64,000 bases of DNA from a virus. Below the pieces are notes generated by a model. The model saw nothing but the letters and a program-made list of their open reading frames with translations. It did not search any database and was not told the origin of the DNA. Below, piece after piece: positions 1 to 64,000 of this stretch. How positions within the stretch are numbered: the first letter of the stretch is position 1; every line of letters starts with the position of its first letter. The position numbers and the translations under genes are program-made. The stretch spans positions 64,001 to 128,000 of the IMG/VR virus record IMGVR_UViG_3300020183_000013; one strand, 5' to 3'.

Positions 1-414
1 CAAGCACAAGCACAACAAACCATCGCAGAGAATGTTCTCAAGAATACTCTGCTGCTGATTGAAGCATTGAAAGACAACTATCGTCAACACTCGATTCGTT
101 CTCATCAGCGTTCTGTTGAGCGATTTGATGCAGTTCCTGGTTATCATCAGCGCAAGATTGATGAACTCAAGTCTGGTAAGTGCGACATTGATTATACCAT
201 CGAGACTGGTAAAAAGTATCACAAAATCATTTTTGTTGATGGTGGTGGACAACGCTCTGCTCATGCTTTCATTGACAAGAACACTGGCGAAGTGTATAAA
301 ACTGCATCATGGAAGTCTCCTGCCAAAGGTGTTCGTTATGACCTGCGATTGATTGCTGATCGTGAATACCTGCTGGAACATGCAGATTGGAGCGGGGGGT
401 ATTTATACAAATAA
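1..414 (+). CDS. Conserved phage hypothetical protein (5' truncated by the window edge)
   Basis: Frame 1 is open from base 1 to TAA 414; C-terminal GKKYHKI...AHAFIDKNTGEVYKTASWKSPAKGVRY resembles a widespread phage early-protein family. Confidence 0.75.
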   Translation, partial: QAQAQQTIAENVLKNTLLLIEALKDNYRQHSIRSHQRSVERFDAVPGYHQRKIDELKSGKCDIDYTIETGKKYHKIIFVDGGGQRSAHAFIDKNTGEVYKTASWKSPAKGVRYDLRLIADREYLLEHADWSGGYLYK

Positions 415-476
415 CTCACTCTCAGTCAGTTGGAACTTTCTATGATGCTATTGGAAACTCTGGACATTATTGCACG

Positions 477-677
477 ATGACTTACACTGACATCACAAAA
501 CTTGAAAATTGTCCCGAATGTGGTGCAAATTGGGTTGAAAAACTGATTCCACAAGAATACTGGGAAAACTATTCTCCACCCTATTTTTATAGTCGTGTGA
601 TTGGTATTGAATTGCTTGGTGAAGATCGTATCAATCATTGGGTGTGCCCTGATTGTAACCACAAGTTTCCCCGATGA
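477..677 (+). CDS. Small zinc-ribbon protein
   Basis: ATG 477; two CPxC motifs (CPEC, CPDC); ATGA overlap with next ORF. Confidence 0.7.
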   Translation: MTYTDITKLENCPECGANWVEKLIPQEYWENYSPPYFYSRVIGIELLGEDRINHWVCPDCNHKFPR

Positions 678-928
678 CTTACTCTAACCTCTCAAAGATT
701 CGTCCTAAACTGAGAACAACTGGGCGTGTGTCTGGTAACTTCGGCAAGAGCAAAGTTGTTGCTGGTTCATCACTCAACGACATCGGTGGTGATGGTAACA
801 TAGGTGCCACACAAGATGAATACCTGAAACGATTGTATCTTGCTTTTGATAACACTACCGACCCTAAACTTCGACATTTTCTGCATCAGGAAGTCCGCAA
901 AATCTACATTCAAAGAGGAACTTGGTAA
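674..928 (+). CDS. Hypothetical protein
   Basis: 84 aa ORF coupled by overlaps to both neighbours. Confidence 0.7.
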   Translation: MTYSNLSKIRPKLRTTGRVSGNFGKSKVVAGSSLNDIGGDGNIGATQDEYLKRLYLAFDNTTDPKLRHFLHQEVRKIYIQRGTW

Positions 929-1233
929 TGGCAACTTGGAGAGCAGAAGTATTTGCAAACTCTCGGGTTGGTCGCATCAACACTGAGGTTGAAGCTGCAA
1001 CATTCTCTGGAGCAAAGGAACAGATCTATGCAAAGCACGGTGATGTTCAACAAATTGTAAATCTACGCCAAGTAAGTTCTGGTGGTTCATCAGGTTCTTC
1101 TTTTGACCTTGATGGAACTGTATGGTTAATTGCTATTCTTGTTGGACTCTGGTTGATTGTAGAATACTGGTGGATTATAGTTCCTGTTAGTATCTTAGGT
1201 GGTATTCTTTACTACTTGGGCACCAGGGACTGA
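928..1233 (+). CDS. Hypothetical membrane protein
   Basis: ATG overlaps previous TAA; hydrophobic C-terminus (VWLIAILVGLWLIV...IIVPVSILGGILYYL). Confidence 0.7.
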   Translation: MATWRAEVFANSRVGRINTEVEAATFSGAKEQIYAKHGDVQQIVNLRQVSSGGSSGSSFDLDGTVWLIAILVGLWLIVEYWWIIVPVSILGGILYYLGTRD

Positions 1234-1288
1234 CAGTTCAATAAGTGGCACACAGGGGACTCCACAGGTCTCTTGTGTGCTCTATAAT
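1229..1288 (+). promoter_or_regulatory. Early palindromic element plus -10 box (copy 1)
   Basis: ACTGACA-N10-TGGCACA (1229-1252), 30 bp, TATAAT (1283-1288). Confidence 0.75.
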
Positions 1289-1312
1289 ATAGAGGTAATC
1301 AGGGGAACCACA

Positions 1313-1588
1313 ATGACAGCACTCGCTCAGACCCCTCAACTGACCAGCAAGGATGGTAATATGATCGTGGACTTCTACCCTATCAAAACTCCTTATGGTG
1401 ATATTTCACAAGAGTGGTATCTGAAAGTTCTGACCTTCAAGGCTGCTGGAAATCAAATGTCTAAGAAGTGTCTGAATCGTATTGAGATGCTTCGGGAGAT
1501 TCGGGAACGTGTTGCTATTGGTTACACTGAGACCCGTGACAATTCTAATCTTCCTCAACTTGCAAACCCTATGTACGGAGCGTGCTGA
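1313..1588 (+). CDS. Hypothetical early protein
   Basis: ATG 1313 directly downstream of the promoter element. Confidence 0.7.
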   Translation: MTALAQTPQLTSKDGNMIVDFYPIKTPYGDISQEWYLKVLTFKAAGNQMSKKCLNRIEMLREIRERVAIGYTETRDNSNLPQLANPMYGAC

Positions 1589-1590
1589 TT

Positions 1591-1749
1591 ATGAAAACCT
1601 ACCGCGTTGGGTTCAAATGGAAAGATGGTTCTGAGTATTATGTCGCAATGAAATGCACAGGTACTCCTACTGAAGTTTCTAAGGAACTTCTGGATCAGGA
1701 CAAAACAGGTAATTTAGTTGCTGTCTACGTTAAACCAGTTCACAAATGA
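1591..1749 (+). CDS. Small hypothetical protein (52 aa)
   Basis: Read manually: MKTYRVGFKWKDG...KPVHK; fills the gap with tight spacing. Confidence 0.6.
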   Translation: MKTYRVGFKWKDGSEYYVAMKCTGTPTEVSKELLDQDKTGNLVAVYVKPVHK

Positions 1750-1877
1750 AAGGATTTCTGTTTGGTTTCATTCTTGGAGTTGCATCTGCAACCGTTGGAT
1801 TCTCTGGACTTGCTCCAATGTTAGATCGCGGAGTTCACACAATTCAAGAGACAACAGAGAGTCTGACGCATAAGTAA
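1746..1877 (+). CDS. Small membrane or secreted protein (43 aa)
   Basis: MKGFLFGFILGVASATVGFSGLAP...; ATGA overlap. Confidence 0.6.
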   Translation: MKGFLFGFILGVASATVGFSGLAPMLDRGVHTIQETTESLTHK

Positions 1878-1882
1878 TAACA

Positions 1883-2344
1883 ATGAAAGAGTTCAATTAT
1901 GCCCTGGACTATAAAGTTCTGGACTTTACACTTCCAGAGAATCGCAAACTTTATCGCATTGGAAGGGGTGAGCAAGGAGTTTTATTGGTTCGCCCTTATA
2001 CAGACGATATTTGTAAGCATTGGAGATTTGTAAATGAATCTGTGGCTCGCAAATCTGCTGATAAAATATACAGAATGTTCTGTGATTATAAATCCTCTGG
2101 AGACTTCATTGGTATGGACATGTCACGGAAATTTCTTGAAATGGGTTTTACACGCGCCCGCAGGTATGCAAATCATCCTGATGGAAAAAAGTATGCTAGT
2201 GATGGTTCCGTTAAACCCCAGTCGCCAGTCGCACTACATTGTGTCAAAGCGAGATCGGCAACAATCTTCAAAGAAGTAAGAGATAAGGCAGCATATGACC
2301 CAGAGTATGTTATAATGAGAAAGAAATGGAGAGCAGCAGAATGA
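1883..2344 (+). CDS. DUF4385-family protein
   Basis: YRIGRGEQGVLLVRPY...HWRF and DFIGMDMSRKFLEMGFTRARRYANH motifs. Confidence 0.8.
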   Translation: MKEFNYALDYKVLDFTLPENRKLYRIGRGEQGVLLVRPYTDDICKHWRFVNESVARKSADKIYRMFCDYKSSGDFIGMDMSRKFLEMGFTRARRYANHPDGKKYASDGSVKPQSPVALHCVKARSATIFKEVRDKAAYDPEYVIMRKKWRAAE

Positions 2345-2631
2345 ACCTGATCAACTTTAAGCATCGTGAAGACTTTGGACACGAATGGTATGTTCAGGTT
2401 CTTAATGTAAAAGGATGGAGTTTACTTCAAGCATCTGTAAGTTGGAATGATTATCCATCTTGGCCTTATATTCAAATTAAATCTGGTTCTGGTTCTACTT
2501 TGAGTATTTTATTCTGGGTTTATAAATTCGGTTTTGATATTGGTATTCTTGAACGCACTTGGAAATGGGACTATAGGGAGGAGTTGGATGAGCAAGAAAC
2601 TGAACCTAAAATAGAGTTTTATAAAAAATGA
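2341..2631 (+). CDS. Hypothetical protein
   Basis: ATGA overlaps at both ends; Trp-rich. Confidence 0.7.
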   Translation: MNLINFKHREDFGHEWYVQVLNVKGWSLLQASVSWNDYPSWPYIQIKSGSGSTLSILFWVYKFGFDIGILERTWKWDYREELDEQETEPKIEFYKK

Positions 2632-2813
2632 TAGGAAATCCAGATGATATTATACTCATAAGTCCATCAAAGATGTTTGAGTATGAAAAATTAGCAAGAA
2701 ATATTGATAATTGTGAGAATGTAGAGGAACTGCAACTTTCACTCAAAGGTATGTTAAAGTTGTATATGAAACAACAAGAAGTAACGGCACAAGTATTAAA
2801 AATGAAAATGTAA
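2628..2813 (+). CDS. Small helical protein, possibly NblA-like; paralog of 40640-40804
   Basis: NPDDI...KMFEYEKxARNID...KLYxKQQE shared with the ORF at 40640. Confidence 0.55.
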   Translation: MIGNPDDIILISPSKMFEYEKLARNIDNCENVEELQLSLKGMLKLYMKQQEVTAQVLKMKM

Positions 2814-3289
2814 TGAGCGAAGTAACCTTTAAAAAGCACAGAGTATTCCGTGAAACTCAATCAGTTATCTTTTATGATATTTCTGTGGAAGGATCTAATG
2901 CATCAGACCTCGTGGTTCATGAAGGTCCTGCTATCAGTCCTCCTGATGATATTGTAGGAGCAAAGCAATTTTATATTCACTATCATCAAGTAGACCACAA
3001 TCGTGTTCTTCAAGGTATTCGCACGTTTGAGTTAGTGAATCCCGAATGGAGATATCCTTATCATATCGTGCATCTTAATCGTTCTTCTGGTGCTCTTGTG
3101 ATTCCAAAGATGACCTTTCATCGTTCTTGGTCTGGAGAAGAAGGGTCAATAGTCATTAACCAAGCAATTCGTGATGAAGAATTTGATGATAAGACTGAGT
3201 TTATTCCAGTATCAGCAGCAAAGAATCCAGATCTTTACCACATTCTTGCACACGAAAAACCAGTCATTCATACACTTGGAGAAATGTGA
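2813..3289 (+). CDS. Cupin-fold (RmlC-like) protein
   Basis: FYIHYHQVDHNRV...LVIPKMTFHRS cupin-type His motifs. Confidence 0.65.
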   Translation: MSEVTFKKHRVFRETQSVIFYDISVEGSNASDLVVHEGPAISPPDDIVGAKQFYIHYHQVDHNRVLQGIRTFELVNPEWRYPYHIVHLNRSSGALVIPKMTFHRSWSGEEGSIVINQAIRDEEFDDKTEFIPVSAAKNPDLYHILAHEKPVIHTLGEM

Positions 3290-3519
3290 TGAAATTAACA
3301 CCAACATCTCTTCGTATTATTGGAAGCATTCTACTCATAATAGGATACTTTATTCTTCTTTATGTTGATGTCAAAACTGGTTGTTGGTTTCGTTTGATTG
3401 GTGGTTTAGTAATGGTTCCGTTCTCCATTAAAATTAAAACTTGGGATGTTGTAGGATTGCAGGTATTCTTCGCAACAATAGATATATCAAAGATTATTCA
3501 ATTGAGTTATGAAAATTGA
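3286..3519 (+). CDS. Small multi-pass membrane protein
   Basis: Three hydrophobic segments. Confidence 0.65.
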   Translation: MMKLTPTSLRIIGSILLIIGYFILLYVDVKTGCWFRLIGGLVMVPFSIKIKTWDVVGLQVFFATIDISKIIQLSYEN

Positions 3520-3667
3520 TATCACGATGGAAGAGTATGGTATAATTATTAATGCTCTACACTATTATAAAAAAGTAGAGAAGAAAGGAAACTTTCAGCA
3601 GTATGATGATAAAAGAATTAATGAGTTAAGAGACAAACTATCACATCAAATGGTATGGGAACAGTGA
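3509..3667 (+). CDS. Small hypothetical protein (52 aa)
   Basis: Read manually: MKIDITMEEYGIIINALHYY...QMVWEQ. Confidence 0.55.
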   Translation: MKIDITMEEYGIIINALHYYKKVEKKGNFQQYDDKRINELRDKLSHQMVWEQ

Positions 3668-3759
3668 AGTATTTCTGACAAATGAAATCAAATGCTTCTC
3701 ATAGAATCACAATAGGCATAAATTTTTATTGCGTAATATCAGAAAATTAACACAAAACA

Positions 3760-3767
3760 TATAAATA
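3760..3767 (+). promoter_or_regulatory. T4-type late promoter
   Basis: Exact TATAAATA in an intergenic gap upstream of the 3842 ORF. Confidence 0.6.
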
Positions 3768-3841
3768 GTAGTAGAATATATGTGGTGATACAAATGAACG
3801 AAAACTCTTCATTATGATATTCTTTGTGCGTGGAGGACATT

Positions 3842-4024
3842 ATGCACAACTTAATTTCTTACAATCAACTATCTGGATGGAAACATTTTGAGGATACCGT
3901 AGACCGATGTAACGAGCAAAATGATTTGATTAATGACTATTTTAATTGTTTAATTGAGTGCGATGAAGACCAACAAAATTGTAAACGAATATGCAGGAAA
4001 TTATTAAGTCATAGCTCAATCTAA
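3842..4024 (+). CDS. Small four-Cys protein of picocyanobacterial type
   Basis: GGAGG SD at 3832; MHNLISYNQL...YFNCLIECDEDQQNCKRICR. Confidence 0.7.
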   Translation: MHNLISYNQLSGWKHFEDTVDRCNEQNDLINDYFNCLIECDEDQQNCKRICRKLLSHSSI

Positions 4025-4041
4025 AAACCGTCTCCCGACCC

Positions 4042-4070
4042 TTGACTTCCACAGTCAGGGGTCTTATAAT
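4042..4070 (+). promoter_or_regulatory. Sigma70-type promoter overlapped by an inverted repeat
   Basis: TTGACT-17-TATAAT; GACCCTTGACT / AGTCAGGGGTC inverted repeat spans the -35 and spacer. Confidence 0.75.
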
Positions 4071-4108
4071 AGGTGCATACAAATCTAAATCAAAAACCAT
4101 CAAATGGT

Positions 4109-4291
4109 ATGGGAACAATGATTGATCTTATTAAAACACTACTCAAATCAGCACTTGCTACCTCCCGTTGGGGTCCGCTAACAGAGGCAGATGAAGAACT
4201 TGTATGGGACTCTTCCTTTGCTAAAATATTCAAAGCATCATCTATCCACCGAACACCTTTAACACCACGCACTGCGATTACACTCGAATGA
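4109..4291 (+). CDS. Hypothetical protein
   Basis: ORF downstream of promoter; start codon uncertain. Confidence 0.55.
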   Translation: MGTMIDLIKTLLKSALATSRWGPLTEADEELVWDSSFAKIFKASSIHRTPLTPRTAITLE

Positions 4292-4515
4292 CTCAAATTA
4301 TTGACTCTTCTGACCCACGATATTTTCGTCAAACATCTGACGAACCCTATCTTCGTCACGATTATAAATTGATAATGAGCAATGGTAATACCGTTGTCTT
4401 TGATAATTATGAAGATGTGCGGCGTAGGTGGTTAGAGAGTGGTGGTAACTTTTTAAGTCACGTTGAAGTTCTAGATCACAAAGAACCAAAGAATAAGAAG
4501 AAGAAAGGATTTTGA
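4288..4515 (+). CDS. Hypothetical protein
   Basis: 75 aa ORF with ATGA overlap. Confidence 0.7.
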   Translation: MTQIIDSSDPRYFRQTSDEPYLRHDYKLIMSNGNTVVFDNYEDVRRRWLESGGNFLSHVEVLDHKEPKNKKKKGF

Positions 4516-4517
4516 TT

Positions 4518-4979
4518 ATGATTGACTGGACAGAAAGATTTTCATCCTTGCCTGATGTAGAACAAGATAAACTAGCCCTGTTGCGTGTGATTGAATGCAC
4601 AAATGGTGTCATTCAACACTCCTATCGTAGTGGAGATGATGATACACTGACGGTTGATGAAGTCAGAGACGCTATGAAGTTTTCTATGGGTTGTATGAAA
4701 CGACAGGAGATACCTGTAGGAGATAAGGTTGTTACCTTTGCACCCGAAACAAAAGAACTGATGACTGAAATGAGACGATTGTATATCTCTGGTGCGAAAC
4801 AAAACAATCAAGAAGATTTTAATGAGTTTCTCAAAGGATCTAAAGCAAATCTACTTGCGATAGGTAAAGAACGCATCTTGAAAGCAAGACGACTTGCATT
4901 CAATCATATTGACGAATTACCACCTCATACATTAGACTGGGGACTTGAATACATCTTTAGTTTTGCTGGGTGGGTATGA
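4518..4979 (+). CDS. Hypothetical protein
   Basis: About 153 aa ORF in a tightly packed operon. Confidence 0.7.
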   Translation: MIDWTERFSSLPDVEQDKLALLRVIECTNGVIQHSYRSGDDDTLTVDEVRDAMKFSMGCMKRQEIPVGDKVVTFAPETKELMTEMRRLYISGAKQNNQEDFNEFLKGSKANLLAIGKERILKARRLAFNHIDELPPHTLDWGLEYIFSFAGWV

Positions 4980-5287
4980 TGACTGACAAAATCACACTTG
5001 AACTCACACTTGAAGAACTCAAACTGATTGATAAGTATGTTGAGTTGAATGATGAGACCCAGGGTGTATTTGATAAAATCAAGTATGCTTATCCTAAATC
5101 AAAAACCCTGTACGATTTGATTTATGATTGGTGGGGTGATGTATTCACAGTTCATGGTGATTGGGATAGTGAAACATCTATTGAGGATTTGGTAGACCAG
5201 ATTGATATGTGGTTGCTCAAAGAGCATGATACCAACAGTTATAAATGGAATGAGTGTATCCGAATGATTAGGGAGAAACTACGATGA
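4976..5287 (+). CDS. Hypothetical protein
   Basis: ATGA overlap; acidic. Confidence 0.7.
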   Translation: MMTDKITLELTLEELKLIDKYVELNDETQGVFDKIKYAYPKSKTLYDLIYDWWGDVFTVHGDWDSETSIEDLVDQIDMWLLKEHDTNSYKWNECIRMIREKLR

Positions 5288-5538
5288 CTGAAAACTATCC
5301 CGATTATATCTTTGAAGAAGCACACCGAAGAGAACTTGCAAATAAGCCTTTTGAGGAACTCACCACAAATGAAAAAATTCAACTTGCCCTTGAAAAGGTT
5401 GATTGGATTGTGATTGGCGGACAAGACGGACAAGAGTTTTATAGTTCTATTCAGTTTATTCGTAGGGTGTTGAGGAGCCTTGTGACACCTTACAAACTGA
5501 CACAAGGACACACCAGAACCGACCTGGATGCCCTATAA
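5284..5538 (+). CDS. Hypothetical protein
   Basis: ATGA overlap; 3' end runs through palindromic element copy 2. Confidence 0.65.
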   Translation: MTENYPDYIFEEAHRRELANKPFEELTTNEKIQLALEKVDWIVIGGQDGQEFYSSIQFIRRVLRSLVTPYKLTQGHTRTDLDAL

Positions 5539-5539
5539 T
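5481..5539 (+). promoter_or_regulatory. Early palindromic element plus -10 box (copy 2)
   Basis: TGTGACA-N10-TGACACA (5481-5504), 29 bp, TATAAT (5534-5539). Confidence 0.75.
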
Positions 5540-5562
5540 ACACTCGTACACACAGAACTCTA

Positions 5563-5802
5563 ATGTCTAACTTCTACACTCTCATTCCTGGAACTGATGT
5601 GCTCCGTAGTAAGATTGATGTCTTCCAGTGGACTAATCCTGAAAATGAAAATCAATCTGAACGAGTAGAACTAACAGTAGATAATGCTGGTATTTTCATT
5701 ACTTCTTGTTCTGGTGGTGCTCGTGAAGATATGAGTATTTCACAGAAGGATTTGGCGATTGCTCTTGCTCGTGGAATTCTTGAAGCATATGGAGTTGGTT
5801 GA
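5563..5802 (+). CDS. Hypothetical protein
   Basis: 79 aa ORF right after the promoter. Confidence 0.7.
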   Translation: MSNFYTLIPGTDVLRSKIDVFQWTNPENENQSERVELTVDNAGIFITSCSGGAREDMSISQKDLAIALARGILEAYGVG

Positions 5803-6126
5803 ATGACTGACATTTCTAAACTCTCCTACAAAGAACTCCAACAACTTGAAAAACAAATTGATGAACGCAAAGAGGTATTGCGTAAGTCAAAGGATTGTGT
5901 TGAGGGATATAAAGTTACATTCTGTGTGAAGTTCAATCCTGCTGAACACCAATTTGATGAATTGAATAGTCCAGAAGAGTTTGGTGATTATTTGGGAAAT
6001 GATGTTGCAAATCTGATTGTCAAAGATTTGGGTCTTCTGCAATCTAATGTAAGTGCTTTTATCATTGAAGAAATGACTGATGAAGATAAGGTAGAATGGA
6101 AGAACTTCTGGGAGGATGATGAATGA
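5803..6126 (+). CDS. Hypothetical protein with N-terminal coiled coil
   Basis: DISKLSYKELQQLEKQIDERK heptad-like start. Confidence 0.7.
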   Translation: MTDISKLSYKELQQLEKQIDERKEVLRKSKDCVEGYKVTFCVKFNPAEHQFDELNSPEEFGDYLGNDVANLIVKDLGLLQSNVSAFIIEEMTDEDKVEWKNFWEDDE

Positions 6127-6422
6127 CTTACGGACTAAACCCAAATACAATTGCATTCTCTTACACTCGTGAAGAGTTGTTTGAGTGTATCACAAAGATT
6201 GTAGCACACCCACACACTGCAATCACAAAGCACGACAAATCCCGTGCTCTTGCGATTATGGTAGTGATGGATGATTACTTCTCAAACTATGCTGAAAGTG
6301 ATAATGAGGGTTGTCATTATGTTTATGAACAGGAGGCAACGGACCTTATTGATTTTGTAAGAAAGTTTGAACTTGGTATTGATGATTATGGTGATGTTGA
6401 TGTTGATGAGGTGTTGAAGTGA
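6123..6422 (+). CDS. Hypothetical protein
   Basis: Overlap-coupled 99 aa ORF. Confidence 0.7.
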   Translation: MTYGLNPNTIAFSYTREELFECITKIVAHPHTAITKHDKSRALAIMVVMDDYFSNYAESDNEGCHYVYEQEATDLIDFVRKFELGIDDYGDVDVDEVLK

Positions 6423-6604
6423 GCAGATTTACTGAAAATCCTGATGAGATTGTGCTTCAAGACATTCAAATGTTTCATCTGGAAAGTATGAATGAACGCA
6501 CACTTTGGATTGGTGTTTATGGTGATGATGGTAAAATCTATCACTTGAATATTTCTGCAGATGGTGATAAACTGAGGTATTATTGGAGTAATGAAACCCC
6601 GTGA
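6419..6604 (+). CDS. Hypothetical protein
   Basis: GTGA overlap, 61 aa. Confidence 0.65.
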   Translation: MSRFTENPDEIVLQDIQMFHLESMNERTLWIGVYGDDGKIYHLNISADGDKLRYYWSNETP

Positions 6605-6945
6605 GATTCGAAGAACCAACAAAACTTGAACTCTTCCTTGATGGTTTTCATAACTTTTTGAACTGTCTGGATTGTTATAATGATGGTGATGAATGGGGCT
6701 ACCAAGAATTCTGGGAAGGATTAAATCTCGGGTGGTATATGGAATATATTTTCCCTTATGAGGATCCGTACAATATTACTATCTCACCAGAAAGAAAGTT
6801 GAGGTTGGACCAGAAACCACCAGTCATTTATGTTTCAGAAGAGGCATATGATAAACTAATAGAAGCAATCAACAAACCACCAGAGTATAATGAAAAGATT
6901 GCCAGAGTGTTAAGTCGTAAAGCACCTTGGGATGAAGAAAAATGA
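6601..6945 (+). CDS. Hypothetical protein with DUF1778/TacA-antitoxin-like C-terminus
   Basis: IYVSEEAYDKLIEAINKPPEYNEKIARVLSRKAPW. Confidence 0.55.
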   Translation: MRFEEPTKLELFLDGFHNFLNCLDCYNDGDEWGYQEFWEGLNLGWYMEYIFPYEDPYNITISPERKLRLDQKPPVIYVSEEAYDKLIEAINKPPEYNEKIARVLSRKAPWDEEK

Positions 6946-7121
6946 CTATTGAGGTAACACACAATGAAGACAACACATTTACCATCTCCTGGGATGAGAA
7001 TTCTCCTACGGAAAGTATTTTCAACACCTGGACAGAAGAAGACTTTATCAAGGTCATTATGGACTATCTTCAGAAATTAGAAACTGAAAGACGTGATGTT
7101 GAAAAATCCAGATATGTATAG
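6942..7121 (+). CDS. Small hypothetical protein (59 aa)
   Basis: Read manually: MTIEVTHNEDNTFTISWDEN...EKSRYV. Confidence 0.6.
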   Translation: MTIEVTHNEDNTFTISWDENSPTESIFNTWTEEDFIKVIMDYLQKLETERRDVEKSRYV

Positions 7122-7479
7122 TAGAGTAGTACCAGGAACAGCAAAAAGAAAAACTAAAATGAACTGGTTTGATTACTGGATTATGCATTGTTGGATGACT
7201 GGATGGCAGAGCATTAAACATTCATTCCAAAACTGGGCTGATTTGATGACTGGTAACTGGAAAGATTATGCTCTGATGTGGTATGATGATCCATATGAAG
7301 AGTGTCGTGATTGCTTCTGGTCTTATCTTGGTGATGATGACACTCTACCAAAAGAGTTTTTAGAACATCTACAACAACTGGTTGAAGATATTGAAACTGG
7401 TAAAGAGAAAGTCATTCCGATGGATGAACTTCTTATCAAACGAATGAAAGACCTTACAGAAGATGTGGAGGTAGACTAA
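7114..7479 (+). CDS. Hypothetical protein
   Basis: Trp-rich ORF; start at 7114 or 7159. Confidence 0.65.
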   Translation: MYSRVVPGTAKRKTKMNWFDYWIMHCWMTGWQSIKHSFQNWADLMTGNWKDYALMWYDDPYEECRDCFWSYLGDDDTLPKEFLEHLQQLVEDIETGKEKVIPMDELLIKRMKDLTEDVEVD

Positions 7480-7865
7480 TGGGATTATATGATGACATTC
7501 ATTCTTCTTATAACCTAGGAGAGCACTTCACTAATGTACCAATGCAAACCAAAGGACTTGCTCGTGCTATGTCAAGATATTGGATTGCACCTGATGGATG
7601 TTTGTATGAATTGACTTATAAAGAAACACATACTTATGAAGATATTAAAGAGGATGATGAACGATATGATTCAAAACATTTATTCTTAAATTATGAATGG
7701 ATTCCAACTGGAAAACACGGTAAGGTAGAACCCTGTTACATCACCGATTATGTTGAGATCTATCCTGCACAATGGAATGGTTCTTATGATGATTGGCCAC
7801 GATGTAGAATACACTTTAAGTATGGTAAAGTAATGGACTTTGAAGTATATGTCGGAGAAGGATAA
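7479..7865 (+). CDS. Conserved phage hypothetical protein (MG[LM][FY]D N-terminus)
   Basis: MGLYD...QTKGL...YWI.PDG...F.YGK pattern. Confidence 0.7.
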   Translation: MGLYDDIHSSYNLGEHFTNVPMQTKGLARAMSRYWIAPDGCLYELTYKETHTYEDIKEDDERYDSKHLFLNYEWIPTGKHGKVEPCYITDYVEIYPAQWNGSYDDWPRCRIHFKYGKVMDFEVYVGEG

Positions 7866-8019
7866 GATCTATTATAATGTATGGTGTTGTGCTTATCAGA
7901 GAAGGTATCTGTATAAGAAAACACCAAGAGAAAGTAGAGAGCATGAGACTGTTCTTATGTGTTTAGGTATCGCAAGGTTCACAGTGTTTGATACTGAAAA
8001 AACTAAGCATTTAAGTTAA
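7849..8019 (+). CDS. Small hypothetical protein (56 aa)
   Basis: Read manually: MSEKDKIYYNVWCCAYQRR...KTKHLS. Confidence 0.55.
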   Translation: MSEKDKIYYNVWCCAYQRRYLYKKTPRESREHETVLMCLGIARFTVFDTEKTKHLS

Positions 8020-8084
8020 TATAACGATAATATGATATTAAAATAATAAAAAAACGGCTTTTTAAATCATAGCCTATTATTTTG

Positions 8085-8107
8085 TTATTGATAATCATTC
8101 TCAATAA
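8085..8107. promoter_or_regulatory. Fur-box-like 11-1-11 palindrome
   Basis: TTATTGATAATCATTCTCAATAA with one mismatch; core TGATAAT-C-ATTCTCA resembles the 7-1-7 Fur consensus. Confidence 0.55.
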
Positions 8108-8128
8108 AAGGTGTGATGAATACTCTTT

Positions 8129-8211
8129 TAATACCCTATAATACCCTTAGATATCTTATAAACCCTTAGATATCTTATGTTAATACCTTATAATACCCTT
8201 ATAAACCCTTC
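8129..8211. repeat. AT-rich short direct repeats
   Basis: CCCTTAGATATCTTAT at 8144 and 8163, plus several ATACCCT/AACCCT-TATA units. Confidence 0.8.
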
Positions 8212-8237
8212 GGATCCTTGTGATCTTACACGTCGGC

Positions 8238-8266
8238 AGCTTAGCACAAGGTCTCTGAGTTGTCAA
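8238..8266 (-). promoter_or_regulatory. Leftward sigma70-type promoter
   Basis: Minus strand TTGACA (8266-8261)-17-TAAGCT (8243-8238) with extended TG. Confidence 0.55.
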
Positions 8267-8276
8267 GGGACGCGCA

Positions 8277-8633
8277 CGAGATTCGCAGAGACGCACTAGA
8301 TTCGCACACACAAGACACTTCGAGATTCGCATAGGTCTCATAGTTACTTCGAGATTCGCACAATACCTTATAATCAAACTAGATTCACATCATATCATTA
8401 TATCGTTATATCATACTAGATTCACATAAGTTCTCGTAATCATTTCGAGATTCGCATCAATCACATAAACACTTCGAGATATCATCATATCATCATATCA
8501 TCATATACTAGATTCATTTCGAGATTCACACAATACATCTAGATTCTTACTAGATTCGCATATATACTGTCAAGGGTCTCGTGAACACTTCGAGATTCGC
8601 ACACAATAACTTGACACACCTTCTAGATTCACG
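8277..8633 (+). repeat. Iteron-like array of 14 C(G/T)AGATTC(G/A)CA units
   Basis: Copies start at 8277, 8296, 8321, 8350, 8379, 8416, 8446, 8475 (variant), 8508, 8520, 8539, 8550, 8591 and 8623, all in one orientation; (ATATCATC)3 at about 8479-8506. Confidence 0.85.
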
Positions 8634-8639
8634 TATACT
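8611..8639 (+). promoter_or_regulatory. Sigma70 promoter with an array repeat inside its spacer
   Basis: TTGACA-17-TATACT; CTAGATTCAC lies between the boxes. Confidence 0.8.
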
Positions 8640-8671
8640 ATACACATAGTTTTTCAGGAGTTCGAGTTCTT

Positions 8672-8845
8672 ATGTCTAGTTCTTATCTGTCTGCAACAAA
8701 GACTAAGTATCGCATCACGTTAGAGCTAGAGGTGTTTCCAGATATGAATCCTCATCAGATTCAGTGGGAACGTGTACTCGAACTTGAGCCTGCGGAGAAG
8801 GTTAACTCTTATGTCGAAGACCTGAGTACACCTGACCGCTGGTAG
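8672..8845 (+). CDS. Small hypothetical protein (57 aa)
   Basis: AGGAG upstream; MSSSYLSATKTKYRITLELEV...LSTPDRW. Confidence 0.7.
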   Translation: MSSSYLSATKTKYRITLELEVFPDMNPHQIQWERVLELEPAEKVNSYVEDLSTPDRW

Positions 8846-8882
8846 AAACTATAGTTCAGTCTCCTTAAGTTTATCTCTTAAG

Positions 8883-8917
8883 ATCTCCCATTCTACCAAG
8901 AATCGGGAGATTTTTTT
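8883..8917 (+). terminator. Probable intrinsic terminator
   Basis: ATCTCCC-ATTCT...AGAAT-C-GGGAGAT stem followed by a T tract. Confidence 0.6.
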
Positions 8918-8924
8918 ATGTCTT

Positions 8925-8983
8925 TGTGCCACTTGTAGAACTGTCCATAATATTCACCAAACCCCTGTGGAACCTGGTATATT
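8925..8983 (+). promoter_or_regulatory. Early palindromic element plus -10 box (copy 3)
   Basis: TGTGCCA-N10-TGTCCAT, 29 bp, TGG-TATATT. Confidence 0.7.
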
Positions 8984-9013
8984 TGCAATGTGGTTAATTC
9001 TCTACACAAAACC

Positions 9014-9262
9014 ATGCAAGACTTTTCCAAGAAATTCTACCAAACCCTGATGCTCAATGTTGCAACAATTGCCGCGATTGTGGTGGGAATTGTGACATTT
9101 ATGATTCGCTCCTTCAATGAGAACAATGGGGCAGAAAAGACACGTAAGGTGTTACAAACTGTTCTGCGCTTCGTTGATACCATTGTGGGCAAGCTTCAGG
9201 TTCTGGTGAATACTGATGTGCCAGAAGTAAAAGTGGCACAGAAAACTACCAAAGGGAAGTGA
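9014..9262 (+). CDS. Hypothetical single-pass membrane protein
   Basis: LMLNVATIAAIVVGIVTFMI hydrophobic segment. Confidence 0.65.
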   Translation: MQDFSKKFYQTLMLNVATIAAIVVGIVTFMIRSFNENNGAEKTRKVLQTVLRFVDTIVGKLQVLVNTDVPEVKVAQKTTKGK

Positions 9263-9275
9263 ATCCTGGTATATT
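9217..9275 (+). promoter_or_regulatory. Early palindromic element plus -10 box (copy 4)
   Basis: TGTGCCA-N10-TGGCACA, 29 bp, TGG-TATATT. Confidence 0.75.
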
Positions 9276-9300
9276 ACATTCGTTCGGTTGAAAACTGACT

Positions 9301-9435
9301 ATGTGCGGTCCTGCTTTTGAGTATACTCGGGAAGATTTCCTGAATGATGCTTCTGATGAAGAATGGGTTGAATGGGAACAGAAAGCAGCAGAACTTGAGT
9401 TGACTCTGGATTACTACCTCGCCGAATTTGTCTGA
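9301..9435 (+). CDS. Small acidic protein (44 aa)
   Basis: MCGPAFEYTREDFLNDASDEEW...DYYLAEFV. Confidence 0.65.
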   Translation: MCGPAFEYTREDFLNDASDEEWVEWEQKAAELELTLDYYLAEFV

Positions 9436-9632
9436 TGGAATTTGTTAACTACGTTCGTTCATTCTATGGCCCTGGTGGTATCTACTCGATGAATGTAACT
9501 GATGCAATGATCATCGACGCCACCATACAGTACTTGACAACTCCTGGCACACGTTGGTGCGATGGTGATAGTTTCGACCGCGAACATGTTCGTGACATTA
9601 TGATCGAACGGTTCGGTCTTGTGCCAACCTGA
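9435..9632 (+). CDS. Hypothetical protein
   Basis: TGATG overlap; FYGPGGIY...GDSFDREHVRD; stop lies inside element copy 5. Confidence 0.7.
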   Translation: MEFVNYVRSFYGPGGIYSMNVTDAMIIDATIQYLTTPGTRWCDGDSFDREHVRDIMIERFGLVPT

Positions 9633-9680
9633 GAACTGGCACACGGGGTCGCCACAGACCCCACCCCCTGACCCTATACT
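9620..9680 (+). promoter_or_regulatory. Early palindromic element plus -10 box (copy 5)
   Basis: TGTGCCA-N10-TGGCACA, 31 bp containing GGGGTC/GACCCC, TATACT. Confidence 0.8.
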
Positions 9681-9705
9681 GATTCAGTCAACCACACACG
9701 AGATC

Positions 9706-9966
9706 ATGCTCAAGAAAGTATCACCCGAAAAGGCAACTCCATCTCCTGTTGTAGTTAACAAAGGAAAGCATGGATACAACTGCTGGGTGTATTCTAGCAG
9801 GATTCAGAAGAATGGCAACACATACTTTAAGTATACAATTGCCCACACATTCAAGCAAAAGTTTGTATCTAGAGAGGATGCCCTGATGTATGGTTGGGCG
9901 AAAGTTAATGGGCACAAAGTTACAACTTTCGATGTGCCCATGCGCCACAAACCTGTGACAGTCTGA
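9706..9966 (+). CDS. Basic hypothetical protein
   Basis: ATG 9706 after the promoter; stop inside element copy 6. Confidence 0.65.
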   Translation: MLKKVSPEKATPSPVVVNKGKHGYNCWVYSSRIQKNGNTYFKYTIAHTFKQKFVSREDALMYGWAKVNGHKVTTFDVPMRHKPVTV

Positions 9967-10013
9967 CTAGTGGCACAAGACCCCTTGCGGTTCTCCTGAT
10001 TCTGGTTTACATT
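9954..10013 (+). promoter_or_regulatory. Early palindromic element plus promoter (copy 6)
   Basis: TGTGACA-N10-TGGCACA, then TTGCGG-17-TACATT. Confidence 0.8.
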
Positions 10014-10040
10014 ACATTCGTTCAAACAAAGGAACACCAA

Positions 10041-10286
10041 ATGCGTCCTGTTTCTGTTCACCCTGAGAAAAGCATTCGGTTCACTGAACACGCTAAGTTC
10101 TGGTGTGAAATGTTGAACAATTATCGCAAATGTTACCCTAAGCATTCGTTTGCTAAAATGGCAGAACATTTCGATCTGAGTGAAACAAATGCCCGCCGAT
10201 ATTACTATGGAATGCATCAAGCAAATCTGGGGTATTTTGGCAATGGTTACAATCAAATCCGCAGGGGTGCCTGTGTGACACTCTGA
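10041..10286 (+). CDS. Putative helix-turn-helix DNA-binding protein
   Basis: SFAKMAEHFDLSETNARRYYYG fits an HTH pattern. Confidence 0.55.
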   Translation: MRPVSVHPEKSIRFTEHAKFWCEMLNNYRKCYPKHSFAKMAEHFDLSETNARRYYYGMHQANLGYFGNGYNQIRRGACVTL

Positions 10287-10333
10287 GAACTGCCACAAGG
10301 GGGGTTGCAATGCTCCCCAATCCGTTCTACATT
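10274..10333 (+). promoter_or_regulatory. Early palindromic element plus promoter (copy 7)
   Basis: TGTGACA-N10-TGCCACA, then TTGCAA-17-TACATT. Confidence 0.8.
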
Positions 10334-10358
10334 ACATTCGTTCCTGAGACACCAACCG

Positions 10359-10796
10359 ATGACCGTGACTCTGACTGCTTCCTATCGTGAAATGCTGCAC
10401 GAAGATGCAGTTGCTAAGATCGATGAGCTTCTGGAGGAGAACTATGCTCTCGATGATATGCTTGAGTTCATCGATGAGCGTAATGAGACCAACTTCGTTC
10501 TCTTTTATGAAGAGTATGTGCGTGTTGGTGAAGCAATCGGTTATGAAGCAGTAGATGCTCTCATTGATGAAATGGGATGCGTTTCTGACATTGAAGATTG
10601 CGACGAACGTTATCAAGGTTGCTATCAAGATGAGGCAGAGTTTGCAGAATCTTTCTACAATGAAATGGGTTGCAACATCCCTGAAGGAATTGTAGTGGAT
10701 TGGGAAGCAACGTGGGAAACTTCGCTGCATTATGATTACACTTCCTGCAGTGATGGTAGCACCTATCGTTCTTGCCACATCTTCCGCGATTGCTGA
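10359..10796 (+). CDS. ardA: ArdA-like antirestriction (DNA mimic) protein
   Basis: Very acidic; YQGCYQDEAEFAESF...IPEGIVVDWEATW...YDY...HIFR matches the ArdA C-terminal pattern. Confidence 0.65.
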   Translation: MTVTLTASYREMLHEDAVAKIDELLEENYALDDMLEFIDERNETNFVLFYEEYVRVGEAIGYEAVDALIDEMGCVSDIEDCDERYQGCYQDEAEFAESFYNEMGCNIPEGIVVDWEATWETSLHYDYTSCSDGSTYRSCHIFRDC

Positions 10797-10803
10797 TAAG
10801 AAT

Positions 10804-10830
10804 GGGGGGATTAATTCCCTCCCTTTTTTT
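10804..10830 (+). terminator. Intrinsic terminator
   Basis: GGGGGGA-TTAA-TTCCCTCCC stem plus T7. Confidence 0.6.
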
Positions 10831-10834
10831 ATAC

Positions 10835-10914
10835 TTTTATTTTAAATATTTTTTAGCAGGGGCGGTGGCGATGGTTTTCGTCTTAGAGGCTACCCCGCCT
10901 CTCATCCGATTGTC
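10835..10914 (-). ncRNA. Candidate structured small RNA
   Basis: Minus-strand TATAAT (10925-10920) lies 30 bp from element copy 8; AGAGGC/GCCTCT hairpin; no convincing ORF. Confidence 0.4.
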
Positions 10915-10955
10915 CCCATATTATAAGGCAGCCACGGGGGCATTCGTGGGCAGCC

Positions 10956-11014
10956 AGTGCCACTTCCCGAACTGACCACGACCCATTGCGTTGGGTGCTG
11001 ATCCGTGCCATACT
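10956..11014 (+). promoter_or_regulatory. Early palindromic element plus promoter (copy 8)
   Basis: AGTGCCA-N10-TGACCAC, then TTGCGT-17-CATACT. Confidence 0.7.
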
Positions 11015-11020
11015 AACCGT

Positions 11021-11932
11021 ATGCAAAACAAACACCTCGAACACCCCGAAGATACCATCCTCACGGGTGACCTTTCTGTTCTTGATTGGTTTACTGCTGC
11101 AGGATTCCTGAGTGTAAAGATTGATGGTGCCCCTGCAATTGTATGGGGTAAGAATCCTGCGAACGGTAAGTTCTTCGTTGGCACCAAAGCTGTGTTCAAC
11201 AAAGTAAAGATTCGTATTGCACACAATTATGAAGAAATTGATGCGTTCTATCAAGGTGAGGTTGCGTCTATTCTTCGTGCTTGTTTTGATTATCTGCCTC
11301 GCATCGATGGTATCATTCAAGGGGATTTTATTGGTTTTGGCGGTAGTGATGAGTATTGCCCCAACACGATTACTTACCAGTTTGGTGAAGTAGTAACTGA
11401 AGAGATCATTGTTGCACCTCACACTTACTACGTTGCAGAAAAGGATCTGCGGGATGCTGTAGCGTATCCGATGAACTTTATCATCACTGATACTCCCTGT
11501 GTGAAGTTTGTGAAACCTGATGTATACATTGCACACGGTCAAGAATCGTTCGCTGATGTAAAAGAAGTCTGTGGATTTGCTCGTCAAATGTCTACTCTTG
11601 CAACGTTTGTAACTGATAAGGAAGCACAGAAGATCAAGCAACAACTGAATGCCTGCATTCGTGCTGGTGAAGAAGTCAACCCTGAGGACTTTGATTGTGA
11701 TGCTAACCTGTTGCGTTTGTGGGCACTGGTGAAGTCGATTAAGGATGATTGTCTGTTCCTTTGTCGTAACAATGGGCCTGCAGCTTATCTGGGTTCTCCT
11801 CATAACGGCTATGAAAGAATTGACTCTGAGGGTTACGTAATGACCAATGAGTTTGGTATGTTCAAACTGGTGAATCGTGAGGTATTCTCTCACGCCAACT
11901 TCACCAACGGTCGATTTCAGTGTGCCACCTAA
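11021..11932 (+). CDS. DUF6267-like protein with ligase/covalent nucleotidyltransferase motifs
   Basis: HLEHPED N-terminus; motif I KIDG, QGDF, EGYV, FKLVNR. Confidence 0.7.
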   Translation: MQNKHLEHPEDTILTGDLSVLDWFTAAGFLSVKIDGAPAIVWGKNPANGKFFVGTKAVFNKVKIRIAHNYEEIDAFYQGEVASILRACFDYLPRIDGIIQGDFIGFGGSDEYCPNTITYQFGEVVTEEIIVAPHTYYVAEKDLRDAVAYPMNFIITDTPCVKFVKPDVYIAHGQESFADVKEVCGFARQMSTLATFVTDKEAQKIKQQLNACIRAGEEVNPEDFDCDANLLRLWALVKSIKDDCLFLCRNNGPAAYLGSPHNGYERIDSEGYVMTNEFGMFKLVNREVFSHANFTNGRFQCAT

Positions 11933-11980
11933 ACAAGTGCCACATCCTCCCTTGTGGAGGTCCTGGATTCGTGCCATACT
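11921..11980 (+). promoter_or_regulatory. Early palindromic element plus promoter (copy 9)
   Basis: TGTGCCA-N10-TGCCACA, then TTGTGG-17-CATACT. Confidence 0.8.
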
Positions 11981-12003
11981 ACGTTTGTTGCTGAGGGATT
12001 TCA

Positions 12004-12132
12004 ATGGATTTCGACACTGACTTCTGGGGTGAGATTCAAGATGCCCCTGGTGAAATCTTCGACATTCCAGAGTTCGATGACTCTGATGATTTCAACCTCA
12101 ATGAGTATTTGAACGCTTCCTACGATTACTGA
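12004..12132 (+). CDS. Small highly acidic protein (42 aa)
   Basis: MDFDTDFWGEIQDAPGEIFDIPEFDDSDDFNLNEYLNASYDY. Confidence 0.65.
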   Translation: MDFDTDFWGEIQDAPGEIFDIPEFDDSDDFNLNEYLNASYDY

Positions 12133-12136
12133 AACA

Positions 12137-12331
12137 ATGCAATTTCAAGTTACTGCAATCGAGTTTGATTTTGATGATGAGGATCTACATCCTGAGGAGA
12201 AATCTGACATCATCGAGGATACAGTAGGACACATCTGGGAAGCAGATGATGAAGATGATCTCATTGAAGAGATCACTTCGTGGACAGGTTGGTGCATCAA
12301 ATCCATTGATTATCGTCACGTTCTGATCTGA
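12137..12331 (+). CDS. Small acidic protein
   Basis: IEFDFDDED...WEADDEDDLIEEIT..TGWCI. Confidence 0.7.
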   Translation: MQFQVTAIEFDFDDEDLHPEEKSDIIEDTVGHIWEADDEDDLIEEITSWTGWCIKSIDYRHVLI

Positions 12332-12333
12332 TT

Positions 12334-12516
12334 ATGTACCGCACTGAACTTCAAGACGCCTACATCAATCAGGTTCTTGATGATATGGACATCAAAGATG
12401 CAATGGCATTGTTGTTTGATTTTATGGATGCTGACCTTGATAAGTATAGTGAAAAGCAACTGATTGAAGAGATTAGTCACTTTTATCCCGAACTGGTGGA
12501 GGATGTGACAGACTGA
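12334..12516 (+). CDS. Small acidic protein
   Basis: 60 aa; stop inside element copy 10. Confidence 0.7.
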   Translation: MYRTELQDAYINQVLDDMDIKDAMALLFDFMDADLDKYSEKQLIEEISHFYPELVEDVTD

Positions 12517-12564
12517 CTAGTGGCACAAGGGGTCGCCACAGACCCCACCCTGACCCCTTATACT
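12504..12564 (+). promoter_or_regulatory. Early palindromic element plus -10 box (copy 10)
   Basis: TGTGACA-N10-TGGCACA, 31 bp, TATACT. Confidence 0.8.
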
Positions 12565-12587
12565 GATCTCAGTTCAGACAACCCCCG

Positions 12588-12827
12588 ATGATCGTCCAAC
12601 AGATCGGCAGCAACATGACCGAAGTGCAACTTGCCGATGGCACTTGTGTACTGGTCTCCTACACGACCCCCGTTGCTGCCCTTGTGCCTGGGAAGGGATG
12701 GATCCGCACTGCCCACAAGTGGAGCGCCACCACCACCAAGCACATTAACAAGTGGCTTGCCAAGAACTGCGGTGGCGCTGTTCAGACTGTGACACAATGG
12801 GAAGTGGATCAACTGCTCGCATTCTGA
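12588..12827 (+). CDS. Conserved phage hypothetical protein
   Basis: SYTTPVA...WSATTTKHINKWL motif typical of a widespread phage early family. Confidence 0.7.
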   Translation: MIVQQIGSNMTEVQLADGTCVLVSYTTPVAALVPGKGWIRTAHKWSATTTKHINKWLAKNCGGAVQTVTQWEVDQLLAF

Positions 12828-12851
12828 CCTTTCCGACCCTGTAGAATCCTT

Positions 12852-13052
12852 ATGATCACCACCACCCGATTCCGCTTGATCCGCACCCCTCGCTTCCTTG
12901 CTCCTCTGTTCTACGCTGCCCTCGCTACCCGCCCCCGTGTCGGTGATGAGGCAGCGGCAGTGAGCATCGGTCCTGCCTACCTTGGCATCTACCGCACCCA
13001 TAACGGGTTTGAGGTTGTCTACGGCATCCTGAACGAACAGGAAGCACTCTGA
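12852..13052 (+). CDS. Hypothetical protein
   Basis: 66 aa ORF; TAGAAT -10-like box just upstream. Confidence 0.55.
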   Translation: MITTTRFRLIRTPRFLAPLFYAALATRPRVGDEAAAVSIGPAYLGIYRTHNGFEVVYGILNEQEAL

Positions 13053-13108
13053 CCAATGGGAACTGCAGCGCCCTAAAGACTGCTTCAACCATCCTACCCC
13101 TTTCTGAA

Positions 13109-13240
13109 ATGACCCGCGACCTGGCTCTGTCCCTGCTCCGTCAAGGCACCAACGGCGACAGCATCCTTAAGATTCTGGAGACCATCGCCAACCCTAGCGA
13201 CGATAGCGCACAACCGACCGCCGAGCCCATCCAGTTCTGA
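13109..13240 (+). CDS. Small hypothetical protein (43 aa)
   Basis: MTRDLALSLLRQGTNGDSILKILETIA...AEPIQF. Confidence 0.6.
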   Translation: MTRDLALSLLRQGTNGDSILKILETIANPSDDSAQPTAEPIQF

Positions 13241-13251
13241 CTCTGACCACT

Positions 13252-13286
13252 GGCCCCCTCGGATGATCCGCAGGGGGCCTTATACT
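13252..13286 (+). promoter_or_regulatory. Stem-loop plus -10 box
   Basis: GGCCCCCT...AGGGGGCC inverted repeat directly before TATACT. Confidence 0.55.
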
Positions 13287-13309
13287 AAGGGGACCGAAGC
13301 AACTCACCG

Positions 13310-13828
13310 ATGAACACCGCCACCATCACCACCGCCCAGCAACAATACCTGGATGCCTTCGCCGCTCTGTATGAGGCAGCGGATGCTCTGAACGCCGGTG
13401 ATCCGATGTCCTATGCCCGTTCCCGTGAGATCCACCTTGCCTGCCTGCTGGGCCACACCGTTGCCGATACGTACAGCGGTGCTGATGCCTTCGAAGCGGA
13501 TGGCACCCCTGTAGAGTACAAAAGCACCATCGGCGCTCAGATCTCTGCGACCTACAACGGCATCAGCGTTCAACCGACCTGGGAAGAGCAGGAGGCCTAT
13601 CTGATCGACCATAAGATCGGATGCTACCCCCGCCACTATTACGCCCGCTATGAGGGTGCCCAGGTTGCTGAGGTTTGGGTTCTGGATTCTGATACGGTGC
13701 TCTCCCTGCTGCTCCCTAAGGCAGAACGCCAGTACGCCACCAAGCGCAACGGCAAGGCAAAGGATCCCCGCATCGGCGTCAGCATCTCCGCTGGTGAGAT
13801 CCGCAAACACGCCCGCCGCCTGGTCTGA
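13310..13828 (+). CDS. PvuII-like PD-(D/E)xK restriction endonuclease homolog
   Basis: GADAFEADGTPVEYKS aligns by eye with the PvuII catalytic segment GNDAVDNAGQEYELKS; similar size and colinear C-terminus. Confidence 0.65.
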   Translation: MNTATITTAQQQYLDAFAALYEAADALNAGDPMSYARSREIHLACLLGHTVADTYSGADAFEADGTPVEYKSTIGAQISATYNGISVQPTWEEQEAYLIDHKIGCYPRHYYARYEGAQVAEVWVLDSDTVLSLLLPKAERQYATKRNGKAKDPRIGVSISAGEIRKHARRLV

Positions 13829-13867
13829 TCCGTGCTACAATTCTTTCAGTCCAACCGACACCGACCA

Positions 13868-14053
13868 ATGGCACTCTACAACATCGCATCCGACCGCACG
13901 ACCCGCCAGACCATCTGGGTTAGCACCAACGTTGTGAAGGGTCGCCCCCAGATCAACTCCCACTCCTCCGCTGCTTATGCTCGGGAAGGGTTCGACGGAT
14001 TCACCGCCGCCGAACTGGCAGGACTTCACACCGACTACCGTGGGGTGGGGTGA
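13868..14053 (+). CDS. Hypothetical protein
   Basis: ATG 13868 downstream of TG-C-TACAAT (13836-13841). Confidence 0.6.
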   Translation: MALYNIASDRTTRQTIWVSTNVVKGRPQINSHSSAAYAREGFDGFTAAELAGLHTDYRGVG

Positions 14054-14086
14054 CCCCCCTCCCATTCGTTCGGAGCATTCGTGAAT

Positions 14087-14153
14087 GGCAGTTATGGGTA
14101 TAACGGCGGCGTTATGTCCGCCCGCCCTGCCGTTATAAAAACCCATAACTACC
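14087..14153. repeat. Long imperfect inverted repeat (hairpin/cruciform)
   Basis: AGTTATGGGT+ATAACGGC pairs with GCCGTTAT+ACCCATAACT around an A4 bulge. Confidence 0.8.
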
Positions 14154-14225
14154 CTAACCTACAGAGGTGACAAAGAGCGTGAGAACTATAAGACATAAAA
14201 AAATTTTCCGTGGCCACAAGGACCT

Positions 14226-14378
14226 ATGAGACCCTTTTACTATACAAATAAGAAACAAAAACCTTATTGGAATTTCTGGAAGGTTGTACTTGCAGGATGG
14301 TTAATACGATATCCTAAGATAATCTGGGTGCCACTTGGGTTTCTTTTAGTTCTCATATATAATGCTGTGACAAGATAA
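14226..14378 (+). CDS. Small membrane protein (50 aa)
   Basis: PYWNFWKVVLAGWLIRYPKIIWVPLGFLLVLIYNAV. Confidence 0.6.
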   Translation: MRPFYYTNKKQKPYWNFWKVVLAGWLIRYPKIIWVPLGFLLVLIYNAVTR

Positions 14379-14383
14379 GGATT

Positions 14384-14581
14384 ATGGAAAAAATTTCCGG
14401 AGAAAAAATTTATCACATCTATGCTCAGGGAAAGTGCATCTACCATTCTTTGACGGAAGACGAGTTTCATACAACCTGGATCGCCCTCAAGCGCCTTGCA
14501 GAATTAGTGTCAGATCATTCGATACTTTCATACGAAGAAGTACTGACAAATAAGGCAATTGTCTTTGAGTCATCTCATTGA
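14384..14581 (+). CDS. Hypothetical protein
   Basis: AAGGA SD; 65 aa. Confidence 0.65.
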   Translation: MEKISGEKIYHIYAQGKCIYHSLTEDEFHTTWIALKRLAELVSDHSILSYEEVLTNKAIVFESSH

Positions 14582-14606
14582 CAAGACATATATAAACTGA
14601 TAAAAT
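14578..14606 (+). promoter_or_regulatory. Sigma70 promoter
   Basis: TTGACA-17-TAAAAT with extended TG. Confidence 0.75.
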
Positions 14607-14629
14607 TGAACTGAAACAAAAACAATCTT

Positions 14630-15397
14630 ATGGCAAAAGGATTTACAGTAAAAGCAGCATCTCCCAAACCAGCAGCAGAGCAATGGGACTATGAGGCTAT
14701 CAAAGAAAGAATGAAAGGAAAATCGATTGTTTTCTGTCTTCCTGGCAGAGGATGTTCGTTTATTTTTCTGAAGGCATTTGTACAACTTTGTTTTGATCTG
14801 GTACAAAACAATATGAGTATTCAGATTTCTCAGGATTACTCATCAATGGTAAACTTTGCACGTTGTAAAGTGCTTGGTGCAAATGTTCTCCGTGGTCCGA
14901 AGCAAATTCCTTGGGATGGTAAACTACAATATGATTATCAACTTTGGATTGATAGTGACATTGTATTCAACACTGAGAAGTTCTGGCAACTTTGTGATAT
15001 GGCTCTTTCTGCTGAAGGGGAAGAAAAAGAAATCGTTGCTGGATGGTATGCTACAGAAGATGGTCACACAACTTCAGTTGCTCATTGGTTGGAAGAAGAT
15101 GATTTCCGTAAGAACGGTGGTGTGATGAATCACGAAACCGTTGAATCAATTCAGAAGCGTCGTAAGCCATTTACCGTTGATTATACTGGATTTGGATGGG
15201 TTCTGATTAAGAACGGTGTCTTTGAAAATCTTGAGTATCCTTGGTTTGCTCCGAAGATGCAAGTATTTGAATCTGGTGCAGTTCAAGATATGTGTGGAGA
15301 AGATGTTTCATTCTGTCTCGATGCAAAAGAGACAGGATTTGAGATTTGGTGTGATCCACGTATTCGAGTAGGACACGAAAAGACTCGCGTAATCTAA
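14630..15397 (+). CDS. GT-A fold glycosyltransferase-like protein
   Basis: WIDSD (DxD) motif, YTGFGWVLIK, GEDVSFC, VGHEK. Confidence 0.8.
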   Translation: MAKGFTVKAASPKPAAEQWDYEAIKERMKGKSIVFCLPGRGCSFIFLKAFVQLCFDLVQNNMSIQISQDYSSMVNFARCKVLGANVLRGPKQIPWDGKLQYDYQLWIDSDIVFNTEKFWQLCDMALSAEGEEKEIVAGWYATEDGHTTSVAHWLEEDDFRKNGGVMNHETVESIQKRRKPFTVDYTGFGWVLIKNGVFENLEYPWFAPKMQVFESGAVQDMCGEDVSFCLDAKETGFEIWCDPRIRVGHEKTRVI

Positions 15398-15540
15398 TGT
15401 TTAACATCCTCTACAAAGGACGTAAAATATATCAGAATCTCAGTTACGAGGAATGTACTGAGATTCTTGAAGAACTTTCTCAAGAGTTCTATCATAATAA
15501 AGACTTTGATGTATCTCAACTTGAATTGGAGGAAATTTAA
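15397..15540 (+). CDS. Small hypothetical protein (47 aa)
   Basis: MFNILYKGRKIYQNLSYEEC...LELEEI; TAATG overlap. Confidence 0.65.
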   Translation: MFNILYKGRKIYQNLSYEECTEILEELSQEFYHNKDFDVSQLELEEI

Positions 15541-15684
15541 ATGGCAAAACGGCCTTCGTTGAATGAACAAAAGATTGAATCTAAACCCAAATCAACTCGT
15601 CAGGGACTTGGGAAGCATACAAAATACGCTTCCAGTTCACGAAATGGTGCAAGGAAACGTTATAGAGGACAGGGAAAACCATAA
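15541..15684 (+). CDS. Small basic protein (47 aa)
   Basis: PKSTRQGLGKHTKY...RKRYRGQG; GGAGG SD. Confidence 0.7.
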   Translation: MAKRPSLNEQKIESKPKSTRQGLGKHTKYASSSRNGARKRYRGQGKP

Positions 15685-16283
15685 TGTATCTCCTAGATTC
15701 TTCTGAAGAGTGGGATATCATTCACAATGAAGATCTTTGGGTTTATAATAAATTATTTCTAAGTCGGATTTTAGGATATAACTGTGGACCTTCGGGGATT
15801 CCAGTTCCTAAGTCCGACTTTTATATTGTGCGTCCCTCTTTTAACTTATTGGGTATGGGGCGTTTCTCTCGTAGAGAGTGGATAGAAAATCTCACAGACT
15901 CTTTGCATCCTTCTGAGTTCTGGTGTGAAATCTTTGAAGGTGATCATATAAGTGTTGATTACTGTCGGAAAAAGCCTGCTCTAACTGTAAAGGGATATAG
16001 GGAACCGGAAAGTCCTCTCTATAAGTGGACTAAGTGGGAAAAAATAGAAAACTTTATAGAATTTCCAAATATCTTAAATGATCTAAAAGGTAATTATGAG
16101 TGGATAAACTGTGAATTCATTGGTGGAAACTTGATTGAGGTACATTTTAGACGCAATCCTGACTTTCGTTATGGAAATAATGTTGCGATTCCTGTCTGGA
16201 ATGGCCAAAAAGTTTTGAATGATGGTAAATATAAGTATATTGAAGATTCAGATTATCTTCGAAAAGGATTTTTAGTTGATTAA
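15684..16283 (+). CDS. Conserved hypothetical protein, possibly ATP-grasp-like
   Basis: YIVRP..N..GMG, EIFEGDHISVD and INCEFIGGNLIEVHFR resemble ATP-grasp motifs. Confidence 0.6.
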   Translation: MYLLDSSEEWDIIHNEDLWVYNKLFLSRILGYNCGPSGIPVPKSDFYIVRPSFNLLGMGRFSRREWIENLTDSLHPSEFWCEIFEGDHISVDYCRKKPALTVKGYREPESPLYKWTKWEKIENFIEFPNILNDLKGNYEWINCEFIGGNLIEVHFRRNPDFRYGNNVAIPVWNGQKVLNDGKYKYIEDSDYLRKGFLVD

Positions 16284-16334
16284 AGGGATAGAAACCCCTT
16301 AAAAAGTTCTGATTTTCACGAATCAGTAGCAAAA

Positions 16335-16589
16335 ATGACTAAAAAAGTTGATAAGGACCAAAATTTTATGATAAATCAGTGGGGAACCGAATATTTGGCA
16401 AGTGAATATGGGTGGGAAAGTAAGATTGGCAAGCAAAAAATGCTTCGTGAGATCGCAAATGACGATTTAACACCCAAAAAACACGATTTTTTCCATCAGA
16501 ACGAAATTCATTCACAAATTCGAAATGATGAAGACTATGATGACTGGGATTATGGGACTGAACCCCTCTATGAAGTCAAAAAACCCTAA
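16335..16589 (+). CDS. Hypothetical protein
   Basis: 84 aa ORF upstream of gp25. Confidence 0.7.
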   Translation: MTKKVDKDQNFMINQWGTEYLASEYGWESKIGKQKMLREIANDDLTPKKHDFFHQNEIHSQIRNDEDYDDWDYGTEPLYEVKKP

Positions 16590-16595
16590 TAAATA
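16588..16595 (+). promoter_or_regulatory. Late promoter
   Basis: AATAAATA just upstream of gp25. Confidence 0.6.
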
Positions 16596-16616
16596 AGATA
16601 GATTTATAGTATTTTT

Positions 16617-17018
16617 ATGCCTCTAGAGAGGGTAAGTAAGAGTTTTAAAGATTTAAGTATGACTTTCCAGGTCAGTCCTCTGACCTCGGACTTGATTGCT
16701 CTTAAAAATGAGAGTGCCATTGCTCGTTCAGTGCGTAATCTTGTTCTTACCCTACCTGGAGAGCGTTTTTTCAATGAAAATCTTGGTTCAAGAGTGAGTC
16801 GTTCATTATTTGAAAATATCGATGACATTACAGCATCGATTATTCAAGATGAAATCAGAAATACAATTGAAAATTATGAACCAAGAGTTAGATTGATTGG
16901 TGTGGATGTAAATCCAAATTTCGATGAAAATGAGTTTAACGTAACCATTCGTTATAGAATCATTGGCATTGATGTTTTACCGCAGCAATTATCATTCGCT
17001 CTACAGTCAACTCGATAA
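16617..17018 (+). CDS. gp25: Baseplate wedge subunit gp25
   Basis: AIARSVRNLVLT.PGERFF...LFE...I.NYEPRV. Confidence 0.92.
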   Translation: MPLERVSKSFKDLSMTFQVSPLTSDLIALKNESAIARSVRNLVLTLPGERFFNENLGSRVSRSLFENIDDITASIIQDEIRNTIENYEPRVRLIGVDVNPNFDENEFNVTIRYRIIGIDVLPQQLSFALQSTR

Positions 17019-18935
17019 ATGGCACTAGTAAATTTCACAGGGTTAGACTTTGATCAGTTAAAAATTTCGATTAGAGATTATCTCAGATCGAATTCAAATT
17101 TTACTGACTATGATTTTGAAGGATCAAATCTTTCCGTACTTGTTGATGTTCTTGCTTATAACACATATATTTCCTCATATAATGCTAATATGGTTAGCAA
17201 TGAGGTTTTTATTGACTCGGCAACACTTCGTGAAAATGTTGTTTCTCTTGCAAGAAATATTGGTTATGTTCCAAGATCAAGAAAAGCAGCAAAGGCAAAT
17301 ATTTCTCTCTTTGTAGATACTACTGAGTTCTCTACAACACCTTTAACAATGACCCTGAAAAGGGGAGTTGTTTGTTCTACAGGTAATGTTTTTGGAAACG
17401 TCAGTTATGCATTTACAATCTCTGAAGATAAGACCGTTCCTGTAGTCAATAATATTGCATTGTTTGACAATGTAGATATTGTTGAGGGTAATTTTGTAGT
17501 TACTAATTTTGTAAAAGATCCTTATAATAAGAAACAAAGATTTATCCTTCCAAATACTGGAATTGATACTTCTACAATTAAAGTTACAGTAAAGAGTAAC
17601 CAATATTCTACAAGTAGGACCGTATATACCTTAGCAGAGAATCTGTTTAACGTTACTGCGAATTCAAACATATATCTGATTCAAGAGATTGAAGACGGCC
17701 AATATGAACTTATTTTTGGTGATGGTGTTTTTGGAAGACAACTATCCGATGGAAATGTAATCGAAGTAAGTTATAATGTCTGTAATGGAGAGAATGGAAA
17801 TAATATTTCTTCATTCTCTTTTGCAGGAAGAATTACATATTTGAATGGTTCAACTGAAGTTGTTGTTACTTCTGGAATATCACTCGTCACTACGAATACA
17901 CCATCATTTGGTGGAGCTGCGATTCAAAGTGTTGATGCAATACGTAAATATGCACCAAAGTACTTTTCAACTAAAAACAGAGCAGTAACTGCAAGTGACT
18001 ATGAATCTTTGGTTTCTTTAGTATATCCAGAGGCTAAGTCAATATCCGTTTTTGGCGGTGAAGAACTATCACCACCAAAGTATGGGAAGGTTTTTATTAG
18101 CATCAAACCAACAAATGGTAATTACTTATCAAATACCATTAAAGAGAATATTCAAAGAGATTTAAGAAAATACTCTGTAGCGGGAATTGTCACTGAGATT
18201 ATCGACCTTAAGTATCTCTTTATTGAAGTAAATAGTAAAGTTTATTACAATACAAATCAAAGTCAAAGTAGTTCACAACTTAAAACTACAGTATCTTCTA
18301 ATATAGAAAACTATTCTAAATCATCCGAACTGAATGGTTTTGGTTCACGATTTAAATATAGTAAGTTCTTAAAACTTATTGATGATAGTGATCAGGCAAT
18401 TACATCAAACATTACCACAATTGTCATTAGAAGAGATTTGTCGGTGAATCTGAATGCGTTTACAAAGTATGAGATTTGTTATGGAAACCGCTTTAATATC
18501 AAAAATATGAGTGGTTATAATATTAAGTCTTCTGGATTTAAAATAGCGGGTCTTAATGATACTTTATATCTTGGTGATTTGCCTGATGCAAATGGTCTCA
18601 AGGGTAGAGTTTTCTTATTTAAATTGTCTGCAACCAATAGTCCAATAATTGTTAGAAACAATGTTGGAACTATAGATTATATCAAAGGTGAAATTTTATT
18701 GAATCCAATAAACATCTCATCAACCACATTGCAGAAAGATGGAAGCTCCACAATTGAAATTTCTGCGGTTCCATATTCAAATGATGTTATCGGATTACAG
18801 GACTTGTATTTGTCCCTAGATATTAATAATACCAATGTTGAAATCATTCCAGATAAAATCTTATCTGGAACAAATCCTTCAGGAAAAGACTACATCGTAT
18901 CCTCAAGTTATTCAAACGGACTTCTTGTAAGATAA
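17019..18935 (+). CDS. gp6: Baseplate wedge subunit gp6
   Basis: LDFDQLK...FTDYDFEGSNLS...IDSATLRENVVSLARNIGY, RAVTASDY. Confidence 0.93.
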   Translation: MALVNFTGLDFDQLKISIRDYLRSNSNFTDYDFEGSNLSVLVDVLAYNTYISSYNANMVSNEVFIDSATLRENVVSLARNIGYVPRSRKAAKANISLFVDTTEFSTTPLTMTLKRGVVCSTGNVFGNVSYAFTISEDKTVPVVNNIALFDNVDIVEGNFVVTNFVKDPYNKKQRFILPNTGIDTSTIKVTVKSNQYSTSRTVYTLAENLFNVTANSNIYLIQEIEDGQYELIFGDGVFGRQLSDGNVIEVSYNVCNGENGNNISSFSFAGRITYLNGSTEVVVTSGISLVTTNTPSFGGAAIQSVDAIRKYAPKYFSTKNRAVTASDYESLVSLVYPEAKSISVFGGEELSPPKYGKVFISIKPTNGNYLSNTIKENIQRDLRKYSVAGIVTEIIDLKYLFIEVNSKVYYNTNQSQSSSQLKTTVSSNIENYSKSSELNGFGSRFKYSKFLKLIDDSDQAITSNITTIVIRRDLSVNLNAFTKYEICYGNRFNIKNMSGYNIKSSGFKIAGLNDTLYLGDLPDANGLKGRVFLFKLSATNSPIIVRNNVGTIDYIKGEILLNPINISSTTLQKDGSSTIEISAVPYSNDVIGLQDLYLSLDINNTNVEIIPDKILSGTNPSGKDYIVSSSYSNGLLVR

Positions 18936-18939
18936 AGTA

Positions 18940-21900
18940 ATGACAGAAAATAGAGTAAAAGTTTCTTCAGTTGTAAAAAATCAACTTCCTTCCTTTGTGC
19001 GAGAGGACTTTCCTCTTGTAGCAGAATTCTTAACTCAATATTACAAATCTCAAGAATATCAAGGTGCTCCAAAAGATTTACTTGAGAATATTGACAGATA
19101 TTTAAAGATTGATAATCTTACAAATTTAGTTGAAGAGACTACTCTTACTCAAGATATTAGTTTTTTTGAAACTGATATCAGAATTGATCCAACAACCATT
19201 AAAGGTTTCCCAGAAACCAATGGACTGGTTAAGATTGATGATGAAATTATCTTATATTCCGCTCTTTCAAAGTCTAACCCAACTTTCGAGTATCCAGATA
19301 CTTTATCTGGTTGTTCAAGAGGATTCAGTGGTGTAACGTCATACGAAGATTCGCAAAAAACTGATAAGTTAATTTTTAGTCAGAGTGAAGCGCAAGAACA
19401 TACTTTAGGAACTAAAGTAATTAACTTAAATGTTCTTTTTCTAAAAGAATTTCTTAAAAAAGTTAAAAAGCAATTTATTCCTGGATTTGAAGATAGGTTA
19501 TCCAGCGAAATCAATCAGAACGTCTTCATAAAGCAGTCAAATGACTTCTATACCTCAAAAGGAACTGATCAGTCATTTGAACTCCTTTTCAGAGCATTAT
19601 ACGGAGAAGATGTTCAAGTTATCAAACCAAGAGACTTTTTAATCAAACCCTCTTCTGCTGGTTATAGAGTTAGTTTAGATTTGGTCACGGAATTGGTTGA
19701 AGGTGATCCTTATCAATTACTGAACCAAACTTTGTATCAGAATGAATATTCTCAATATAATATCCCCAAGGCTTACGGTTCAATATCTAAGGTAGAAAAG
19801 GTTAGTTTTTCTGAAGAAAGTTATTATAAAATAAGTTTGGATTATGATTATGCTAAAGATATTAACCTAAGAGGAAGTGTCTTTGGAACTTTTTCTGTTC
19901 ATCCAAAAACAACACTAACTTTAGAAACTTCTATTGGATCTACATTTATTGATGTTGACTCTACAGTAGGATTCCCTGTTTCTGGCACATTAATTATCAG
20001 AAACAGTCAGGGAGTAGAGGAAACTGTTACTTATGCTGATAAGACAAATACACAGTTTTTAGGCGTACAAGGTCTTTCTATTGCCTTTGAGGCTGGGTCT
20101 CCAGTAACTCTGGATGTTTATTGCTTTGGATATTCGAAAGAAGACTCAAGTGAAGTTAAACTGAGAGTTAGATCAGTACTTTCTGATTTGAAAATAGAAG
20201 GTGACACATATTATTTTTCACCTAATGAAAAAATTAGAATTAAATCTTTAGGTATCATAAGTGATGATTCTAAAAAGAATGAGTGGATTTTAAATATCCC
20301 AAATAGATACGAATCAGTAAGAATTACTAGTTTTATCAGAAGAGATGAAGGTAGAAATGAATATATCTATAATTTAAGAACTCCAAATGAAAATTCAATC
20401 AACGTTGGTGATAGAGTAACATTAACGAGTAACACTATTAGAGGTGTAACTGGAACAGTAATTGGAATAGTCGATTCCAATACTTTTACTACATCTTTTG
20501 GGCAAAGTTTAAATCAGACAATAGATTATACTTTAAGAAAAACAATCTCAAAGGCATTCTCCTTAAAGTATCCAAATATCTCCAATTATACTACAAACGT
20601 TCAAAATACATACCTAAATTTCAAGGATGAAATTTTAGTTTCATCCTCATCAATTCCAAGTTATTATAGTGGTATAGACCCTGTAAGTATTAATGCATTT
20701 AATAAATCTTTTGTACTTCAAGATGGGATTTATAGTGAAGATACAACTTTAAATCTTTCCACATCAAATCCAAATTTATCTGATCACGAATTATATACAG
20801 GTGATTCTGTTTATTATAGTGGTCCAGAAAATCAAACATTCTTAGGATTAAATTCAGGAATATATTTTGTTAAGAGAGTTGATAATACCTCAATAAAACT
20901 TGCTAGAAGTAGATCAAATCTGTATGAAGGTGAGTTTGTAACTTTTACAGGTTCTATAAGTGGAAATAAATTAGATTATATTGATTTTTATAATAAGTCT
21001 CTTTATCCTCAAAATATTTTAAGGGAGATTAAAGATCCAGTAGATTTTGGTGGAGGTCACGAAACAAAACCAGGATCTGTTGGTATACTTGTTAATGGTG
21101 TAGAAATTTTAAATTATAAGTCCCAAGACTCTATTTTCTATGGAAAACTTGAAAGTATTGACGTAACATCACCTGGATCTAATTATGATGTTATTAACCC
21201 ACCAGTGCTTGAAATAAGTGATCCAACTGGAGTTGGTGCAACAGGAACTTGTTCAGTAATTGGATCTCTGAAAAGAATTGATCTCAAAGACCCAGGATTT
21301 GATTATATTTCAAAACCAGTAATTACAATTACTGGAGGTAATGGAACAGGTGCTCTTGCTGAAGTTACATTAAAAGATGTTGAGCATAACGTATTTTTTA
21401 ATGCTCTGTCTGGTATTAATACCAACAATAATACAATCGGATTTACAACTTATCACAAATTTAGAAATTCTGAGAGAGTAATATACAATAACTACGGACA
21501 AACTGCAGTTTCTGGATTAGTTACAAATTCAGATTATTATGTTTCTGTAGTAGATTTCAATACGATTAAATTACATTCCAACCAAGATGATGCTATCGTT
21601 GGATTAAATACTATTTCCTTGTCTCCTGGTGCGGGAGTTCAGGAACTTAAATCTTACTCAAGTAAAAAAATTATTGCCGGAATTGAAGTTATAAATTCTG
21701 GTTCTGGATATTGCACTAAAAAAAGATCTATAGTAGGAGTTAATACTGCAATAGATCAAATTAATATTAATAGACACGGTTATTCCAGTGGAGAAAAAGT
21801 AACCTATTATTCTGAAGGAACATCAATAGAAGGACTTGTACCAAGTACAACTTATTTTGTAGATGTTGTTGACTTTAATAATTTTAAACTTTGTGAAGTA

Positions 21901-24900
21901 GGAGTTGGAAATACTTCAGAGTATTTTTACTATGATAGCAAAAAATACGTTAATCTGAGATCTTCTGGATTAGGAACTCAGTTCTTCAAATATCCTGAGA
22001 TTACTGTAACAGTTTCTGGCAATATTGGAATTACTACACTGTTCAATCAAGATCTAAGCATTTTTGAGGCAAAAATCCAACCAGTTTTCAGAGGTGAACT
22101 AGAATCTATTGATGTTGTTGAATCCGGTTCTTCATATGGAAGCTCTGAGATTATTAACTTTGTGAAGCAACCTAACTTTATATTGAAGAGTGGTAAAAAT
22201 GCAGAACTTCAACCAGTAGTATCAAATGGTTCAATAGTTGATGTTTTAGTCCTTTCTGGAGGATCTGAATATAATTCACCACCTGATCTTGTGATAAGGG
22301 GTGATGGTTATGGTGCCAAGTTAACACCGATAATTTCTAATGGAGAAATTATCTCCGTTAAAATCATTAGAGGAGGAAATAATTATACACCAGGAACCTC
22401 CATCAGTGTGATTCCTGCAGGTCAAGGATGCAATCTAAATGCAAATATCCAAAAATGGACAATTAATGTTGTAGAAAAGAATATTCACAATATTGGAGCT
22501 GATGACGGATTCTTAGAGGTATCATCTAACAAGAAAGAACAGTTACAATATTATCATCTATATGCTCCAAGAAAACTGCGCGAGTCTGTATATTCACGCT
22601 CTATTGATAATTTAAAAGTTGATACTGATATTATTAAAAATAATGCTGGCGTAGAAATTTCTTCAAAAAATCATTCACCAATAATTGGTTGGGCATATGA
22701 TGGAAATCCAATTTATGGCCCATATGGTTATACTGAAAAATCAGGAGGAACAGTCAAGTTACTAACTTCTGGTTATGTTGCTACACTGAAAGCGAACAGA
22801 CCTCCCGAATATGTTGATGGAAAACTATCATATCCATTAGGATTTTTTATAGAAGATCACGATTATATTGGAAATTCTGATCTTGATGAACATAATGGAA
22901 GATTCTGTGTAACACCAGATTATCCAAATGGTACATATGCATATTTTGCTTCTATAGAATCTCTTCCTTCTGTTGGTGGAGTATTCAATAATTATAGAAA
23001 ACCCAAGTTCCCATATTTAATTGGAGACAGCTTTAAGTCAAAACCAAATAAATTTAATTTCAGTGCATTTTCCAATCAAAATTCAATAGATCTTAATGAG
23101 ACAGATTGGTTTAGAAATACATCATTCTTAAGAACCAGTTACTATGATTATATCTTTAATCCAAATAACTTTAAGAATCACAATTCTACAATTATATCCA
23201 CATCGGTAGGAACAATTGAATCTGTTGGTATTTTAACTGGAGGAGTAAACTATAAGGTAAATAATTCTGTTATCTTTGATAATTTAAATAGCGGCGGAGT
23301 AAATGCAAATGCAACTGTAGAAAGAGTTTCTGGAAAAACAGTTTCGAACATTAGTGTTGGTACAACTTTCATTACTGATGTTCAATTATTACCATCTCGT
23401 GGTGGTGAAATAATTGCATTTACCGAATATCCCCATAATTTAAACAATGATAATCTTACCCGTATTTCGGGAATTAATACTTCTACATCAGATATCTACG
23501 GATCGTATAACATAGGAGTATCTTCTAGTTTTTATATTCTAACTCAAGAGTTAGCAAACTCAGCAACTACCGGTATTACCACATACATCTTTGTTGATGG
23601 TAATATTTCTTTCCCATATCTTAGAGAAGATGATATTTTAACCATTGAATCTGAAAAAGTAAAAGTCCTTAATATTGACCTAGCACAATCTAGAATAAGA
23701 GTTAACAGAGAATATAATGGAACAACTGGTGCAGCACACACTGCAACAACAGTAATTTACAATGATTCAAGAACCTTTACTTTTACACACAATATCAAGG
23801 GACAAAATAATTTTGAAATTGATAGAAAATTATATTTCAATCCAATTGAAACAGTTGGATTAGGAACTATTGCCGGAGTAGGGATTGGAACAACATTATC
23901 ATTCTCAAACCCCGGAGTTGGAGTCACACAAAAGTTCATACCAACAAGAACTTTGTATTTACCAAATCACCAATTAAAAACTGGAGATTTACTAATCTAC
24001 TCAAGTGGTAATGGAAGCCCTATTTCCATATCCACAAATGGTATTTCAACATCATCTCTTACAAATTTACAAACAGTTTATGCAGCCAAGTTTTCAGATG
24101 ATCTAATTGGAATTTCAACTGTTAAAGTATATTTGAACTCCTCTGGTAACTTTGTAGGAGTTGCAAGTACTTCTAATAGTATTTTGTATTTCACTGGAAT
24201 CGGTACCGGTGTATATCACAGTTTTACAACTGTAAAAAATAATGTTCTTAAGTGTTTAGTAAGTAAGAACACAGTAACTGTATCGACTGCATCTACTCAC
24301 AACCTCAATTTAAAAGATAATGTAAAAATTGATGTAAATCCATCTATAGGATCTACTATTATTGTAAAGTATGATGATTATAATAGAAGAATTCTAATCA
24401 ATCCTAAGAGTTTCTTATCCTCAGATATTGATTTAACTGAAAATTCTATTTACTTACAAAATCATGACTTTAAGAATGGGGATAAAGTAGTATACACTGC
24501 AAACTCACCATCTGGTGGATTGGAAAACAATAGAATTTATTATGTATTTTCCTTTACTAAAGACAAGATAAAATTATGTGAAGATAGACACAAAGTTTTT
24601 TCTGAAAATCCAATATTTGTTGATATTACATCTGCAACTGATGGAACACTTTCGCCAATAAATCCACCAATCAAACTCTATAAAAATTCATCTGTTAAAT
24701 TTGATTTATCAGATTCATCTTTATCTGTTGTAAGAAATCTACAAAGATATCCTGCCTTTGAATTTAATATCTTTAAAGATTCTGAATTCAATTTCTTATT
24801 TGATTCTTCTGTACAGTCTAATAATTTTGAAGTAATTAGATCTACTGGAAGAGTTGGTATTGATGAATCTGCATCAGTAACCATTAGAATTAAAAATACT

Positions 24901-27900
24901 ACTCCAACAACACTTTATTACGACTTGACTCCTTTAGATAATTCAATTACAAGAAATAGTGATAAATTTGAAAAAATTATTGATAAAGAGGTTGTTAACA
25001 ACAATCAAATAACATTATTAAACAGCGGATATAGTGGATCTTATTCTGTTTCAGGAATAACTAGCACAACATTTAGTTATGATATTCAGAATGTACCCGA
25101 AAAATCTTCATACACTACTTCCGAAGCCTTTATAACTTATGATACTTCATCATTAACAGAATCTGGATCTATAACAAAGATTAAAGTTAATAATAGAGGA
25201 ATAAATTATAAAGTATTACCAGGAATTTCAACCGTTTCTACTCAAAATGGTTCTGGTGCTATTTTAGAACCTCAAAGTAGATCAATTGGAAAAATTATAT
25301 CAACAAAAATTGATGATATTGGATTTAATTATCCAACAGACTTTACTTTAAAACCAATAGTTAATGTTCCAGAAATTTTGAAAATGGAACAATTAACTTC
25401 ATTTGAAAAAATTGATGTTCTTACATATGGTAAAAATTACTTGGTTCCTCCTAGAATTATTGTTTTAGATGGATTTAGAAAAAATGTTGTAAATGATGTT
25501 ATATTGAGATTTGATTTTAGAAGTAAAGAATTAAAGATTGAAAAGAACACTTTTGGAATCTCCAATGTTGATCCAATCTTTATCCCTGTAAATAATTCTA
25601 ATGGCGTAGGAATTGGATCTATATCATTTAACCCATCAACTAAAAATGTCACTGTTAAGATGGGTGTTGGATTTAGCACGGATAATACATTCCCATTTGA
25701 AGTTGGTGATCGTGTTTTAATTGAAAATATTGGAATTACAACTTTAGGAAAAGGATATAATTCTTCTCAATATAACTATCAACTCTTTACATTAACAGAA
25801 GTCGATCAAAATATTGGTGGTATAGGATCAGTAACATATAATCTTTCTGACTTCTTATCTGATGGAGAATATCCAGGTATTTTTGATTCGGAAATTACTT
25901 CTGGAAGAATCATTCCAGAAAAGGATTTCCCAACCTTTAAGGCAATCTTGAAGAAGAATAACTTTATCATTGGTGAAGAAGTTGAAACTACAAATGGTTA
26001 TAATGGTGTTATTGAAAGTTGGAACTCAAACATTGAGTTATTAAAAGTTTCTTCCGATAGTGATTTTAAAATTGGAGAAACTGTAACTGGTAAGACCTCA
26101 AATACGCAAGGAATAATTAGAAGCAAAATTGATTTTGATGCGTATGTAAATCTAGATAGTAGTTCTTTAGTTTCTAGTGGATGGGAGTATGAGACTGGTA
26201 TTCTCAACAATTCTACTCAAAGAGTTCATGACAATGAATACTATCAAGATTTTTCATATTCTCTTAAGTCCAAAGTTTCATATGATGTTTGGGATAGTGC
26301 TGTAGATTCACTCAATCATACATCAGGATTCCTAAAGTTTAGTGATCTAATAGTTGAGTCTTCTCCTTCAGTTTCTGGATCACCAATAATAGCTCAAAAT
26401 GCAACCGAAACTTTGGTTGATATTGTTGAAGAAGTTGATACCAACTGTACATTTAATTTTGATTTGGTAACCGAAACTTCTTTCTCAATTGCCTCGGAGA
26501 CACTATCCAATCAAATTTTATTCAATAATAAAACTTTGATGGATTATTCTGAGTCAATTGGAAACAGAGTATTACTAATTGATGATATAAGTCCACAATT
26601 CAACAGCACTCCAAGACCAACCAATTTTTCTGTAGTTGGGTATTCAAGTGTTGATTCTCATTATAGAAAATATTTTGTTCACATTAGAGATAAGGTATTT
26701 TCTAAAGAACGTCAATTAATGTTGATTTCGGTTCTCCACGATGGATCCAATATATTTTCGAATCAATATGCAAAAGTCAATACTTATAGAGATCTTGGAT
26801 CTTTTGATTTCAAAATTTCTGGATTAGATTTACAATTTCTTTATTATCCAATTGATTTTGAAGTAAATGATTATAATGTTTCTCACGTTTCTTATGGATT
26901 AGAAGATGCATTCTCTGGAATTGGAACAGTTTCTCTAGGAGATTCTGTAAACATTGTAACTGATAGCATAGAAATTCAGTCTGGAATAACTACAACTGTT
27001 GTTGGAATTGCATCAACATATAGGTCTTCTAAGATTTTAGTTCTTGTAAATGATGTAGATAATAATGTTTACCAATCAAATGAACTTAGTGTTCTTTTTG
27101 ACGGTACTGATGTTAACCTGTTGGAGTACGGTCAACTTTCTAATGACAATCTGACCTCATTTGGATCTCCTGGTATAGGAACCTATGTGGTTTATTATGA
27201 TGCACTTTCATCACTAATTAATGTTGATTTTGTTCCAAGAGTTGGATTGGGAGCATCCTTGATAGCAAACACTATTTGTGTATCAATATCAAATACTTCT
27301 TCAGTTGGAGTTGGAACAACAGTTTTACAAACTGGTGATCTCAATTCTACAGTTACTTCAATAGCTTCTACTACGGCTCCAGTTCAAGTTCAAATTTCTC
27401 AGTTCCAATCACCACACGAATCTTCATATTGCATTGTAAGTATTGAAGATCTTACAAATAACCAATATAGAATGTCGGAGGTTGTTTCAATAACTGATGA
27501 TGATAATGCATATTTTGTTGAATATGGAATTATTGAAACTGGAAGCGGAATTGGAACAATTGGAATAGGCACAACTACTTCAAATAAAGTAAATCTATAT
27601 TTTACTCCTAATGCAAATACAGAGACTCAAGTTAGAGTTTTCCAAAATTCTCTCAGTCTTCAGGATGATGAAATTGAACTTGCATTAATAGATCTTAACA
27701 ATGGCGAAATTGAGTCTGGTTATGGAGAATATACCGGTATTGAAAAATCGGTCAGAAAAGATTTCAATTTAACTCATAAAGGAAATCAAATTTTTGAGCG
27801 CACATTTGTTGGTAGCAGTTCAACAACGGTTGATGTTGCTACAAATACTATTCTAATTCCAAATCACTTCTTCGTAACTGGAGAAAAACTAACTTATACC

Positions 27901-30900
27901 TCACCATCTTCAAATGTAACAAATGCTATTGGAATTGCATCAACATCTTTTGCTGGAATTGGAACCACTTCCCTTCTTCCATCTACAGTTTATGCTATTA
28001 AAGTTGATGAGGCAAAGATTAAACTTGCTCGATCCGCACAAGATGCTTTATCTGAAGTAGCAATACCACTTAATTTCACAAGTGTTGGAATAGGAAGTAA
28101 GCATACACTCACTTCATCCAATCAAAACTCTAGGGTATTAATTAGTATTGATAATTTCATTCAATCACCTATAGTATCAACAGCAGTTACTACAAGTTTG
28201 GCATCAACTATTACAAGTTTTGATGCTAGATTGAATTTTGTTGGAATTACTTCATTCTATGGTGGTGATTTAATCAAGATTGGTAATGAAATAATGAAAA
28301 TCAACACCGTTGGTTTTGGTTCTACAACAGTTGTGTTGGTTGATAGACCTTGGATGGGAACTGTATCCGCAGCACACTCATCTGGATCTTTGATCACAAA
28401 AGTTAATGGTAATTACAATATTGTTAATAATAAGATTTATTTTGTAGACGCACCTGAAGGAAACACTCCAATAGGTTCTACAACAAATTCACCAAACGAG
28501 AGAGATTGGACTGGAATAACGACAAGTTCTAAATTCCATGGAAGATCCTTCATAAGGTCTGGAACTATAAATTCGACGGTTGATACTTATTCAACTAACT
28601 ACATTTTTGATGATATTTCTCATCAATTTATCGGAACAGTAGATGATTTTGATCTGAAGGTAAACTCACAAAATGTTACTGGAATTGCTACAGGTAACGC
28701 TATTGTTCTGATAAATGGAGTATTCCAAGAACCACAAGGTGATCAAATAGCAACCAAAGACTATATTATTCAGGAAACTGCAGGAATTACTAGTATTACA
28801 TTTACAGGTTCTCCCGCATCCGTCCTTTCGGATCCAAACAGTGCTAGTGTACCTATCGGAGGTGTTATCATCGCTGTAGGGTCTACAGGAGGTCTTGGAT
28901 ATCAACCTCTAGTATCTGCAGGAGCTACTGCAATAATATCTGGATTGGGTACTATCAGTTCCTTCGGAATTGGTACTATTGGTTCTGGATACAGAGGTTC
29001 ATCATCATACGAAATTGAAACTGTAGTAAACCATCCGATCGGAATTGGAAGCACTGTACTTTACATTGCAAACCAAAATGGAGTTTTTGGAAAACTTAAT
29101 TTCTCAACATCAAATTCAATTAGTGTCGGAGACATTAAGGCTGCAAACATTGTAAGTATTGGAGACACCTTTGTAAGAATTAATGTAGCATCTTCTTCTA
29201 CTGTAGGAGTTGGAACTTCCAATACCGCAGTTGTACGATTAAATTCCCCAACATCTGGTATTGTAAACATTGGCGTTCAAACTTCATATGGCAATAGAAA
29301 TTATGAGACGTTTATTGGATTTACCACGGTAACAAATGGGCACATTTCAACTAATATTGTAATTACAAATCCAGGAACAGGATTCACATCATCTCAACCT
29401 CCTATTGTTCTTATTGATTCACCATTACCTTATTCAAATATTCCACTAGTTTATAGTTCATCTTCACCTGGAAATGGAATTGGATCTGAAGCTAAGGTTG
29501 ATATTATTGTAGGTCAGGGTTCTAGTGTAATTAATTTTGAAATTACAAATACTGGTTATGCATATGGAAATACAGAACTTCTTACTGTTCCCGTTGGTGG
29601 ATTAACAGGAATTCCTACAAATCCAAACATTCCTTTCTCAGAATTTAGATTGAACATAGAAAGAGTTTTCTATGATGAGTTTGCTGGTTGGAACGTTGGT
29701 CAACTTCAAGTATTAGATAGTTTTGAAAGATTCTTTGATGGAACCAGAAAAGTGTTCCAGTTGAGATTAAATAACAGTCCAGTTACCATAAGAGCTAAAA
29801 AAGGATCTAATATTAGCGTAAGAGACACATTACTCATCTTTATTAATGATATTTTACAGGTTCCTGGTGAATCTTATCAATTCAATGGAGGTAGTTTTAT
29901 TACCTTTACTGAGGCTCCAAAAGGACCTGTTGAAAATATTCCAAATTCTGGTGACAAGTGTAAGGTAGTTTTCTATAGAGGAACATCGCAGGTTGACGTT
30001 GTTGACGTTGATATAGTTGAAACTATAAAAGAAGGTGATGATTTAACTATTGTTAAAAATAAAAATACCTGTGCAAATTCCACAACTCAGGAGGAAAGAG
30101 TAGTAACTCTTGTTGAATCTACAGATTCTGTTTACACTACTCCATATAATGGTGTTGGAATATCAAATGATCCAAACTGCTTAAGACCAGTTACTTGGTG
30201 TAAGCAAACTAGTGATTTAATTATTAATGGAAAGATAGTAAGTAAAGCAAGATCTTTATACGAACCTCTTGTAAATCCAACCACAAATATCATTCAATCA
30301 GTTGGTTCAGCATCAACTCAAATATTTGTAGAGAGTGTAAAAACTTTCTTTGATCCAAATAATGAAGTTCCAGGAAACGTTAAACAAAAGACTATAGAAC
30401 TTATATCACAAGAAGATTTGGTTGGAGCTGCTGCAACTGCTTCAGTTTCTATTGCTGGAACTATAACTAACATTTATATTTCGAATGGTGGTGTAGGATA
30501 TAGCACATCTCCAGATGTTGTTATTTCTTCACCAATAGGAATTGGAACTACAGCAATCGTAACCTCAGTTATAAGTGGAGGATCAGTAACCTCAATTTCT
30601 ATTGTTAATGCTGGAACGGGTTATTCTTCAATTGATCCCCCATCAATTTTAATTGCTCCACCAACCATAAAACTAGAAAAGAATGTTGTTTCAAGTTATG
30701 AAGGTGATTTTGGTGTTATAGTTGGTGTAACAACAACATCTGTAGGAGTTGCTTCAACTGGATTAGTTTTTGATCTGTTCATACCTTTAAATTCTTATAT
30801 TAGAAATTCCACAGTGACTGGATCAGGATCTACAAATATCAGTGGAATACAGACTGGATTCTACTTTACAGTTCATAACTCCAATGTAGGAAGTGGATTC

Positions 30901-31239
30901 ACCTCTCTATATCAAAATGGTTCCGTTCTTGGAATTGGAACTCAATGCTTAGATAATGTTTATGAGGTTGCCGCATCATCAATTGAGCAGAGAAACATCC
31001 AGGGAATAGGTTTAACAAATGTTAGAAGGGTCACTGTTAGTGTCTCATCTTTTGATTCCTTTGTCGGTTCATCTCTAACAAGTTTTTATGGAGAATATTC
31101 CTGGGGTAGAATCAACCTTGGTTCAAGATCTGATACCTTGGAATTTAATGCATATACCACAAATGGTTCTACTGGAATAAGTACATCTGCAATTGTTAGA
31201 AGAGTATTCCCGCTCAAGTCTTCTGATTATAACTCATAA
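18940..31239 (+). CDS. gp7: Giant baseplate wedge initiator gp7-like protein (4099 aa)
   Basis: Lies between gp6 and gp8; FYTSKGT..SF..LFRALY, DNEYYQDFSYSLKS, H..GF..FSDL; many GxGY beta repeats. Confidence 0.85.
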   Translation: MTENRVKVSSVVKNQLPSFVREDFPLVAEFLTQYYKSQEYQGAPKDLLENIDRYLKIDNLTNLVEETTLTQDISFFETDIRIDPTTIKGFPETNGLVKIDDEIILYSALSKSNPTFEYPDTLSGCSRGFSGVTSYEDSQKTDKLIFSQSEAQEHTLGTKVINLNVLFLKEFLKKVKKQFIPGFEDRLSSEINQNVFIKQSNDFYTSKGTDQSFELLFRALYGEDVQVIKPRDFLIKPSSAGYRVSLDLVTELVEGDPYQLLNQTLYQNEYSQYNIPKAYGSISKVEKVSFSEESYYKISLDYDYAKDINLRGSVFGTFSVHPKTTLTLETSIGSTFIDVDSTVGFPVSGTLIIRNSQGVEETVTYADKTNTQFLGVQGLSIAFEAGSPVTLDVYCFGYSKEDSSEVKLRVRSVLSDLKIEGDTYYFSPNEKIRIKSLGIISDDSKKNEWILNIPNRYESVRITSFIRRDEGRNEYIYNLRTPNENSINVGDRVTLTSNTIRGVTGTVIGIVDSNTFTTSFGQSLNQTIDYTLRKTISKAFSLKYPNISNYTTNVQNTYLNFKDEILVSSSSIPSYYSGIDPVSINAFNKSFVLQDGIYSEDTTLNLSTSNPNLSDHELYTGDSVYYSGPENQTFLGLNSGIYFVKRVDNTSIKLARSRSNLYEGEFVTFTGSISGNKLDYIDFYNKSLYPQNILREIKDPVDFGGGHETKPGSVGILVNGVEILNYKSQDSIFYGKLESIDVTSPGSNYDVINPPVLEISDPTGVGATGTCSVIGSLKRIDLKDPGFDYISKPVITITGGNGTGALAEVTLKDVEHNVFFNALSGINTNNNTIGFTTYHKFRNSERVIYNNYGQTAVSGLVTNSDYYVSVVDFNTIKLHSNQDDAIVGLNTISLSPGAGVQELKSYSSKKIIAGIEVINSGSGYCTKKRSIVGVNTAIDQININRHGYSSGEKVTYYSEGTSIEGLVPSTTYFVDVVDFNNFKLCEVGVGNTSEYFYYDSKKYVNLRSSGLGTQFFKYPEITVTVSGNIGITTLFNQDLSIFEAKIQPVFRGELESIDVVESGSSYGSSEIINFVKQPNFILKSGKNAELQPVVSNGSIVDVLVLSGGSEYNSPPDLVIRGDGYGAKLTPIISNGEIISVKIIRGGNNYTPGTSISVIPAGQGCNLNANIQKWTINVVEKNIHNIGADDGFLEVSSNKKEQLQYYHLYAPRKLRESVYSRSIDNLKVDTDIIKNNAGVEISSKNHSPIIGWAYDGNPIYGPYGYTEKSGGTVKLLTSGYVATLKANRPPEYVDGKLSYPLGFFIEDHDYIGNSDLDEHNGRFCVTPDYPNGTYAYFASIESLPSVGGVFNNYRKPKFPYLIGDSFKSKPNKFNFSAFSNQNSIDLNETDWFRNTSFLRTSYYDYIFNPNNFKNHNSTIISTSVGTIESVGILTGGVNYKVNNSVIFDNLNSGGVNANATVERVSGKTVSNISVGTTFITDVQLLPSRGGEIIAFTEYPHNLNNDNLTRISGINTSTSDIYGSYNIGVSSSFYILTQELANSATTGITTYIFVDGNISFPYLREDDILTIESEKVKVLNIDLAQSRIRVNREYNGTTGAAHTATTVIYNDSRTFTFTHNIKGQNNFEIDRKLYFNPIETVGLGTIAGVGIGTTLSFSNPGVGVTQKFIPTRTLYLPNHQLKTGDLLIYSSGNGSPISISTNGISTSSLTNLQTVYAAKFSDDLIGISTVKVYLNSSGNFVGVASTSNSILYFTGIGTGVYHSFTTVKNNVLKCLVSKNTVTVSTASTHNLNLKDNVKIDVNPSIGSTIIVKYDDYNRRILINPKSFLSSDIDLTENSIYLQNHDFKNGDKVVYTANSPSGGLENNRIYYVFSFTKDKIKLCEDRHKVFSENPIFVDITSATDGTLSPINPPIKLYKNSSVKFDLSDSSLSVVRNLQRYPAFEFNIFKDSEFNFLFDSSVQSNNFEVIRSTGRVGIDESASVTIRIKNTTPTTLYYDLTPLDNSITRNSDKFEKIIDKEVVNNNQITLLNSGYSGSYSVSGITSTTFSYDIQNVPEKSSYTTSEAFITYDTSSLTESGSITKIKVNNRGINYKVLPGISTVSTQNGSGAILEPQSRSIGKIISTKIDDIGFNYPTDFTLKPIVNVPEILKMEQLTSFEKIDVLTYGKNYLVPPRIIVLDGFRKNVVNDVILRFDFRSKELKIEKNTFGISNVDPIFIPVNNSNGVGIGSISFNPSTKNVTVKMGVGFSTDNTFPFEVGDRVLIENIGITTLGKGYNSSQYNYQLFTLTEVDQNIGGIGSVTYNLSDFLSDGEYPGIFDSEITSGRIIPEKDFPTFKAILKKNNFIIGEEVETTNGYNGVIESWNSNIELLKVSSDSDFKIGETVTGKTSNTQGIIRSKIDFDAYVNLDSSSLVSSGWEYETGILNNSTQRVHDNEYYQDFSYSLKSKVSYDVWDSAVDSLNHTSGFLKFSDLIVESSPSVSGSPIIAQNATETLVDIVEEVDTNCTFNFDLVTETSFSIASETLSNQILFNNKTLMDYSESIGNRVLLIDDISPQFNSTPRPTNFSVVGYSSVDSHYRKYFVHIRDKVFSKERQLMLISVLHDGSNIFSNQYAKVNTYRDLGSFDFKISGLDLQFLYYPIDFEVNDYNVSHVSYGLEDAFSGIGTVSLGDSVNIVTDSIEIQSGITTTVVGIASTYRSSKILVLVNDVDNNVYQSNELSVLFDGTDVNLLEYGQLSNDNLTSFGSPGIGTYVVYYDALSSLINVDFVPRVGLGASLIANTICVSISNTSSVGVGTTVLQTGDLNSTVTSIASTTAPVQVQISQFQSPHESSYCIVSIEDLTNNQYRMSEVVSITDDDNAYFVEYGIIETGSGIGTIGIGTTTSNKVNLYFTPNANTETQVRVFQNSLSLQDDEIELALIDLNNGEIESGYGEYTGIEKSVRKDFNLTHKGNQIFERTFVGSSSTTVDVATNTILIPNHFFVTGEKLTYTSPSSNVTNAIGIASTSFAGIGTTSLLPSTVYAIKVDEAKIKLARSAQDALSEVAIPLNFTSVGIGSKHTLTSSNQNSRVLISIDNFIQSPIVSTAVTTSLASTITSFDARLNFVGITSFYGGDLIKIGNEIMKINTVGFGSTTVVLVDRPWMGTVSAAHSSGSLITKVNGNYNIVNNKIYFVDAPEGNTPIGSTTNSPNERDWTGITTSSKFHGRSFIRSGTINSTVDTYSTNYIFDDISHQFIGTVDDFDLKVNSQNVTGIATGNAIVLINGVFQEPQGDQIATKDYIIQETAGITSITFTGSPASVLSDPNSASVPIGGVIIAVGSTGGLGYQPLVSAGATAIISGLGTISSFGIGTIGSGYRGSSSYEIETVVNHPIGIGSTVLYIANQNGVFGKLNFSTSNSISVGDIKAANIVSIGDTFVRINVASSSTVGVGTSNTAVVRLNSPTSGIVNIGVQTSYGNRNYETFIGFTTVTNGHISTNIVITNPGTGFTSSQPPIVLIDSPLPYSNIPLVYSSSSPGNGIGSEAKVDIIVGQGSSVINFEITNTGYAYGNTELLTVPVGGLTGIPTNPNIPFSEFRLNIERVFYDEFAGWNVGQLQVLDSFERFFDGTRKVFQLRLNNSPVTIRAKKGSNISVRDTLLIFINDILQVPGESYQFNGGSFITFTEAPKGPVENIPNSGDKCKVVFYRGTSQVDVVDVDIVETIKEGDDLTIVKNKNTCANSTTQEERVVTLVESTDSVYTTPYNGVGISNDPNCLRPVTWCKQTSDLIINGKIVSKARSLYEPLVNPTTNIIQSVGSASTQIFVESVKTFFDPNNEVPGNVKQKTIELISQEDLVGAAATASVSIAGTITNIYISNGGVGYSTSPDVVISSPIGIGTTAIVTSVISGGSVTSISIVNAGTGYSSIDPPSILIAPPTIKLEKNVVSSYEGDFGVIVGVTTTSVGVASTGLVFDLFIPLNSYIRNSTVTGSGSTNISGIQTGFYFTVHNSNVGSGFTSLYQNGSVLGIGTQCLDNVYEVAASSIEQRNIQGIGLTNVRRVTVSVSSFDSFVGSSLTSFYGEYSWGRINLGSRSDTLEFNAYTTNGSTGISTSAIVRRVFPLKSSDYNS

Positions 31240-31242
31240 ATA
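31235..31242 (+). promoter_or_regulatory. Late promoter
   Basis: CATAAATA upstream of gp8. Confidence 0.6.
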
Positions 31243-31258
31243 AAGAAAAAAACAAAAA

Positions 31259-32818
31259 ATGTCCGCTATAATCACTGACCAAATTCGTATATTAAATGCT
31301 AAAAATTTTGTAACTGGAGTTGGATCAGTTTCTAACTCCTACTATACTTTTATTGGACTTCCAAATCCAACTGATATTGATACAGAATGGAATGTGACGC
31401 CTCCATCTCCAATTGATAATGTTAATCAATTGAACGAATATTGGGACACTATGATTGGATTGAAAAGAGTAACTGGAGGAGATGTTACTCAAGTAGTTAG
31501 AAAAAATGTTTGGACTTCTGGACAAACATATAGTATGTACAGACACGATATCAGTGCGTTGGATCCAAACCCAACTGATAATGAAACAAATCTGTATAAT
31601 AGTAACTATTATGTTCTGAATAGTGATTATAGAGTTTATGTTTGCATTCATAATGGAGCATCCCCAGAAAACAATTTTGAGGGAAATCCATCTCTAGATG
31701 AACCAATTTTTACTGATCTAGAACCAAGATCTGCTGGTTCTAGTGGTGATGGTTATTTGTGGAAATACTTGTACACTATTAAACCTAGTGATCTGATTAA
31801 ATTTGAATCCACAAATTATGTGCCTGTTCCCAAAGATTGGGAAACAAATAATTTATATGCAACAGTAAGAGATAATGCATCAACTAGTGGACAACTCAAG
31901 GCAGTTATCATTCAGAATAGAGGAGTTGGTTTAGGAACAGCAAACGTATATACAAACGTTCCAATCAATGGTGATGGAAATGGTGCCACCGCTACAGTTG
32001 TAATTAATAATGAGGAAAAGGTAGAGTCTGTTACCATATCCAATGGAGGATCTGGATATACCTTTGGAACTCTAGACTTAGCATCTGGCAATGTTCCAAC
32101 TGGTTCAACATCTCCCGTTTTCAATATAATTATTCCTCCTTCAGGAGGTCACGGAAAAGATGTTTATAAAGAACTTGGTGCTTATAATGTTCTGATCTAT
32201 TCAAGAATTTCCAATAATACTCAGAATCCAGATTTTATAACTGGTAATGAAGTTGCTAGAATTGGAATTATAGAAAATCCAAAGTCTTATGGAAGTACAG
32301 AAGAACTTTTGAGTAGTGATCAGGCAAGTGCTGTTTATGCTTTAAGATTATCTGGTATTGGATATAGTTTTGCTAATTTTATTGCAGACACTGAAATAAC
32401 TCAAACTATTGGACTTGGTTCTACTGCTGTTGGTAGAGTAATTTCATATGATCAGTCTACAGGAGTATTGAAGTATTGGCAAGATAGGAATCTTGCTGGA
32501 TTTAACACAAATGGGACAAGAAACACTACTCCAAAATATGGATTTAAACTTCATAGATTTACTGCAACTCCAGGAACCGGAGGTTCTCTAACAATAGTTG
32601 GGGGAGATACAAGTGGATTATCCATTACAACTTCTTATACTGGCTTCACAACGGTAATAAATAATAGGACATATAATCTTGGGCAGTCTTTTGACAAGGG
32701 TGTATCAAATCCAGAGGTTCAAAAGTACACTGGAAACATAATTTATGTAGATAACAGACCTGCCATAACTAGATCATCAAATCAAAAAGAAGATATTAAA
32801 GTCATTTTGCAATTCTAA
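31259..32818 (+). CDS. gp8: Baseplate wedge subunit gp8
   Basis: MSAIITDQIRILNA, DGYLWKYLYTI, YVDNRPAITRSSNQKEDIK. Confidence 0.92.
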   Translation: MSAIITDQIRILNAKNFVTGVGSVSNSYYTFIGLPNPTDIDTEWNVTPPSPIDNVNQLNEYWDTMIGLKRVTGGDVTQVVRKNVWTSGQTYSMYRHDISALDPNPTDNETNLYNSNYYVLNSDYRVYVCIHNGASPENNFEGNPSLDEPIFTDLEPRSAGSSGDGYLWKYLYTIKPSDLIKFESTNYVPVPKDWETNNLYATVRDNASTSGQLKAVIIQNRGVGLGTANVYTNVPINGDGNGATATVVINNEEKVESVTISNGGSGYTFGTLDLASGNVPTGSTSPVFNIIIPPSGGHGKDVYKELGAYNVLIYSRISNNTQNPDFITGNEVARIGIIENPKSYGSTEELLSSDQASAVYALRLSGIGYSFANFIADTEITQTIGLGSTAVGRVISYDQSTGVLKYWQDRNLAGFNTNGTRNTTPKYGFKLHRFTATPGTGGSLTIVGGDTSGLSITTSYTGFTTVINNRTYNLGQSFDKGVSNPEVQKYTGNIIYVDNRPAITRSSNQKEDIKVILQF

Positions 32819-32824
32819 AGAATT

Positions 32825-35800
32825 ATGCCTCAACAAACTAATCTTAACGTCTCTCCATATTTTGATGACTTTCATCAACCAGATATTGGAGGAAAAGACA
32901 AGGGTTACTATAAGGTTTTATTCAAGCCAGGGTATCCTATTCAGGCAAGAGAATTAACGACTTTACAATCTTTAATTCAAAATCAAATTGAAAGATTTGG
33001 TGACCATATTTTTAAAGAAGGTGCCAAGGTAATTCCTGGTCAAACAACTTATATTGGCCAGTACAATGCCGTAGAAATCAATAATACATTTTTGGGGACT
33101 GAAGTATCTTCTTATATCTCATATTTAGTTGGAAAGAGAGTTCGTGGAGAGACATCTGGAGTAAGAGCTCAAGTAGAAAACTATTTGATTTCTGTAGATT
33201 CTGAAAGAGGAAATGCAACTCTGTATGTAAGTTATCTGAATTCTGGAACATCAGATAATGCAGTTTCATCTTTTGTAGATGGTGAAAATTTAATTCTTGA
33301 GGAGACTATTTCTCTCTCAAATATAATTTTACTAGAAAATGAACCCTTTGCGTCTACAATCCCTACTAATTCAACATCACTAGGATCTGCCTTTAAAGTT
33401 TCTGAAGGTGTTTATTACCTTAGAGGTTATTTTGTTGCTGTTGATACACAAACTATCATACTAGATCAGTATACCAATAAACCTGATTATAGAATTGGTT
33501 TTACTGTTTTAGAAGAAATTGTAACATCTGATGTAGATGAATATCTAACTGATAATGCACAGGGATTTAATAACTATGCAGCGCCTGGAGCAGATAGACT
33601 AAAAATAACAGCTGTATTAGACAAGAAAGGTTTAGACGAATTAAACGTAGATAATTTTATAGAAATTGCTCAGATTCAAAGAGGTGTCGTTAGGAATGTA
33701 CCTAATGATACTCAATATAACCTTATTAACGATAAGTTTGCAAAGAGAACTTTTGAAGAATCTGGTGATTATTATGTTCAAAGATTTGATGTTACCTGCA
33801 CAGAGTCGTTAGATGATGGTCTTGGAAATAATGGAATTTATAAAGAAGGATCTTTAACGTATCAAGGAAATGTACCTTCGGAAGATCTTTTAGTATATAA
33901 AGTATCCCCAGGAAAAGCATATATTAGGGGATATGAAGTTGAAGTTCAAGCTCCAACATTTTTAGATGCTCCAAAACCAAGAACTAAAAAGAGTTCAGGA
34001 ACTCAATCTTTACAATATTCAACTGGACCAACTTTAAAGTTAAACAAAGTTTTTGGTGGTCCAACTATTGGTGTCGGAAATACTTATTTTGTAGAATTGA
34101 GAAGTGATAGAATAGGAGTTGATTCATCAGTAGGTGCTGGTGATACCATTGGAATCGCAAGAGTTTTTGATTATGCGTTGGAAAGTGGATCTTATAATGC
34201 TTCAAACTTAGCATTAAATGAGTGGGAAATTTCTCTATATGATATCCAATCATTCACAAAAGTCACTCTGAATGAGCCAATCACCTTAAGCGTTCCAACT
34301 TATGTTGAAGGAAAGGCAAGTGGCGCTGTTGGTTATCTATATCAGAATGTATCAAACTCAAAATCTTTAAATCTATACAATGTTAATGGTGAATTTTTCG
34401 ATAATGAGAGTTTTAGATTCAATGGAATAGAAAAATCTCATATTTCTGTTGCAACTACTTCTTATGGACTGAAAGACGTTAGATCAATTCGTGGTGTAAA
34501 CTCATCAGGAAAAGTTTTTAGCGGTGACTGCATCCCATCAGATTTTCTTGTTGTTGGTATTGCATCTATTAGTGCAGCAACTCCAGCAGGAATCAGTACA
34601 GTTACAATTCCAAGTCTAAATTATGTCAATAGTTTCCAAGTCGGAAATTATGTAAAATTTACAAATACTAGCAATACGAGAGGATTACCCAACTTTGCAA
34701 AAGTTGATAGTATAATTAGCGATACTCAAGCAACTAAATTAACTATTTCTGGAATAACAACTGTAACAGGAGTATGTGAAGGATTTCCTCCAACATCAAA
34801 TATATCCGTTTCAGATTTTACTCTGATTGGAACAAAATTAGATGCTTCATCTGATAATACTTTATTTACAGCACTATCAAATCAAAATGTTTCTAACGTT
34901 GATTTAACAGAGTCAAATCTGGTAATTAGAAAAAATCAAACTGTCAATATTACAAGTAATTCTACTGATATTTTAACTGCAGGAACAAATGAAACATTCT
35001 TACCTTTTGATGAGGAAAGATATTCTTTAGTTAGATCAGATGGTATTATTGAACCACTTGGAGCAGAAAAATTTGAAAGATCTGCAGATGGAAAGACTAT
35101 TAAATTCTATAATTTATCAGTTGCATCAGATACGGGGGCTAATTTAATTACTACTCTGAAGAAAATAAATGTAACTTCAAAAATTAAGAGAAAAAATAGA
35201 GTTAATACTTTAATTGTAAGCAAATCAAATTTAAGTTCTTCTGGAATTGGAACTACAACCAGAAATGATGGTCTTGATTATGGGGCAGGATTATATCCAT
35301 ACGGAACAAGAGTTCAAGACAAAGAGATCTGTTTGAACGTTCCAGATATTATTGGTGTTTATGGTATCTTTGAATCATATGATACTTCTGACCCATCTGC
35401 GCCTAGGGTTGTTCTTTCATCCCTAACAACACCTTCCACAAAGAATACAGAACTCATTATTGGAGAAAAATTTGTCGGACAAACAAGCGGTGCTCAAGCT
35501 ATTTGTGCCGAAAAAATTACAGGAAGTGACAATGAAATATCTTTTATTTACCTGAACGATCTTTCATTTATCCCAGATGAAGTAGTTAAATTTGAAGAAT
35601 CTGGTTATGGTGGTGTAGTATCATCTATTAATATCTCCAGCAAAAATATAACAAAATCATATACATTTGATAATGGTCAAAAAGAAACATTCTATGATTA
35701 TGGAAAAATTATCAGAACTGAAGATTCTTTAGAACCACAAAAGAAAATTAAGGTATATTTTGAAAATGCATATTTTGATACTCAAGACACTGGTGATATC

Positions 35801-38800
35801 ACTACAGCAAATTCATACGAACTGTTTGATTATCGCACAGAAGTTCCATACTTTAACGGAATCAGAAGCACTGATATTCTTGATATAAGACCAAGAGTTT
35901 CTGATTATACGGTTTCCTCTGGAGCAAGATCACCATTTGAGTTTAATGGTAGAGTATTTACACAAACAGGTAATAGCTCGACAAATATCCTTGCTTCTGA
36001 CGAAGATATTACTTTATCTTATGATTATTATCTACCAAGAATAGATAGAATTTTCCTATCACGAGATGGTAAATTTAGTATTCAACAAGGAATTCCTGAC
36101 GATATTCCAAATTCTCCCCAATCGGTTGATGAATCATTAGAAATTGCAAAGATTGCACTTCCACCATTCTTATACGAGACTAAAAAAGCAACTGTTACAT
36201 CTTTCTCGTATAAGAGATATCAAATGTCTGATATCGCAAAACTTGAGACCAGAATTAAAAATCTTGAGTATTACTCAACTCTTTCTTTACTAGAAACTGA
36301 TACCTCTAACTTGTTTATTTCTGATGCAAATGGGTTAAATAGATTTAAATCTGGATTCTTTGTTGACAATTTTTCATCTCTTGCAACTCAAGAAACGAGA
36401 ATAGGAATTAGAAATTCTATTGATCCTTTCAGAGGAGAGTTGAGACCTTCTCACTATACAAATGCTATTGATCTTTTAATTGGAACTAAAGGTACAGTAG
36501 GTTTAGGTGTTACTTCAAACGAAGATTTTGTAAATCTTAGAAAAGAAGATATCCAAGGAACTAATATAACAAAAGTTGGAGATATTATTTGTTTAGATTA
36601 TTCTGAAGTTGAATGGTTGAATCAACCATATGCAACTAGAGTCGAAAACGTAACTCCATATATTATTTCTTTCTGGGAAGGAACAATTGAATTAAATCCA
36701 TCTTCAGATATTTGGATTGATACTGTAAGAATTGAACCAAAGACGATTCAAATTGAAGGTGACTACTTAGCTACACTAAACCAACTTTCTCAGACAGCGG
36801 GAGTAAACCCACAAACAGGTATTGGACCTGTAATTTGGGGATCTTGGACTACTCTTGGTTTTGGAACCCCACGTTGGGTTGATGCGCGGCCCGCTTCTCA
36901 AGGAGGAACTCCAGAATCAATAGCAACACTTGCTAGATTTGGTGGTTGGGGTCCAGGTGTTGGACCTGGAGGAACTTTGTTAGGTCCAAAACAGTGGATT
37001 GGTGCTAGCGATGAATTTAATCGAAATGGAACAATACCTACTGGGGGACTATATGTTCAAGTTGTTGATGCAATCAGACAGAGAGTTGGAACACAAACTA
37101 TAGTAAGAGAAGTTTTTGAATCAAAATCTCTTGGTGATGCTGTGGTTTCTGTTGATCTCATTCCATATATGAGATCGAGAAATGTTCAATTTACCGCAAA
37201 GAGATTTAGACCAAATTCTCGTGTTTATGCATTCTTTGATGGTAGAGACGTAAACGATCTTTGTTTCTCCAAACTTCTACAAATTACAATGTCATCTGGA
37301 ACTTTCCAGATTGGAGAAACTGTAGTTGCATATCCTGCTAATGTAAATCTAAACACACAACCATCTACTAATTCTGAGATTAGATTTAGAGTAGCAAAAT
37401 CAAATCACAAGTACGGCCCCTTTAATGATCCATCTGACATATACACAACAAATCCATACAATACAAATCAAACAATACCTGCGACATATTCTTCAACTTC
37501 AACAATTTTAAACATTGATACCGCTTCTCTAGCAACACAATCACAAGGTCAATACTTTGGAATTGTAAAGACTGGATATAACTTAAAAGGTCTCATTAGT
37601 GGTGCAACAGCAACAGTTGTAAATACTCAACTAGTGACTGATAATATTGGAACAATTATTGGATCTTTCTTCATTCCAAATCCAAATGTTACATCAAATC
37701 CAAAATTTGATGTAGGACTGAAAACCTTCAAACTTACAAGTATTGCAAACAATAATCCAATACCAGGAGAAGCACTCAGTAGTGGTGAAGAGAAGTTCTT
37801 ATCTACAGGAACTGTCCAGACTGTACAAGAAAAAATTGTTTCAGTAAGAAATGCTAGAGTTGAAACAACCACAACAACTCAAACTGAGACTTCAGGAGCA
37901 TTTACTGGTCTATACATTGACCCACTAGCGCAATCATTTGCTTGTGATGATGTAACTGGTGTTTTCTTAACCAAAGTAGATGTTTACTTTAAAACAAAAG
38001 ATTCCCAGTTACCAGTAACTTGTCAAATTAGAACTGTGGAGTTAGGAACTCCAACAAGAACAGTTCTGCCATTCAGTGAAGTTGTTTTAGAACCTGACAA
38101 AGTTAATCTATCTAATGATGGTTCTGTTGCAACAACATTCACCTTTGAGTCTCCCGTTTACTTGGAAGGAAGGCAAGAATATGCAATTGTTCTTCTTTCA
38201 AACTCAACTTCATATACTGTTTGGATTTCTAGACTTGGAGAAGTTGATATTAGGACTGCTAGCGGTCCAGAATCATCTCAAGTAATTGTATCAACGCAAC
38301 CTACTCTTGGATCACTATTTAAATCACAAAACGCATCTACCTGGACTCCAAGCCAGTTTGAAGATCTGAAGTTTAAACTATACAGAGCTGAATTTGTAAC
38401 TACTCCAGGAACAGTTAATTTCTATAATCCAATTCTAAATGAAGGAAATGCACAAATTCCTACATTAACTAGAAATCCACTAGATTTAATTTCTTGTAAG
38501 GTTAGAGTCGGATTGGGATCTACTATTCAAGACTCCAGTTTAACTATTGGAAATAGAATTTTACAACCAAGCACTAATGCTACTGGTGTTTATGTCGGTG
38601 CCGTTGGTCTTGCCACCAATCTTTCTATTATCAATGCAGGTGTTGGATATACTCCAGCAACTGATGGAATAACTTATACCAATGCTTCTCTAACATCTGT
38701 AACTGGTAGTGGAAGAAACGCTACGGCCAATATTACCATTGTAAATGGTGTTGCGGTTGCAGCAACTATAAACAGCAGTGGTAGTGGATATCAAGTTGGT

Positions 38801-40417
38801 GATGTTCTTACTGTAACTCAATTAGGTATAACTTCACTAGGAAAGAATCTAAGACTTTCTGTTGGTGCAGTAAACGCCTTCAATGAACTTATTATTGATC
38901 AAGTTCAAGGAACATTTGCCACGGGAACTGGTGTTGGTAATACTATCAAGTATTATAATAATTCTGGTTCTCTAGTTGAACTAAATGCTTCAGTTGGAGG
39001 AAATGTTACTCTTACTTCTCCAGTAGTAACTGTAGATGATGGATTACATTTCAGAGTGAAACATCTCAATCACGGAATGCACTCCTCCTTAAATTATGTT
39101 ACTTTAACAAACATTCTTCCAGATTCTTCGCCAACAACATCAACTGCAGATATTTCTGCAACATTCACTGGACCATTGCAGATAGCAAGTTCTACAAACT
39201 TTACAACTTTTGAAGGTGTTGGTGTAGGGACAACAAACCCCGGATATGCTCTTATTGGTAATGAAATTGTAAAGTATACCTCAGTAACAGGAAACACCAT
39301 TAACGTTGTTTCTAGAGGAATTGATTCTACGACGACTGAAGAGCATCTAAGTGGTAGTTTTGTTTATAAGTATGAACTCAATGGAGTTTCTCTACTAAGA
39401 ATTAACAAAACTCACAGACTTCAAGATGCAACCATATCTGTTCCTGTTGGATTAGATTACTATTCACTCAGAATAGACAATACTGGTTCAACACAAGGTG
39501 CAAAAGTTATTACCAATAGAAGTGGAAGTGGTGTCAATGATATTAGTCCAGTTCTTAGATTTGCTATAACTAAGTCTGATGGGGGAACAAATGTAAAAGC
39601 AACTCAAAATATGCCTTTTGAAGTTCTTACTCCAATTGTTCAGACATTTGTTCCTAATCAAACAAATATTGATGCTACAGTAAGAACTGTATCTGGAAAG
39701 AGTATTTCTGGTTCAGAAATCTCATTTGTAGATGAAGGTTATCAACAGGTTTCTCTAAATGGTTTGAATTATTTTGATTCACCTAGAATTATTTGCTCCA
39801 AAGTTAATGAGGATAATCTTCTTGGACTTCTCCCAGGAAACAAGTCCTTCAATATGATTTTATCTTTAAGAACTTTTGACCCAAGACTATCACCAATTAT
39901 TGATACTACAAGAGTAAGTGTAATCACTACCTCCAACAGAATTAACCAGATTGTTGCTGATGATGAATATAATACTGATGGAAGAATTAATTCACTAACA
40001 ACTGATCCATCAGCGTTTTTATATGTTTCCAAGCCAATTAGATTGGAAACACCTGCAACATCTATAAAACTATATGTAAATGCTGATGTTAATGTTTACT
40101 CTGATATAAGAGCACTTTATTCTATAGACTCTGAGGAAAATCCAAATCCAATCTTTATACCTTTCCCTGGATATAATAATTTGAATAATCTTTTAGAGAC
40201 TCTTGATCCTTCTCAAAGTGATGGAAGACCAGACACATTTGTCTCAAAGAATAGCAGTCTTCTTTTTGAAACTCCAATCGAAGGATACCGAGAGTATGAG
40301 TTCACTGTAAATAATCTTCCTGGATTTAGATACTATAGAATTAAATTGATTATGACTTCAACAAATCAGGCATACGTTCCAAAAGTTAAAGATATAAGAG
40401 CCATTGCTCTGGCATAA
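32825..40417 (+). CDS. Large virion structural protein, VrlC/DUF4815-like (2530 aa)
   Basis: NLNVSPYFDDF...VLFKPG.PIQARELT, APGADRLK, RFKSGFFVDNF, DPLAQSF, GSLFKSQNASTW. Confidence 0.85.
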   Translation: MPQQTNLNVSPYFDDFHQPDIGGKDKGYYKVLFKPGYPIQARELTTLQSLIQNQIERFGDHIFKEGAKVIPGQTTYIGQYNAVEINNTFLGTEVSSYISYLVGKRVRGETSGVRAQVENYLISVDSERGNATLYVSYLNSGTSDNAVSSFVDGENLILEETISLSNIILLENEPFASTIPTNSTSLGSAFKVSEGVYYLRGYFVAVDTQTIILDQYTNKPDYRIGFTVLEEIVTSDVDEYLTDNAQGFNNYAAPGADRLKITAVLDKKGLDELNVDNFIEIAQIQRGVVRNVPNDTQYNLINDKFAKRTFEESGDYYVQRFDVTCTESLDDGLGNNGIYKEGSLTYQGNVPSEDLLVYKVSPGKAYIRGYEVEVQAPTFLDAPKPRTKKSSGTQSLQYSTGPTLKLNKVFGGPTIGVGNTYFVELRSDRIGVDSSVGAGDTIGIARVFDYALESGSYNASNLALNEWEISLYDIQSFTKVTLNEPITLSVPTYVEGKASGAVGYLYQNVSNSKSLNLYNVNGEFFDNESFRFNGIEKSHISVATTSYGLKDVRSIRGVNSSGKVFSGDCIPSDFLVVGIASISAATPAGISTVTIPSLNYVNSFQVGNYVKFTNTSNTRGLPNFAKVDSIISDTQATKLTISGITTVTGVCEGFPPTSNISVSDFTLIGTKLDASSDNTLFTALSNQNVSNVDLTESNLVIRKNQTVNITSNSTDILTAGTNETFLPFDEERYSLVRSDGIIEPLGAEKFERSADGKTIKFYNLSVASDTGANLITTLKKINVTSKIKRKNRVNTLIVSKSNLSSSGIGTTTRNDGLDYGAGLYPYGTRVQDKEICLNVPDIIGVYGIFESYDTSDPSAPRVVLSSLTTPSTKNTELIIGEKFVGQTSGAQAICAEKITGSDNEISFIYLNDLSFIPDEVVKFEESGYGGVVSSINISSKNITKSYTFDNGQKETFYDYGKIIRTEDSLEPQKKIKVYFENAYFDTQDTGDITTANSYELFDYRTEVPYFNGIRSTDILDIRPRVSDYTVSSGARSPFEFNGRVFTQTGNSSTNILASDEDITLSYDYYLPRIDRIFLSRDGKFSIQQGIPDDIPNSPQSVDESLEIAKIALPPFLYETKKATVTSFSYKRYQMSDIAKLETRIKNLEYYSTLSLLETDTSNLFISDANGLNRFKSGFFVDNFSSLATQETRIGIRNSIDPFRGELRPSHYTNAIDLLIGTKGTVGLGVTSNEDFVNLRKEDIQGTNITKVGDIICLDYSEVEWLNQPYATRVENVTPYIISFWEGTIELNPSSDIWIDTVRIEPKTIQIEGDYLATLNQLSQTAGVNPQTGIGPVIWGSWTTLGFGTPRWVDARPASQGGTPESIATLARFGGWGPGVGPGGTLLGPKQWIGASDEFNRNGTIPTGGLYVQVVDAIRQRVGTQTIVREVFESKSLGDAVVSVDLIPYMRSRNVQFTAKRFRPNSRVYAFFDGRDVNDLCFSKLLQITMSSGTFQIGETVVAYPANVNLNTQPSTNSEIRFRVAKSNHKYGPFNDPSDIYTTNPYNTNQTIPATYSSTSTILNIDTASLATQSQGQYFGIVKTGYNLKGLISGATATVVNTQLVTDNIGTIIGSFFIPNPNVTSNPKFDVGLKTFKLTSIANNNPIPGEALSSGEEKFLSTGTVQTVQEKIVSVRNARVETTTTTQTETSGAFTGLYIDPLAQSFACDDVTGVFLTKVDVYFKTKDSQLPVTCQIRTVELGTPTRTVLPFSEVVLEPDKVNLSNDGSVATTFTFESPVYLEGRQEYAIVLLSNSTSYTVWISRLGEVDIRTASGPESSQVIVSTQPTLGSLFKSQNASTWTPSQFEDLKFKLYRAEFVTTPGTVNFYNPILNEGNAQIPTLTRNPLDLISCKVRVGLGSTIQDSSLTIGNRILQPSTNATGVYVGAVGLATNLSIINAGVGYTPATDGITYTNASLTSVTGSGRNATANITIVNGVAVAATINSSGSGYQVGDVLTVTQLGITSLGKNLRLSVGAVNAFNELIIDQVQGTFATGTGVGNTIKYYNNSGSLVELNASVGGNVTLTSPVVTVDDGLHFRVKHLNHGMHSSLNYVTLTNILPDSSPTTSTADISATFTGPLQIASSTNFTTFEGVGVGTTNPGYALIGNEIVKYTSVTGNTINVVSRGIDSTTTEEHLSGSFVYKYELNGVSLLRINKTHRLQDATISVPVGLDYYSLRIDNTGSTQGAKVITNRSGSGVNDISPVLRFAITKSDGGTNVKATQNMPFEVLTPIVQTFVPNQTNIDATVRTVSGKSISGSEISFVDEGYQQVSLNGLNYFDSPRIICSKVNEDNLLGLLPGNKSFNMILSLRTFDPRLSPIIDTTRVSVITTSNRINQIVADDEYNTDGRINSLTTDPSAFLYVSKPIRLETPATSIKLYVNADVNVYSDIRALYSIDSEENPNPIFIPFPGYNNLNNLLETLDPSQSDGRPDTFVSKNSSLLFETPIEGYREYEFTVNNLPGFRYYRIKLIMTSTNQAYVPKVKDIRAIALA

Positions 40418-40421
40418 GACT

Positions 40422-40643
40422 ATGAATAACTACATTCCACTAAAAGAGAATTCAAATCTTTTAAGAGATCCTGAAACAAATGCTATTTTGAATACAAACA
40501 AAACTGAATATAATAATTATATTGCTATGAAAAATCGAAAGAATGAACAGAATGAAAAAATGGTTGAAATGGAACAAGAAATGATTAATATTAAAAATGA
40601 TTTGAATGAAATAAAAGACTTATTGAGGAAGATAGCACAATGA
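40422..40643 (+). CDS. Conserved small coiled-coil protein
   Basis: LLRDPETNAILN...IKNDLNEIKDLL. Confidence 0.7.
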   Translation: MNNYIPLKENSNLLRDPETNAILNTNKTEYNNYIAMKNRKNEQNEKMVEMEQEMINIKNDLNEIKDLLRKIAQ

Positions 40644-40804
40644 ACCCAGATGACATAGATCTTGAAAACATTACAAAAATGTTTGAATATGAAAAACACG
40701 CTAGGAATATAGATAGTATAGATGATATTGAAGTACTAAGAAATTTTTCTAAAATGTACATTAAATTATACCTAAAACAACAAGAAACTATATCTAAACT
40801 CTAA
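40640..40804 (+). CDS. Small helical protein (54 aa), possibly NblA-like; paralog of 2628-2813
   Basis: Read manually: MNPDDIDLENITKMFEYEKHARNID...KLYLKQQETISKL; overlaps both neighbours. Confidence 0.65.
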   Translation: MNPDDIDLENITKMFEYEKHARNIDSIDDIEVLRNFSKMYIKLYLKQQETISKL

Positions 40805-41634
40805 TGGCACAACCATCTACAAGACAAGAATTAATTGACTATTGTTTAAGAAAACTGGGAGCTCCAGTTTTAGAAATAAATGTCGCTGATGAACAGATTG
40901 ATGATCTTGTAGATGATGCCATTCAATTTTTCCAAGAAAGGCATTTTGATGGTGTCTATCAAACATACTTAAAGTATCAAATAACCCAAGAAGACATCGA
41001 TAGAGGGCGTGCTAAGGGCATCTCTGGTGTCGGAGTTGCTTCTACTTCCGCTACTGCAGGAATAGGAACTTTCAGTTACTATGAAAATAGTAATTACTTA
41101 CAAGTTCCTCCTCACGTAATTGGAGTAAATAAAATTTATTCTTTTGAAGGATCCAACTCAATTTCGAGTGGAATGTTCAGCATTAAGTATCAGTTATTCT
41201 TGAACGATATTTACTACTGGGGATCTACTGAACTTTTAACATATTCTATGGTTAAAAGATATCTTGAAGATATTGATTTTCTTCTAACTACTCAAAAGCA
41301 AATTAGATTTAATAAGAGACAGGACAGACTTTACCTCGATATTGATTGGGCAAGTCTTGCTGTTGGACAATATATTGTTATTGATTGTTATAGAATGTTG
41401 GATCCGAGCGATTATTCAAGAGTTTGGAATGATTCTTTCTTAAAACCTTATCTCACTTCATTAATTAAGAGACAATGGGGTCAGAATTTAATCAAATTCC
41501 AAGGTGTTAAACTTCCAGGTGGTGTTGAATTAAATGGAAGACAATTATTCGATGATGCACAAAGAGAAATTGATACTTTGATGGAGAAAATGTCTTCTAC
41601 TTACGAACTTCCACCTCTGGATATGATAGGATAA
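40804..41634 (+). CDS. gp13: Neck protein gp13
   Basis: LIDYCLRKLGAPVLEINV, KRQWGQNLIKF.GVKLPGG. Confidence 0.95.
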   Translation: MAQPSTRQELIDYCLRKLGAPVLEINVADEQIDDLVDDAIQFFQERHFDGVYQTYLKYQITQEDIDRGRAKGISGVGVASTSATAGIGTFSYYENSNYLQVPPHVIGVNKIYSFEGSNSISSGMFSIKYQLFLNDIYYWGSTELLTYSMVKRYLEDIDFLLTTQKQIRFNKRQDRLYLDIDWASLAVGQYIVIDCYRMLDPSDYSRVWNDSFLKPYLTSLIKRQWGQNLIKFQGVKLPGGVELNGRQLFDDAQREIDTLMEKMSSTYELPPLDMIG

Positions 41635-41638
41635 AAAT

Positions 41639-43066
41639 ATGTTAAATCCATTTTTTCTCCAAGGTTCAGGTTCAGAACAAGGTCTAATCCAAGATCTTAT
41701 AAATGAACATCTCAAAATCTATGGTGTTGATGTCTATTATCTCCCAAGACAATACGCAACTGAAAAGAAAGTTATTGAAGAGGTAATAGAGTCACAGTTT
41801 AGTTTTGCATATCCAATTGAGGCATATGTTGATTCATATGAGGGATATAGTGGCCAAGGAACAATATTATCAAAGTTTGGTATTCAAGAACTTGATGATC
41901 TCACATTGATTCTTTCAAAAGAGAGATTTGAAAATTATATATCGGTTTTGATTAAAAATCTTCCCGATGCAAAACTAACAACTAGACCAAAAGAAGGAGA
42001 TCTAATTTATTTTCCTCTAGGAAATAAAATATTTGAAATTAAATATGTTGAGCACGAAAAACCATTCTACCAACTGAAGAAAAACTATGTTTATGAATTG
42101 ACCTGTGAACTCTTTAGATATGAAGATGAAGTCATTGATACTGGTGTTGACTTTATTGATAATCCTAATGCTGTAGGTGATGGTGATGGAAGCGGAGATA
42201 ATTTTGGAGACAGAGGTCAATATGCTAATCTACAAATTTTACAACTGGTTGGTATTGGAATAACTGCAACCGCAACATCTGCTATCGTAAATGGTGGTGT
42301 TAGATTTGTAAATATCACTAATAGAGGATCTGGTTATACAACTCCACCAAAAGTTGCTTTCTCTTCTGCACCAAGTGGAGGAGTTACTGCTGTTGGAATT
42401 GCAACTCTACTTACAGGTATTGTGGACTTGTGTGAGGGAGATCAAAATCTGGGTAGGGTACAAGGAGTTCAGTTGATAAATGCTGGAGCAGGTTATACTG
42501 TTGCACCTAGAGTTACATTTATTGGTGGCGGTGGATCAGGAGCAGCTGCTACAACAGTAATTGGAAATGGCATTGTAGGAATTATCACAGTAACAAACGG
42601 AGGGTCTGGATATTTGGTTCCTCCAACAGTTACTGTTACTGGAATTTCTTCAATTCAAGCGACTGTTGTTGCATCAATCAGTGGTGCTGGAATAGTAACC
42701 TCTATTAGAATTACAAATTCCGGTTTGGGATATACTACTGCACCAACTATTACAATTTCTTCTCCAAACGTCGTCGTTGGTTATGGTACATATATTTACA
42801 ATGAAGTGGTGGTAGGAAGTTCTAGTAGTGTTACTGGTAGAGTTAAATCTTGGAACTCTACTACAAAAATTCTGGAAGTTTCTACAATCTCTGGTTCATT
42901 TGCAGCTGGAGAAAATATAACTGGACAAGACTCTGGCGCGGTTTACAGTCTGAGAAGTATAAATACGTACAACGTTGAGGACAAGTTCGCTCAAAACAGC
43001 GACATAGAAACGATAGGTGATAGTATAATGGATTTTACAGAGTCCAATCCTTTCGGAAATCCTTAA
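41639..43066 (+). CDS. gp14: Neck protein gp14 with Gly-rich repeat insertion
   Basis: EQ.LIQDL.NE.LKIYG.DVYYLPR, RPKEGDLIYFP, DF.ESNPFG. Confidence 0.92.
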   Translation: MLNPFFLQGSGSEQGLIQDLINEHLKIYGVDVYYLPRQYATEKKVIEEVIESQFSFAYPIEAYVDSYEGYSGQGTILSKFGIQELDDLTLILSKERFENYISVLIKNLPDAKLTTRPKEGDLIYFPLGNKIFEIKYVEHEKPFYQLKKNYVYELTCELFRYEDEVIDTGVDFIDNPNAVGDGDGSGDNFGDRGQYANLQILQLVGIGITATATSAIVNGGVRFVNITNRGSGYTTPPKVAFSSAPSGGVTAVGIATLLTGIVDLCEGDQNLGRVQGVQLINAGAGYTVAPRVTFIGGGGSGAAATTVIGNGIVGIITVTNGGSGYLVPPTVTVTGISSIQATVVASISGAGIVTSIRITNSGLGYTTAPTITISSPNVVVGYGTYIYNEVVVGSSSSVTGRVKSWNSTTKILEVSTISGSFAAGENITGQDSGAVYSLRSINTYNVEDKFAQNSDIETIGDSIMDFTESNPFGNP

Positions 43067-43099
43067 GTTGTTAAATAGTATACATCGTTTAGTGTAAAA

Positions 43100-44104
43100 A
43101 TGTTTGAATATTTTTATCACGAGATATTAAGAAAAACTATAATATCATTTGGAAATCTTTTCAATGATATCTCGATTAAAAAGAAAAATGATAATAACGA
43201 TGTATTTTCTGTAATCAAGGTTCCTCTTGCATACGGACCTACTCAAAAGTTTCTTGCAAGACTTGAGCAACAACCTGAATTAAATAAACCAATTCAAATA
43301 ACTCTGCCAAGAATGTCATTTGAATTTGTTGGTTTAACATATGATCCTACTAGAAAGGTAACAACAACTCAAACTTTTTTATCAAAGTCTGTCACCGACT
43401 CTACAGACGTAAGAAAAACATATATGCCAGTTCCATATAATATGGAATTTGAACTGAGCATTATGTGCAAAATTAATGATGATATGTTGCAAATTATAGA
43501 ACAAATAGTTCCATATTTTCAACCATCTTATAACTTAACTGTTAACTTAATTGAGTCTATTGGAGAAAAAAGAGACATACCTGTAGTGCTTGATAACATC
43601 TCAATGCAAGATGATTATGAAGGAAATTTTACAACTAGAAGAGTACTCATTTATACATTAAGATTTACTGCAAAGACATATCTTTTTGGACCCGTATCTT
43701 CCAGTGTATCTACAGATATTATCAAAAAGGTTTCTCTTGGATTTGTTTCTGGAGATTCTCAATCAACAACGAGAGATCTTACATATTCGCAAGAATCAGT
43801 TGCAGCAAAGAGTTACACTAATAACGTTGTAACTACTTTGGCTGCCGACGTTTTAGTTGCAGATGGAACAATTTCTGTACAAAACTCTTCATCAATTTCA
43901 GTTAATTCACATATTACTTTAGATAATGAAACTCTTAAAATAACTAATAAAAATGGAAATATATTAACAGTTGAGAGGGGTTCTTATAGTACCAATATAT
44001 CAGATCACGTTTCTGGAACTCAGGTTATGTTAATAACGAGTGCGGACACCGATCTAATAGAACTAGGGGACGATTTTGGATTTAGTGGAATTTCTTTTGA
44101 GTGA
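43100..44104 (+). CDS. gp15: Tail sheath stabilizer/terminator gp15
   Basis: FGNLFNDI, VPLAYGPTQKFLARL, TLPRMSFE. Confidence 0.93.
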   Translation: MFEYFYHEILRKTIISFGNLFNDISIKKKNDNNDVFSVIKVPLAYGPTQKFLARLEQQPELNKPIQITLPRMSFEFVGLTYDPTRKVTTTQTFLSKSVTDSTDVRKTYMPVPYNMEFELSIMCKINDDMLQIIEQIVPYFQPSYNLTVNLIESIGEKRDIPVVLDNISMQDDYEGNFTTRRVLIYTLRFTAKTYLFGPVSSSVSTDIIKKVSLGFVSGDSQSTTRDLTYSQESVAAKSYTNNVVTTLAADVLVADGTISVQNSSSISVNSHITLDNETLKITNKNGNILTVERGSYSTNISDHVSGTQVMLITSADTDLIELGDDFGFSGISFE

Positions 44105-44110
44105 TAATTT

Positions 44111-44554
44111 ATGTCTAAAAATTTTGATAAGTTAAATGAGGTTTTCAACGTTGAAACCGAGATTATAGAATCTAATATTGATCTTACTAAAAAGGAAGAT
44201 CAACCACAAAATATCAATAGTTCTATTAGTGATATAAAAAAGGATTATGAATACACTAGAGGAAATCTATATTCAATTATAGAAAAAGGTCAAGAAGCAA
44301 TAAATGGTATTTTAGAACTTGCACAAGAAACTGAGCAAGCAAGGGCTTATGAAGTTGCCGGTCAATTAATTAAAAACGTTGCTGATGCAACAGAAAAGTT
44401 GATGGATCTTCAAAAGAAACTAAAGGATATTGAAGAGGTTAAACAAGTTAGTGGTCCAACAAACGTCACTAATGCTCTTTTTGTAGGTTCAACCGCAGAA
44501 TTGTCTAAATTATTAAAAGCCCAAAAAGGAAATGTGAAAAATGAAAACGTTTAG
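44111..44554 (+). CDS. gp16: Terminase small subunit gp16
   Basis: DYEYTRGNLY, RAYEVAGQLIK, NALFVGSTAEL. Confidence 0.93.
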   Translation: MSKNFDKLNEVFNVETEIIESNIDLTKKEDQPQNINSSISDIKKDYEYTRGNLYSIIEKGQEAINGILELAQETEQARAYEVAGQLIKNVADATEKLMDLQKKLKDIEEVKQVSGPTNVTNALFVGSTAELSKLLKAQKGNVKNENV

Positions 44555-44696
44555 GCAATTTCAAGAAGATTGGGGTAATAAATATAAGAAGAGTATTGAT
44601 TGCTCCAATCCTAAAGGGTTTTCTCAACGCGCTCATTGTGCGGCAAGAAAAAAGAGAGCAAAGGGCGAAGAAACTAAGTCAAAACCAGTTAAATGA
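44541..44696 (+). CDS. Small basic protein with capsid-targeting-like N-terminus (51 aa)
   Basis: MKTFRQFQE-DWGNKYKKSIDCSNPKGFSQRAHCAARKKR. Confidence 0.65.
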   Translation: MKTFRQFQEDWGNKYKKSIDCSNPKGFSQRAHCAARKKRAKGEETKSKPVK

Positions 44697-46423
44697 ACGA
44701 ACAATTTAAGCCATTTAAAACAGTTGAAGAAATTGCTGAGAAGCATCGCCTAGATGTTTCTTTCATTGAGAAGCAACTCAAAATGGGTGAACCTATTGAG
44801 CACGAGCATACAAAAGATCACAAATTGGCAAGAGAAATTGCTCTTCAACATTTGGATGAAATATCAGATTATTATACAAGATTGAAAAAAATGGAAGCGG
44901 ATGCTAAAAAGCATCACAAAAAATTTAAGGATGTTAAAGTCAATGAAGACTTACGAGACTGGTTTTCAAAATCTCACCCAGAGGGAAATTGGAGAAGGTT
45001 TAATTCTAAAGGTGAAGCAATCGGACCTTGTGCCCGTGAGCCTGGAGAATCAAAACCAAAGTGTTTATCAAATGAAAAGGCTGCAAAGATGTCAAAGAGT
45101 CAAATTGCTTCCGCCGTAAGAAGAAAAAGAGAAGAAGACCCAGTAGCAGACCGTAAAGAAAAAGGAGGAAAACCAAAAATGGTTTCTAATAAAATTTCTG
45201 AAGAACTTAATCACGAGGAAGAAAGATATTGTCCTCTGTGTGATAAAAGGGAAACAAGATATCAATGTTCTTATGGCGAAAAAACTTGGGATAAAATTTC
45301 TATAAAAGATGAAGAGTACTCTATGGTTAGAGGAGAACTCAAAACTCTTATGGATGCTGTTAAGAGAATAAATTCTAGAGTTTCTAAAGGTGAAGGAAAT
45401 TTAGAAGCGTGGGTTCAATCAAAAATTACGAAAGCAACAGATTATCTTGACACTGCCGCAGATTATCTCAACAGTGGTGAAGCGGAATTTCAGGAATCTT
45501 GTTGGGTAGGATATAAGCAAGTTGGAATGAAAAAGAAAGGTAAGAGAGTTGTTCCAAATTGTGTAAAAGAGGAAGATATTCCATTAGCAGAGAAGATTCT
45601 TCTTGAGATTGAAGCAGAATCTCTGAGTGAAGAGAACAAACCAACTAATCCCGCATTATGGTCAAGAGCAAAATCTCTTGCAAAGAAAAAGTTTGATGTT
45701 TATCCAAGTGCATATGCCAATGGATGGGCTTCAAAGTGGTATAAGTCGAAAGGTGGTGGTTGGAAATCTGCAAATGAAAGTGTAACCATTGAAGATGCAA
45801 ATGGAAATACTTTTGCAGAAATCATTGATATCATTAAACCAGAACCTCTTGTTGCAGAAGCAACCAGACTTCAAGCACAGACTGGAAATGTTATTGCCGT
45901 AACTCTTCAATGGAGAGGAAAGTACTACGCTCTTCGTATGTTCTTTTCTCAATCAAAACTTCCAACCAGAAAAGAAGTTACTGATGAATTGCAAAAGGTA
46001 TACCCAGGTTCTGTAGTTGTTCATCACTCAGTATCAGAGCTCACACAAGGACAACCATTAATTCAAGTTGGTCTACAAGGTGGAAGTTCTGCAAAACCAG
46101 GACCAAATAAAAATTATGTAAAACCAATGGGTGAAGAAGTTGAAATTGATGAAGATTGGCAGTCGGTAAATCGTAAAGATAAAACTGATGGTCTGAGTCA
46201 AAAAGCAGTAAATGCTTATCGCAAAGAAAACCCAGGATCAAAATTAAAAACAGCAGTTACAAAAGATCCGTCAGAACTTAAAAAAGGATCAAAGGATGCA
46301 AATCGTCGCAAATCTTTTTGCTCAAGAATGAGTGGAATGAAAAAGAGACTAACTAGCGCAGAAACTGCACGAGATCCAGATTCAAGAATCAATAAAGCTT
46401 TGCGTCGTTGGAATTGTAATTAA
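44693..46423 (+). CDS. Multi-module basic protein (DUF5661/DUF5872/DUF6321-like modules), probable internal head polyprotein
   Basis: Successive small modules separated by hydrophobic-X-E acidic linkers. Confidence 0.7.
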   Translation: MNEQFKPFKTVEEIAEKHRLDVSFIEKQLKMGEPIEHEHTKDHKLAREIALQHLDEISDYYTRLKKMEADAKKHHKKFKDVKVNEDLRDWFSKSHPEGNWRRFNSKGEAIGPCAREPGESKPKCLSNEKAAKMSKSQIASAVRRKREEDPVADRKEKGGKPKMVSNKISEELNHEEERYCPLCDKRETRYQCSYGEKTWDKISIKDEEYSMVRGELKTLMDAVKRINSRVSKGEGNLEAWVQSKITKATDYLDTAADYLNSGEAEFQESCWVGYKQVGMKKKGKRVVPNCVKEEDIPLAEKILLEIEAESLSEENKPTNPALWSRAKSLAKKKFDVYPSAYANGWASKWYKSKGGGWKSANESVTIEDANGNTFAEIIDIIKPEPLVAEATRLQAQTGNVIAVTLQWRGKYYALRMFFSQSKLPTRKEVTDELQKVYPGSVVVHHSVSELTQGQPLIQVGLQGGSSAKPGPNKNYVKPMGEEVEIDEDWQSVNRKDKTDGLSQKAVNAYRKENPGSKLKTAVTKDPSELKKGSKDANRRKSFCSRMSGMKKRLTSAETARDPDSRINKALRRWNCN

Positions 46424-46440
46424 TTTTTTAGGTCTTTATT

Positions 46441-48084
46441 ATGGCTGACCATTATCTAGGCAATCCTCTTCTTAAGAAGGCAAATACTGTTGTTGAATTT
46501 ACTGAAGAACAGGTTCTAGAGTTTGCTAGGTGTCAAGAAGATCCGATCTACTTTGCAAAAAATTATATTCAGATTGTCACATTGGATTATGGTTTACAAC
46601 CATTTAAACCATATCCTTTTCAGGAAACGATGATCGATCGTTTTCATAATCATAGATTTAATGTTTGTAAACTTCCAAGACAGTCTGGAAAGTCAACCAT
46701 CGTTGTTTCTTATCTTTTGCATTACGCAATTTTTAATGATAATGTAAATATTGCAATTCTTGCTAACAAAGCATCGACCGCAAAAGATCTACTAGATAGA
46801 TTGCAAACAGCATATGAAAATCTACCCAAGTGGTTACAGCAAGGTGTGATGACTTGGAACAAAGCTTCTTTGGAGTTGGAAAATGGGTCAAAAATTATTG
46901 CTGCTTCTACTAGCGCCTCTGCGGTACGCGGTGGATCTTATAATATTATATTCCTGGACGAATTTGCGTTTATTCCTAACCACATTGCTGATCAGTTTTT
47001 CAGTTCTGTTTATCCTACTATTTCATCTGGTAAAAACACTAAGGTAATTATTGTTTCTACCCCTCACGGGATGAATCATTTTTACAAAATTTGGCACGAT
47101 GCTGAAAGAAGTAAAAATGAGTATATTCCAACAGATGTTCATTGGTCTGAGGTTCCTGGTAGGGATGAAAAGTGGAAAGCACAAACTATTGCAAACACAT
47201 CAGAACAACAATTTAAGGTTGAGTTTGAGTGTGAATTCTTAGGATCTGTTGATACTTTGATTGCTCCTAGCAAATTGAGAAATCTTGTTTATGAGAATCC
47301 AAAGGCAAGAAATGCTGGATTAGATGTTTTCGATGATCCTATTGAGGAACACGATTACATTATTACTGTTGACGTTGCAAGAGGTGTTGGTAATGACTAC
47401 TCAGCATTTGTTGTAGTAGATATAACTAAATATCCACACGAAATAGTTGCAAAATATAGAAATAATGAAATAAAACCGATGCTTTTTCCAAGCATCATTC
47501 ACGACATAGCAAAAAGTTATAATAACGCTTATATTTTATGCGAAGTAAATGATATTGGAGATCAGGTTGCAAGTATTATTCAATATGATTTGGAATATAA
47601 TAATTTACTTATGTGCTCAATGAGGGGCAGGGCGGGGCAAATTGTTGGTCAAGGATTTTCTGGAAAGAAAACTCAACTTGGTGTAAAAATGTCTAAGACT
47701 GTTAAAAAAGTTGGATGCTTAAACTTAAAGACTTTAATCGAAGAAGAAAAGTTACTGTTTAAAGACTACGACATTATAAGTGAACTTACTACGTTTATTC
47801 AAAAAAACAATTCATTTGAAGCGGAAGATGGTTGCAATGACGATCTTGCAATGTGTTTAGTAATCTATTCTTGGTTAGTAGTTCAAGACTACTTCAAAGA
47901 ACTTACTGATCAAGATGTAAGAAAAAGATTATATGAAGAGCAGAAAAATCAAATTGAGCAAGATATGGCTCCATTTGGATTTGTAGTGGACGGTACTGAA
48001 GATAGTAGTTTCATAGATGAAACTGGTGAAAGATGGTTCACTGACGAATATGGCGATATGTCATATATGTGGGACTATGTTTAA
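46441..48084 (+). CDS. gp17: Terminase large subunit gp17
   Basis: YLGNPLLK, Walker A PRQSGKS, Walker B IIFLDEFAF, DVARG, NDDLAM. Confidence 0.97.
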   Translation: MADHYLGNPLLKKANTVVEFTEEQVLEFARCQEDPIYFAKNYIQIVTLDYGLQPFKPYPFQETMIDRFHNHRFNVCKLPRQSGKSTIVVSYLLHYAIFNDNVNIAILANKASTAKDLLDRLQTAYENLPKWLQQGVMTWNKASLELENGSKIIAASTSASAVRGGSYNIIFLDEFAFIPNHIADQFFSSVYPTISSGKNTKVIIVSTPHGMNHFYKIWHDAERSKNEYIPTDVHWSEVPGRDEKWKAQTIANTSEQQFKVEFECEFLGSVDTLIAPSKLRNLVYENPKARNAGLDVFDDPIEEHDYIITVDVARGVGNDYSAFVVVDITKYPHEIVAKYRNNEIKPMLFPSIIHDIAKSYNNAYILCEVNDIGDQVASIIQYDLEYNNLLMCSMRGRAGQIVGQGFSGKKTQLGVKMSKTVKKVGCLNLKTLIEEEKLLFKDYDIISELTTFIQKNNSFEAEDGCNDDLAMCLVIYSWLVVQDYFKELTDQDVRKRLYEEQKNQIEQDMAPFGFVVDGTEDSSFIDETGERWFTDEYGDMSYMWDYV

Positions 48085-48311
48085 TGGATGTAGATGATCA
48101 ATTTGAATTGGAACATTTATATTTGTCAGAAAGAAAATGTAAGTCCTGTGGACAAGTCAAAGATTTAATTGATGGATTTTATAGAATGCGAAAAAATAAA
48201 TATCAGTTGTCTTCCTATTCTTATGAGTGTAAAAGTTGCGCTATAAAAAGAGTTTCAGAATCTAGAAGAAATAAATCAGTGTCTTTTGTGTCAGAATACC
48301 CTGACTGGTGA
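48084..48311 (+). CDS. Small zinc-finger protein
   Basis: CKSC...FY...ECKSC; resembles the N-terminal Zn module of EndoVII-type nucleases. Confidence 0.7.
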   Translation: MDVDDQFELEHLYLSERKCKSCGQVKDLIDGFYRMRKNKYQLSSYSYECKSCAIKRVSESRRNKSVSFVSEYPDW

Positions 48312-48350
48312 TGTTCGTGCATTGTTTCTGCATATGAAATAACCCCTTTT

Positions 48351-48358
48351 TATAAATA
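48351..48358 (+). promoter_or_regulatory. Late promoter
   Basis: Exact TATAAATA upstream of gp18. Confidence 0.8.
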
Positions 48359-48390
48359 ATTTCAGATAAACTGAGATTAGGAGAAATTAA

Positions 48391-50589
48391 ATGGCGACTC
48401 CTCAATTGTCTCCCGGCGTACTTATCCGTGAGGTTGATTTAACAGTAGGAAGAGCTGATAATGTACTGGATAATATCGGTGCAATTGCTGGTCCCTTTGC
48501 TATTGGTCCAGTAGATGAACCAATTGATATTACCACAGAAAACGAACTCATTAATGTTTTCGGTAAGCCTTTATCAACCGATGCCCAATATGAATATTGG
48601 ATGAGTGCATCCTCATTCCTTTCATATGGTGGTGTACTTAAGGTTGTAAGAACTAATGGTGACAATCTAGTTAACGCTAATGCTATTCGCAACGCAGCAG
48701 GCGTTTCAACCGCTGGAGAACCAGCATTAAAGATCAAGAACTTTGATGATTATGAAGCAAATTATGCTGATGATATTGCAAACTATATTTTTGCAGCAAA
48801 AACCCCAGGTGCTTGGTCAAATAACCTTAAAGTTTGTGTAATTGACGACAAGGCAGACCAAATTCTTCACGTTGGTGCTGCTGCAACCGCAATGGCACAA
48901 GTTGGTTTTGCAGTAACAACAGCATTGACTAATGTAGTTTCAACAGGAATTGGAACCACATCTCTCTTTAACGGTTATTTAAAGGGAATAATTACTGGAG
49001 TTGGTGCTAGCACTCTTGATGTTAAGATTGATTCCTTAGTTTCTTCCAATGGAACAGTAACAAAGGTTTCATATGCACCTAAAACACAGTTACAGTCATT
49101 TAAACCAGCAACTCCTGGTGGAACTTTAACTGTAAGTGTTGTTACCAACGCTGGAGTAGGAACTACAACAGCAAGTATTAACACTGGTTCTAACCCAATT
49201 TTAGACTGGTATGATAACCAAGTCCTACAACTAGAGAACACAGCAATTTACTGGAAGTCTATTGCTCCAAAACCAGGAACTTCTGCTTACACTACAGAAA
49301 GAAACGGTAAGAGCGATGAAATCCACATTGCAATCATTGACGATCTGGGAACGGTAACAGGTATTCAAGGAAACCTTGTAGAAAAGCATATTGGTCTTTC
49401 CAAGGCTCTAGATGCAGTTTCTGCAGTTAACTCACCACAAAAGATCTGGTGGAAGAACTACCTTGCACTATATTCAAACTATGTTTATGTTGGAGACAAC
49501 CCTTCAGATGATCTAAATGTAAATGAAGATGTTGTTCCTACTGGATTCAGCACCGCATTTACCGCATATACCACAACTCAAGGTTTGTGGAATGAAGTTG
49601 CACAAGACAAGGTTTACAGTGCATTAGGTAACGTAACCTATAAACTAACTGGAGGAAAGGACTATTCCGATCAAGGCGGAATGGTAGCTACTCTTGGTGA
49701 TCTAATCACTTCATACAATCTATTCTCAAATAGAGATGAAGTTCCTCTAGATTACCTGATTATGGGTCCTGGATTAACTAATAAGTTTGAATCACAAGCG
49801 AAAGCAAATCAACTTATTTCTATTGCAAATTCAAGAAAAGACTGTGTAGCAGTAATTTCTCCACACAGAGCTGACGTTGTTGACATTACTAACTCTGACA
49901 CACAAACTGACAACATTCTTGAGTTCTTCTCACCACTTTCATCAACATCATATGCTATCTTTGATAGTGGTTATAAGTACACCTACGATAGGTTTAATAA
50001 CAGGTTCCGTTATATTCCCTGCAATGCGGACGTTGCTGGTCTTTGTGTGAGAACTTCCATCTTTGCATATCCTTGGTTCTCACCTGCAGGACAGCAAAGA
50101 GGAATCTTAAACAATGCAATCAAACTTGCATACAATCCAAATAAGGCGCAGAGAGATCAACTTTATCCACAGAGAATTAATTCTATCGTGAACCAACCTG
50201 GAATTGGTATTCTTCTCTTCGGAGATAAGACTGCTCTGGGTTATGCTTCTGCTTTCGATAGAATTAATGTTCGCCGCCTGTTCCTGACCGTTGAGCAAGC
50301 ACTCGAAAGAACTGCTCAAGCACAACTGTTCGAATTGAATGATGAAATCACTAGAGCAAACTTTGTAAACATTGTTGAACCATATCTCCGCGACGTTCAG
50401 GCAAAGAGAGGTCTCTATGGTTTCCTCGTAAAATGTGACGCATCAAATAACACTCCTGACGTAATTGATAATAATGAATTCAGAGCTGATATCTTCCTGA
50501 AACCAGCTAAATCAATTAACTATGTGACTCTGACCTTCGTGGCAACTAGAACGGGAGTAAGTTTTGAAGAAGTTGCTGGCACAGTTTGA
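48391..50589 (+). CDS. gp18: Tail sheath protein gp18
   Basis: SPGVLIREVDLT, PWFSPAG..RG, AFDRINVRRLF. Confidence 0.97.
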   Translation: MATPQLSPGVLIREVDLTVGRADNVLDNIGAIAGPFAIGPVDEPIDITTENELINVFGKPLSTDAQYEYWMSASSFLSYGGVLKVVRTNGDNLVNANAIRNAAGVSTAGEPALKIKNFDDYEANYADDIANYIFAAKTPGAWSNNLKVCVIDDKADQILHVGAAATAMAQVGFAVTTALTNVVSTGIGTTSLFNGYLKGIITGVGASTLDVKIDSLVSSNGTVTKVSYAPKTQLQSFKPATPGGTLTVSVVTNAGVGTTTASINTGSNPILDWYDNQVLQLENTAIYWKSIAPKPGTSAYTTERNGKSDEIHIAIIDDLGTVTGIQGNLVEKHIGLSKALDAVSAVNSPQKIWWKNYLALYSNYVYVGDNPSDDLNVNEDVVPTGFSTAFTAYTTTQGLWNEVAQDKVYSALGNVTYKLTGGKDYSDQGGMVATLGDLITSYNLFSNRDEVPLDYLIMGPGLTNKFESQAKANQLISIANSRKDCVAVISPHRADVVDITNSDTQTDNILEFFSPLSSTSYAIFDSGYKYTYDRFNNRFRYIPCNADVAGLCVRTSIFAYPWFSPAGQQRGILNNAIKLAYNPNKAQRDQLYPQRINSIVNQPGIGILLFGDKTALGYASAFDRINVRRLFLTVEQALERTAQAQLFELNDEITRANFVNIVEPYLRDVQAKRGLYGFLVKCDASNNTPDVIDNNEFRADIFLKPAKSINYVTLTFVATRTGVSFEEVAGTV

Positions 50590-50621
50590 TTTTTAAATAA
50601 ACTTAACAGGAGATTAAACCA

Positions 50622-51236
50622 ATGGCACAAATCAGAAGTCTTTCCGAATTTAAAACTAAATTGAGTGGTGGCGGTGTTCGCCCAAATCTATTTGAAGTCA
50701 CTTTGCCATCGCTTCCTCCAGGAGTACAACCTCAGATTGGAGTTCAGGGTGACGGTGATGGGGTATATGATGCACAAAAGTTTCCATTTTTATGTAAAGC
50801 AGCTGCTCTTCCCGCTTCTAACATTGCACCAATTGATGTGCCCTTTAGAGGTCGTATCTTAAAGGTAGCTGGTGACAGAACCTTTGATACTTGGACTATC
50901 ACTGTTATTAATGATGAAGACTTTATGTACAGAAGAGTATTTGAGTCTTGGATGCAAAACATTGCTCAGTATTCGGATCACAGCGGTCTCACCGAACCCA
51001 ATTCATATATGACAAGTGCTACAGTGAGACAGTTGGGTCGTGGTGCTGTTAATTCAGAAGTTGGTAAAGGAAGTGGTGGAAATGCAAACATACTTGCTCA
51101 ATATGAGTTTGTAGACATTTTCCCAACTAACATTTCACAGATTGATTTATCTTATGATACTTCTGATACTATAGAAGAATTTACTGTGGAATTCCAAGTT
51201 CAGTTCTGGTATCCTACCGCTCCAAAAGAATCATAA
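50622..51236 (+). CDS. gp19: Tail tube protein gp19
   Basis: GGG.RPNLFEV, VPFRGR.LKVAGDRTF..W, IEEFTVEF. Confidence 0.96.
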   Translation: MAQIRSLSEFKTKLSGGGVRPNLFEVTLPSLPPGVQPQIGVQGDGDGVYDAQKFPFLCKAAALPASNIAPIDVPFRGRILKVAGDRTFDTWTITVINDEDFMYRRVFESWMQNIAQYSDHSGLTEPNSYMTSATVRQLGRGAVNSEVGKGSGGNANILAQYEFVDIFPTNISQIDLSYDTSDTIEEFTVEFQVQFWYPTAPKES

Positions 51237-51239
51237 ATA
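51232..51239 (+). promoter_or_regulatory. Late promoter
   Basis: CATAAATA upstream of gp20. Confidence 0.6.
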
Positions 51240-51264
51240 TTAGAATAGAAGTTAAACTTTAATA

Positions 51265-52956
51265 ATGGCAAAACTCTTTGGATTTTCAATTGAGGATAAT
51301 CAATCCCAATCTCCTGGCGTAGTATCCCCCGTTCCTCAAAATAATGAGGACGGGGTTGATCATTACTTAACGTCAGGATTTTTTGGTTCATATGTAGATA
51401 TTGAAGGTGTTTATAGAACTGAATTTGATTTGATAAAAAGATATCGTGAAATGGCTCTTCACCCAGAAGTTGATAGCGCCATTGAAGATATTATTAGTGA
51501 GGCTATCGTATCAGATACTTATGATAGTCCTATTGAAATTGAACTTTCAAATTTGAATGCAAGTGATGGTATCAAAAGAAAGATTAGAGAAGAATTTAAG
51601 CATATCTTAGATTTATTAGATTTTGACAAGAAAGCACACGAGATCTATAGAAATTGGTATATTGACGGTAGATTGTATTATCATAAAGTAATCGATCTCA
51701 AAAATCCCCAAGAGGGAATCCAAGAACTTCGATACATCGACGCATTAAAGATGCGTTATGTACGTCAACAAAAAAAGAATTCGAAAGAAAATAATTCAAT
51801 TAAAATTGGAGGAATTGGAGTTCAAAATCCAGAGGACTATATGTTCCCTGAGATTGAAGAGTATTTTCAATACAATCCAAAACTTGCAACAACAGCTGGC
51901 GCGACAGGTATGTCAAATCAGTCTGTTGGTGGCGGAATCAAAATTGCAAAAGACGCAATTACATATTGCACGTCAGGTTTGGTAGATAGAAATAAAGGAA
52001 CAGTTCTTTCATATCTCCATAAAGCAATTAAGTCTCTCAATCAACTTCGTATGATTGAAGATTCTTTGGTCATCTATCGTTTGTCAAGGGCTCCAGAAAG
52101 AAGAATTTTCTATATTGATGTAGGTAATCTTCCAAAAGTAAAGGCAGAACAATATCTACGTGATGTTATGATGCGTTATCGTAATAAACTAGTTTATGAT
52201 GCATCAACTGGAGAAATTCGGGATGATAAGAAATTTATGAGTATGCTTGAGGATTTCTGGTTGCCTCGCCGTGAAGGTGGTAGAGGAACTGAAATCTCAA
52301 CTTTACCTGGTGGACAAAATCTTGGTGAAATTACTGACATTAATTATTTCCAGAAAAAATTATACAAGTCTCTGAATGTACCTTCATCTAGAATTGAAGG
52401 CGAAGGTGGATTTAACCTAGGAAGATCTTCAGAAATTCTACGTGATGAACTTAAGTTTACTAAATTTGTAGGACGCTTGAGAAAGCGTTTTGCAAATATG
52501 TTTAATGATATGTTGAGAACACAGTTGCTTCTCAAAAATATTATTACCCCAGAAGATTGGGAAAAAATGAGTGAGCATATTCAATATGATTTCTTATATG
52601 ACAACCATTTCTCCGAACTAAAGGATGCAGAACTCCTAACAGAAAGACTAAATCTAGTAGCAACTGCGGAACCTTATGTTGGTAAGTACTACTCGCAAGA
52701 TTATATTAGACGCAAAATTTTACGTCAGACTGATCAAGAAATTGTTGAACAAGATGTACTTATTCAGAAAGAAATTGATGATGGGGTAATTCCAGATCCA
52801 AATGCACCTATTGACCCAGCAACAGGACAACCAATGGAACCTGGAATGGATTTGGGTCAACCAGTAGTTGAACCAGATTTAGAATCACAAGGTAATGCAA
52901 CAGTTGCTGATGGAAAATCTGCAGAAATGAAAACCCCTAAGGGTGGAGAGATATAA
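51265..52956 (+). CDS. gp20: Portal vertex protein gp20
   Basis: YRLSRAPERRIFYIDVGNLPK, EDFWLPRREGGRGTEI. Confidence 0.98.
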   Translation: MAKLFGFSIEDNQSQSPGVVSPVPQNNEDGVDHYLTSGFFGSYVDIEGVYRTEFDLIKRYREMALHPEVDSAIEDIISEAIVSDTYDSPIEIELSNLNASDGIKRKIREEFKHILDLLDFDKKAHEIYRNWYIDGRLYYHKVIDLKNPQEGIQELRYIDALKMRYVRQQKKNSKENNSIKIGGIGVQNPEDYMFPEIEEYFQYNPKLATTAGATGMSNQSVGGGIKIAKDAITYCTSGLVDRNKGTVLSYLHKAIKSLNQLRMIEDSLVIYRLSRAPERRIFYIDVGNLPKVKAEQYLRDVMMRYRNKLVYDASTGEIRDDKKFMSMLEDFWLPRREGGRGTEISTLPGGQNLGEITDINYFQKKLYKSLNVPSSRIEGEGGFNLGRSSEILRDELKFTKFVGRLRKRFANMFNDMLRTQLLLKNIITPEDWEKMSEHIQYDFLYDNHFSELKDAELLTERLNLVATAEPYVGKYYSQDYIRRKILRQTDQEIVEQDVLIQKEIDDGVIPDPNAPIDPATGQPMEPGMDLGQPVVEPDLESQGNATVADGKSAEMKTPKGGEI

Positions 52957-52959
52957 ATA
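52952..52959 (+). promoter_or_regulatory. Late promoter
   Basis: Exact TATAAATA at the end of gp20. Confidence 0.7.
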
Positions 52960-52986
52960 GCAGAAGATTTTCAATCTACAATTACT

Positions 52987-53154
52987 ATGGACGAATTAAT
53001 GGATATAATTGTGGCTGACGAGTCACCGTCACAAATTAGCGATAAAATCAAAGATCTTCTATTTTCAAAAGCCGCAGAAAAGGTTGATTCATTCAGACCA
53101 GCCGTTGCAGCGACTCTATTTGGTGAAGAGGAAGAAGAAACCGAAGAGGAATAA
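52987..53154 (+). CDS. Small acidic protein at the prohead-core gp67 position (55 aa)
   Basis: MDELMDIIVADESPSQISDKIKDLLF...EEEEETEEE; synteny after gp20. Confidence 0.7.
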   Translation: MDELMDIIVADESPSQISDKIKDLLFSKAAEKVDSFRPAVAATLFGEEEEETEEE

Positions 53155-53156
53155 AA

Positions 53157-53282
53157 ATGAAATCATTCAAGCAATTTATATCTGAATCGGTTAATATTGC
53201 TGGTGATTTTACAGGAAATCTTTATATTAATTCTCAACCAGAACAACCACAACAAGTTGGTGAGAGTTATGTTGCTAATTAA
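53157..53282 (+). CDS. Short ORF with capsid-targeting-like N-terminus, possibly truncated (41 aa)
   Basis: MKSFKQFISESVNIAGDF...VGESYVAN. Confidence 0.5.
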   Translation: MKSFKQFISESVNIAGDFTGNLYINSQPEQPQQVGESYVAN

Positions 53283-53332
53283 GAACGAATTATAAGAAAT
53301 AATAAATAACTTATAAGGTCTTTATTATACCA

Positions 53333-53599
53333 ATGCAAAGAACAAAAATAATTGAAACTGAAGTTGCTACAAGCACAACGGCTGGGACTGCAACTAGCAT
53401 TAGTAGTGCTAGTTGTGTGAGACTTCATAATAATACTGCAGGTATAGTTACTGTTGGTGTTTCGACTGTAGTTGGAGCAGCATCTACTAATTATTTTTCA
53501 ATGCCTGCGAGTTCGATTGAATTTTTAGAAAAACTTCCATCTGATGTTATTTGGACATCTTCAGCAATTAAGGCATCAAAAGTAGGACTTACCAACTAA
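53333..53599 (+). CDS. Conserved hypothetical virion-module protein
   Basis: 88 aa, Ser/Thr-rich; AATAAATA late promoter at 53301. Confidence 0.7.
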   Translation: MQRTKIIETEVATSTTAGTATSISSASCVRLHNNTAGIVTVGVSTVVGAASTNYFSMPASSIEFLEKLPSDVIWTSSAIKASKVGLTN

Positions 53600-53603
53600 A
53601 ACA

Positions 53604-54254
53604 ATGAAACTAATCAGAGAAGAAATCGAAAAAGTAGAAGTTCTCACTGAAGAATCTGATGGTAAAAAATCTCTTTTTATTAAAGGAATTTTTCTTCAGG
53701 CTGAACAGGTAAACAGAAACGGTAGAGTATACCGTATGCCTGTAATGGAAAGAGAAGTTAACCGATACAATGAGCAGTATGTTCAAAAAGGTCGTGCTCT
53801 AGGAGAACTTGGCCACCCAGATGGTCCAACAGTTAACTTGGATAGAGTTTCTCACAAGATTGTAGAACTTCAACGTGAAGGTAACAACTTCATTGGTAAG
53901 GCTCAAATCCTGTCAACTCCAATGGGAAAGATTGCAGAATCTCTTTTAAGTGATGGAGTAACTCTTGGTGTTTCTTCTCGTGGAATTGGTTCATTGAGAG
54001 AAACCAGAGAAGGATATAAGGAAGTTGGTGAAGACTTTATGCTTGCAACTGCTGCTGATATCGTAGCAGATCCTTCCGCTCCTGACGCTTTTGTTCAGGG
54101 AATTATGGAAGGAAAGGAATGGATTTGGGATGGTGGTGTTCTACGTGAAAAACTTGCCGAGAACACTAGAAGAAGAATTAACACTTTAGTTGATCAAAGA
54201 AAACTTGAAGAGCATAAAATTAAACTCTTCAACGATTTCTTAAATTCACTATAA
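53604..54254 (+). CDS. gp21: Prohead protease gp21
   Basis: NRNGRVY, ALGELGHP, LGVSSRG.GS, DIVADPSAPDA. Confidence 0.97.
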   Translation: MKLIREEIEKVEVLTEESDGKKSLFIKGIFLQAEQVNRNGRVYRMPVMEREVNRYNEQYVQKGRALGELGHPDGPTVNLDRVSHKIVELQREGNNFIGKAQILSTPMGKIAESLLSDGVTLGVSSRGIGSLRETREGYKEVGEDFMLATAADIVADPSAPDAFVQGIMEGKEWIWDGGVLREKLAENTRRRINTLVDQRKLEEHKIKLFNDFLNSL

Positions 54255-54273
54255 TTAGTGTAATTTATCATAT

Positions 54274-54281
54274 TATAAATA
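54274..54281 (+). promoter_or_regulatory. Late promoter
   Basis: Exact TATAAATA upstream of gp22. Confidence 0.8.
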
Positions 54282-54317
54282 AATATAGATTTAATAAAGG
54301 TAAATCGGAGAGTTCAA

Positions 54318-55499
54318 ATGTCTCGTGGTACACAATTACAAGAAATGGAAGTAGGCACAAAGCAATCCAAAACTGCCGTTAATGTTAATGCTAAGGCAGC
54401 AGATCCAATGCCTAAGGCTGGAAGCAATGCTTCTAATGTAATGGTTGATGGTCAAACTGGCAGTTGGGAAGATCTTGGAGGTCCTACTCCAGACAACTAC
54501 AGACCAGATGATGAGTCTGCTCATCTCAAAACACCCGGTGCAGCACTTAAGCAAGTTAAGAATGTTGTAACTAAGGGTGCTAAAGCAGCAGATGCAATGG
54601 GTCACTTAAAGCCTGGTGCTGTTAAGGAAGAAGAAGATTATGAGGATGAGGATCTTGTTGATGAAGAAGAACTCGAAGATGAAGAGGTAGTTTCCGAAGC
54701 CGAGGAAAAGGAAGAGGATGAAGATGAAGAGGATGAAGATGAAGAGGATGAAGAAGAAATGAAGGAAGAGTTTGACATCGATGAAGATGTCAATGCACTT
54801 CTTTCTGGTGAAGAACTCTCCGAAGAATTCCAAGAGAAAGCGAAAACTATTTTCGAAGCTGCTCTCAGAAGTAAGGTTTCCGATATTAAAGAAACTTTAG
54901 AAGTTCAATATGAAGAGCGCCTTATTGAAGAGGTTGCTGAAATTAAGACCGTTCTTGAAGAGCGTGTCGATGCATACCTAGAGTATGTTGCCGAAGAATG
55001 GATGACCGAGAATCAACTAGCAGTTGAGCAAGGTCTGAAGGAAGAACTCTCAGAGTCATTCCTCTCAGGTCTGAAAGGTCTTTTTGAAGAACATTATGTA
55101 ACAATCCCTGAAGAAAAATATGATATACTCCATAGCATGGTAGAAAAACTTGATGAAATGGAAGAAAAACTCAACGAGCAAATTGAGAAAAATATCCATC
55201 TGAACAAGCGTCTCGCAGAGTCGGTTGCAGAAGGAATCTTTGATGAGATTTCTGAGGGTCTAGCACTTTCTCAGAAAGATAAGCTCGCTTCACTTGCCGA
55301 AAGTGTTGAGTTTGAAAGTGAGGCACAATATCGTGAAAAACTGGAAACTCTGAAGGAATCATATTTTCCTTCAAAGGCAGTTTCTCCAAAGGCAAAAACT
55401 GAAACTCTTTCTGAAGGAGTAGACGTTGCTCCTGAGTATTACTCAGATTCAATGAATGCTTATCTAAAAGCTCTTTCAGTTACTTCGCCCAAAAACTGA
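54318..55499 (+). CDS. gp22: Prohead core scaffold gp22
   Basis: Acidic coiled coil; LSEEF.EKAKTIFEAA, YL.YVAEEW..EN; lies between gp21 and gp23. Confidence 0.93.
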   Translation: MSRGTQLQEMEVGTKQSKTAVNVNAKAADPMPKAGSNASNVMVDGQTGSWEDLGGPTPDNYRPDDESAHLKTPGAALKQVKNVVTKGAKAADAMGHLKPGAVKEEEDYEDEDLVDEEELEDEEVVSEAEEKEEDEDEEDEDEEDEEEMKEEFDIDEDVNALLSGEELSEEFQEKAKTIFEAALRSKVSDIKETLEVQYEERLIEEVAEIKTVLEERVDAYLEYVAEEWMTENQLAVEQGLKEELSESFLSGLKGLFEEHYVTIPEEKYDILHSMVEKLDEMEEKLNEQIEKNIHLNKRLAESVAEGIFDEISEGLALSQKDKLASLAESVEFESEAQYREKLETLKESYFPSKAVSPKAKTETLSEGVDVAPEYYSDSMNAYLKALSVTSPKN

Positions 55500-55541
55500 A
55501 ATTAACATTAAACAAACACACTTTTAAAGAGGTAAACGCAA

Positions 55542-56957
55542 ATGTTCAATAACGAGCATCTGCAGGAAAAGTGGGCTCCCCTTCTGAACTATGAGGGTCT
55601 TGATCCTATCAAAGATTCACACAGAAGAGCTGTAACCGCTGTCCTGCTCGAAAACCAAGAGAAATTCCTTAGAGAGGAGCAATCCTTTGCACAGTCAGGT
55701 TCATTCCTGACCGAAGCTCCAACCAACTCTGCTAACGGCACTGGTGCTGGTGGTGGTTTTGGTGGTGGTGCAACCGCTGGCGGTCCTGTAGCAGGTTTCG
55801 ACCCTGTTCTGATCTCTCTGATCCGCCGTGCAATGCCCAACCTGGTCGCATATGACCTGGCTGGCGTTCAACCAATGAACGGTCCTACTGGACTGATTTT
55901 CGCAATGCGTTCACGCTACACCAACCAGTCTGGCGCTGAAGCACTGTTCAACGAAGCAGATACTCGCTTCTCTGCACAGAACGCAACTAACACCCTGACT
56001 CAGGGTAGCGACTACGCTGGTGGTGCTGGTATCGGTACTACCGCTGCTCAGAGCGGAACCAACCCTGGTCTGCTGAATGCTGCAGCTGCAACCCCATACA
56101 CCCTGAGTGGTGGTATGCACACTGGTGACGCTGAGAACCTCGGTTCCAGTGTTGCATTCAACGAGATGGCATTCTCAATCGAGAAAGTCACCGTTACTGC
56201 AAAGTCACGCGCTCTGAAGGCTGAGTACTCACTTGAGCTCGCTCAAGACCTCAAGGCGATTCACGGTCTGAATGCTGAGGCAGAACTTGCCAACATTCTT
56301 TCAACCGAGATCCTCGCTGAAATCAACCGCGAAGTTATCCGTACCATCTATAACGTTGCTGAAGCTGGTGCTCAGGCAAACGTTGCTACTGCTGGTACTT
56401 TTGACCTCGACGTTGATTCAAACGGTCGTTGGTCTGTTGAGAAGTTCAAGGGTCTCCTGTTCCAAATCGAGCGTGATGCTAACGCAATCGCACAAAGAAC
56501 TCGTAGAGGAAAAGGTAACATCATCCTATGCTCCGCTGACGTTGCTTCAGCACTGAGTATGGCTGGTGTTCTTGATTACACCCCTGCACTCAACGCTAAC
56601 CTGAACGTTGATGACACTGGTAACACCTTCGCAGGTACTCTGCTTGGTAAGTTCCGCGTCTACATCGACCCATATGCTGCAAACGTAGATTCTAACCAGT
56701 ATTACGTTGTTGGTTATAAGGGTTCTTCACCTTATGACGCAGGTCTGTTCTATTGCCCATACGTTCCTCTCCAAATGGTTCGTGCCGTTGGCGAGAACAC
56801 CTTCCAGCCAAAAATCGGCTTTAAGACTCGTTATGGCATTGTTGCTAACCCATTCGCTGAAGGCGGTCTCTCCTCTGGAGCTGCTACCTCACTGGGTAAA
56901 CTCAATGCAAGTGCAAACCGTTACTACAGAAGAGTTCTCGTTAAGAACCTTATGTGA
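55542..56957 (+). CDS. gp23: Major capsid protein gp23
   Basis: GVQPM.GPTGLIFAMR, KSRALKAEYSLELAQDLKAIHG, FQPKIGFKTRYG. Confidence 0.99.
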   Translation: MFNNEHLQEKWAPLLNYEGLDPIKDSHRRAVTAVLLENQEKFLREEQSFAQSGSFLTEAPTNSANGTGAGGGFGGGATAGGPVAGFDPVLISLIRRAMPNLVAYDLAGVQPMNGPTGLIFAMRSRYTNQSGAEALFNEADTRFSAQNATNTLTQGSDYAGGAGIGTTAAQSGTNPGLLNAAAATPYTLSGGMHTGDAENLGSSVAFNEMAFSIEKVTVTAKSRALKAEYSLELAQDLKAIHGLNAEAELANILSTEILAEINREVIRTIYNVAEAGAQANVATAGTFDLDVDSNGRWSVEKFKGLLFQIERDANAIAQRTRRGKGNIILCSADVASALSMAGVLDYTPALNANLNVDDTGNTFAGTLLGKFRVYIDPYAANVDSNQYYVVGYKGSSPYDAGLFYCPYVPLQMVRAVGENTFQPKIGFKTRYGIVANPFAEGGLSSGAATSLGKLNASANRYYRRVLVKNLM

Positions 56958-56976
56958 TCACGGTTCACATTTTTCT

Positions 56977-57001
56977 GGGGGTCCGAAAGGACCCCTTTTT
57001 T
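56977..57001 (+). terminator. Rho-independent terminator after gp23
   Basis: GGGGTCC-GAAA-GGACCCC plus T6. Confidence 0.9.
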
Positions 57002-57020
57002 ATTCTAAATAGTTAAAAAA

Positions 57021-57581
57021 ATGTCTGGTACTTACGGCGGCAATCAAATAGGTAATAGAAACTTTTTATCCACAGTTGGATTTAAGTTTACTTTAAACAG
57101 AGCACCAAAAGTTGCTTTTTTAACTAATACTGCAAATATTCCAGGTTTGACTTTGGGAGTTGCAACACGACCAAACTATTTGAATGACATTCCAGTTCCC
57201 GGTGATAAAATTCAATTTGATGATTTTTCATTAAGATTTTTGGTTGATGAAAATCTTGAAAATTATATGGAAATTCAAAATTGGATCAGAGGTCTTGGAT
57301 TCCCAGAGAGCCTCCAACAGATCTATGATTGGCAAAATACTAATGACAAATTTGAACAACCATATAAGTCAGATATGAACTTATATTCCGATGGAACCTT
57401 GATTGCTTTAAACAGCACACAAAACTTCAACTTTAAGGTTGTGTTTAAATCAATGTTTCCATATATGATGTCTCCACTGGAATTTGATGCCACTAATACT
57501 GATAATCAGTATTTTACAGCAGATGTAACATTTAAGTATATGGTGTATAATATAGTAGATGCAAACGGAAATAATTTATGA
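57021..57581 (+). CDS. gp3: Tail tube terminator/completion protein gp3
   Basis: NRNFLS..GFKF, PGDK..F..F...FLVDENLENY.EI.NW. Confidence 0.85.
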   Translation: MSGTYGGNQIGNRNFLSTVGFKFTLNRAPKVAFLTNTANIPGLTLGVATRPNYLNDIPVPGDKIQFDDFSLRFLVDENLENYMEIQNWIRGLGFPESLQQIYDWQNTNDKFEQPYKSDMNLYSDGTLIALNSTQNFNFKVVFKSMFPYMMSPLEFDATNTDNQYFTADVTFKYMVYNIVDANGNNL

Positions 57582-58015
57582 ATATTGATTTGGATACTAT
57601 CCAAAAAATGTGGGAAAAAGATTCCAAAATAGATATAGATAATTTGCATACAGAATCTTTGAATATTCCAATCTTACACTCAAAATACTATGAGTTGTAT
57701 AATAATATTCTTCTTTTGAGAAAAAGAGCCGAACAACAAAAAAGAAATGTACGACACGAAAGATATGAATATTATTCGGGAAAGGCAGATCCAGAAGTAT
57801 ATCAAGAAGATCCATTTCCCAAAAAAATCAGAGACAAAGATACTCTTCAAAAATATCTAGATGCTGATAATAAACTTTCTCAAATATCTTTAAAGGTTGA
57901 ATATTATGATGTAATGCTTTCGTATATTGAAAGTATTTTAAAGATGATTGCTAATCGAACTTATCAAGTTAAAAATGCAATCGAGTATATGAGATTTCAG
58001 TCTGGTCTAGGGTAA
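57578..58015 (+). CDS. uvsY: Recombination mediator UvsY
   Basis: W.KDS.ID...L..ESL.IP.LHSKY, R.YQ.KNAIE..RF..G. Confidence 0.9.
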   Translation: MNIDLDTIQKMWEKDSKIDIDNLHTESLNIPILHSKYYELYNNILLLRKRAEQQKRNVRHERYEYYSGKADPEVYQEDPFPKKIRDKDTLQKYLDADNKLSQISLKVEYYDVMLSYIESILKMIANRTYQVKNAIEYMRFQSGLG

Positions 58016-58044
58016 ATAAATACTCATAGCAATTATTATTGTTT

Positions 58045-59508
58045 ATGAGTGACGTAACAATTCATAAGAAAAATGAGGTTTACATCAAGTTAGAATGTGA
58101 ACCTCATATTTTATATGAACTTCAACAGTATTTTACATTTGAAGTTCCAGGTTCTAAGTTTATGTCCCAATATCGCAACAAACATTGGGATGGACAAATA
58201 AAATTGCTATCGGTTCATACGGGAGAAATCTATGCTGGTCTCCTTGATAAAGTCGTTTCAAAGTTAAAAATACACGGATATAATTATCAGTTTAAAGATA
58301 ATAAGTATTACGGCCTTCCATTTGAAGTTAATGAAGAAATATCATTTGAAGGCGTAAAAGATTATATGTCTTCTATTTGCACTCACTCTCCTCGGCAGTA
58401 TCAAATAGAGGGAGTACACGATGCTCTAAAACATAATAGAAAACTATTGATAAGTCCCACTGCATCAGGCAAAAGTCTGATGATTTATTCGCTCGTAAGG
58501 TATTACGTTGATAAGCAGAAAAAAATACTTTTAGTTGTTCCAACGACATCTCTTGTAGAACAAATGTATAAGGACTTTTGTGATTACGGATGGGATGCTG
58601 ATTCATATTGCTATAAAATATATGGAGGAAGAGAAAGAAACAACACTCACCCCGTAACTATTACTACTTGGCAATCTATCTATACTCAAGACAAGTCATT
58701 TTTTGAAGACTATGAAGTAATTATTGGTGATGAAGCGCACCTTTTTAAAAGTAAGTCTTTGATATCAATTATGACTAAGCTTCATCACGCAAAATATCGT
58801 TTTGGATTTACAGGTACATTAGATGGAACTCAGACTCATAAATGGGTTCTTGAAGGAGTATTTGGACCATCATATAAAGTTACAAGAACTGCAGAATTGA
58901 TGGAACAAGGCCACGTATCTAAATTAAACATACGTTGTTTAGTCTTAAAGCACAAACCTCAAAAGTTTGAAACGTTTGAAGATGAAGTTCAATTCATTAT
59001 AGGAAATGAAAAAAGGAACAAGTTTATAAAAAATCTTGTATTAGATCTAAAAGGAAATACTTTAGTTCTTTTTTCTAGGATCGAAGCTCACGGTCGACCT
59101 TTATATGAATTAATAAATAACAGTGTTGGTGAAAATAGAAAAGTATTTTTTGTTCACGGTGGTGTAGCTACAGTTGAGAGAGAAGAAATTAGAGAAATTA
59201 CTGAACGTGAAACGGATGCAATTATCGTTGCTTCATACGGAGTATTTTCGACAGGAATCAACATTCGAAATTTACATAATGTCGTTTTTGCTTCTCCAAG
59301 CAAATCTAGAATACGTAATTTACAGTCAATTGGAAGAGTCCTAAGAAAAGGAAAAGATAAGAGTAAAGCAATGTTGTATGATATATCTGATGATTGTACT
59401 TATAACTCAAGAAAAAATTATACACTTAATCACTTCATAGAAAGAATTAAAATTTATAATGAAGAGCAATTCAATTATGAAATAATCACTGTAAATTTAA
59501 AAGTATGA
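58045..59508 (+). CDS. uvsW: SF2 helicase UvsW
   Basis: SPTASGKS, DEAH, TGT, STGINI, QSIGR.LR. Confidence 0.96.
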   Translation: MSDVTIHKKNEVYIKLECEPHILYELQQYFTFEVPGSKFMSQYRNKHWDGQIKLLSVHTGEIYAGLLDKVVSKLKIHGYNYQFKDNKYYGLPFEVNEEISFEGVKDYMSSICTHSPRQYQIEGVHDALKHNRKLLISPTASGKSLMIYSLVRYYVDKQKKILLVVPTTSLVEQMYKDFCDYGWDADSYCYKIYGGRERNNTHPVTITTWQSIYTQDKSFFEDYEVIIGDEAHLFKSKSLISIMTKLHHAKYRFGFTGTLDGTQTHKWVLEGVFGPSYKVTRTAELMEQGHVSKLNIRCLVLKHKPQKFETFEDEVQFIIGNEKRNKFIKNLVLDLKGNTLVLFSRIEAHGRPLYELINNSVGENRKVFFVHGGVATVEREEIREITERETDAIIVASYGVFSTGINIRNLHNVVFASPSKSRIRNLQSIGRVLRKGKDKSKAMLYDISDDCTYNSRKNYTLNHFIERIKIYNEEQFNYEIITVNLKV

Positions 59509-59900
59509 TTGAAGAAGAATTTTATGCAACAATCAAATTAAAAACAGGTGAAGAAATCTTCTGCAAAGCAATGCCAACAGAAGAAGAGAATGAACTTTTA
59601 TTGCTTGTAGTGAATCCTGTTATTATTGGTGAAATTAAGAATCGTTCTGGAGATATTATGGGATATAAAATAGAACCTTGGTTAAAGACCACTACAGAAG
59701 ATCTTTTTATAGTTAATATGAACGATGTTTTAACAATGGCAGAATCAAATGATGTTGAAATGATCTCAGTTTATCAGTCATTTGTTCGTAAGAACAGTAA
59801 CGTTAAACATAATAAACCAACTTTATCTCGTAAGATGGGATATCTTGCAAACGTTAATGATGCTAAAGATCTCTTAGAAAAGATCTTTAAAAATAGCTAA
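59505..59900 (+). CDS. Conserved hypothetical protein between uvsW and gp55
   Basis: IKLKTGEEIF Sm-like start; MGY...V.DA...LEKIF C-terminus. Confidence 0.75.
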   Translation: MIEEEFYATIKLKTGEEIFCKAMPTEEENELLLLVVNPVIIGEIKNRSGDIMGYKIEPWLKTTTEDLFIVNMNDVLTMAESNDVEMISVYQSFVRKNSNVKHNKPTLSRKMGYLANVNDAKDLLEKIFKNS

Positions 59901-59928
59901 GGCCTATCCTTCAAACCTGACAAGGCAG

Positions 59929-59958
59929 ATTATAACAATAATTACAGGGCTATGTCAA
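59929..59958 (-). promoter_or_regulatory. Antisense sigma70 promoter
   Basis: Minus strand TTGACA-18-TATAAT with extended TG. Confidence 0.55.
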
Positions 59959-59962
59959 GTAC

Positions 59963-59991
59963 TTGTAGTTTGAAAATTAAAATGGTATAAT
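59963..59991 (+). promoter_or_regulatory. Sigma70-type promoter for gp55
   Basis: TTGTAG-17-TATAAT with extended TG. Confidence 0.65.
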
Positions 59992-60017
59992 CTATACATA
60001 ATAAATTAGGTATTCTT

Positions 60018-60515
60018 ATGATAACTACAACGGTAATGACAAAAAGAAGAAGGTCAGAACATTACGTCAATAACAAAGAGTTTCTTGCAGCACTGATTGA
60101 GTATAAAAAGAACGTTGCTCTTGCAGTTGAAAAGGGAGAACCAAAACCAAGAATTACAAATTATCTTGGTGAGTGTTTTCTTAAGATCGCAACTCACTTA
60201 TCTTATAAGACCAATTTCATCAATTATATTTTTATTGATGATATGATTTCTGACGGTATTGAAAACTGTGTCCAGTACATTCACAATTTCAATCCTGAGA
60301 AGTCCCAGAATCCTTTTGCATACTTTACTCAAATCATTCACTACGCTTTCCTTCGCCGCATTCAAAGAGAAAAACGTCAATTAGAAATTAAAAATAAAAT
60401 TCTAGAGAGAACTGGGTTTGATGAGGTTTTTGTTGATGACAATACTATTGACGGTGGCAACTATTCAGACTATAATTCTATTAAGGAGAATGTCCACATC
60501 AAGCTTCGTTATTGA
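60018..60515 (+). CDS. gp55: Late-transcription sigma factor gp55
   Basis: HYVNNKEF, DMISDGIENC, NPFAYFTQI..YAFLRRI..EK. Confidence 0.96.
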   Translation: MITTTVMTKRRRSEHYVNNKEFLAALIEYKKNVALAVEKGEPKPRITNYLGECFLKIATHLSYKTNFINYIFIDDMISDGIENCVQYIHNFNPEKSQNPFAYFTQIIHYAFLRRIQREKRQLEIKNKILERTGFDEVFVDDNTIDGGNYSDYNSIKENVHIKLRY

Positions 60516-61556
60516 ATGAAAGTTGCAATTATTACTGACCAACACTTTGGTGCCAGAAAAAATTCTAAACTTTTTCACGATTATTTTTTGAAATTCTACA
60601 ATGACATTTTTTTCCCGACGCTGGAACAGTACGGGATTACAACTGTCATTGATATGGGTGATACATTTGATAGTCGTAAAGGAATTGATTTTTCAGCACT
60701 TTCTTGGGCAAAGAATAATTATTACGACCGTTTGAAAGAGCTTGGTTGTAATGTTATTACTGTTGTAGGAAATCATACCGCATATTATAAGAATACCAAT
60801 CAAATTAATGCTGTTGATTTGCTTCTACGTGAATACAATAACGTAAAAGTTATTTCTGATCCAGAAGAAGTTGTTGTTGGTAATACAAAGATTCTTTTTC
60901 TTCCTTGGATTAACTCTGAGAATGAAGAAAAGTCTTTCAAGATGATTAAAAATACCAAAGCAAAAGTTGCAATGGGCCATCTTGAACTCTCTGGGTTTTC
61001 TCCATATCCAGGTCTAGTTATGGAACACGGAATGGAGGGTAATGTTTTTGATAAATTTGATAGAGTTTTTTCTGGACATTATCACACTCGTTCTAATAAT
61101 GGAAAAATTTTCTATCTAGGAAATCCTTATGAAATTTATTGGAATGATGTAAATGATAAGCGAGGATTTACTATTTTTGACACCGAAACGTTAGAACACA
61201 CTCCAGTAGACAATCCATATCAAATGTTTCATATCATTTATTATAATGATACTCCATATCAAACATTTGATACTAGACAATACAAAGAAAAAATTGTAAA
61301 GATTGTAGTAAGAAAAAAATCAGATATTAAAGATTTTGAAAAATTCATTGATAAACTGTATTCTGAAAATATTGCAGAACTCAAAATCGTAGAAAATTTT
61401 CAAATTGAAGATCTAGAAAACTTTGAGGTGTTTGAGTCTGAAAATACATTATCTATTTTGAATAGATATATTCAGGATGCAGAAATTGATATGGATAAAT
61501 CCATCGTTCAAAAAATGATTAGCGATATTTACCAGGAAGCTTGCGAAATGGTATAG
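60516..61556 (+). CDS. gp47: Recombination endonuclease gp47 (Mre11/SbcD-like)
   Basis: TDQHFG, GD.FD, GNH, SGHYH metallophosphoesterase motifs. Confidence 0.95.
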   Translation: MKVAIITDQHFGARKNSKLFHDYFLKFYNDIFFPTLEQYGITTVIDMGDTFDSRKGIDFSALSWAKNNYYDRLKELGCNVITVVGNHTAYYKNTNQINAVDLLLREYNNVKVISDPEEVVVGNTKILFLPWINSENEEKSFKMIKNTKAKVAMGHLELSGFSPYPGLVMEHGMEGNVFDKFDRVFSGHYHTRSNNGKIFYLGNPYEIYWNDVNDKRGFTIFDTETLEHTPVDNPYQMFHIIYYNDTPYQTFDTRQYKEKIVKIVVRKKSDIKDFEKFIDKLYSENIAELKIVENFQIEDLENFEVFESENTLSILNRYIQDAEIDMDKSIVQKMISDIYQEACEMV

Positions 61557-61558
61557 TA

Positions 61559-61837
61559 ATGTATATAATCACATTAGATGGTAGGGAAGAGGAAGGTGCT
61601 TATTCCGTAAAAAACGAAGATGGAGAACAAGTTCTCTATATTTGGGAACACGAGGATGATGCAACAAGATTTGCTATGATGCTTGAAGACCGAGACTATC
61701 CTGATATGAATGTGATGGAAATTGATGACGAACTAATAATCAAAGCTTGCGAACTTCACGATTATCAATATATTGTCTTTACACCTGACGATATTGTAAT
61801 TCCACCTGATCAAAATATTAAAAATGATTTTATTTGA
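61559..61837 (+). CDS. DUF3110-like protein
   Basis: EGAYSV...E.EDDATRFAMMLE...IVIPP. Confidence 0.7.
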   Translation: MYIITLDGREEEGAYSVKNEDGEQVLYIWEHEDDATRFAMMLEDRDYPDMNVMEIDDELIIKACELHDYQYIVFTPDDIVIPPDQNIKNDFI

Positions 61838-63536
61838 AAAAATTCGTTGGAAAAACTTCCTTTCAACAGGAAATCAATTTTCGGAAGTTGACTTTCAAAA
61901 GTCAGCAACAACATTAATTATTGGTACGAATGGCGCAGGAAAGAGTACTGTTCTTGATGCCATGACTTTTGTGTTGTTTGGCAAATCATTTCGTGGAATT
62001 AACAAACCTCAACTTATCAACTCTACAAATGATAAAGATTGTTTGGTTGAAATTGAGTTCACTGTAGGAAAAACTTCCTTTAAAGTTCGTCGTGGAATCA
62101 AACCAAGTATTTTTGAAATTTATAGAAACGATTCCCTCATTGATCAAAGCTCTTCTGTAGTTGATCAACAGAAGTGGTTTGAACAAACAATACTAAAAAT
62201 GAATTATAAATCTTTCACTCAGATTGTGATTCTAGGTAGTAGTAATTTTGTTCCATTTATGCAACTATCTCCTTCTCATAGAAGAGAGGTAATTGAGGAT
62301 CTCTTGGATATTAAGATATTCTCTTCTATGAATAATATCATTAAAGATAAGTTAAGATCTCTTAAAGAAAATATCAGGACTCTTGAACTTAAAAAGGAGT
62401 CTCTGGACGATAAAGTTAAAATGCAAAAAAACTTTATTGAAGAACTTGAAAATAGAGGAAAGGAAAATATTAAAAAAAGTCAAAGTATAATTTCTTCTCT
62501 AGATGTAGAAATTGAAACCTTTATGAAAGAGAATGCTCTACTTGAAGAGGATATTTTTGTAAAGCAAAAAAATCTTGAAGATTATGTTGGGTCTTCGGAT
62601 AAACTCAGTAAGCTTAATAATCTTAAGGGTAAGATATCACAAAAAGTATCTACGATAGTAAAAGAGCACAAGTTCTTTAGTGGCAATACGGTATGCCCCA
62701 CTTGCACACAATCAATCGATGAGTCCTTTAGACTAAATAAAATTGCAGACGCTCAAAATAAGACTAATGAGTTGCAATCTGGTTACAAAGAACTAGAGGA
62801 GGCAATTAAAGAGGAAGAGGATCGTGAGCGTCAATTTACAATTCTCTCGAAAGAGGTTACAAACCTAACGTATGGCATTTCTCAAAACAATATTAAGATC
62901 TCTGGATGTCAACGACAAATCAGAAATCTTGAATCGGAAATTCAAAGAATTACCGAACAACTTGAAAATCGAAATACTGAACATGAAAAGTTAGAGTTGT
63001 TTAAGAAAGAACTTCAATCTACATTTGATGATCTTTCTACTCAAAAAGAAACAATTAAATATTACGATTTTTCATACAGTCTTCTAAAAGACGGTGGTGT
63101 AAAAACTAAAATCATTAAAAAGTATCTGCCATTAATTAATCAGCAGGTGAACAGATACCTACAAATGATGGACTTTTACATCAATTTTACTCTAGACGAA
63201 GAGTTTAACGAAACAATTCAGTCACCAATTCACGAAGATTTTTCATATAGTTCATTTAGTGAAGGTGAGAAATCTCGTATCAATCTTTCATTGACATTTG
63301 CTTGGAGAGAAGTTGCCAAACTCAAAAATTCAGCCAATGTCAATGTGATTTTCTTTGATGAAGTATTTGATTCATCACTCGATGGATTTGGAACTGACGA
63401 CTTTCTAAAAATTATTAGATATGTCATTAAAGATACTAATGTATTCGTGATCTCTCATAAGAATGGTTTAGAGGACAAATTTGAAAGTGTCATAAAGTTT
63501 GAGAAGGTTAAAGGTTTTTCTCGTATGGTGGCCTGA
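61824..63536 (+). CDS. gp46: Recombination ATPase gp46 (Rad50/SbcC-like)
   Basis: GTNGAGKS, CPTC zinc hook, FSEGEK signature, FFDEVFD. Confidence 0.96.
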   Translation: MILFEKIRWKNFLSTGNQFSEVDFQKSATTLIIGTNGAGKSTVLDAMTFVLFGKSFRGINKPQLINSTNDKDCLVEIEFTVGKTSFKVRRGIKPSIFEIYRNDSLIDQSSSVVDQQKWFEQTILKMNYKSFTQIVILGSSNFVPFMQLSPSHRREVIEDLLDIKIFSSMNNIIKDKLRSLKENIRTLELKKESLDDKVKMQKNFIEELENRGKENIKKSQSIISSLDVEIETFMKENALLEEDIFVKQKNLEDYVGSSDKLSKLNNLKGKISQKVSTIVKEHKFFSGNTVCPTCTQSIDESFRLNKIADAQNKTNELQSGYKELEEAIKEEEDRERQFTILSKEVTNLTYGISQNNIKISGCQRQIRNLESEIQRITEQLENRNTEHEKLELFKKELQSTFDDLSTQKETIKYYDFSYSLLKDGGVKTKIIKKYLPLINQQVNRYLQMMDFYINFTLDEEFNETIQSPIHEDFSYSSFSEGEKSRINLSLTFAWREVAKLKNSANVNVIFFDEVFDSSLDGFGTDDFLKIIRYVIKDTNVFVISHKNGLEDKFESVIKFEKVKGFSRMVA

Positions 63537-63550
63537 ACCACCTAAGAACA

Positions 63551-63772
63551 ATGCAAGTCCCAAACTGGAAGCACCATTCTAAAAAAGAACAAAAACGAAA
63601 ATTAAAACCGCAAGCACTGAGGCAAGCAAAAGCAAGACTAGCCCAGTTCAAAAAGCGTCATATGGGTCGTCCAAAGGGCGACCTTTCGTTTTATGATGGT
63701 CTCATACGAAACGAATCAAATGTCTGTTCGCCACGAAATCAAATCTCAACTTGCGAAACTTCTTGCCACTGA
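63551..63772 (+). CDS. Small basic hypothetical protein
   Basis: NWKHHSKKEQKRKLKPQALRQAKARL. Confidence 0.6.
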   Translation: MQVPNWKHHSKKEQKRKLKPQALRQAKARLAQFKKRHMGRPKGDLSFYDGLIRNESNVCSPRNQISTCETSCH

Positions 63773-64000
63773 AGATTTGGTGGTGGAACATAAGAAAGTT
63801 TCTACTGCTTGTTTTAATGTTCATACTCGTGTGTTGACTCTTCCCCTTTGGGAGAAAGCAAGTAACCTTGTCTATGATCTTCTTGTGGGGCACGAAGTTG
63901 GCCACGCTCTCTTTACTCCTGATGAAGACTGGATTCAAAAACATAAGATTCCTCCTCAATTTGTGAATGTGGTTGAGGATGCTCGCATCGAGAAACTGAT
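63720..64000 (+). CDS. HEXXH metallopeptidase/CobT-like protein (3' truncated by the window edge)
   Basis: Read manually: MSVRHEIKSQLAKLLATEDLVVEH...HEVGHALFT...NVVEDARIEK. Confidence 0.85.
   Translation, partial: MSVRHEIKSQLAKLLATEDLVVEHKKVSTACFNVHTRVLTLPLWEKASNLVYDLLVGHEVGHALFTPDEDWIQKHKIPPQFVNVVEDARIEKL

What the first reader, a model, noticed from the sequence alone, without database searches (positions are those of the whole stretch)
14200..64000. CATG is almost absent from core genes but more common in the accessory region
Seen by eye: only about six CATG in roughly 50 kb of core (24463, 26227, 28537, 55136, 61961, 62982), with none spotted in gp17, gp20, gp23 or uvsW. Base composition predicts on the order of one per 300-350 bp. 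His codons before G are repeatedly CAC despite AT-rich usage. At least 14 occur in the first 12.7 kb (e.g. 262, 308, 379). GATC and TGCA are abundant. Inference: long-term selection against a CATG-cutting (NlaIII-type) host system or against the phage's own nuclease, with recently acquired cassettes not yet purged. Counts are manual and may miss a few.
Basis: partly seen in the sequence, partly recalled or inferred. Interest (0 to 1): 0.7.

Follow-up and report, generated by a model that had tools for sequence, protein, structure and literature searches.

The report
CATG purge in a marine cyanophage
A T4-like cyanophage has removed about nine in ten of the CATG words expected in its DNA, the mark of selection against a CATG-cutting nuclease, and the leftover sites cluster in a swappable gene island flanked by the phage's own nuclease and methylase genes.

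Summary
The window has 20 CATG: 14 in 1-12614 and 6 in 14200-64000. The core expects about 124 (O/E 0.05). The whole 137.6-kb contig has 39 against 422 expected.

Composition, dinucleotides and codon usage do not explain this. Synonymous-codon shuffles give 54±5.5 for the core, and all three reading-frame contexts avoid the word.

The purge is lineage-specific among cyanomyoviruses. 10 of 80 portal-gene loci are strongly depleted, scattered over the tree. One relative has 0 CATG against 352 expected in 105 kb.

Most likely CATG is the target of a restriction-type endonuclease, probably a host type II system (about 0.5).

ORF 13310 is a PvuII-like nuclease. It has a partner NPPF methylase 42 bp upstream of the window. 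The two genes are adjacent in 7 relatives, and here they flank the CATG-richer island.

Carrying this pair goes with CATG depletion. In one clade, carriers have O/E 0.11 and non-carriers 0.52, and no other palindrome differs nearly as much. But near-identical nucleases also sit in CATG-rich DNA.

Self-avoidance of the phage's own nuclease is therefore a serious rival (about 0.28). Site avoidance is a known kind of thing. This case and the gene pair were not found in print.

The parts
1..13309 (.). Hypervariable island. It is bounded by the NPPF methylase gene (contig 63386-63958, ending 42 bp before the window) and the nuclease gene. It is the CATG-richer 'accessory' region.
   Evidence: It holds 14 CATG inside the window and one more 3 bp before it. 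Between the two genes: 15 observed against 67.2 expected (O/E 0.22). The flanks are at 0.06-0.07. CCGG is 0 against 11 inside. The two bounding genes are adjacent (gap 6-41 bp) in 7 other loci.
10305..10796 (+). ArdA-like anti-restriction gene
   Evidence: PHROG 36653 'anti-restriction protein', E 2.8e-47. Pfam ArdA scores only 21.1 bits, below the cut-off of 27.
10991..11932 (+). DUF6267 gene. The window reads TATG at 11020 and 11228.
   Evidence: Pfam DUF6267, E 3.5e-78. At 11020, three relatives (L082, L083, L085) read CATG. At 11228, those three and L091 read CATG.
13310..13828 (+). PvuII-like PD-(D/E)xK nuclease candidate (P0001, 172 aa)
   Evidence: PHROG 35715, function unknown. D59, E69 and K71 are invariant in 28 homologues. 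Family member P0133 passes Pfam PF09225 Endonuc-PvuII at 30.6 bits against a cut-off of 25. P0001 itself has no Pfam hit. An Atlas feature match of homologue P0047 to a PvuII-domain cluster scores 0.95. The gene contains no CATG.
14630..15397 (+). Conserved gene (PHROG 1574), used as the shared marker for the carrier versus non-carrier tree
   Evidence: PHROG 1574, E 1.4e-116. Tree.
14200..64000 (.). Structural and replication core with near-total CATG loss
   Evidence: 6 observed against 123.8 Markov-expected and 54.0±5.5 codon-shuffle-expected.
18940..31239 (+). Giant baseplate gene (gp7-like, 4099 aa) holding three surviving sites (24463, 26227, 28537)
   Evidence: All three sites are His-CAT followed by G, in frame. 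The gp7 assignment rests on synteny with P-SSM2.
46441..48084 (+). Terminase large subunit (gp17), no CATG
   Evidence: PHROG 2, E 8.7e-77. Positions.
51265..52956 (+). Portal protein (gp20), no CATG. Used to fetch 80 related loci.
   Evidence: PHROG 213, E 4.4e-228..
54318..55499 (+). Head scaffolding protein (gp22) with the surviving site 55136
   Evidence: PHROG 237..
55542..56957 (+). Major head protein (gp23), no CATG
   Evidence: PHROG 138, E 2.5e-171..
58039..59508 (+). UvsW-type DNA helicase, no CATG
   Evidence: PHROG 16, E 1.2e-117. Synteny with P-TIM68 and S-SM2.
61824..63536 (+). SbcC-like gp46 with the surviving sites 61961 and 62982
   Evidence: PHROG 77, E 6.1e-181..

Best explanation
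CATG has been purged from this T4-like cyanophage by natural selection, because it is the recognition site of a restriction-type endonuclease that the phage DNA meets during infection.

The most likely agent is a host type II restriction-modification system with NlaIII-like (CATG) specificity. Each site removed raises the chance that an unmodified genome survives entry into such a host. Sites are removed by whatever synonymous change is open: NNC to NNT before Met, His CAT to CAC before G, and NCA to NCB before TG.

DNA that arrives by recombination brings CATG back. This applies to the island between the phage's methylase and nuclease genes, and to two small ORFs beside tail-fibre genes. These stretches are only partly purged, or not at all.

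Shown: the depletion, its independence from composition and codon usage, its lineage-specific and repeated occurrence, and its heterogeneity along the contig.

Inferred: that a nuclease is the agent, and that it is host-encoded.
For: 1. Size and specificity.
- CATG is 39 against 422 over 137.6 kb (O/E 0.09). It is the strongest outlier among 4-mers.
- All 10 NCATGN contexts are at O/E 0.20 or below, so the 4-mer itself is the target.

2. Selection, not bias.
- Codon shuffles give 54±5.5 against 6 in the core and 85±6.9 against 14 in the left 64 kb.
- Context-specific codon choice is seen in all three frames.
- Where relatives have CATG, depleted phages have TATG 64, CACG 44, AATG 23 and CTTG 23. 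That is several different mutation types, all synonymous escapes (pooled over 15 overlapping pairwise comparisons).

3. Lineage-specific and labile.
- 10 of 80 gp20 loci have O/E at or below 0.33. The other 70 lie between 0.42 and 0.96.
- The state needs 10 changes on the gp20 tree, at least 6 of them forced by supported branches.
- The depleted loci differ from the rest only in CATG: 0.18 against 0.64.

4. The same family shows other near-total purges of 4-bp palindromes with no link to the nuclease gene.
- S-SM2 has CTAG 0 against 69.
- Syn9 has CCGG 0 against 13. S-SZBM1 has CCGG 0 against 15.
- L011 has TCGA 0 against 21.
- So a site-purging pressure that does not depend on the nuclease gene acts generally in this family; host restriction is the usual cause.

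5. The contig carries other anti-restriction equipment.
- ArdA-like gene.
- Mom family gene, 77.7 bits.
- NPPF methylase.

6. Residual sites fit a host system that the phage can escape by becoming modified. There are 39 here, and 22-42 in related contigs.

7. Heterogeneity fits recent import.
- The island is at O/E 0.23 (P=9e-4 against uniform depletion).
- The ORFs at contig 50183-50972 are at 1.1 (5 against 4.4, P=6e-5).
- The second of these ORFs has no relative in IMG/VR.
- Part of the first matches a Pelagibacter phage at 67% nucleotide identity.
Against: - No host is known, and no CATG-specific host system could be looked for. Both genome-contig scans gave no cyanobacterial handle.
- CATG depletion is specifically associated with carrying the phage's own nuclease/methylase pair, which a pure host model does not predict.
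  - 34 of 48 carrier loci have O/E at or below 0.35, against 10 of 80 gp20 loci.
  - In clade II of the marker tree, carriers have 92 against 808 (0.11) and non-carriers 426 against 819 (0.52). Mann-Whitney p=1.3e-6, not corrected for phylogeny. The other 15 palindromes differ little or not at all (CCGG p=0.016; the rest p above 0.09).
- None of 9 named isolates tested shows extreme CATG loss, so no cultured host is implicated.
- A phage that carries a methylase should need less avoidance, if that methylase covered CATG.
Confidence: 0.5

Rival explanations
1. Self-avoidance. The phage's own PvuII-like nuclease (13310-13828) and its partner NPPF methylase form a phage-borne type II R-M-like pair that recognises CATG. 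The nuclease destroys host or competing-phage DNA. The phage protects itself by methylation and, increasingly, by purging the site. A genome that has lost every site can lose the methylase.
For: Gene pair.
- Nuclease and methylase homologues are adjacent (gap 6-41 bp) in 7 loci.
- They are 3 kb apart in 4 loci, 6.6 kb apart in P-SSM2, and 10-15 kb apart in G003, G008, G012 and this contig.
- The methylase was found in 14 of 56 records searched. All 14 are nuclease carriers. None of the 8 non-carrier contigs has it, two complete genomes included.
- A giant-virus MAG homologue sits convergent with a PF01555 methylase.

Association with CATG.
- After the correction, 10 of 10 clade-II carriers have O/E at or below 0.35, against 2 of 19 non-carriers.
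- The carriers fall in about 4 separate lineages.
- Among 16 palindromes CATG alone differs strongly (p=1.3e-6); CCGG differs weakly (p=0.016).
- The three named isolates that carry the gene were isolated on Prochlorococcus, and the seven named non-carriers tested on Synechococcus.

Other points.
- The one carrier with over 70 kb of upstream sequence and no methylase (G025) has CATG 0 against 352.
- The methylase has the NPPF amino-methylase motif, and CATG contains an adenine.
Against: - Nuclease sequence does not track CATG status. The states are intermixed on the nuclease tree: 8 changes, and 48 of 500 shuffles do as well. L105 (O/E 0.75) groups with L111 (0 against 33).
- Carriers with 85-92% identical nucleases and no stops have plentiful CATG on both sides: L098 0.92 and 0.56, L105 0.86 and 0.63, L110 0.58 and 0.65.
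- Seven nuclease genes contain CATG themselves: L086, L087, L105, L109, L110, L118 and L119.
- P-SSM2 (0.45), P-TIM68 (0.54), L118 (0.82) and L119 (0.59) carry the gene with baseline CATG.
- This phage keeps 39 sites.
- G025 also has CCGG 0 against 99, which an adenine methylase pair cannot explain.
- Only about 4 independent contrasts exist, and the tool's own pair test cannot reach significance.
- The recognition site of the nuclease is unknown.
Confidence: 0.28
2. Methylation-dependent restriction. The phage's NPPF methylase marks CATG, and some hosts carry a methyl-directed (type IV or type IIM) nuclease that cuts the marked sites. Methylase carriers then purge the site in those hosts only.
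For: - It would explain why depletion goes with carrying the pair, yet varies among carriers with near-identical genes.
- Parallel oddity: L123 and L128 lack GATC (0 against 34 and 0 against 43), and their contigs carry a D12-class methylase. L127 also lacks GATC (0 against 39), but none was found on its contig.
Against: - There is no evidence for the methylase's specificity, or for such a host enzyme.
- G025 has no methylase on 105 kb, yet has zero CATG.
- A phage could simply lose the methylase.
Confidence: 0.07
3. Mutational decay. CATG is lost through a directional mutation process, for instance deamination of a methylated cytosine giving TATG and CATA, without selection.
For: TATG is the commonest replacement (64 of the pooled comparisons).
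Against: - CACG (44), AATG (23) and CTTG (23) need T to C, C to A and A to T changes. No single pathway fits.
- An O/E of 0.00-0.05 is far below what decay alone would be expected to leave.
- No C5 methylase family (PF00145) was found on the contig.
Confidence: 0.04
4. Chance, base composition, dinucleotide or codon bias.
For: Family-wide baseline O/E for CATG is already 0.4-0.6, so part of the deficit is general.
Against: - Markov z is -12.6 (core) and -18.6 (contig).
- No codon shuffle (minimum 38 of 300) comes near 6.
- Close relatives with the same composition have 5-10 times more sites.
Confidence: 0.01

Closest known systems
Restriction-site (palindrome) avoidance in phage genomes. Source: Rusinov et al. 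2018, BMC Genomics, PMC6286503; only the search listing and the start of the abstract were seen. The complete absence of GATC from Staphylococcus phage K is recalled, not checked.
   Same: A short palindrome is strongly under-represented relative to Markov and codon expectation. The pattern is lineage-specific and is achieved by synonymous changes.
   Different: The host and its enzyme are unknown here. The word is CATG. Depletion ranges from baseline to absolute (0 against 352) among close relatives. It co-varies with a phage-borne nuclease/methylase pair.
CATG-specific type II systems NlaIII (Neisseria lactamica) and CviAII (chlorovirus PBCV-1), both with N6-adenine methylases. Recalled, from no call.
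   Same: The recognition word is the same. An adenine methylase would protect it.
   Different: No homology test to these enzymes could be made, because no reference sequence was available to the tools. The phage nuclease looks PvuII-like, and PvuII cuts CAGCTG. CAGCTG is not depleted here beyond its AGCT core (12 against 9.6).
Virus-encoded R-M systems of chloroviruses (host DNA degradation) and marseilleviruses (exclusion of competing viruses). Source: Jeudy et al. 2020, PMC7253447; passages read.
   Same: A virus carries a nuclease gene next to a methylase gene. The proposed use is against host or rival DNA.
   Different: Those viruses protect themselves by methylation, and site purging is not reported in the passages read. 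Here the pair is split by a 13.4-kb island, and its activity and specificity are untested.
PvuII restriction endonuclease family (Pfam PF09225)
   Same: Length is about 160-170 aa. The D-x9-E-x-K catalytic spacing is present. A family member passes the Pfam threshold. A methylase gene is adjacent in relatives.
   Different: P0001 itself gives no Pfam, NCBIfam or PDB sequence hit. The partner is an NPPF-motif methylase with weak hits to N6-adenine methylase families. PvuII's partner is an N4-cytosine methylase (recalled).

Membership tests
Restriction-site avoidance in a phage genome | A short palindromic word far below the Markov expectation and an outlier among all words of its length | tested here: met
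   CATG is 6 against 123.8 in the core (z -12.6) and 39 against 422 on the contig. It is the lowest of all 4-mers.
Restriction-site avoidance in a phage genome | Not explained by amino-acid content or codon usage | tested here: met
   Codon shuffles give 54.0±5.5 against 6. Context-specific synonymous choice is seen in all three frames.
Restriction-site avoidance in a phage genome | The host carries an R-M system of that specificity | not testable with these tools
   The host is unknown. Both genome-contig scans gave no cyanobacterial genome handle. Literature searches for CATG or NlaIII with cyanophage or Synechococcus found nothing relevant.
Restriction-site avoidance in a phage genome | Lineage-specific: relatives with other histories keep the word | tested here: met
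   70 of 80 gp20 loci lie at 0.42-0.96. All 9 named isolates tested lie at 0.45-0.96.
PvuII-like type II restriction endonuclease (PF09225), for ORF 13310-13828 | Match to the family HMM above the curated threshold | tested here: not met
   P0001 has no Pfam hit even at E up to 10. Homologue P0106 scores 15.9 bits, below 25. Only family member P0133 passes, at 30.6 bits. The link is therefore transitive.
PvuII-like type II restriction endonuclease (PF09225), for ORF 13310-13828 | Conserved PD...(D/E)xK catalytic residues | tested here: met
   D59, E69 and K71 are invariant in 28 sequences. My regex for the motif matched 41 of 49 carrier rows. The 8 misses are 7 divergent homologues and 1 truncated row, and were not examined further.
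PvuII-like type II restriction endonuclease (PF09225), for ORF 13310-13828 | PvuII fold | not testable with these tools
The Atlas had no structure for the homologue.
PvuII-like type II restriction endonuclease (PF09225), for ORF 13310-13828 | Cognate methylase gene next to it | tested here: met
   Adjacent in 7 related loci. Split by 13.4 kb in this contig. The methylase was found only in nuclease carriers.
PvuII-like type II restriction endonuclease (PF09225), for ORF 13310-13828 | Sequence-specific cleavage blocked by the partner's methylation | not testable with these tools
   This needs enzyme assays.
CATG-specific R-M (NlaIII or CviAII type), for the phage pair | Recognition of CATG | tested here: inconclusive
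   For: the CATG-specific association in clade II and G025 with 0 against 352 and no methylase. Against: CATG-rich carriers, and CATG inside the nuclease genes.
Amino-methyltransferase, putatively N6-adenine (contig 63386-63958, just outside the window) | Catalytic (D/N/S)PP(Y/F) motif and a match to methylase families | tested here: met
   NPPF at residue 85. PHROG 799 'DNA methyltransferase', E 1.2e-33. The window phage's own Pfam hits are below threshold (Eco57I 20.1 against 25.3). The L118 homologue passes (26.3). N6 versus N4 is not resolved.
ArdA anti-restriction protein, for ORF 10305-10796 | Match to Pfam ArdA above threshold | tested here: not met
   21.1 bits against a cut-off of 27. 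PHROG 36653 'anti-restriction protein' matches at 2.8e-47.

The most novel reading that the evidence does not exclude
Marine T4-like cyanophages carry a previously unrecognised type II R-M-like pair of their own: a PvuII-like nuclease plus a minimal NPPF methylase. In this reading it recognises CATG.

The phage uses the nuclease against host or rival-phage DNA. It tells self from non-self first by methylation, and then by purging every CATG from its genome. The methylase can then be lost, as in the 105-kb relative with 0 CATG against 352 expected.

The window phage would be an intermediate. It has 39 sites left and has kept the methylase. The two genes have been driven 13.4 kb apart by an insertion hotspot that keeps importing CATG.
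Probability: 0.25. Interest if true: 0.8.

Novelty: new member of a known kind. Interest (0 to 1): 0.5.

Why it matters
From recall, marine picocyanobacteria are thought to have few defence systems, and their phages' hosts are mostly unknown. A near-absolute, lineage-specific purge of one 4-bp word is a genomic record of a strong CATG-specific nuclease acting in the sea. Other words are purged in sister lineages: CTAG, CCGG, GATC and TCGA.

This could be used to link uncultured phages to hosts by R-M specificity.

If the rival reading holds, it would give a concrete mechanism for how T4-like cyanophages could spare their own DNA while degrading host DNA. As far as I recall, these phages lack T4's hydroxymethylcytosine.

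Either way, the nuclease/methylase pair that flanks the hypervariable island is a concrete, testable gene pair. It is present in the cultured phages P-SSM2 and P-SSM5.

Tried and rejected
Approaches that led nowhere, and ideas rejected:
- Sequence and profile searches of the PDB found nothing meaningful.
- Pfam and NCBIfam on P0001 were empty.
- Host side. A profile scan of 185,579 prokaryote genomes for the nuclease family found no relative.
- A scan with the phage peptide deformylase, meant to yield a cyanobacterial genome handle, returned 80 loci. None was cyanobacterial. So no search for host CATG systems was possible.
- psbA is absent from the contig.
- D12-methylase co-occurrence does not separate CATG-rich from CATG-poor carriers. 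It was found in 4 of 48 records, and 3 of those 4 are CATG-poor.
- PF02086, PF01555 and PF00145 are absent from the contig. The NPPF methylase escaped these three models and was found later.
- Longer target words were rejected. All ten NCATGN contexts are depleted, which rules out NspI, SphI, NcoI, PciI and BspHI types.
- CAGCTG, the PvuII site, is not depleted beyond its AGCT core (12 against 9.6).
- A candidate site shared only by carriers was sought among 4- and 6-bp palindromes. The near-absent 6-mers (ACGCGT, GACGTC, GTCGAC, CTCGAG, GTGCAC) are just as absent in non-carrier sets.
- Counting CATG in whole phage records with the genome search failed because the pattern is too short.
- The tool's independent-pairs test had too few contrasts to reach significance.
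- Literature. Searches for CATG with cyanophage, restriction site avoidance with cyanophage, palindrome avoidance with cyanophage, NlaIII with Synechococcus, and cyanophage with restriction endonuclease and methyltransferase found no report of this purge or of the gene pair. Subscription journals and supplements were not searchable.
- The look-up of sequencing runs, read laying, complex prediction and the metagenome-contig scan were not used.

Limits of my own methods:
- Gene calls for the codon tests come from a crude ATG-only ORF picker of mine (166 ORFs).
- O/E thresholds (0.35) were set after seeing the bimodal spread.
- The marker tree kept 42 of 66 rows. It dropped rows with unknown nuclease status or fewer than 15 expected CATG.
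- additionally left out near-duplicates: L082, L104, L181, L094 and L087.
- L130 was scored as a non-carrier and corrected to carrier.
- 'Non-carrier' means no homologue on the DNA held. Most contigs are fragments.

Full report
**What the window is.** The window is bases 64001-128000 of a single 137,575-bp IMG/VR virus record, which CheckV estimates as 64% complete. It is a T4-like cyanomyovirus.
- The gp17/gp18 region matches S-SM2, P-TIM68 and Sf-CH8 at 73-76% nucleotide identity.
- PHROG profiles name gp25, gp6, gp8, terminase, sheath, portal, scaffold, major head protein, UvsW-type helicase and gp46.
- Gene order follows P-SSM2, P-TIM68 and S-SM2.
- No tRNA gene was found.

**The observation.**
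- In the core, base composition predicts 159 and the maximal-order Markov model 123.8. O/E is 0.05 and z is -12.6. This is the lowest of all 4-mers; the next is CCGG at 0.52.
- GATC (196 against 231) and TGCA (234 against 263.5) are near expectation.
- The first 14.2 kb is itself depleted 5-fold (14 against 70.1). It differs from the core (binomial p=0.0037).
- Over the whole contig there are 39 CATG against 422 expected.
- All ten NCATGN contexts are at O/E 0.20 or below, so the 4-mer itself is what is missing.

**Not codon or composition bias.** I shuffled synonymous codons among 35 core ORFs (my own crude ATG-only gene calls).
- The core gives 54.0±5.5 CATG (minimum 38 in 300 shuffles) against 6 observed.
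- The left 64 kb gives 85.1±6.9 against 14.

The avoidance is visible in each reading-frame context.
- His before G is CAT 4 and CAC 40. Before other bases it is CAT 78 and CAC 47.
- NNC before ATG is 3%, against 21-25% elsewhere.
- NCA before TG is 0 of 36, against 43-46% elsewhere.

**Substitution spectrum.** Where non-depleted relatives have CATG, depleted phages carry TATG (64), CACG (44), AATG (23), CTTG (23) and many others. These are pooled over 15 overlapping pairwise comparisons at 72-83% identity. Several mutation types are involved and all are synonymous escapes. This points to selection, not to one mutational pathway.

**Distribution among relatives: portal-gene loci.**
- Of 80 IMG/VR loci fetched with the portal protein, 10 have CATG O/E at or below 0.33. 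The other 70 lie between 0.42 and 0.96.
- On a gp20 tree the depleted state needs 10 changes, at least 6 forced by supported branches. It is no more clustered than shuffled labels.
- The ten depleted loci differ from the rest only in CATG: 0.18 against 0.64.

**Distribution among relatives: larger contigs and isolates.**
- G025, 105 kb, has CATG 0 against 352 and CCGG 0 against 99.
- G030, 40 kb held, has CATG 0 against 102.
- G049, 20 kb held, has CATG 0 against 49.
- G051, 60 kb, has CATG 15 against 153.
- Nine named isolates lie between 0.45 and 0.96: P-SSM2, P-TIM68, S-SM2, Sf-CH8, S-SKS1, S-SZBM1, Syn9, S-SCSM2R and Bellamy.

**Other words purged in the family.**
- S-SM2 has CTAG 0 against 69.
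- CCGG is 0 or near 0 in P-SSM2, Syn9, S-SZBM1 and S-SCSM2R.
- GATC is 0 against 34-43 in L123, L127 and L128.
- TCGA is 0 against 21 in L011.
- A set of GC-rich 6-bp palindromes is almost absent from every set examined. In 809 kb of gp20 loci, GTGCAC is 1 against 95 and GACGTC 1 against 72.

Purging of short palindromes is thus a general habit of this family. CATG is the word purged in the window's lineage.

**Heterogeneity along the contig.** I tested stretches against a uniform depletion factor of 0.089.
- Window -10 to 12700 holds 15 CATG against 64.3 expected (O/E 0.23, P=9e-4).
- Two small ORFs at contig 50183-50972, beside tail-fibre-like genes, hold 5 against 4.4 (O/E 1.1, P=6e-5).
- Everything else lies at 0.00-0.12.
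- The first of these ORFs partly matches a Pelagibacter podophage at 67% nucleotide identity. The second has no relative in IMG/VR.

**The island.** The island has its own fingerprint: CCGG 1 against 17.2, against 16 against 30.7 in the core (p=0.009).
- The closest relatives (L082, L083, L085) are 97% identical just downstream of the island. Inside it they are only 84-93% identical, or unalignable.
- Two positions (11020, 11228) read TATG in the window. At 11020, three relatives read CATG. At 11228, four do.

All this fits DNA that turns over by recombination and is purged afterwards.

**The nuclease at 13310 and its partner.** P0001 (172 aa) has no Pfam, NCBIfam or PDB sequence match. Other evidence links it to PvuII.
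- It has an invariant D59...E69-x-K71 motif in 28 homologues.
- Its family comprises 234 representative clusters. One member, P0133, passes Pfam's PvuII model at 30.6 bits against a cut-off of 25.
- A homologue's language-model features match a PvuII-domain cluster at 0.95.
- No relative was found in 185,579 prokaryote genomes.
- Among isolates only P-SSM2, P-SSM5 and P-TIM68 carry it.

In seven related loci the next gene, 6-41 bp away, is a 170-190 aa methylase with an NPPF motif. In a giant-virus MAG the neighbour is a convergent PF01555 methylase. The window's contig has this NPPF methylase at 63386-63958 (PHROG 799, E 1.2e-33), which ends 42 bp before the window.

The distance between the two genes varies.
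- 3 kb in 4 loci.
- 6.6 kb in P-SSM2 (PSSM2_078 and PSSM2_100.1).
- 10-15 kb in G003, G008 and G012.
- 13.4 kb here.

The methylase was found in 14 of 56 records, all of them nuclease carriers. It was found in none of 8 non-carrier contigs, two complete genomes included. The CATG-richer 'accessory region' is exactly the DNA between the two genes: 15 against 67.2 inside, and O/E 0.06-0.07 outside.

**Does the pair cause the purge? Evidence for.**
- 34 of 48 nuclease-bearing loci have CATG O/E at or below 0.35. Eleven of them have none. Among gp20 loci the figure is 10 of 80.
- On a tree of a shared neighbouring gene, clade II holds carriers in about four lineages among non-carriers. After correcting L130, whose contig carries the pair 3.8 kb beyond the locus, 10 of 10 carriers are depleted against 2 of 19 non-carriers.
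- Pooled O/E is 0.11 for carriers against 0.52 for non-carriers (Mann-Whitney p=1.3e-6, uncorrected for phylogeny). Of the other 15 palindromes only CCGG differs weakly (p=0.016).
- G025 has the nuclease but no methylase within 72 kb upstream. It has no CATG at all.

**Does the pair cause the purge? Evidence against.**
- Clade I consists only of carriers and sits at baseline (0.46 pooled).
- On the nuclease tree, depleted and normal loci are intermixed (8 changes; 48 of 500 shuffles do as well). L105 (0.75) groups with L111 (0 against 33).
- L098, L105 and L110 have plentiful CATG on both sides of the gene.
- Seven nuclease genes contain CATG themselves.
- P-SSM2, L118 and L119 have the pair with O/E 0.45-0.82.
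- This phage keeps 39 sites.
- G025's equal purge of CCGG cannot be the work of an adenine-methylase pair.
- The independent contrasts are too few for the tool's pair test.

**Verdict on mechanism.** Selection against a CATG-specific endonuclease is well supported; I give it about 0.8 for either origin.
- A host type II system is the more economical agent (0.5). The family purges other words without any such gene. Residual sites are tolerable under a host system that a phage can escape by modification. The contig also carries other anti-restriction genes: ArdA-like, Mom family and the methylase.
- The phage's own pair as the cause is a serious rival (0.28).
- A methyl-dependent variant is a minor one (0.07).
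- The host could not be examined.

**Known or new.**
- Restriction-site avoidance by phages is long established (PMC6286503; listing and abstract only).
- Virus-borne R-M pairs are known from chloroviruses and marseilleviruses (PMC7253447; passages).
- Five literature searches found no report of CATG purging in cyanophages, or of this nuclease/methylase pair.

I file the finding as a new member of a known kind. The split gene pair and its CATG-specific association are the part worth following.

Noticed in passing
contig 63386-63958 (42 bp upstream of the window) and window 13310-13828: A minimal NPPF methylase and a PvuII-like nuclease form a conserved pair in cyanomyoviruses. They are adjacent in 7 loci and split by 3-15 kb of hypervariable DNA in others. 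P-SSM2 annotates the nuclease homologue as hypothetical.
   Followed up: yes
L001-L080 and L130-L209 (IMG/VR cyanomyovirus loci): GC-rich 6-bp palindromes are almost absent family-wide. In 809 kb of gp20 loci: ACGCGT 0 against 24, CGTACG 0 against 18, GTGCAC 1 against 95, GACGTC 1 against 72, GTCGAC 1 against 38, GCATGC 2 against 73, CTCGAG 1 against 36. The gp6 set is similar.
   Followed up: partly
L226 (S-SM2, NC_015279.1 73932-116169): There is no CTAG at all in 42 kb (0 against 69 expected), while CATG is at baseline.
   Followed up: no
G025 (L210-L215) and G030 (L219-L220): These are whole contigs with zero CATG and zero CCGG. G025 has 0 against 352 and 0 against 99 in 105 kb, with GGCC 12 against 81.
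   Followed up: partly
L123, L127, L128: GATC is completely absent (0 against 34-43). The contigs of L123 and L128 encode a D12-class (Dam-like) adenine methylase near the nuclease/methylase pair. None was found on L127's contig.
   Followed up: no
contig 7978-8586 (outside the window): This is a Mom-family DNA-modification gene (Pfam PF25680, 77.7 bits; PHROG 1384). It is another possible anti-restriction function in the same phage.
   Followed up: no
window 1-14199: The island avoids other words more strongly than the core does. CCGG is 1 against 17.2 and AGCT 8 against 26.1, against 16 against 30.7 and 51 against 93.2 in the core. GC is 0.38-0.47 against 0.31-0.39.
   Followed up: partly
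L225 (P-TIM68, NC_028955.1 75987-117907): CpG-containing palindromes are nearly absent. CCGG is 0 against 0, TCGA 0 against 6 and GGCC 0 against 6, which suggests very low CpG overall.
   Followed up: no
contig 22155-22538, 32705-33148 and 50183-50650: Three paralogous small ORFs (N-termini MAHFA.../MAHYA.../MANFA...) each sit beside tail-fibre-like genes. Only the third copy carries CATG (2 sites). Part of it resembles a Pelagibacter podophage gene at 67% nucleotide identity.
   Followed up: partly
window 376-386 and contig 137099-137109: The same 11-mer, GAACATGCAGA, surrounds a surviving CATG in two different small ORFs. These may be paralogues.
   Followed up: no
P0158 (557 aa): This is a distant member of the nuclease family. 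The nuclease domain (residues 391-557) is fused behind a Zeta-toxin/AAA_33 kinase-like domain.
   Followed up: no
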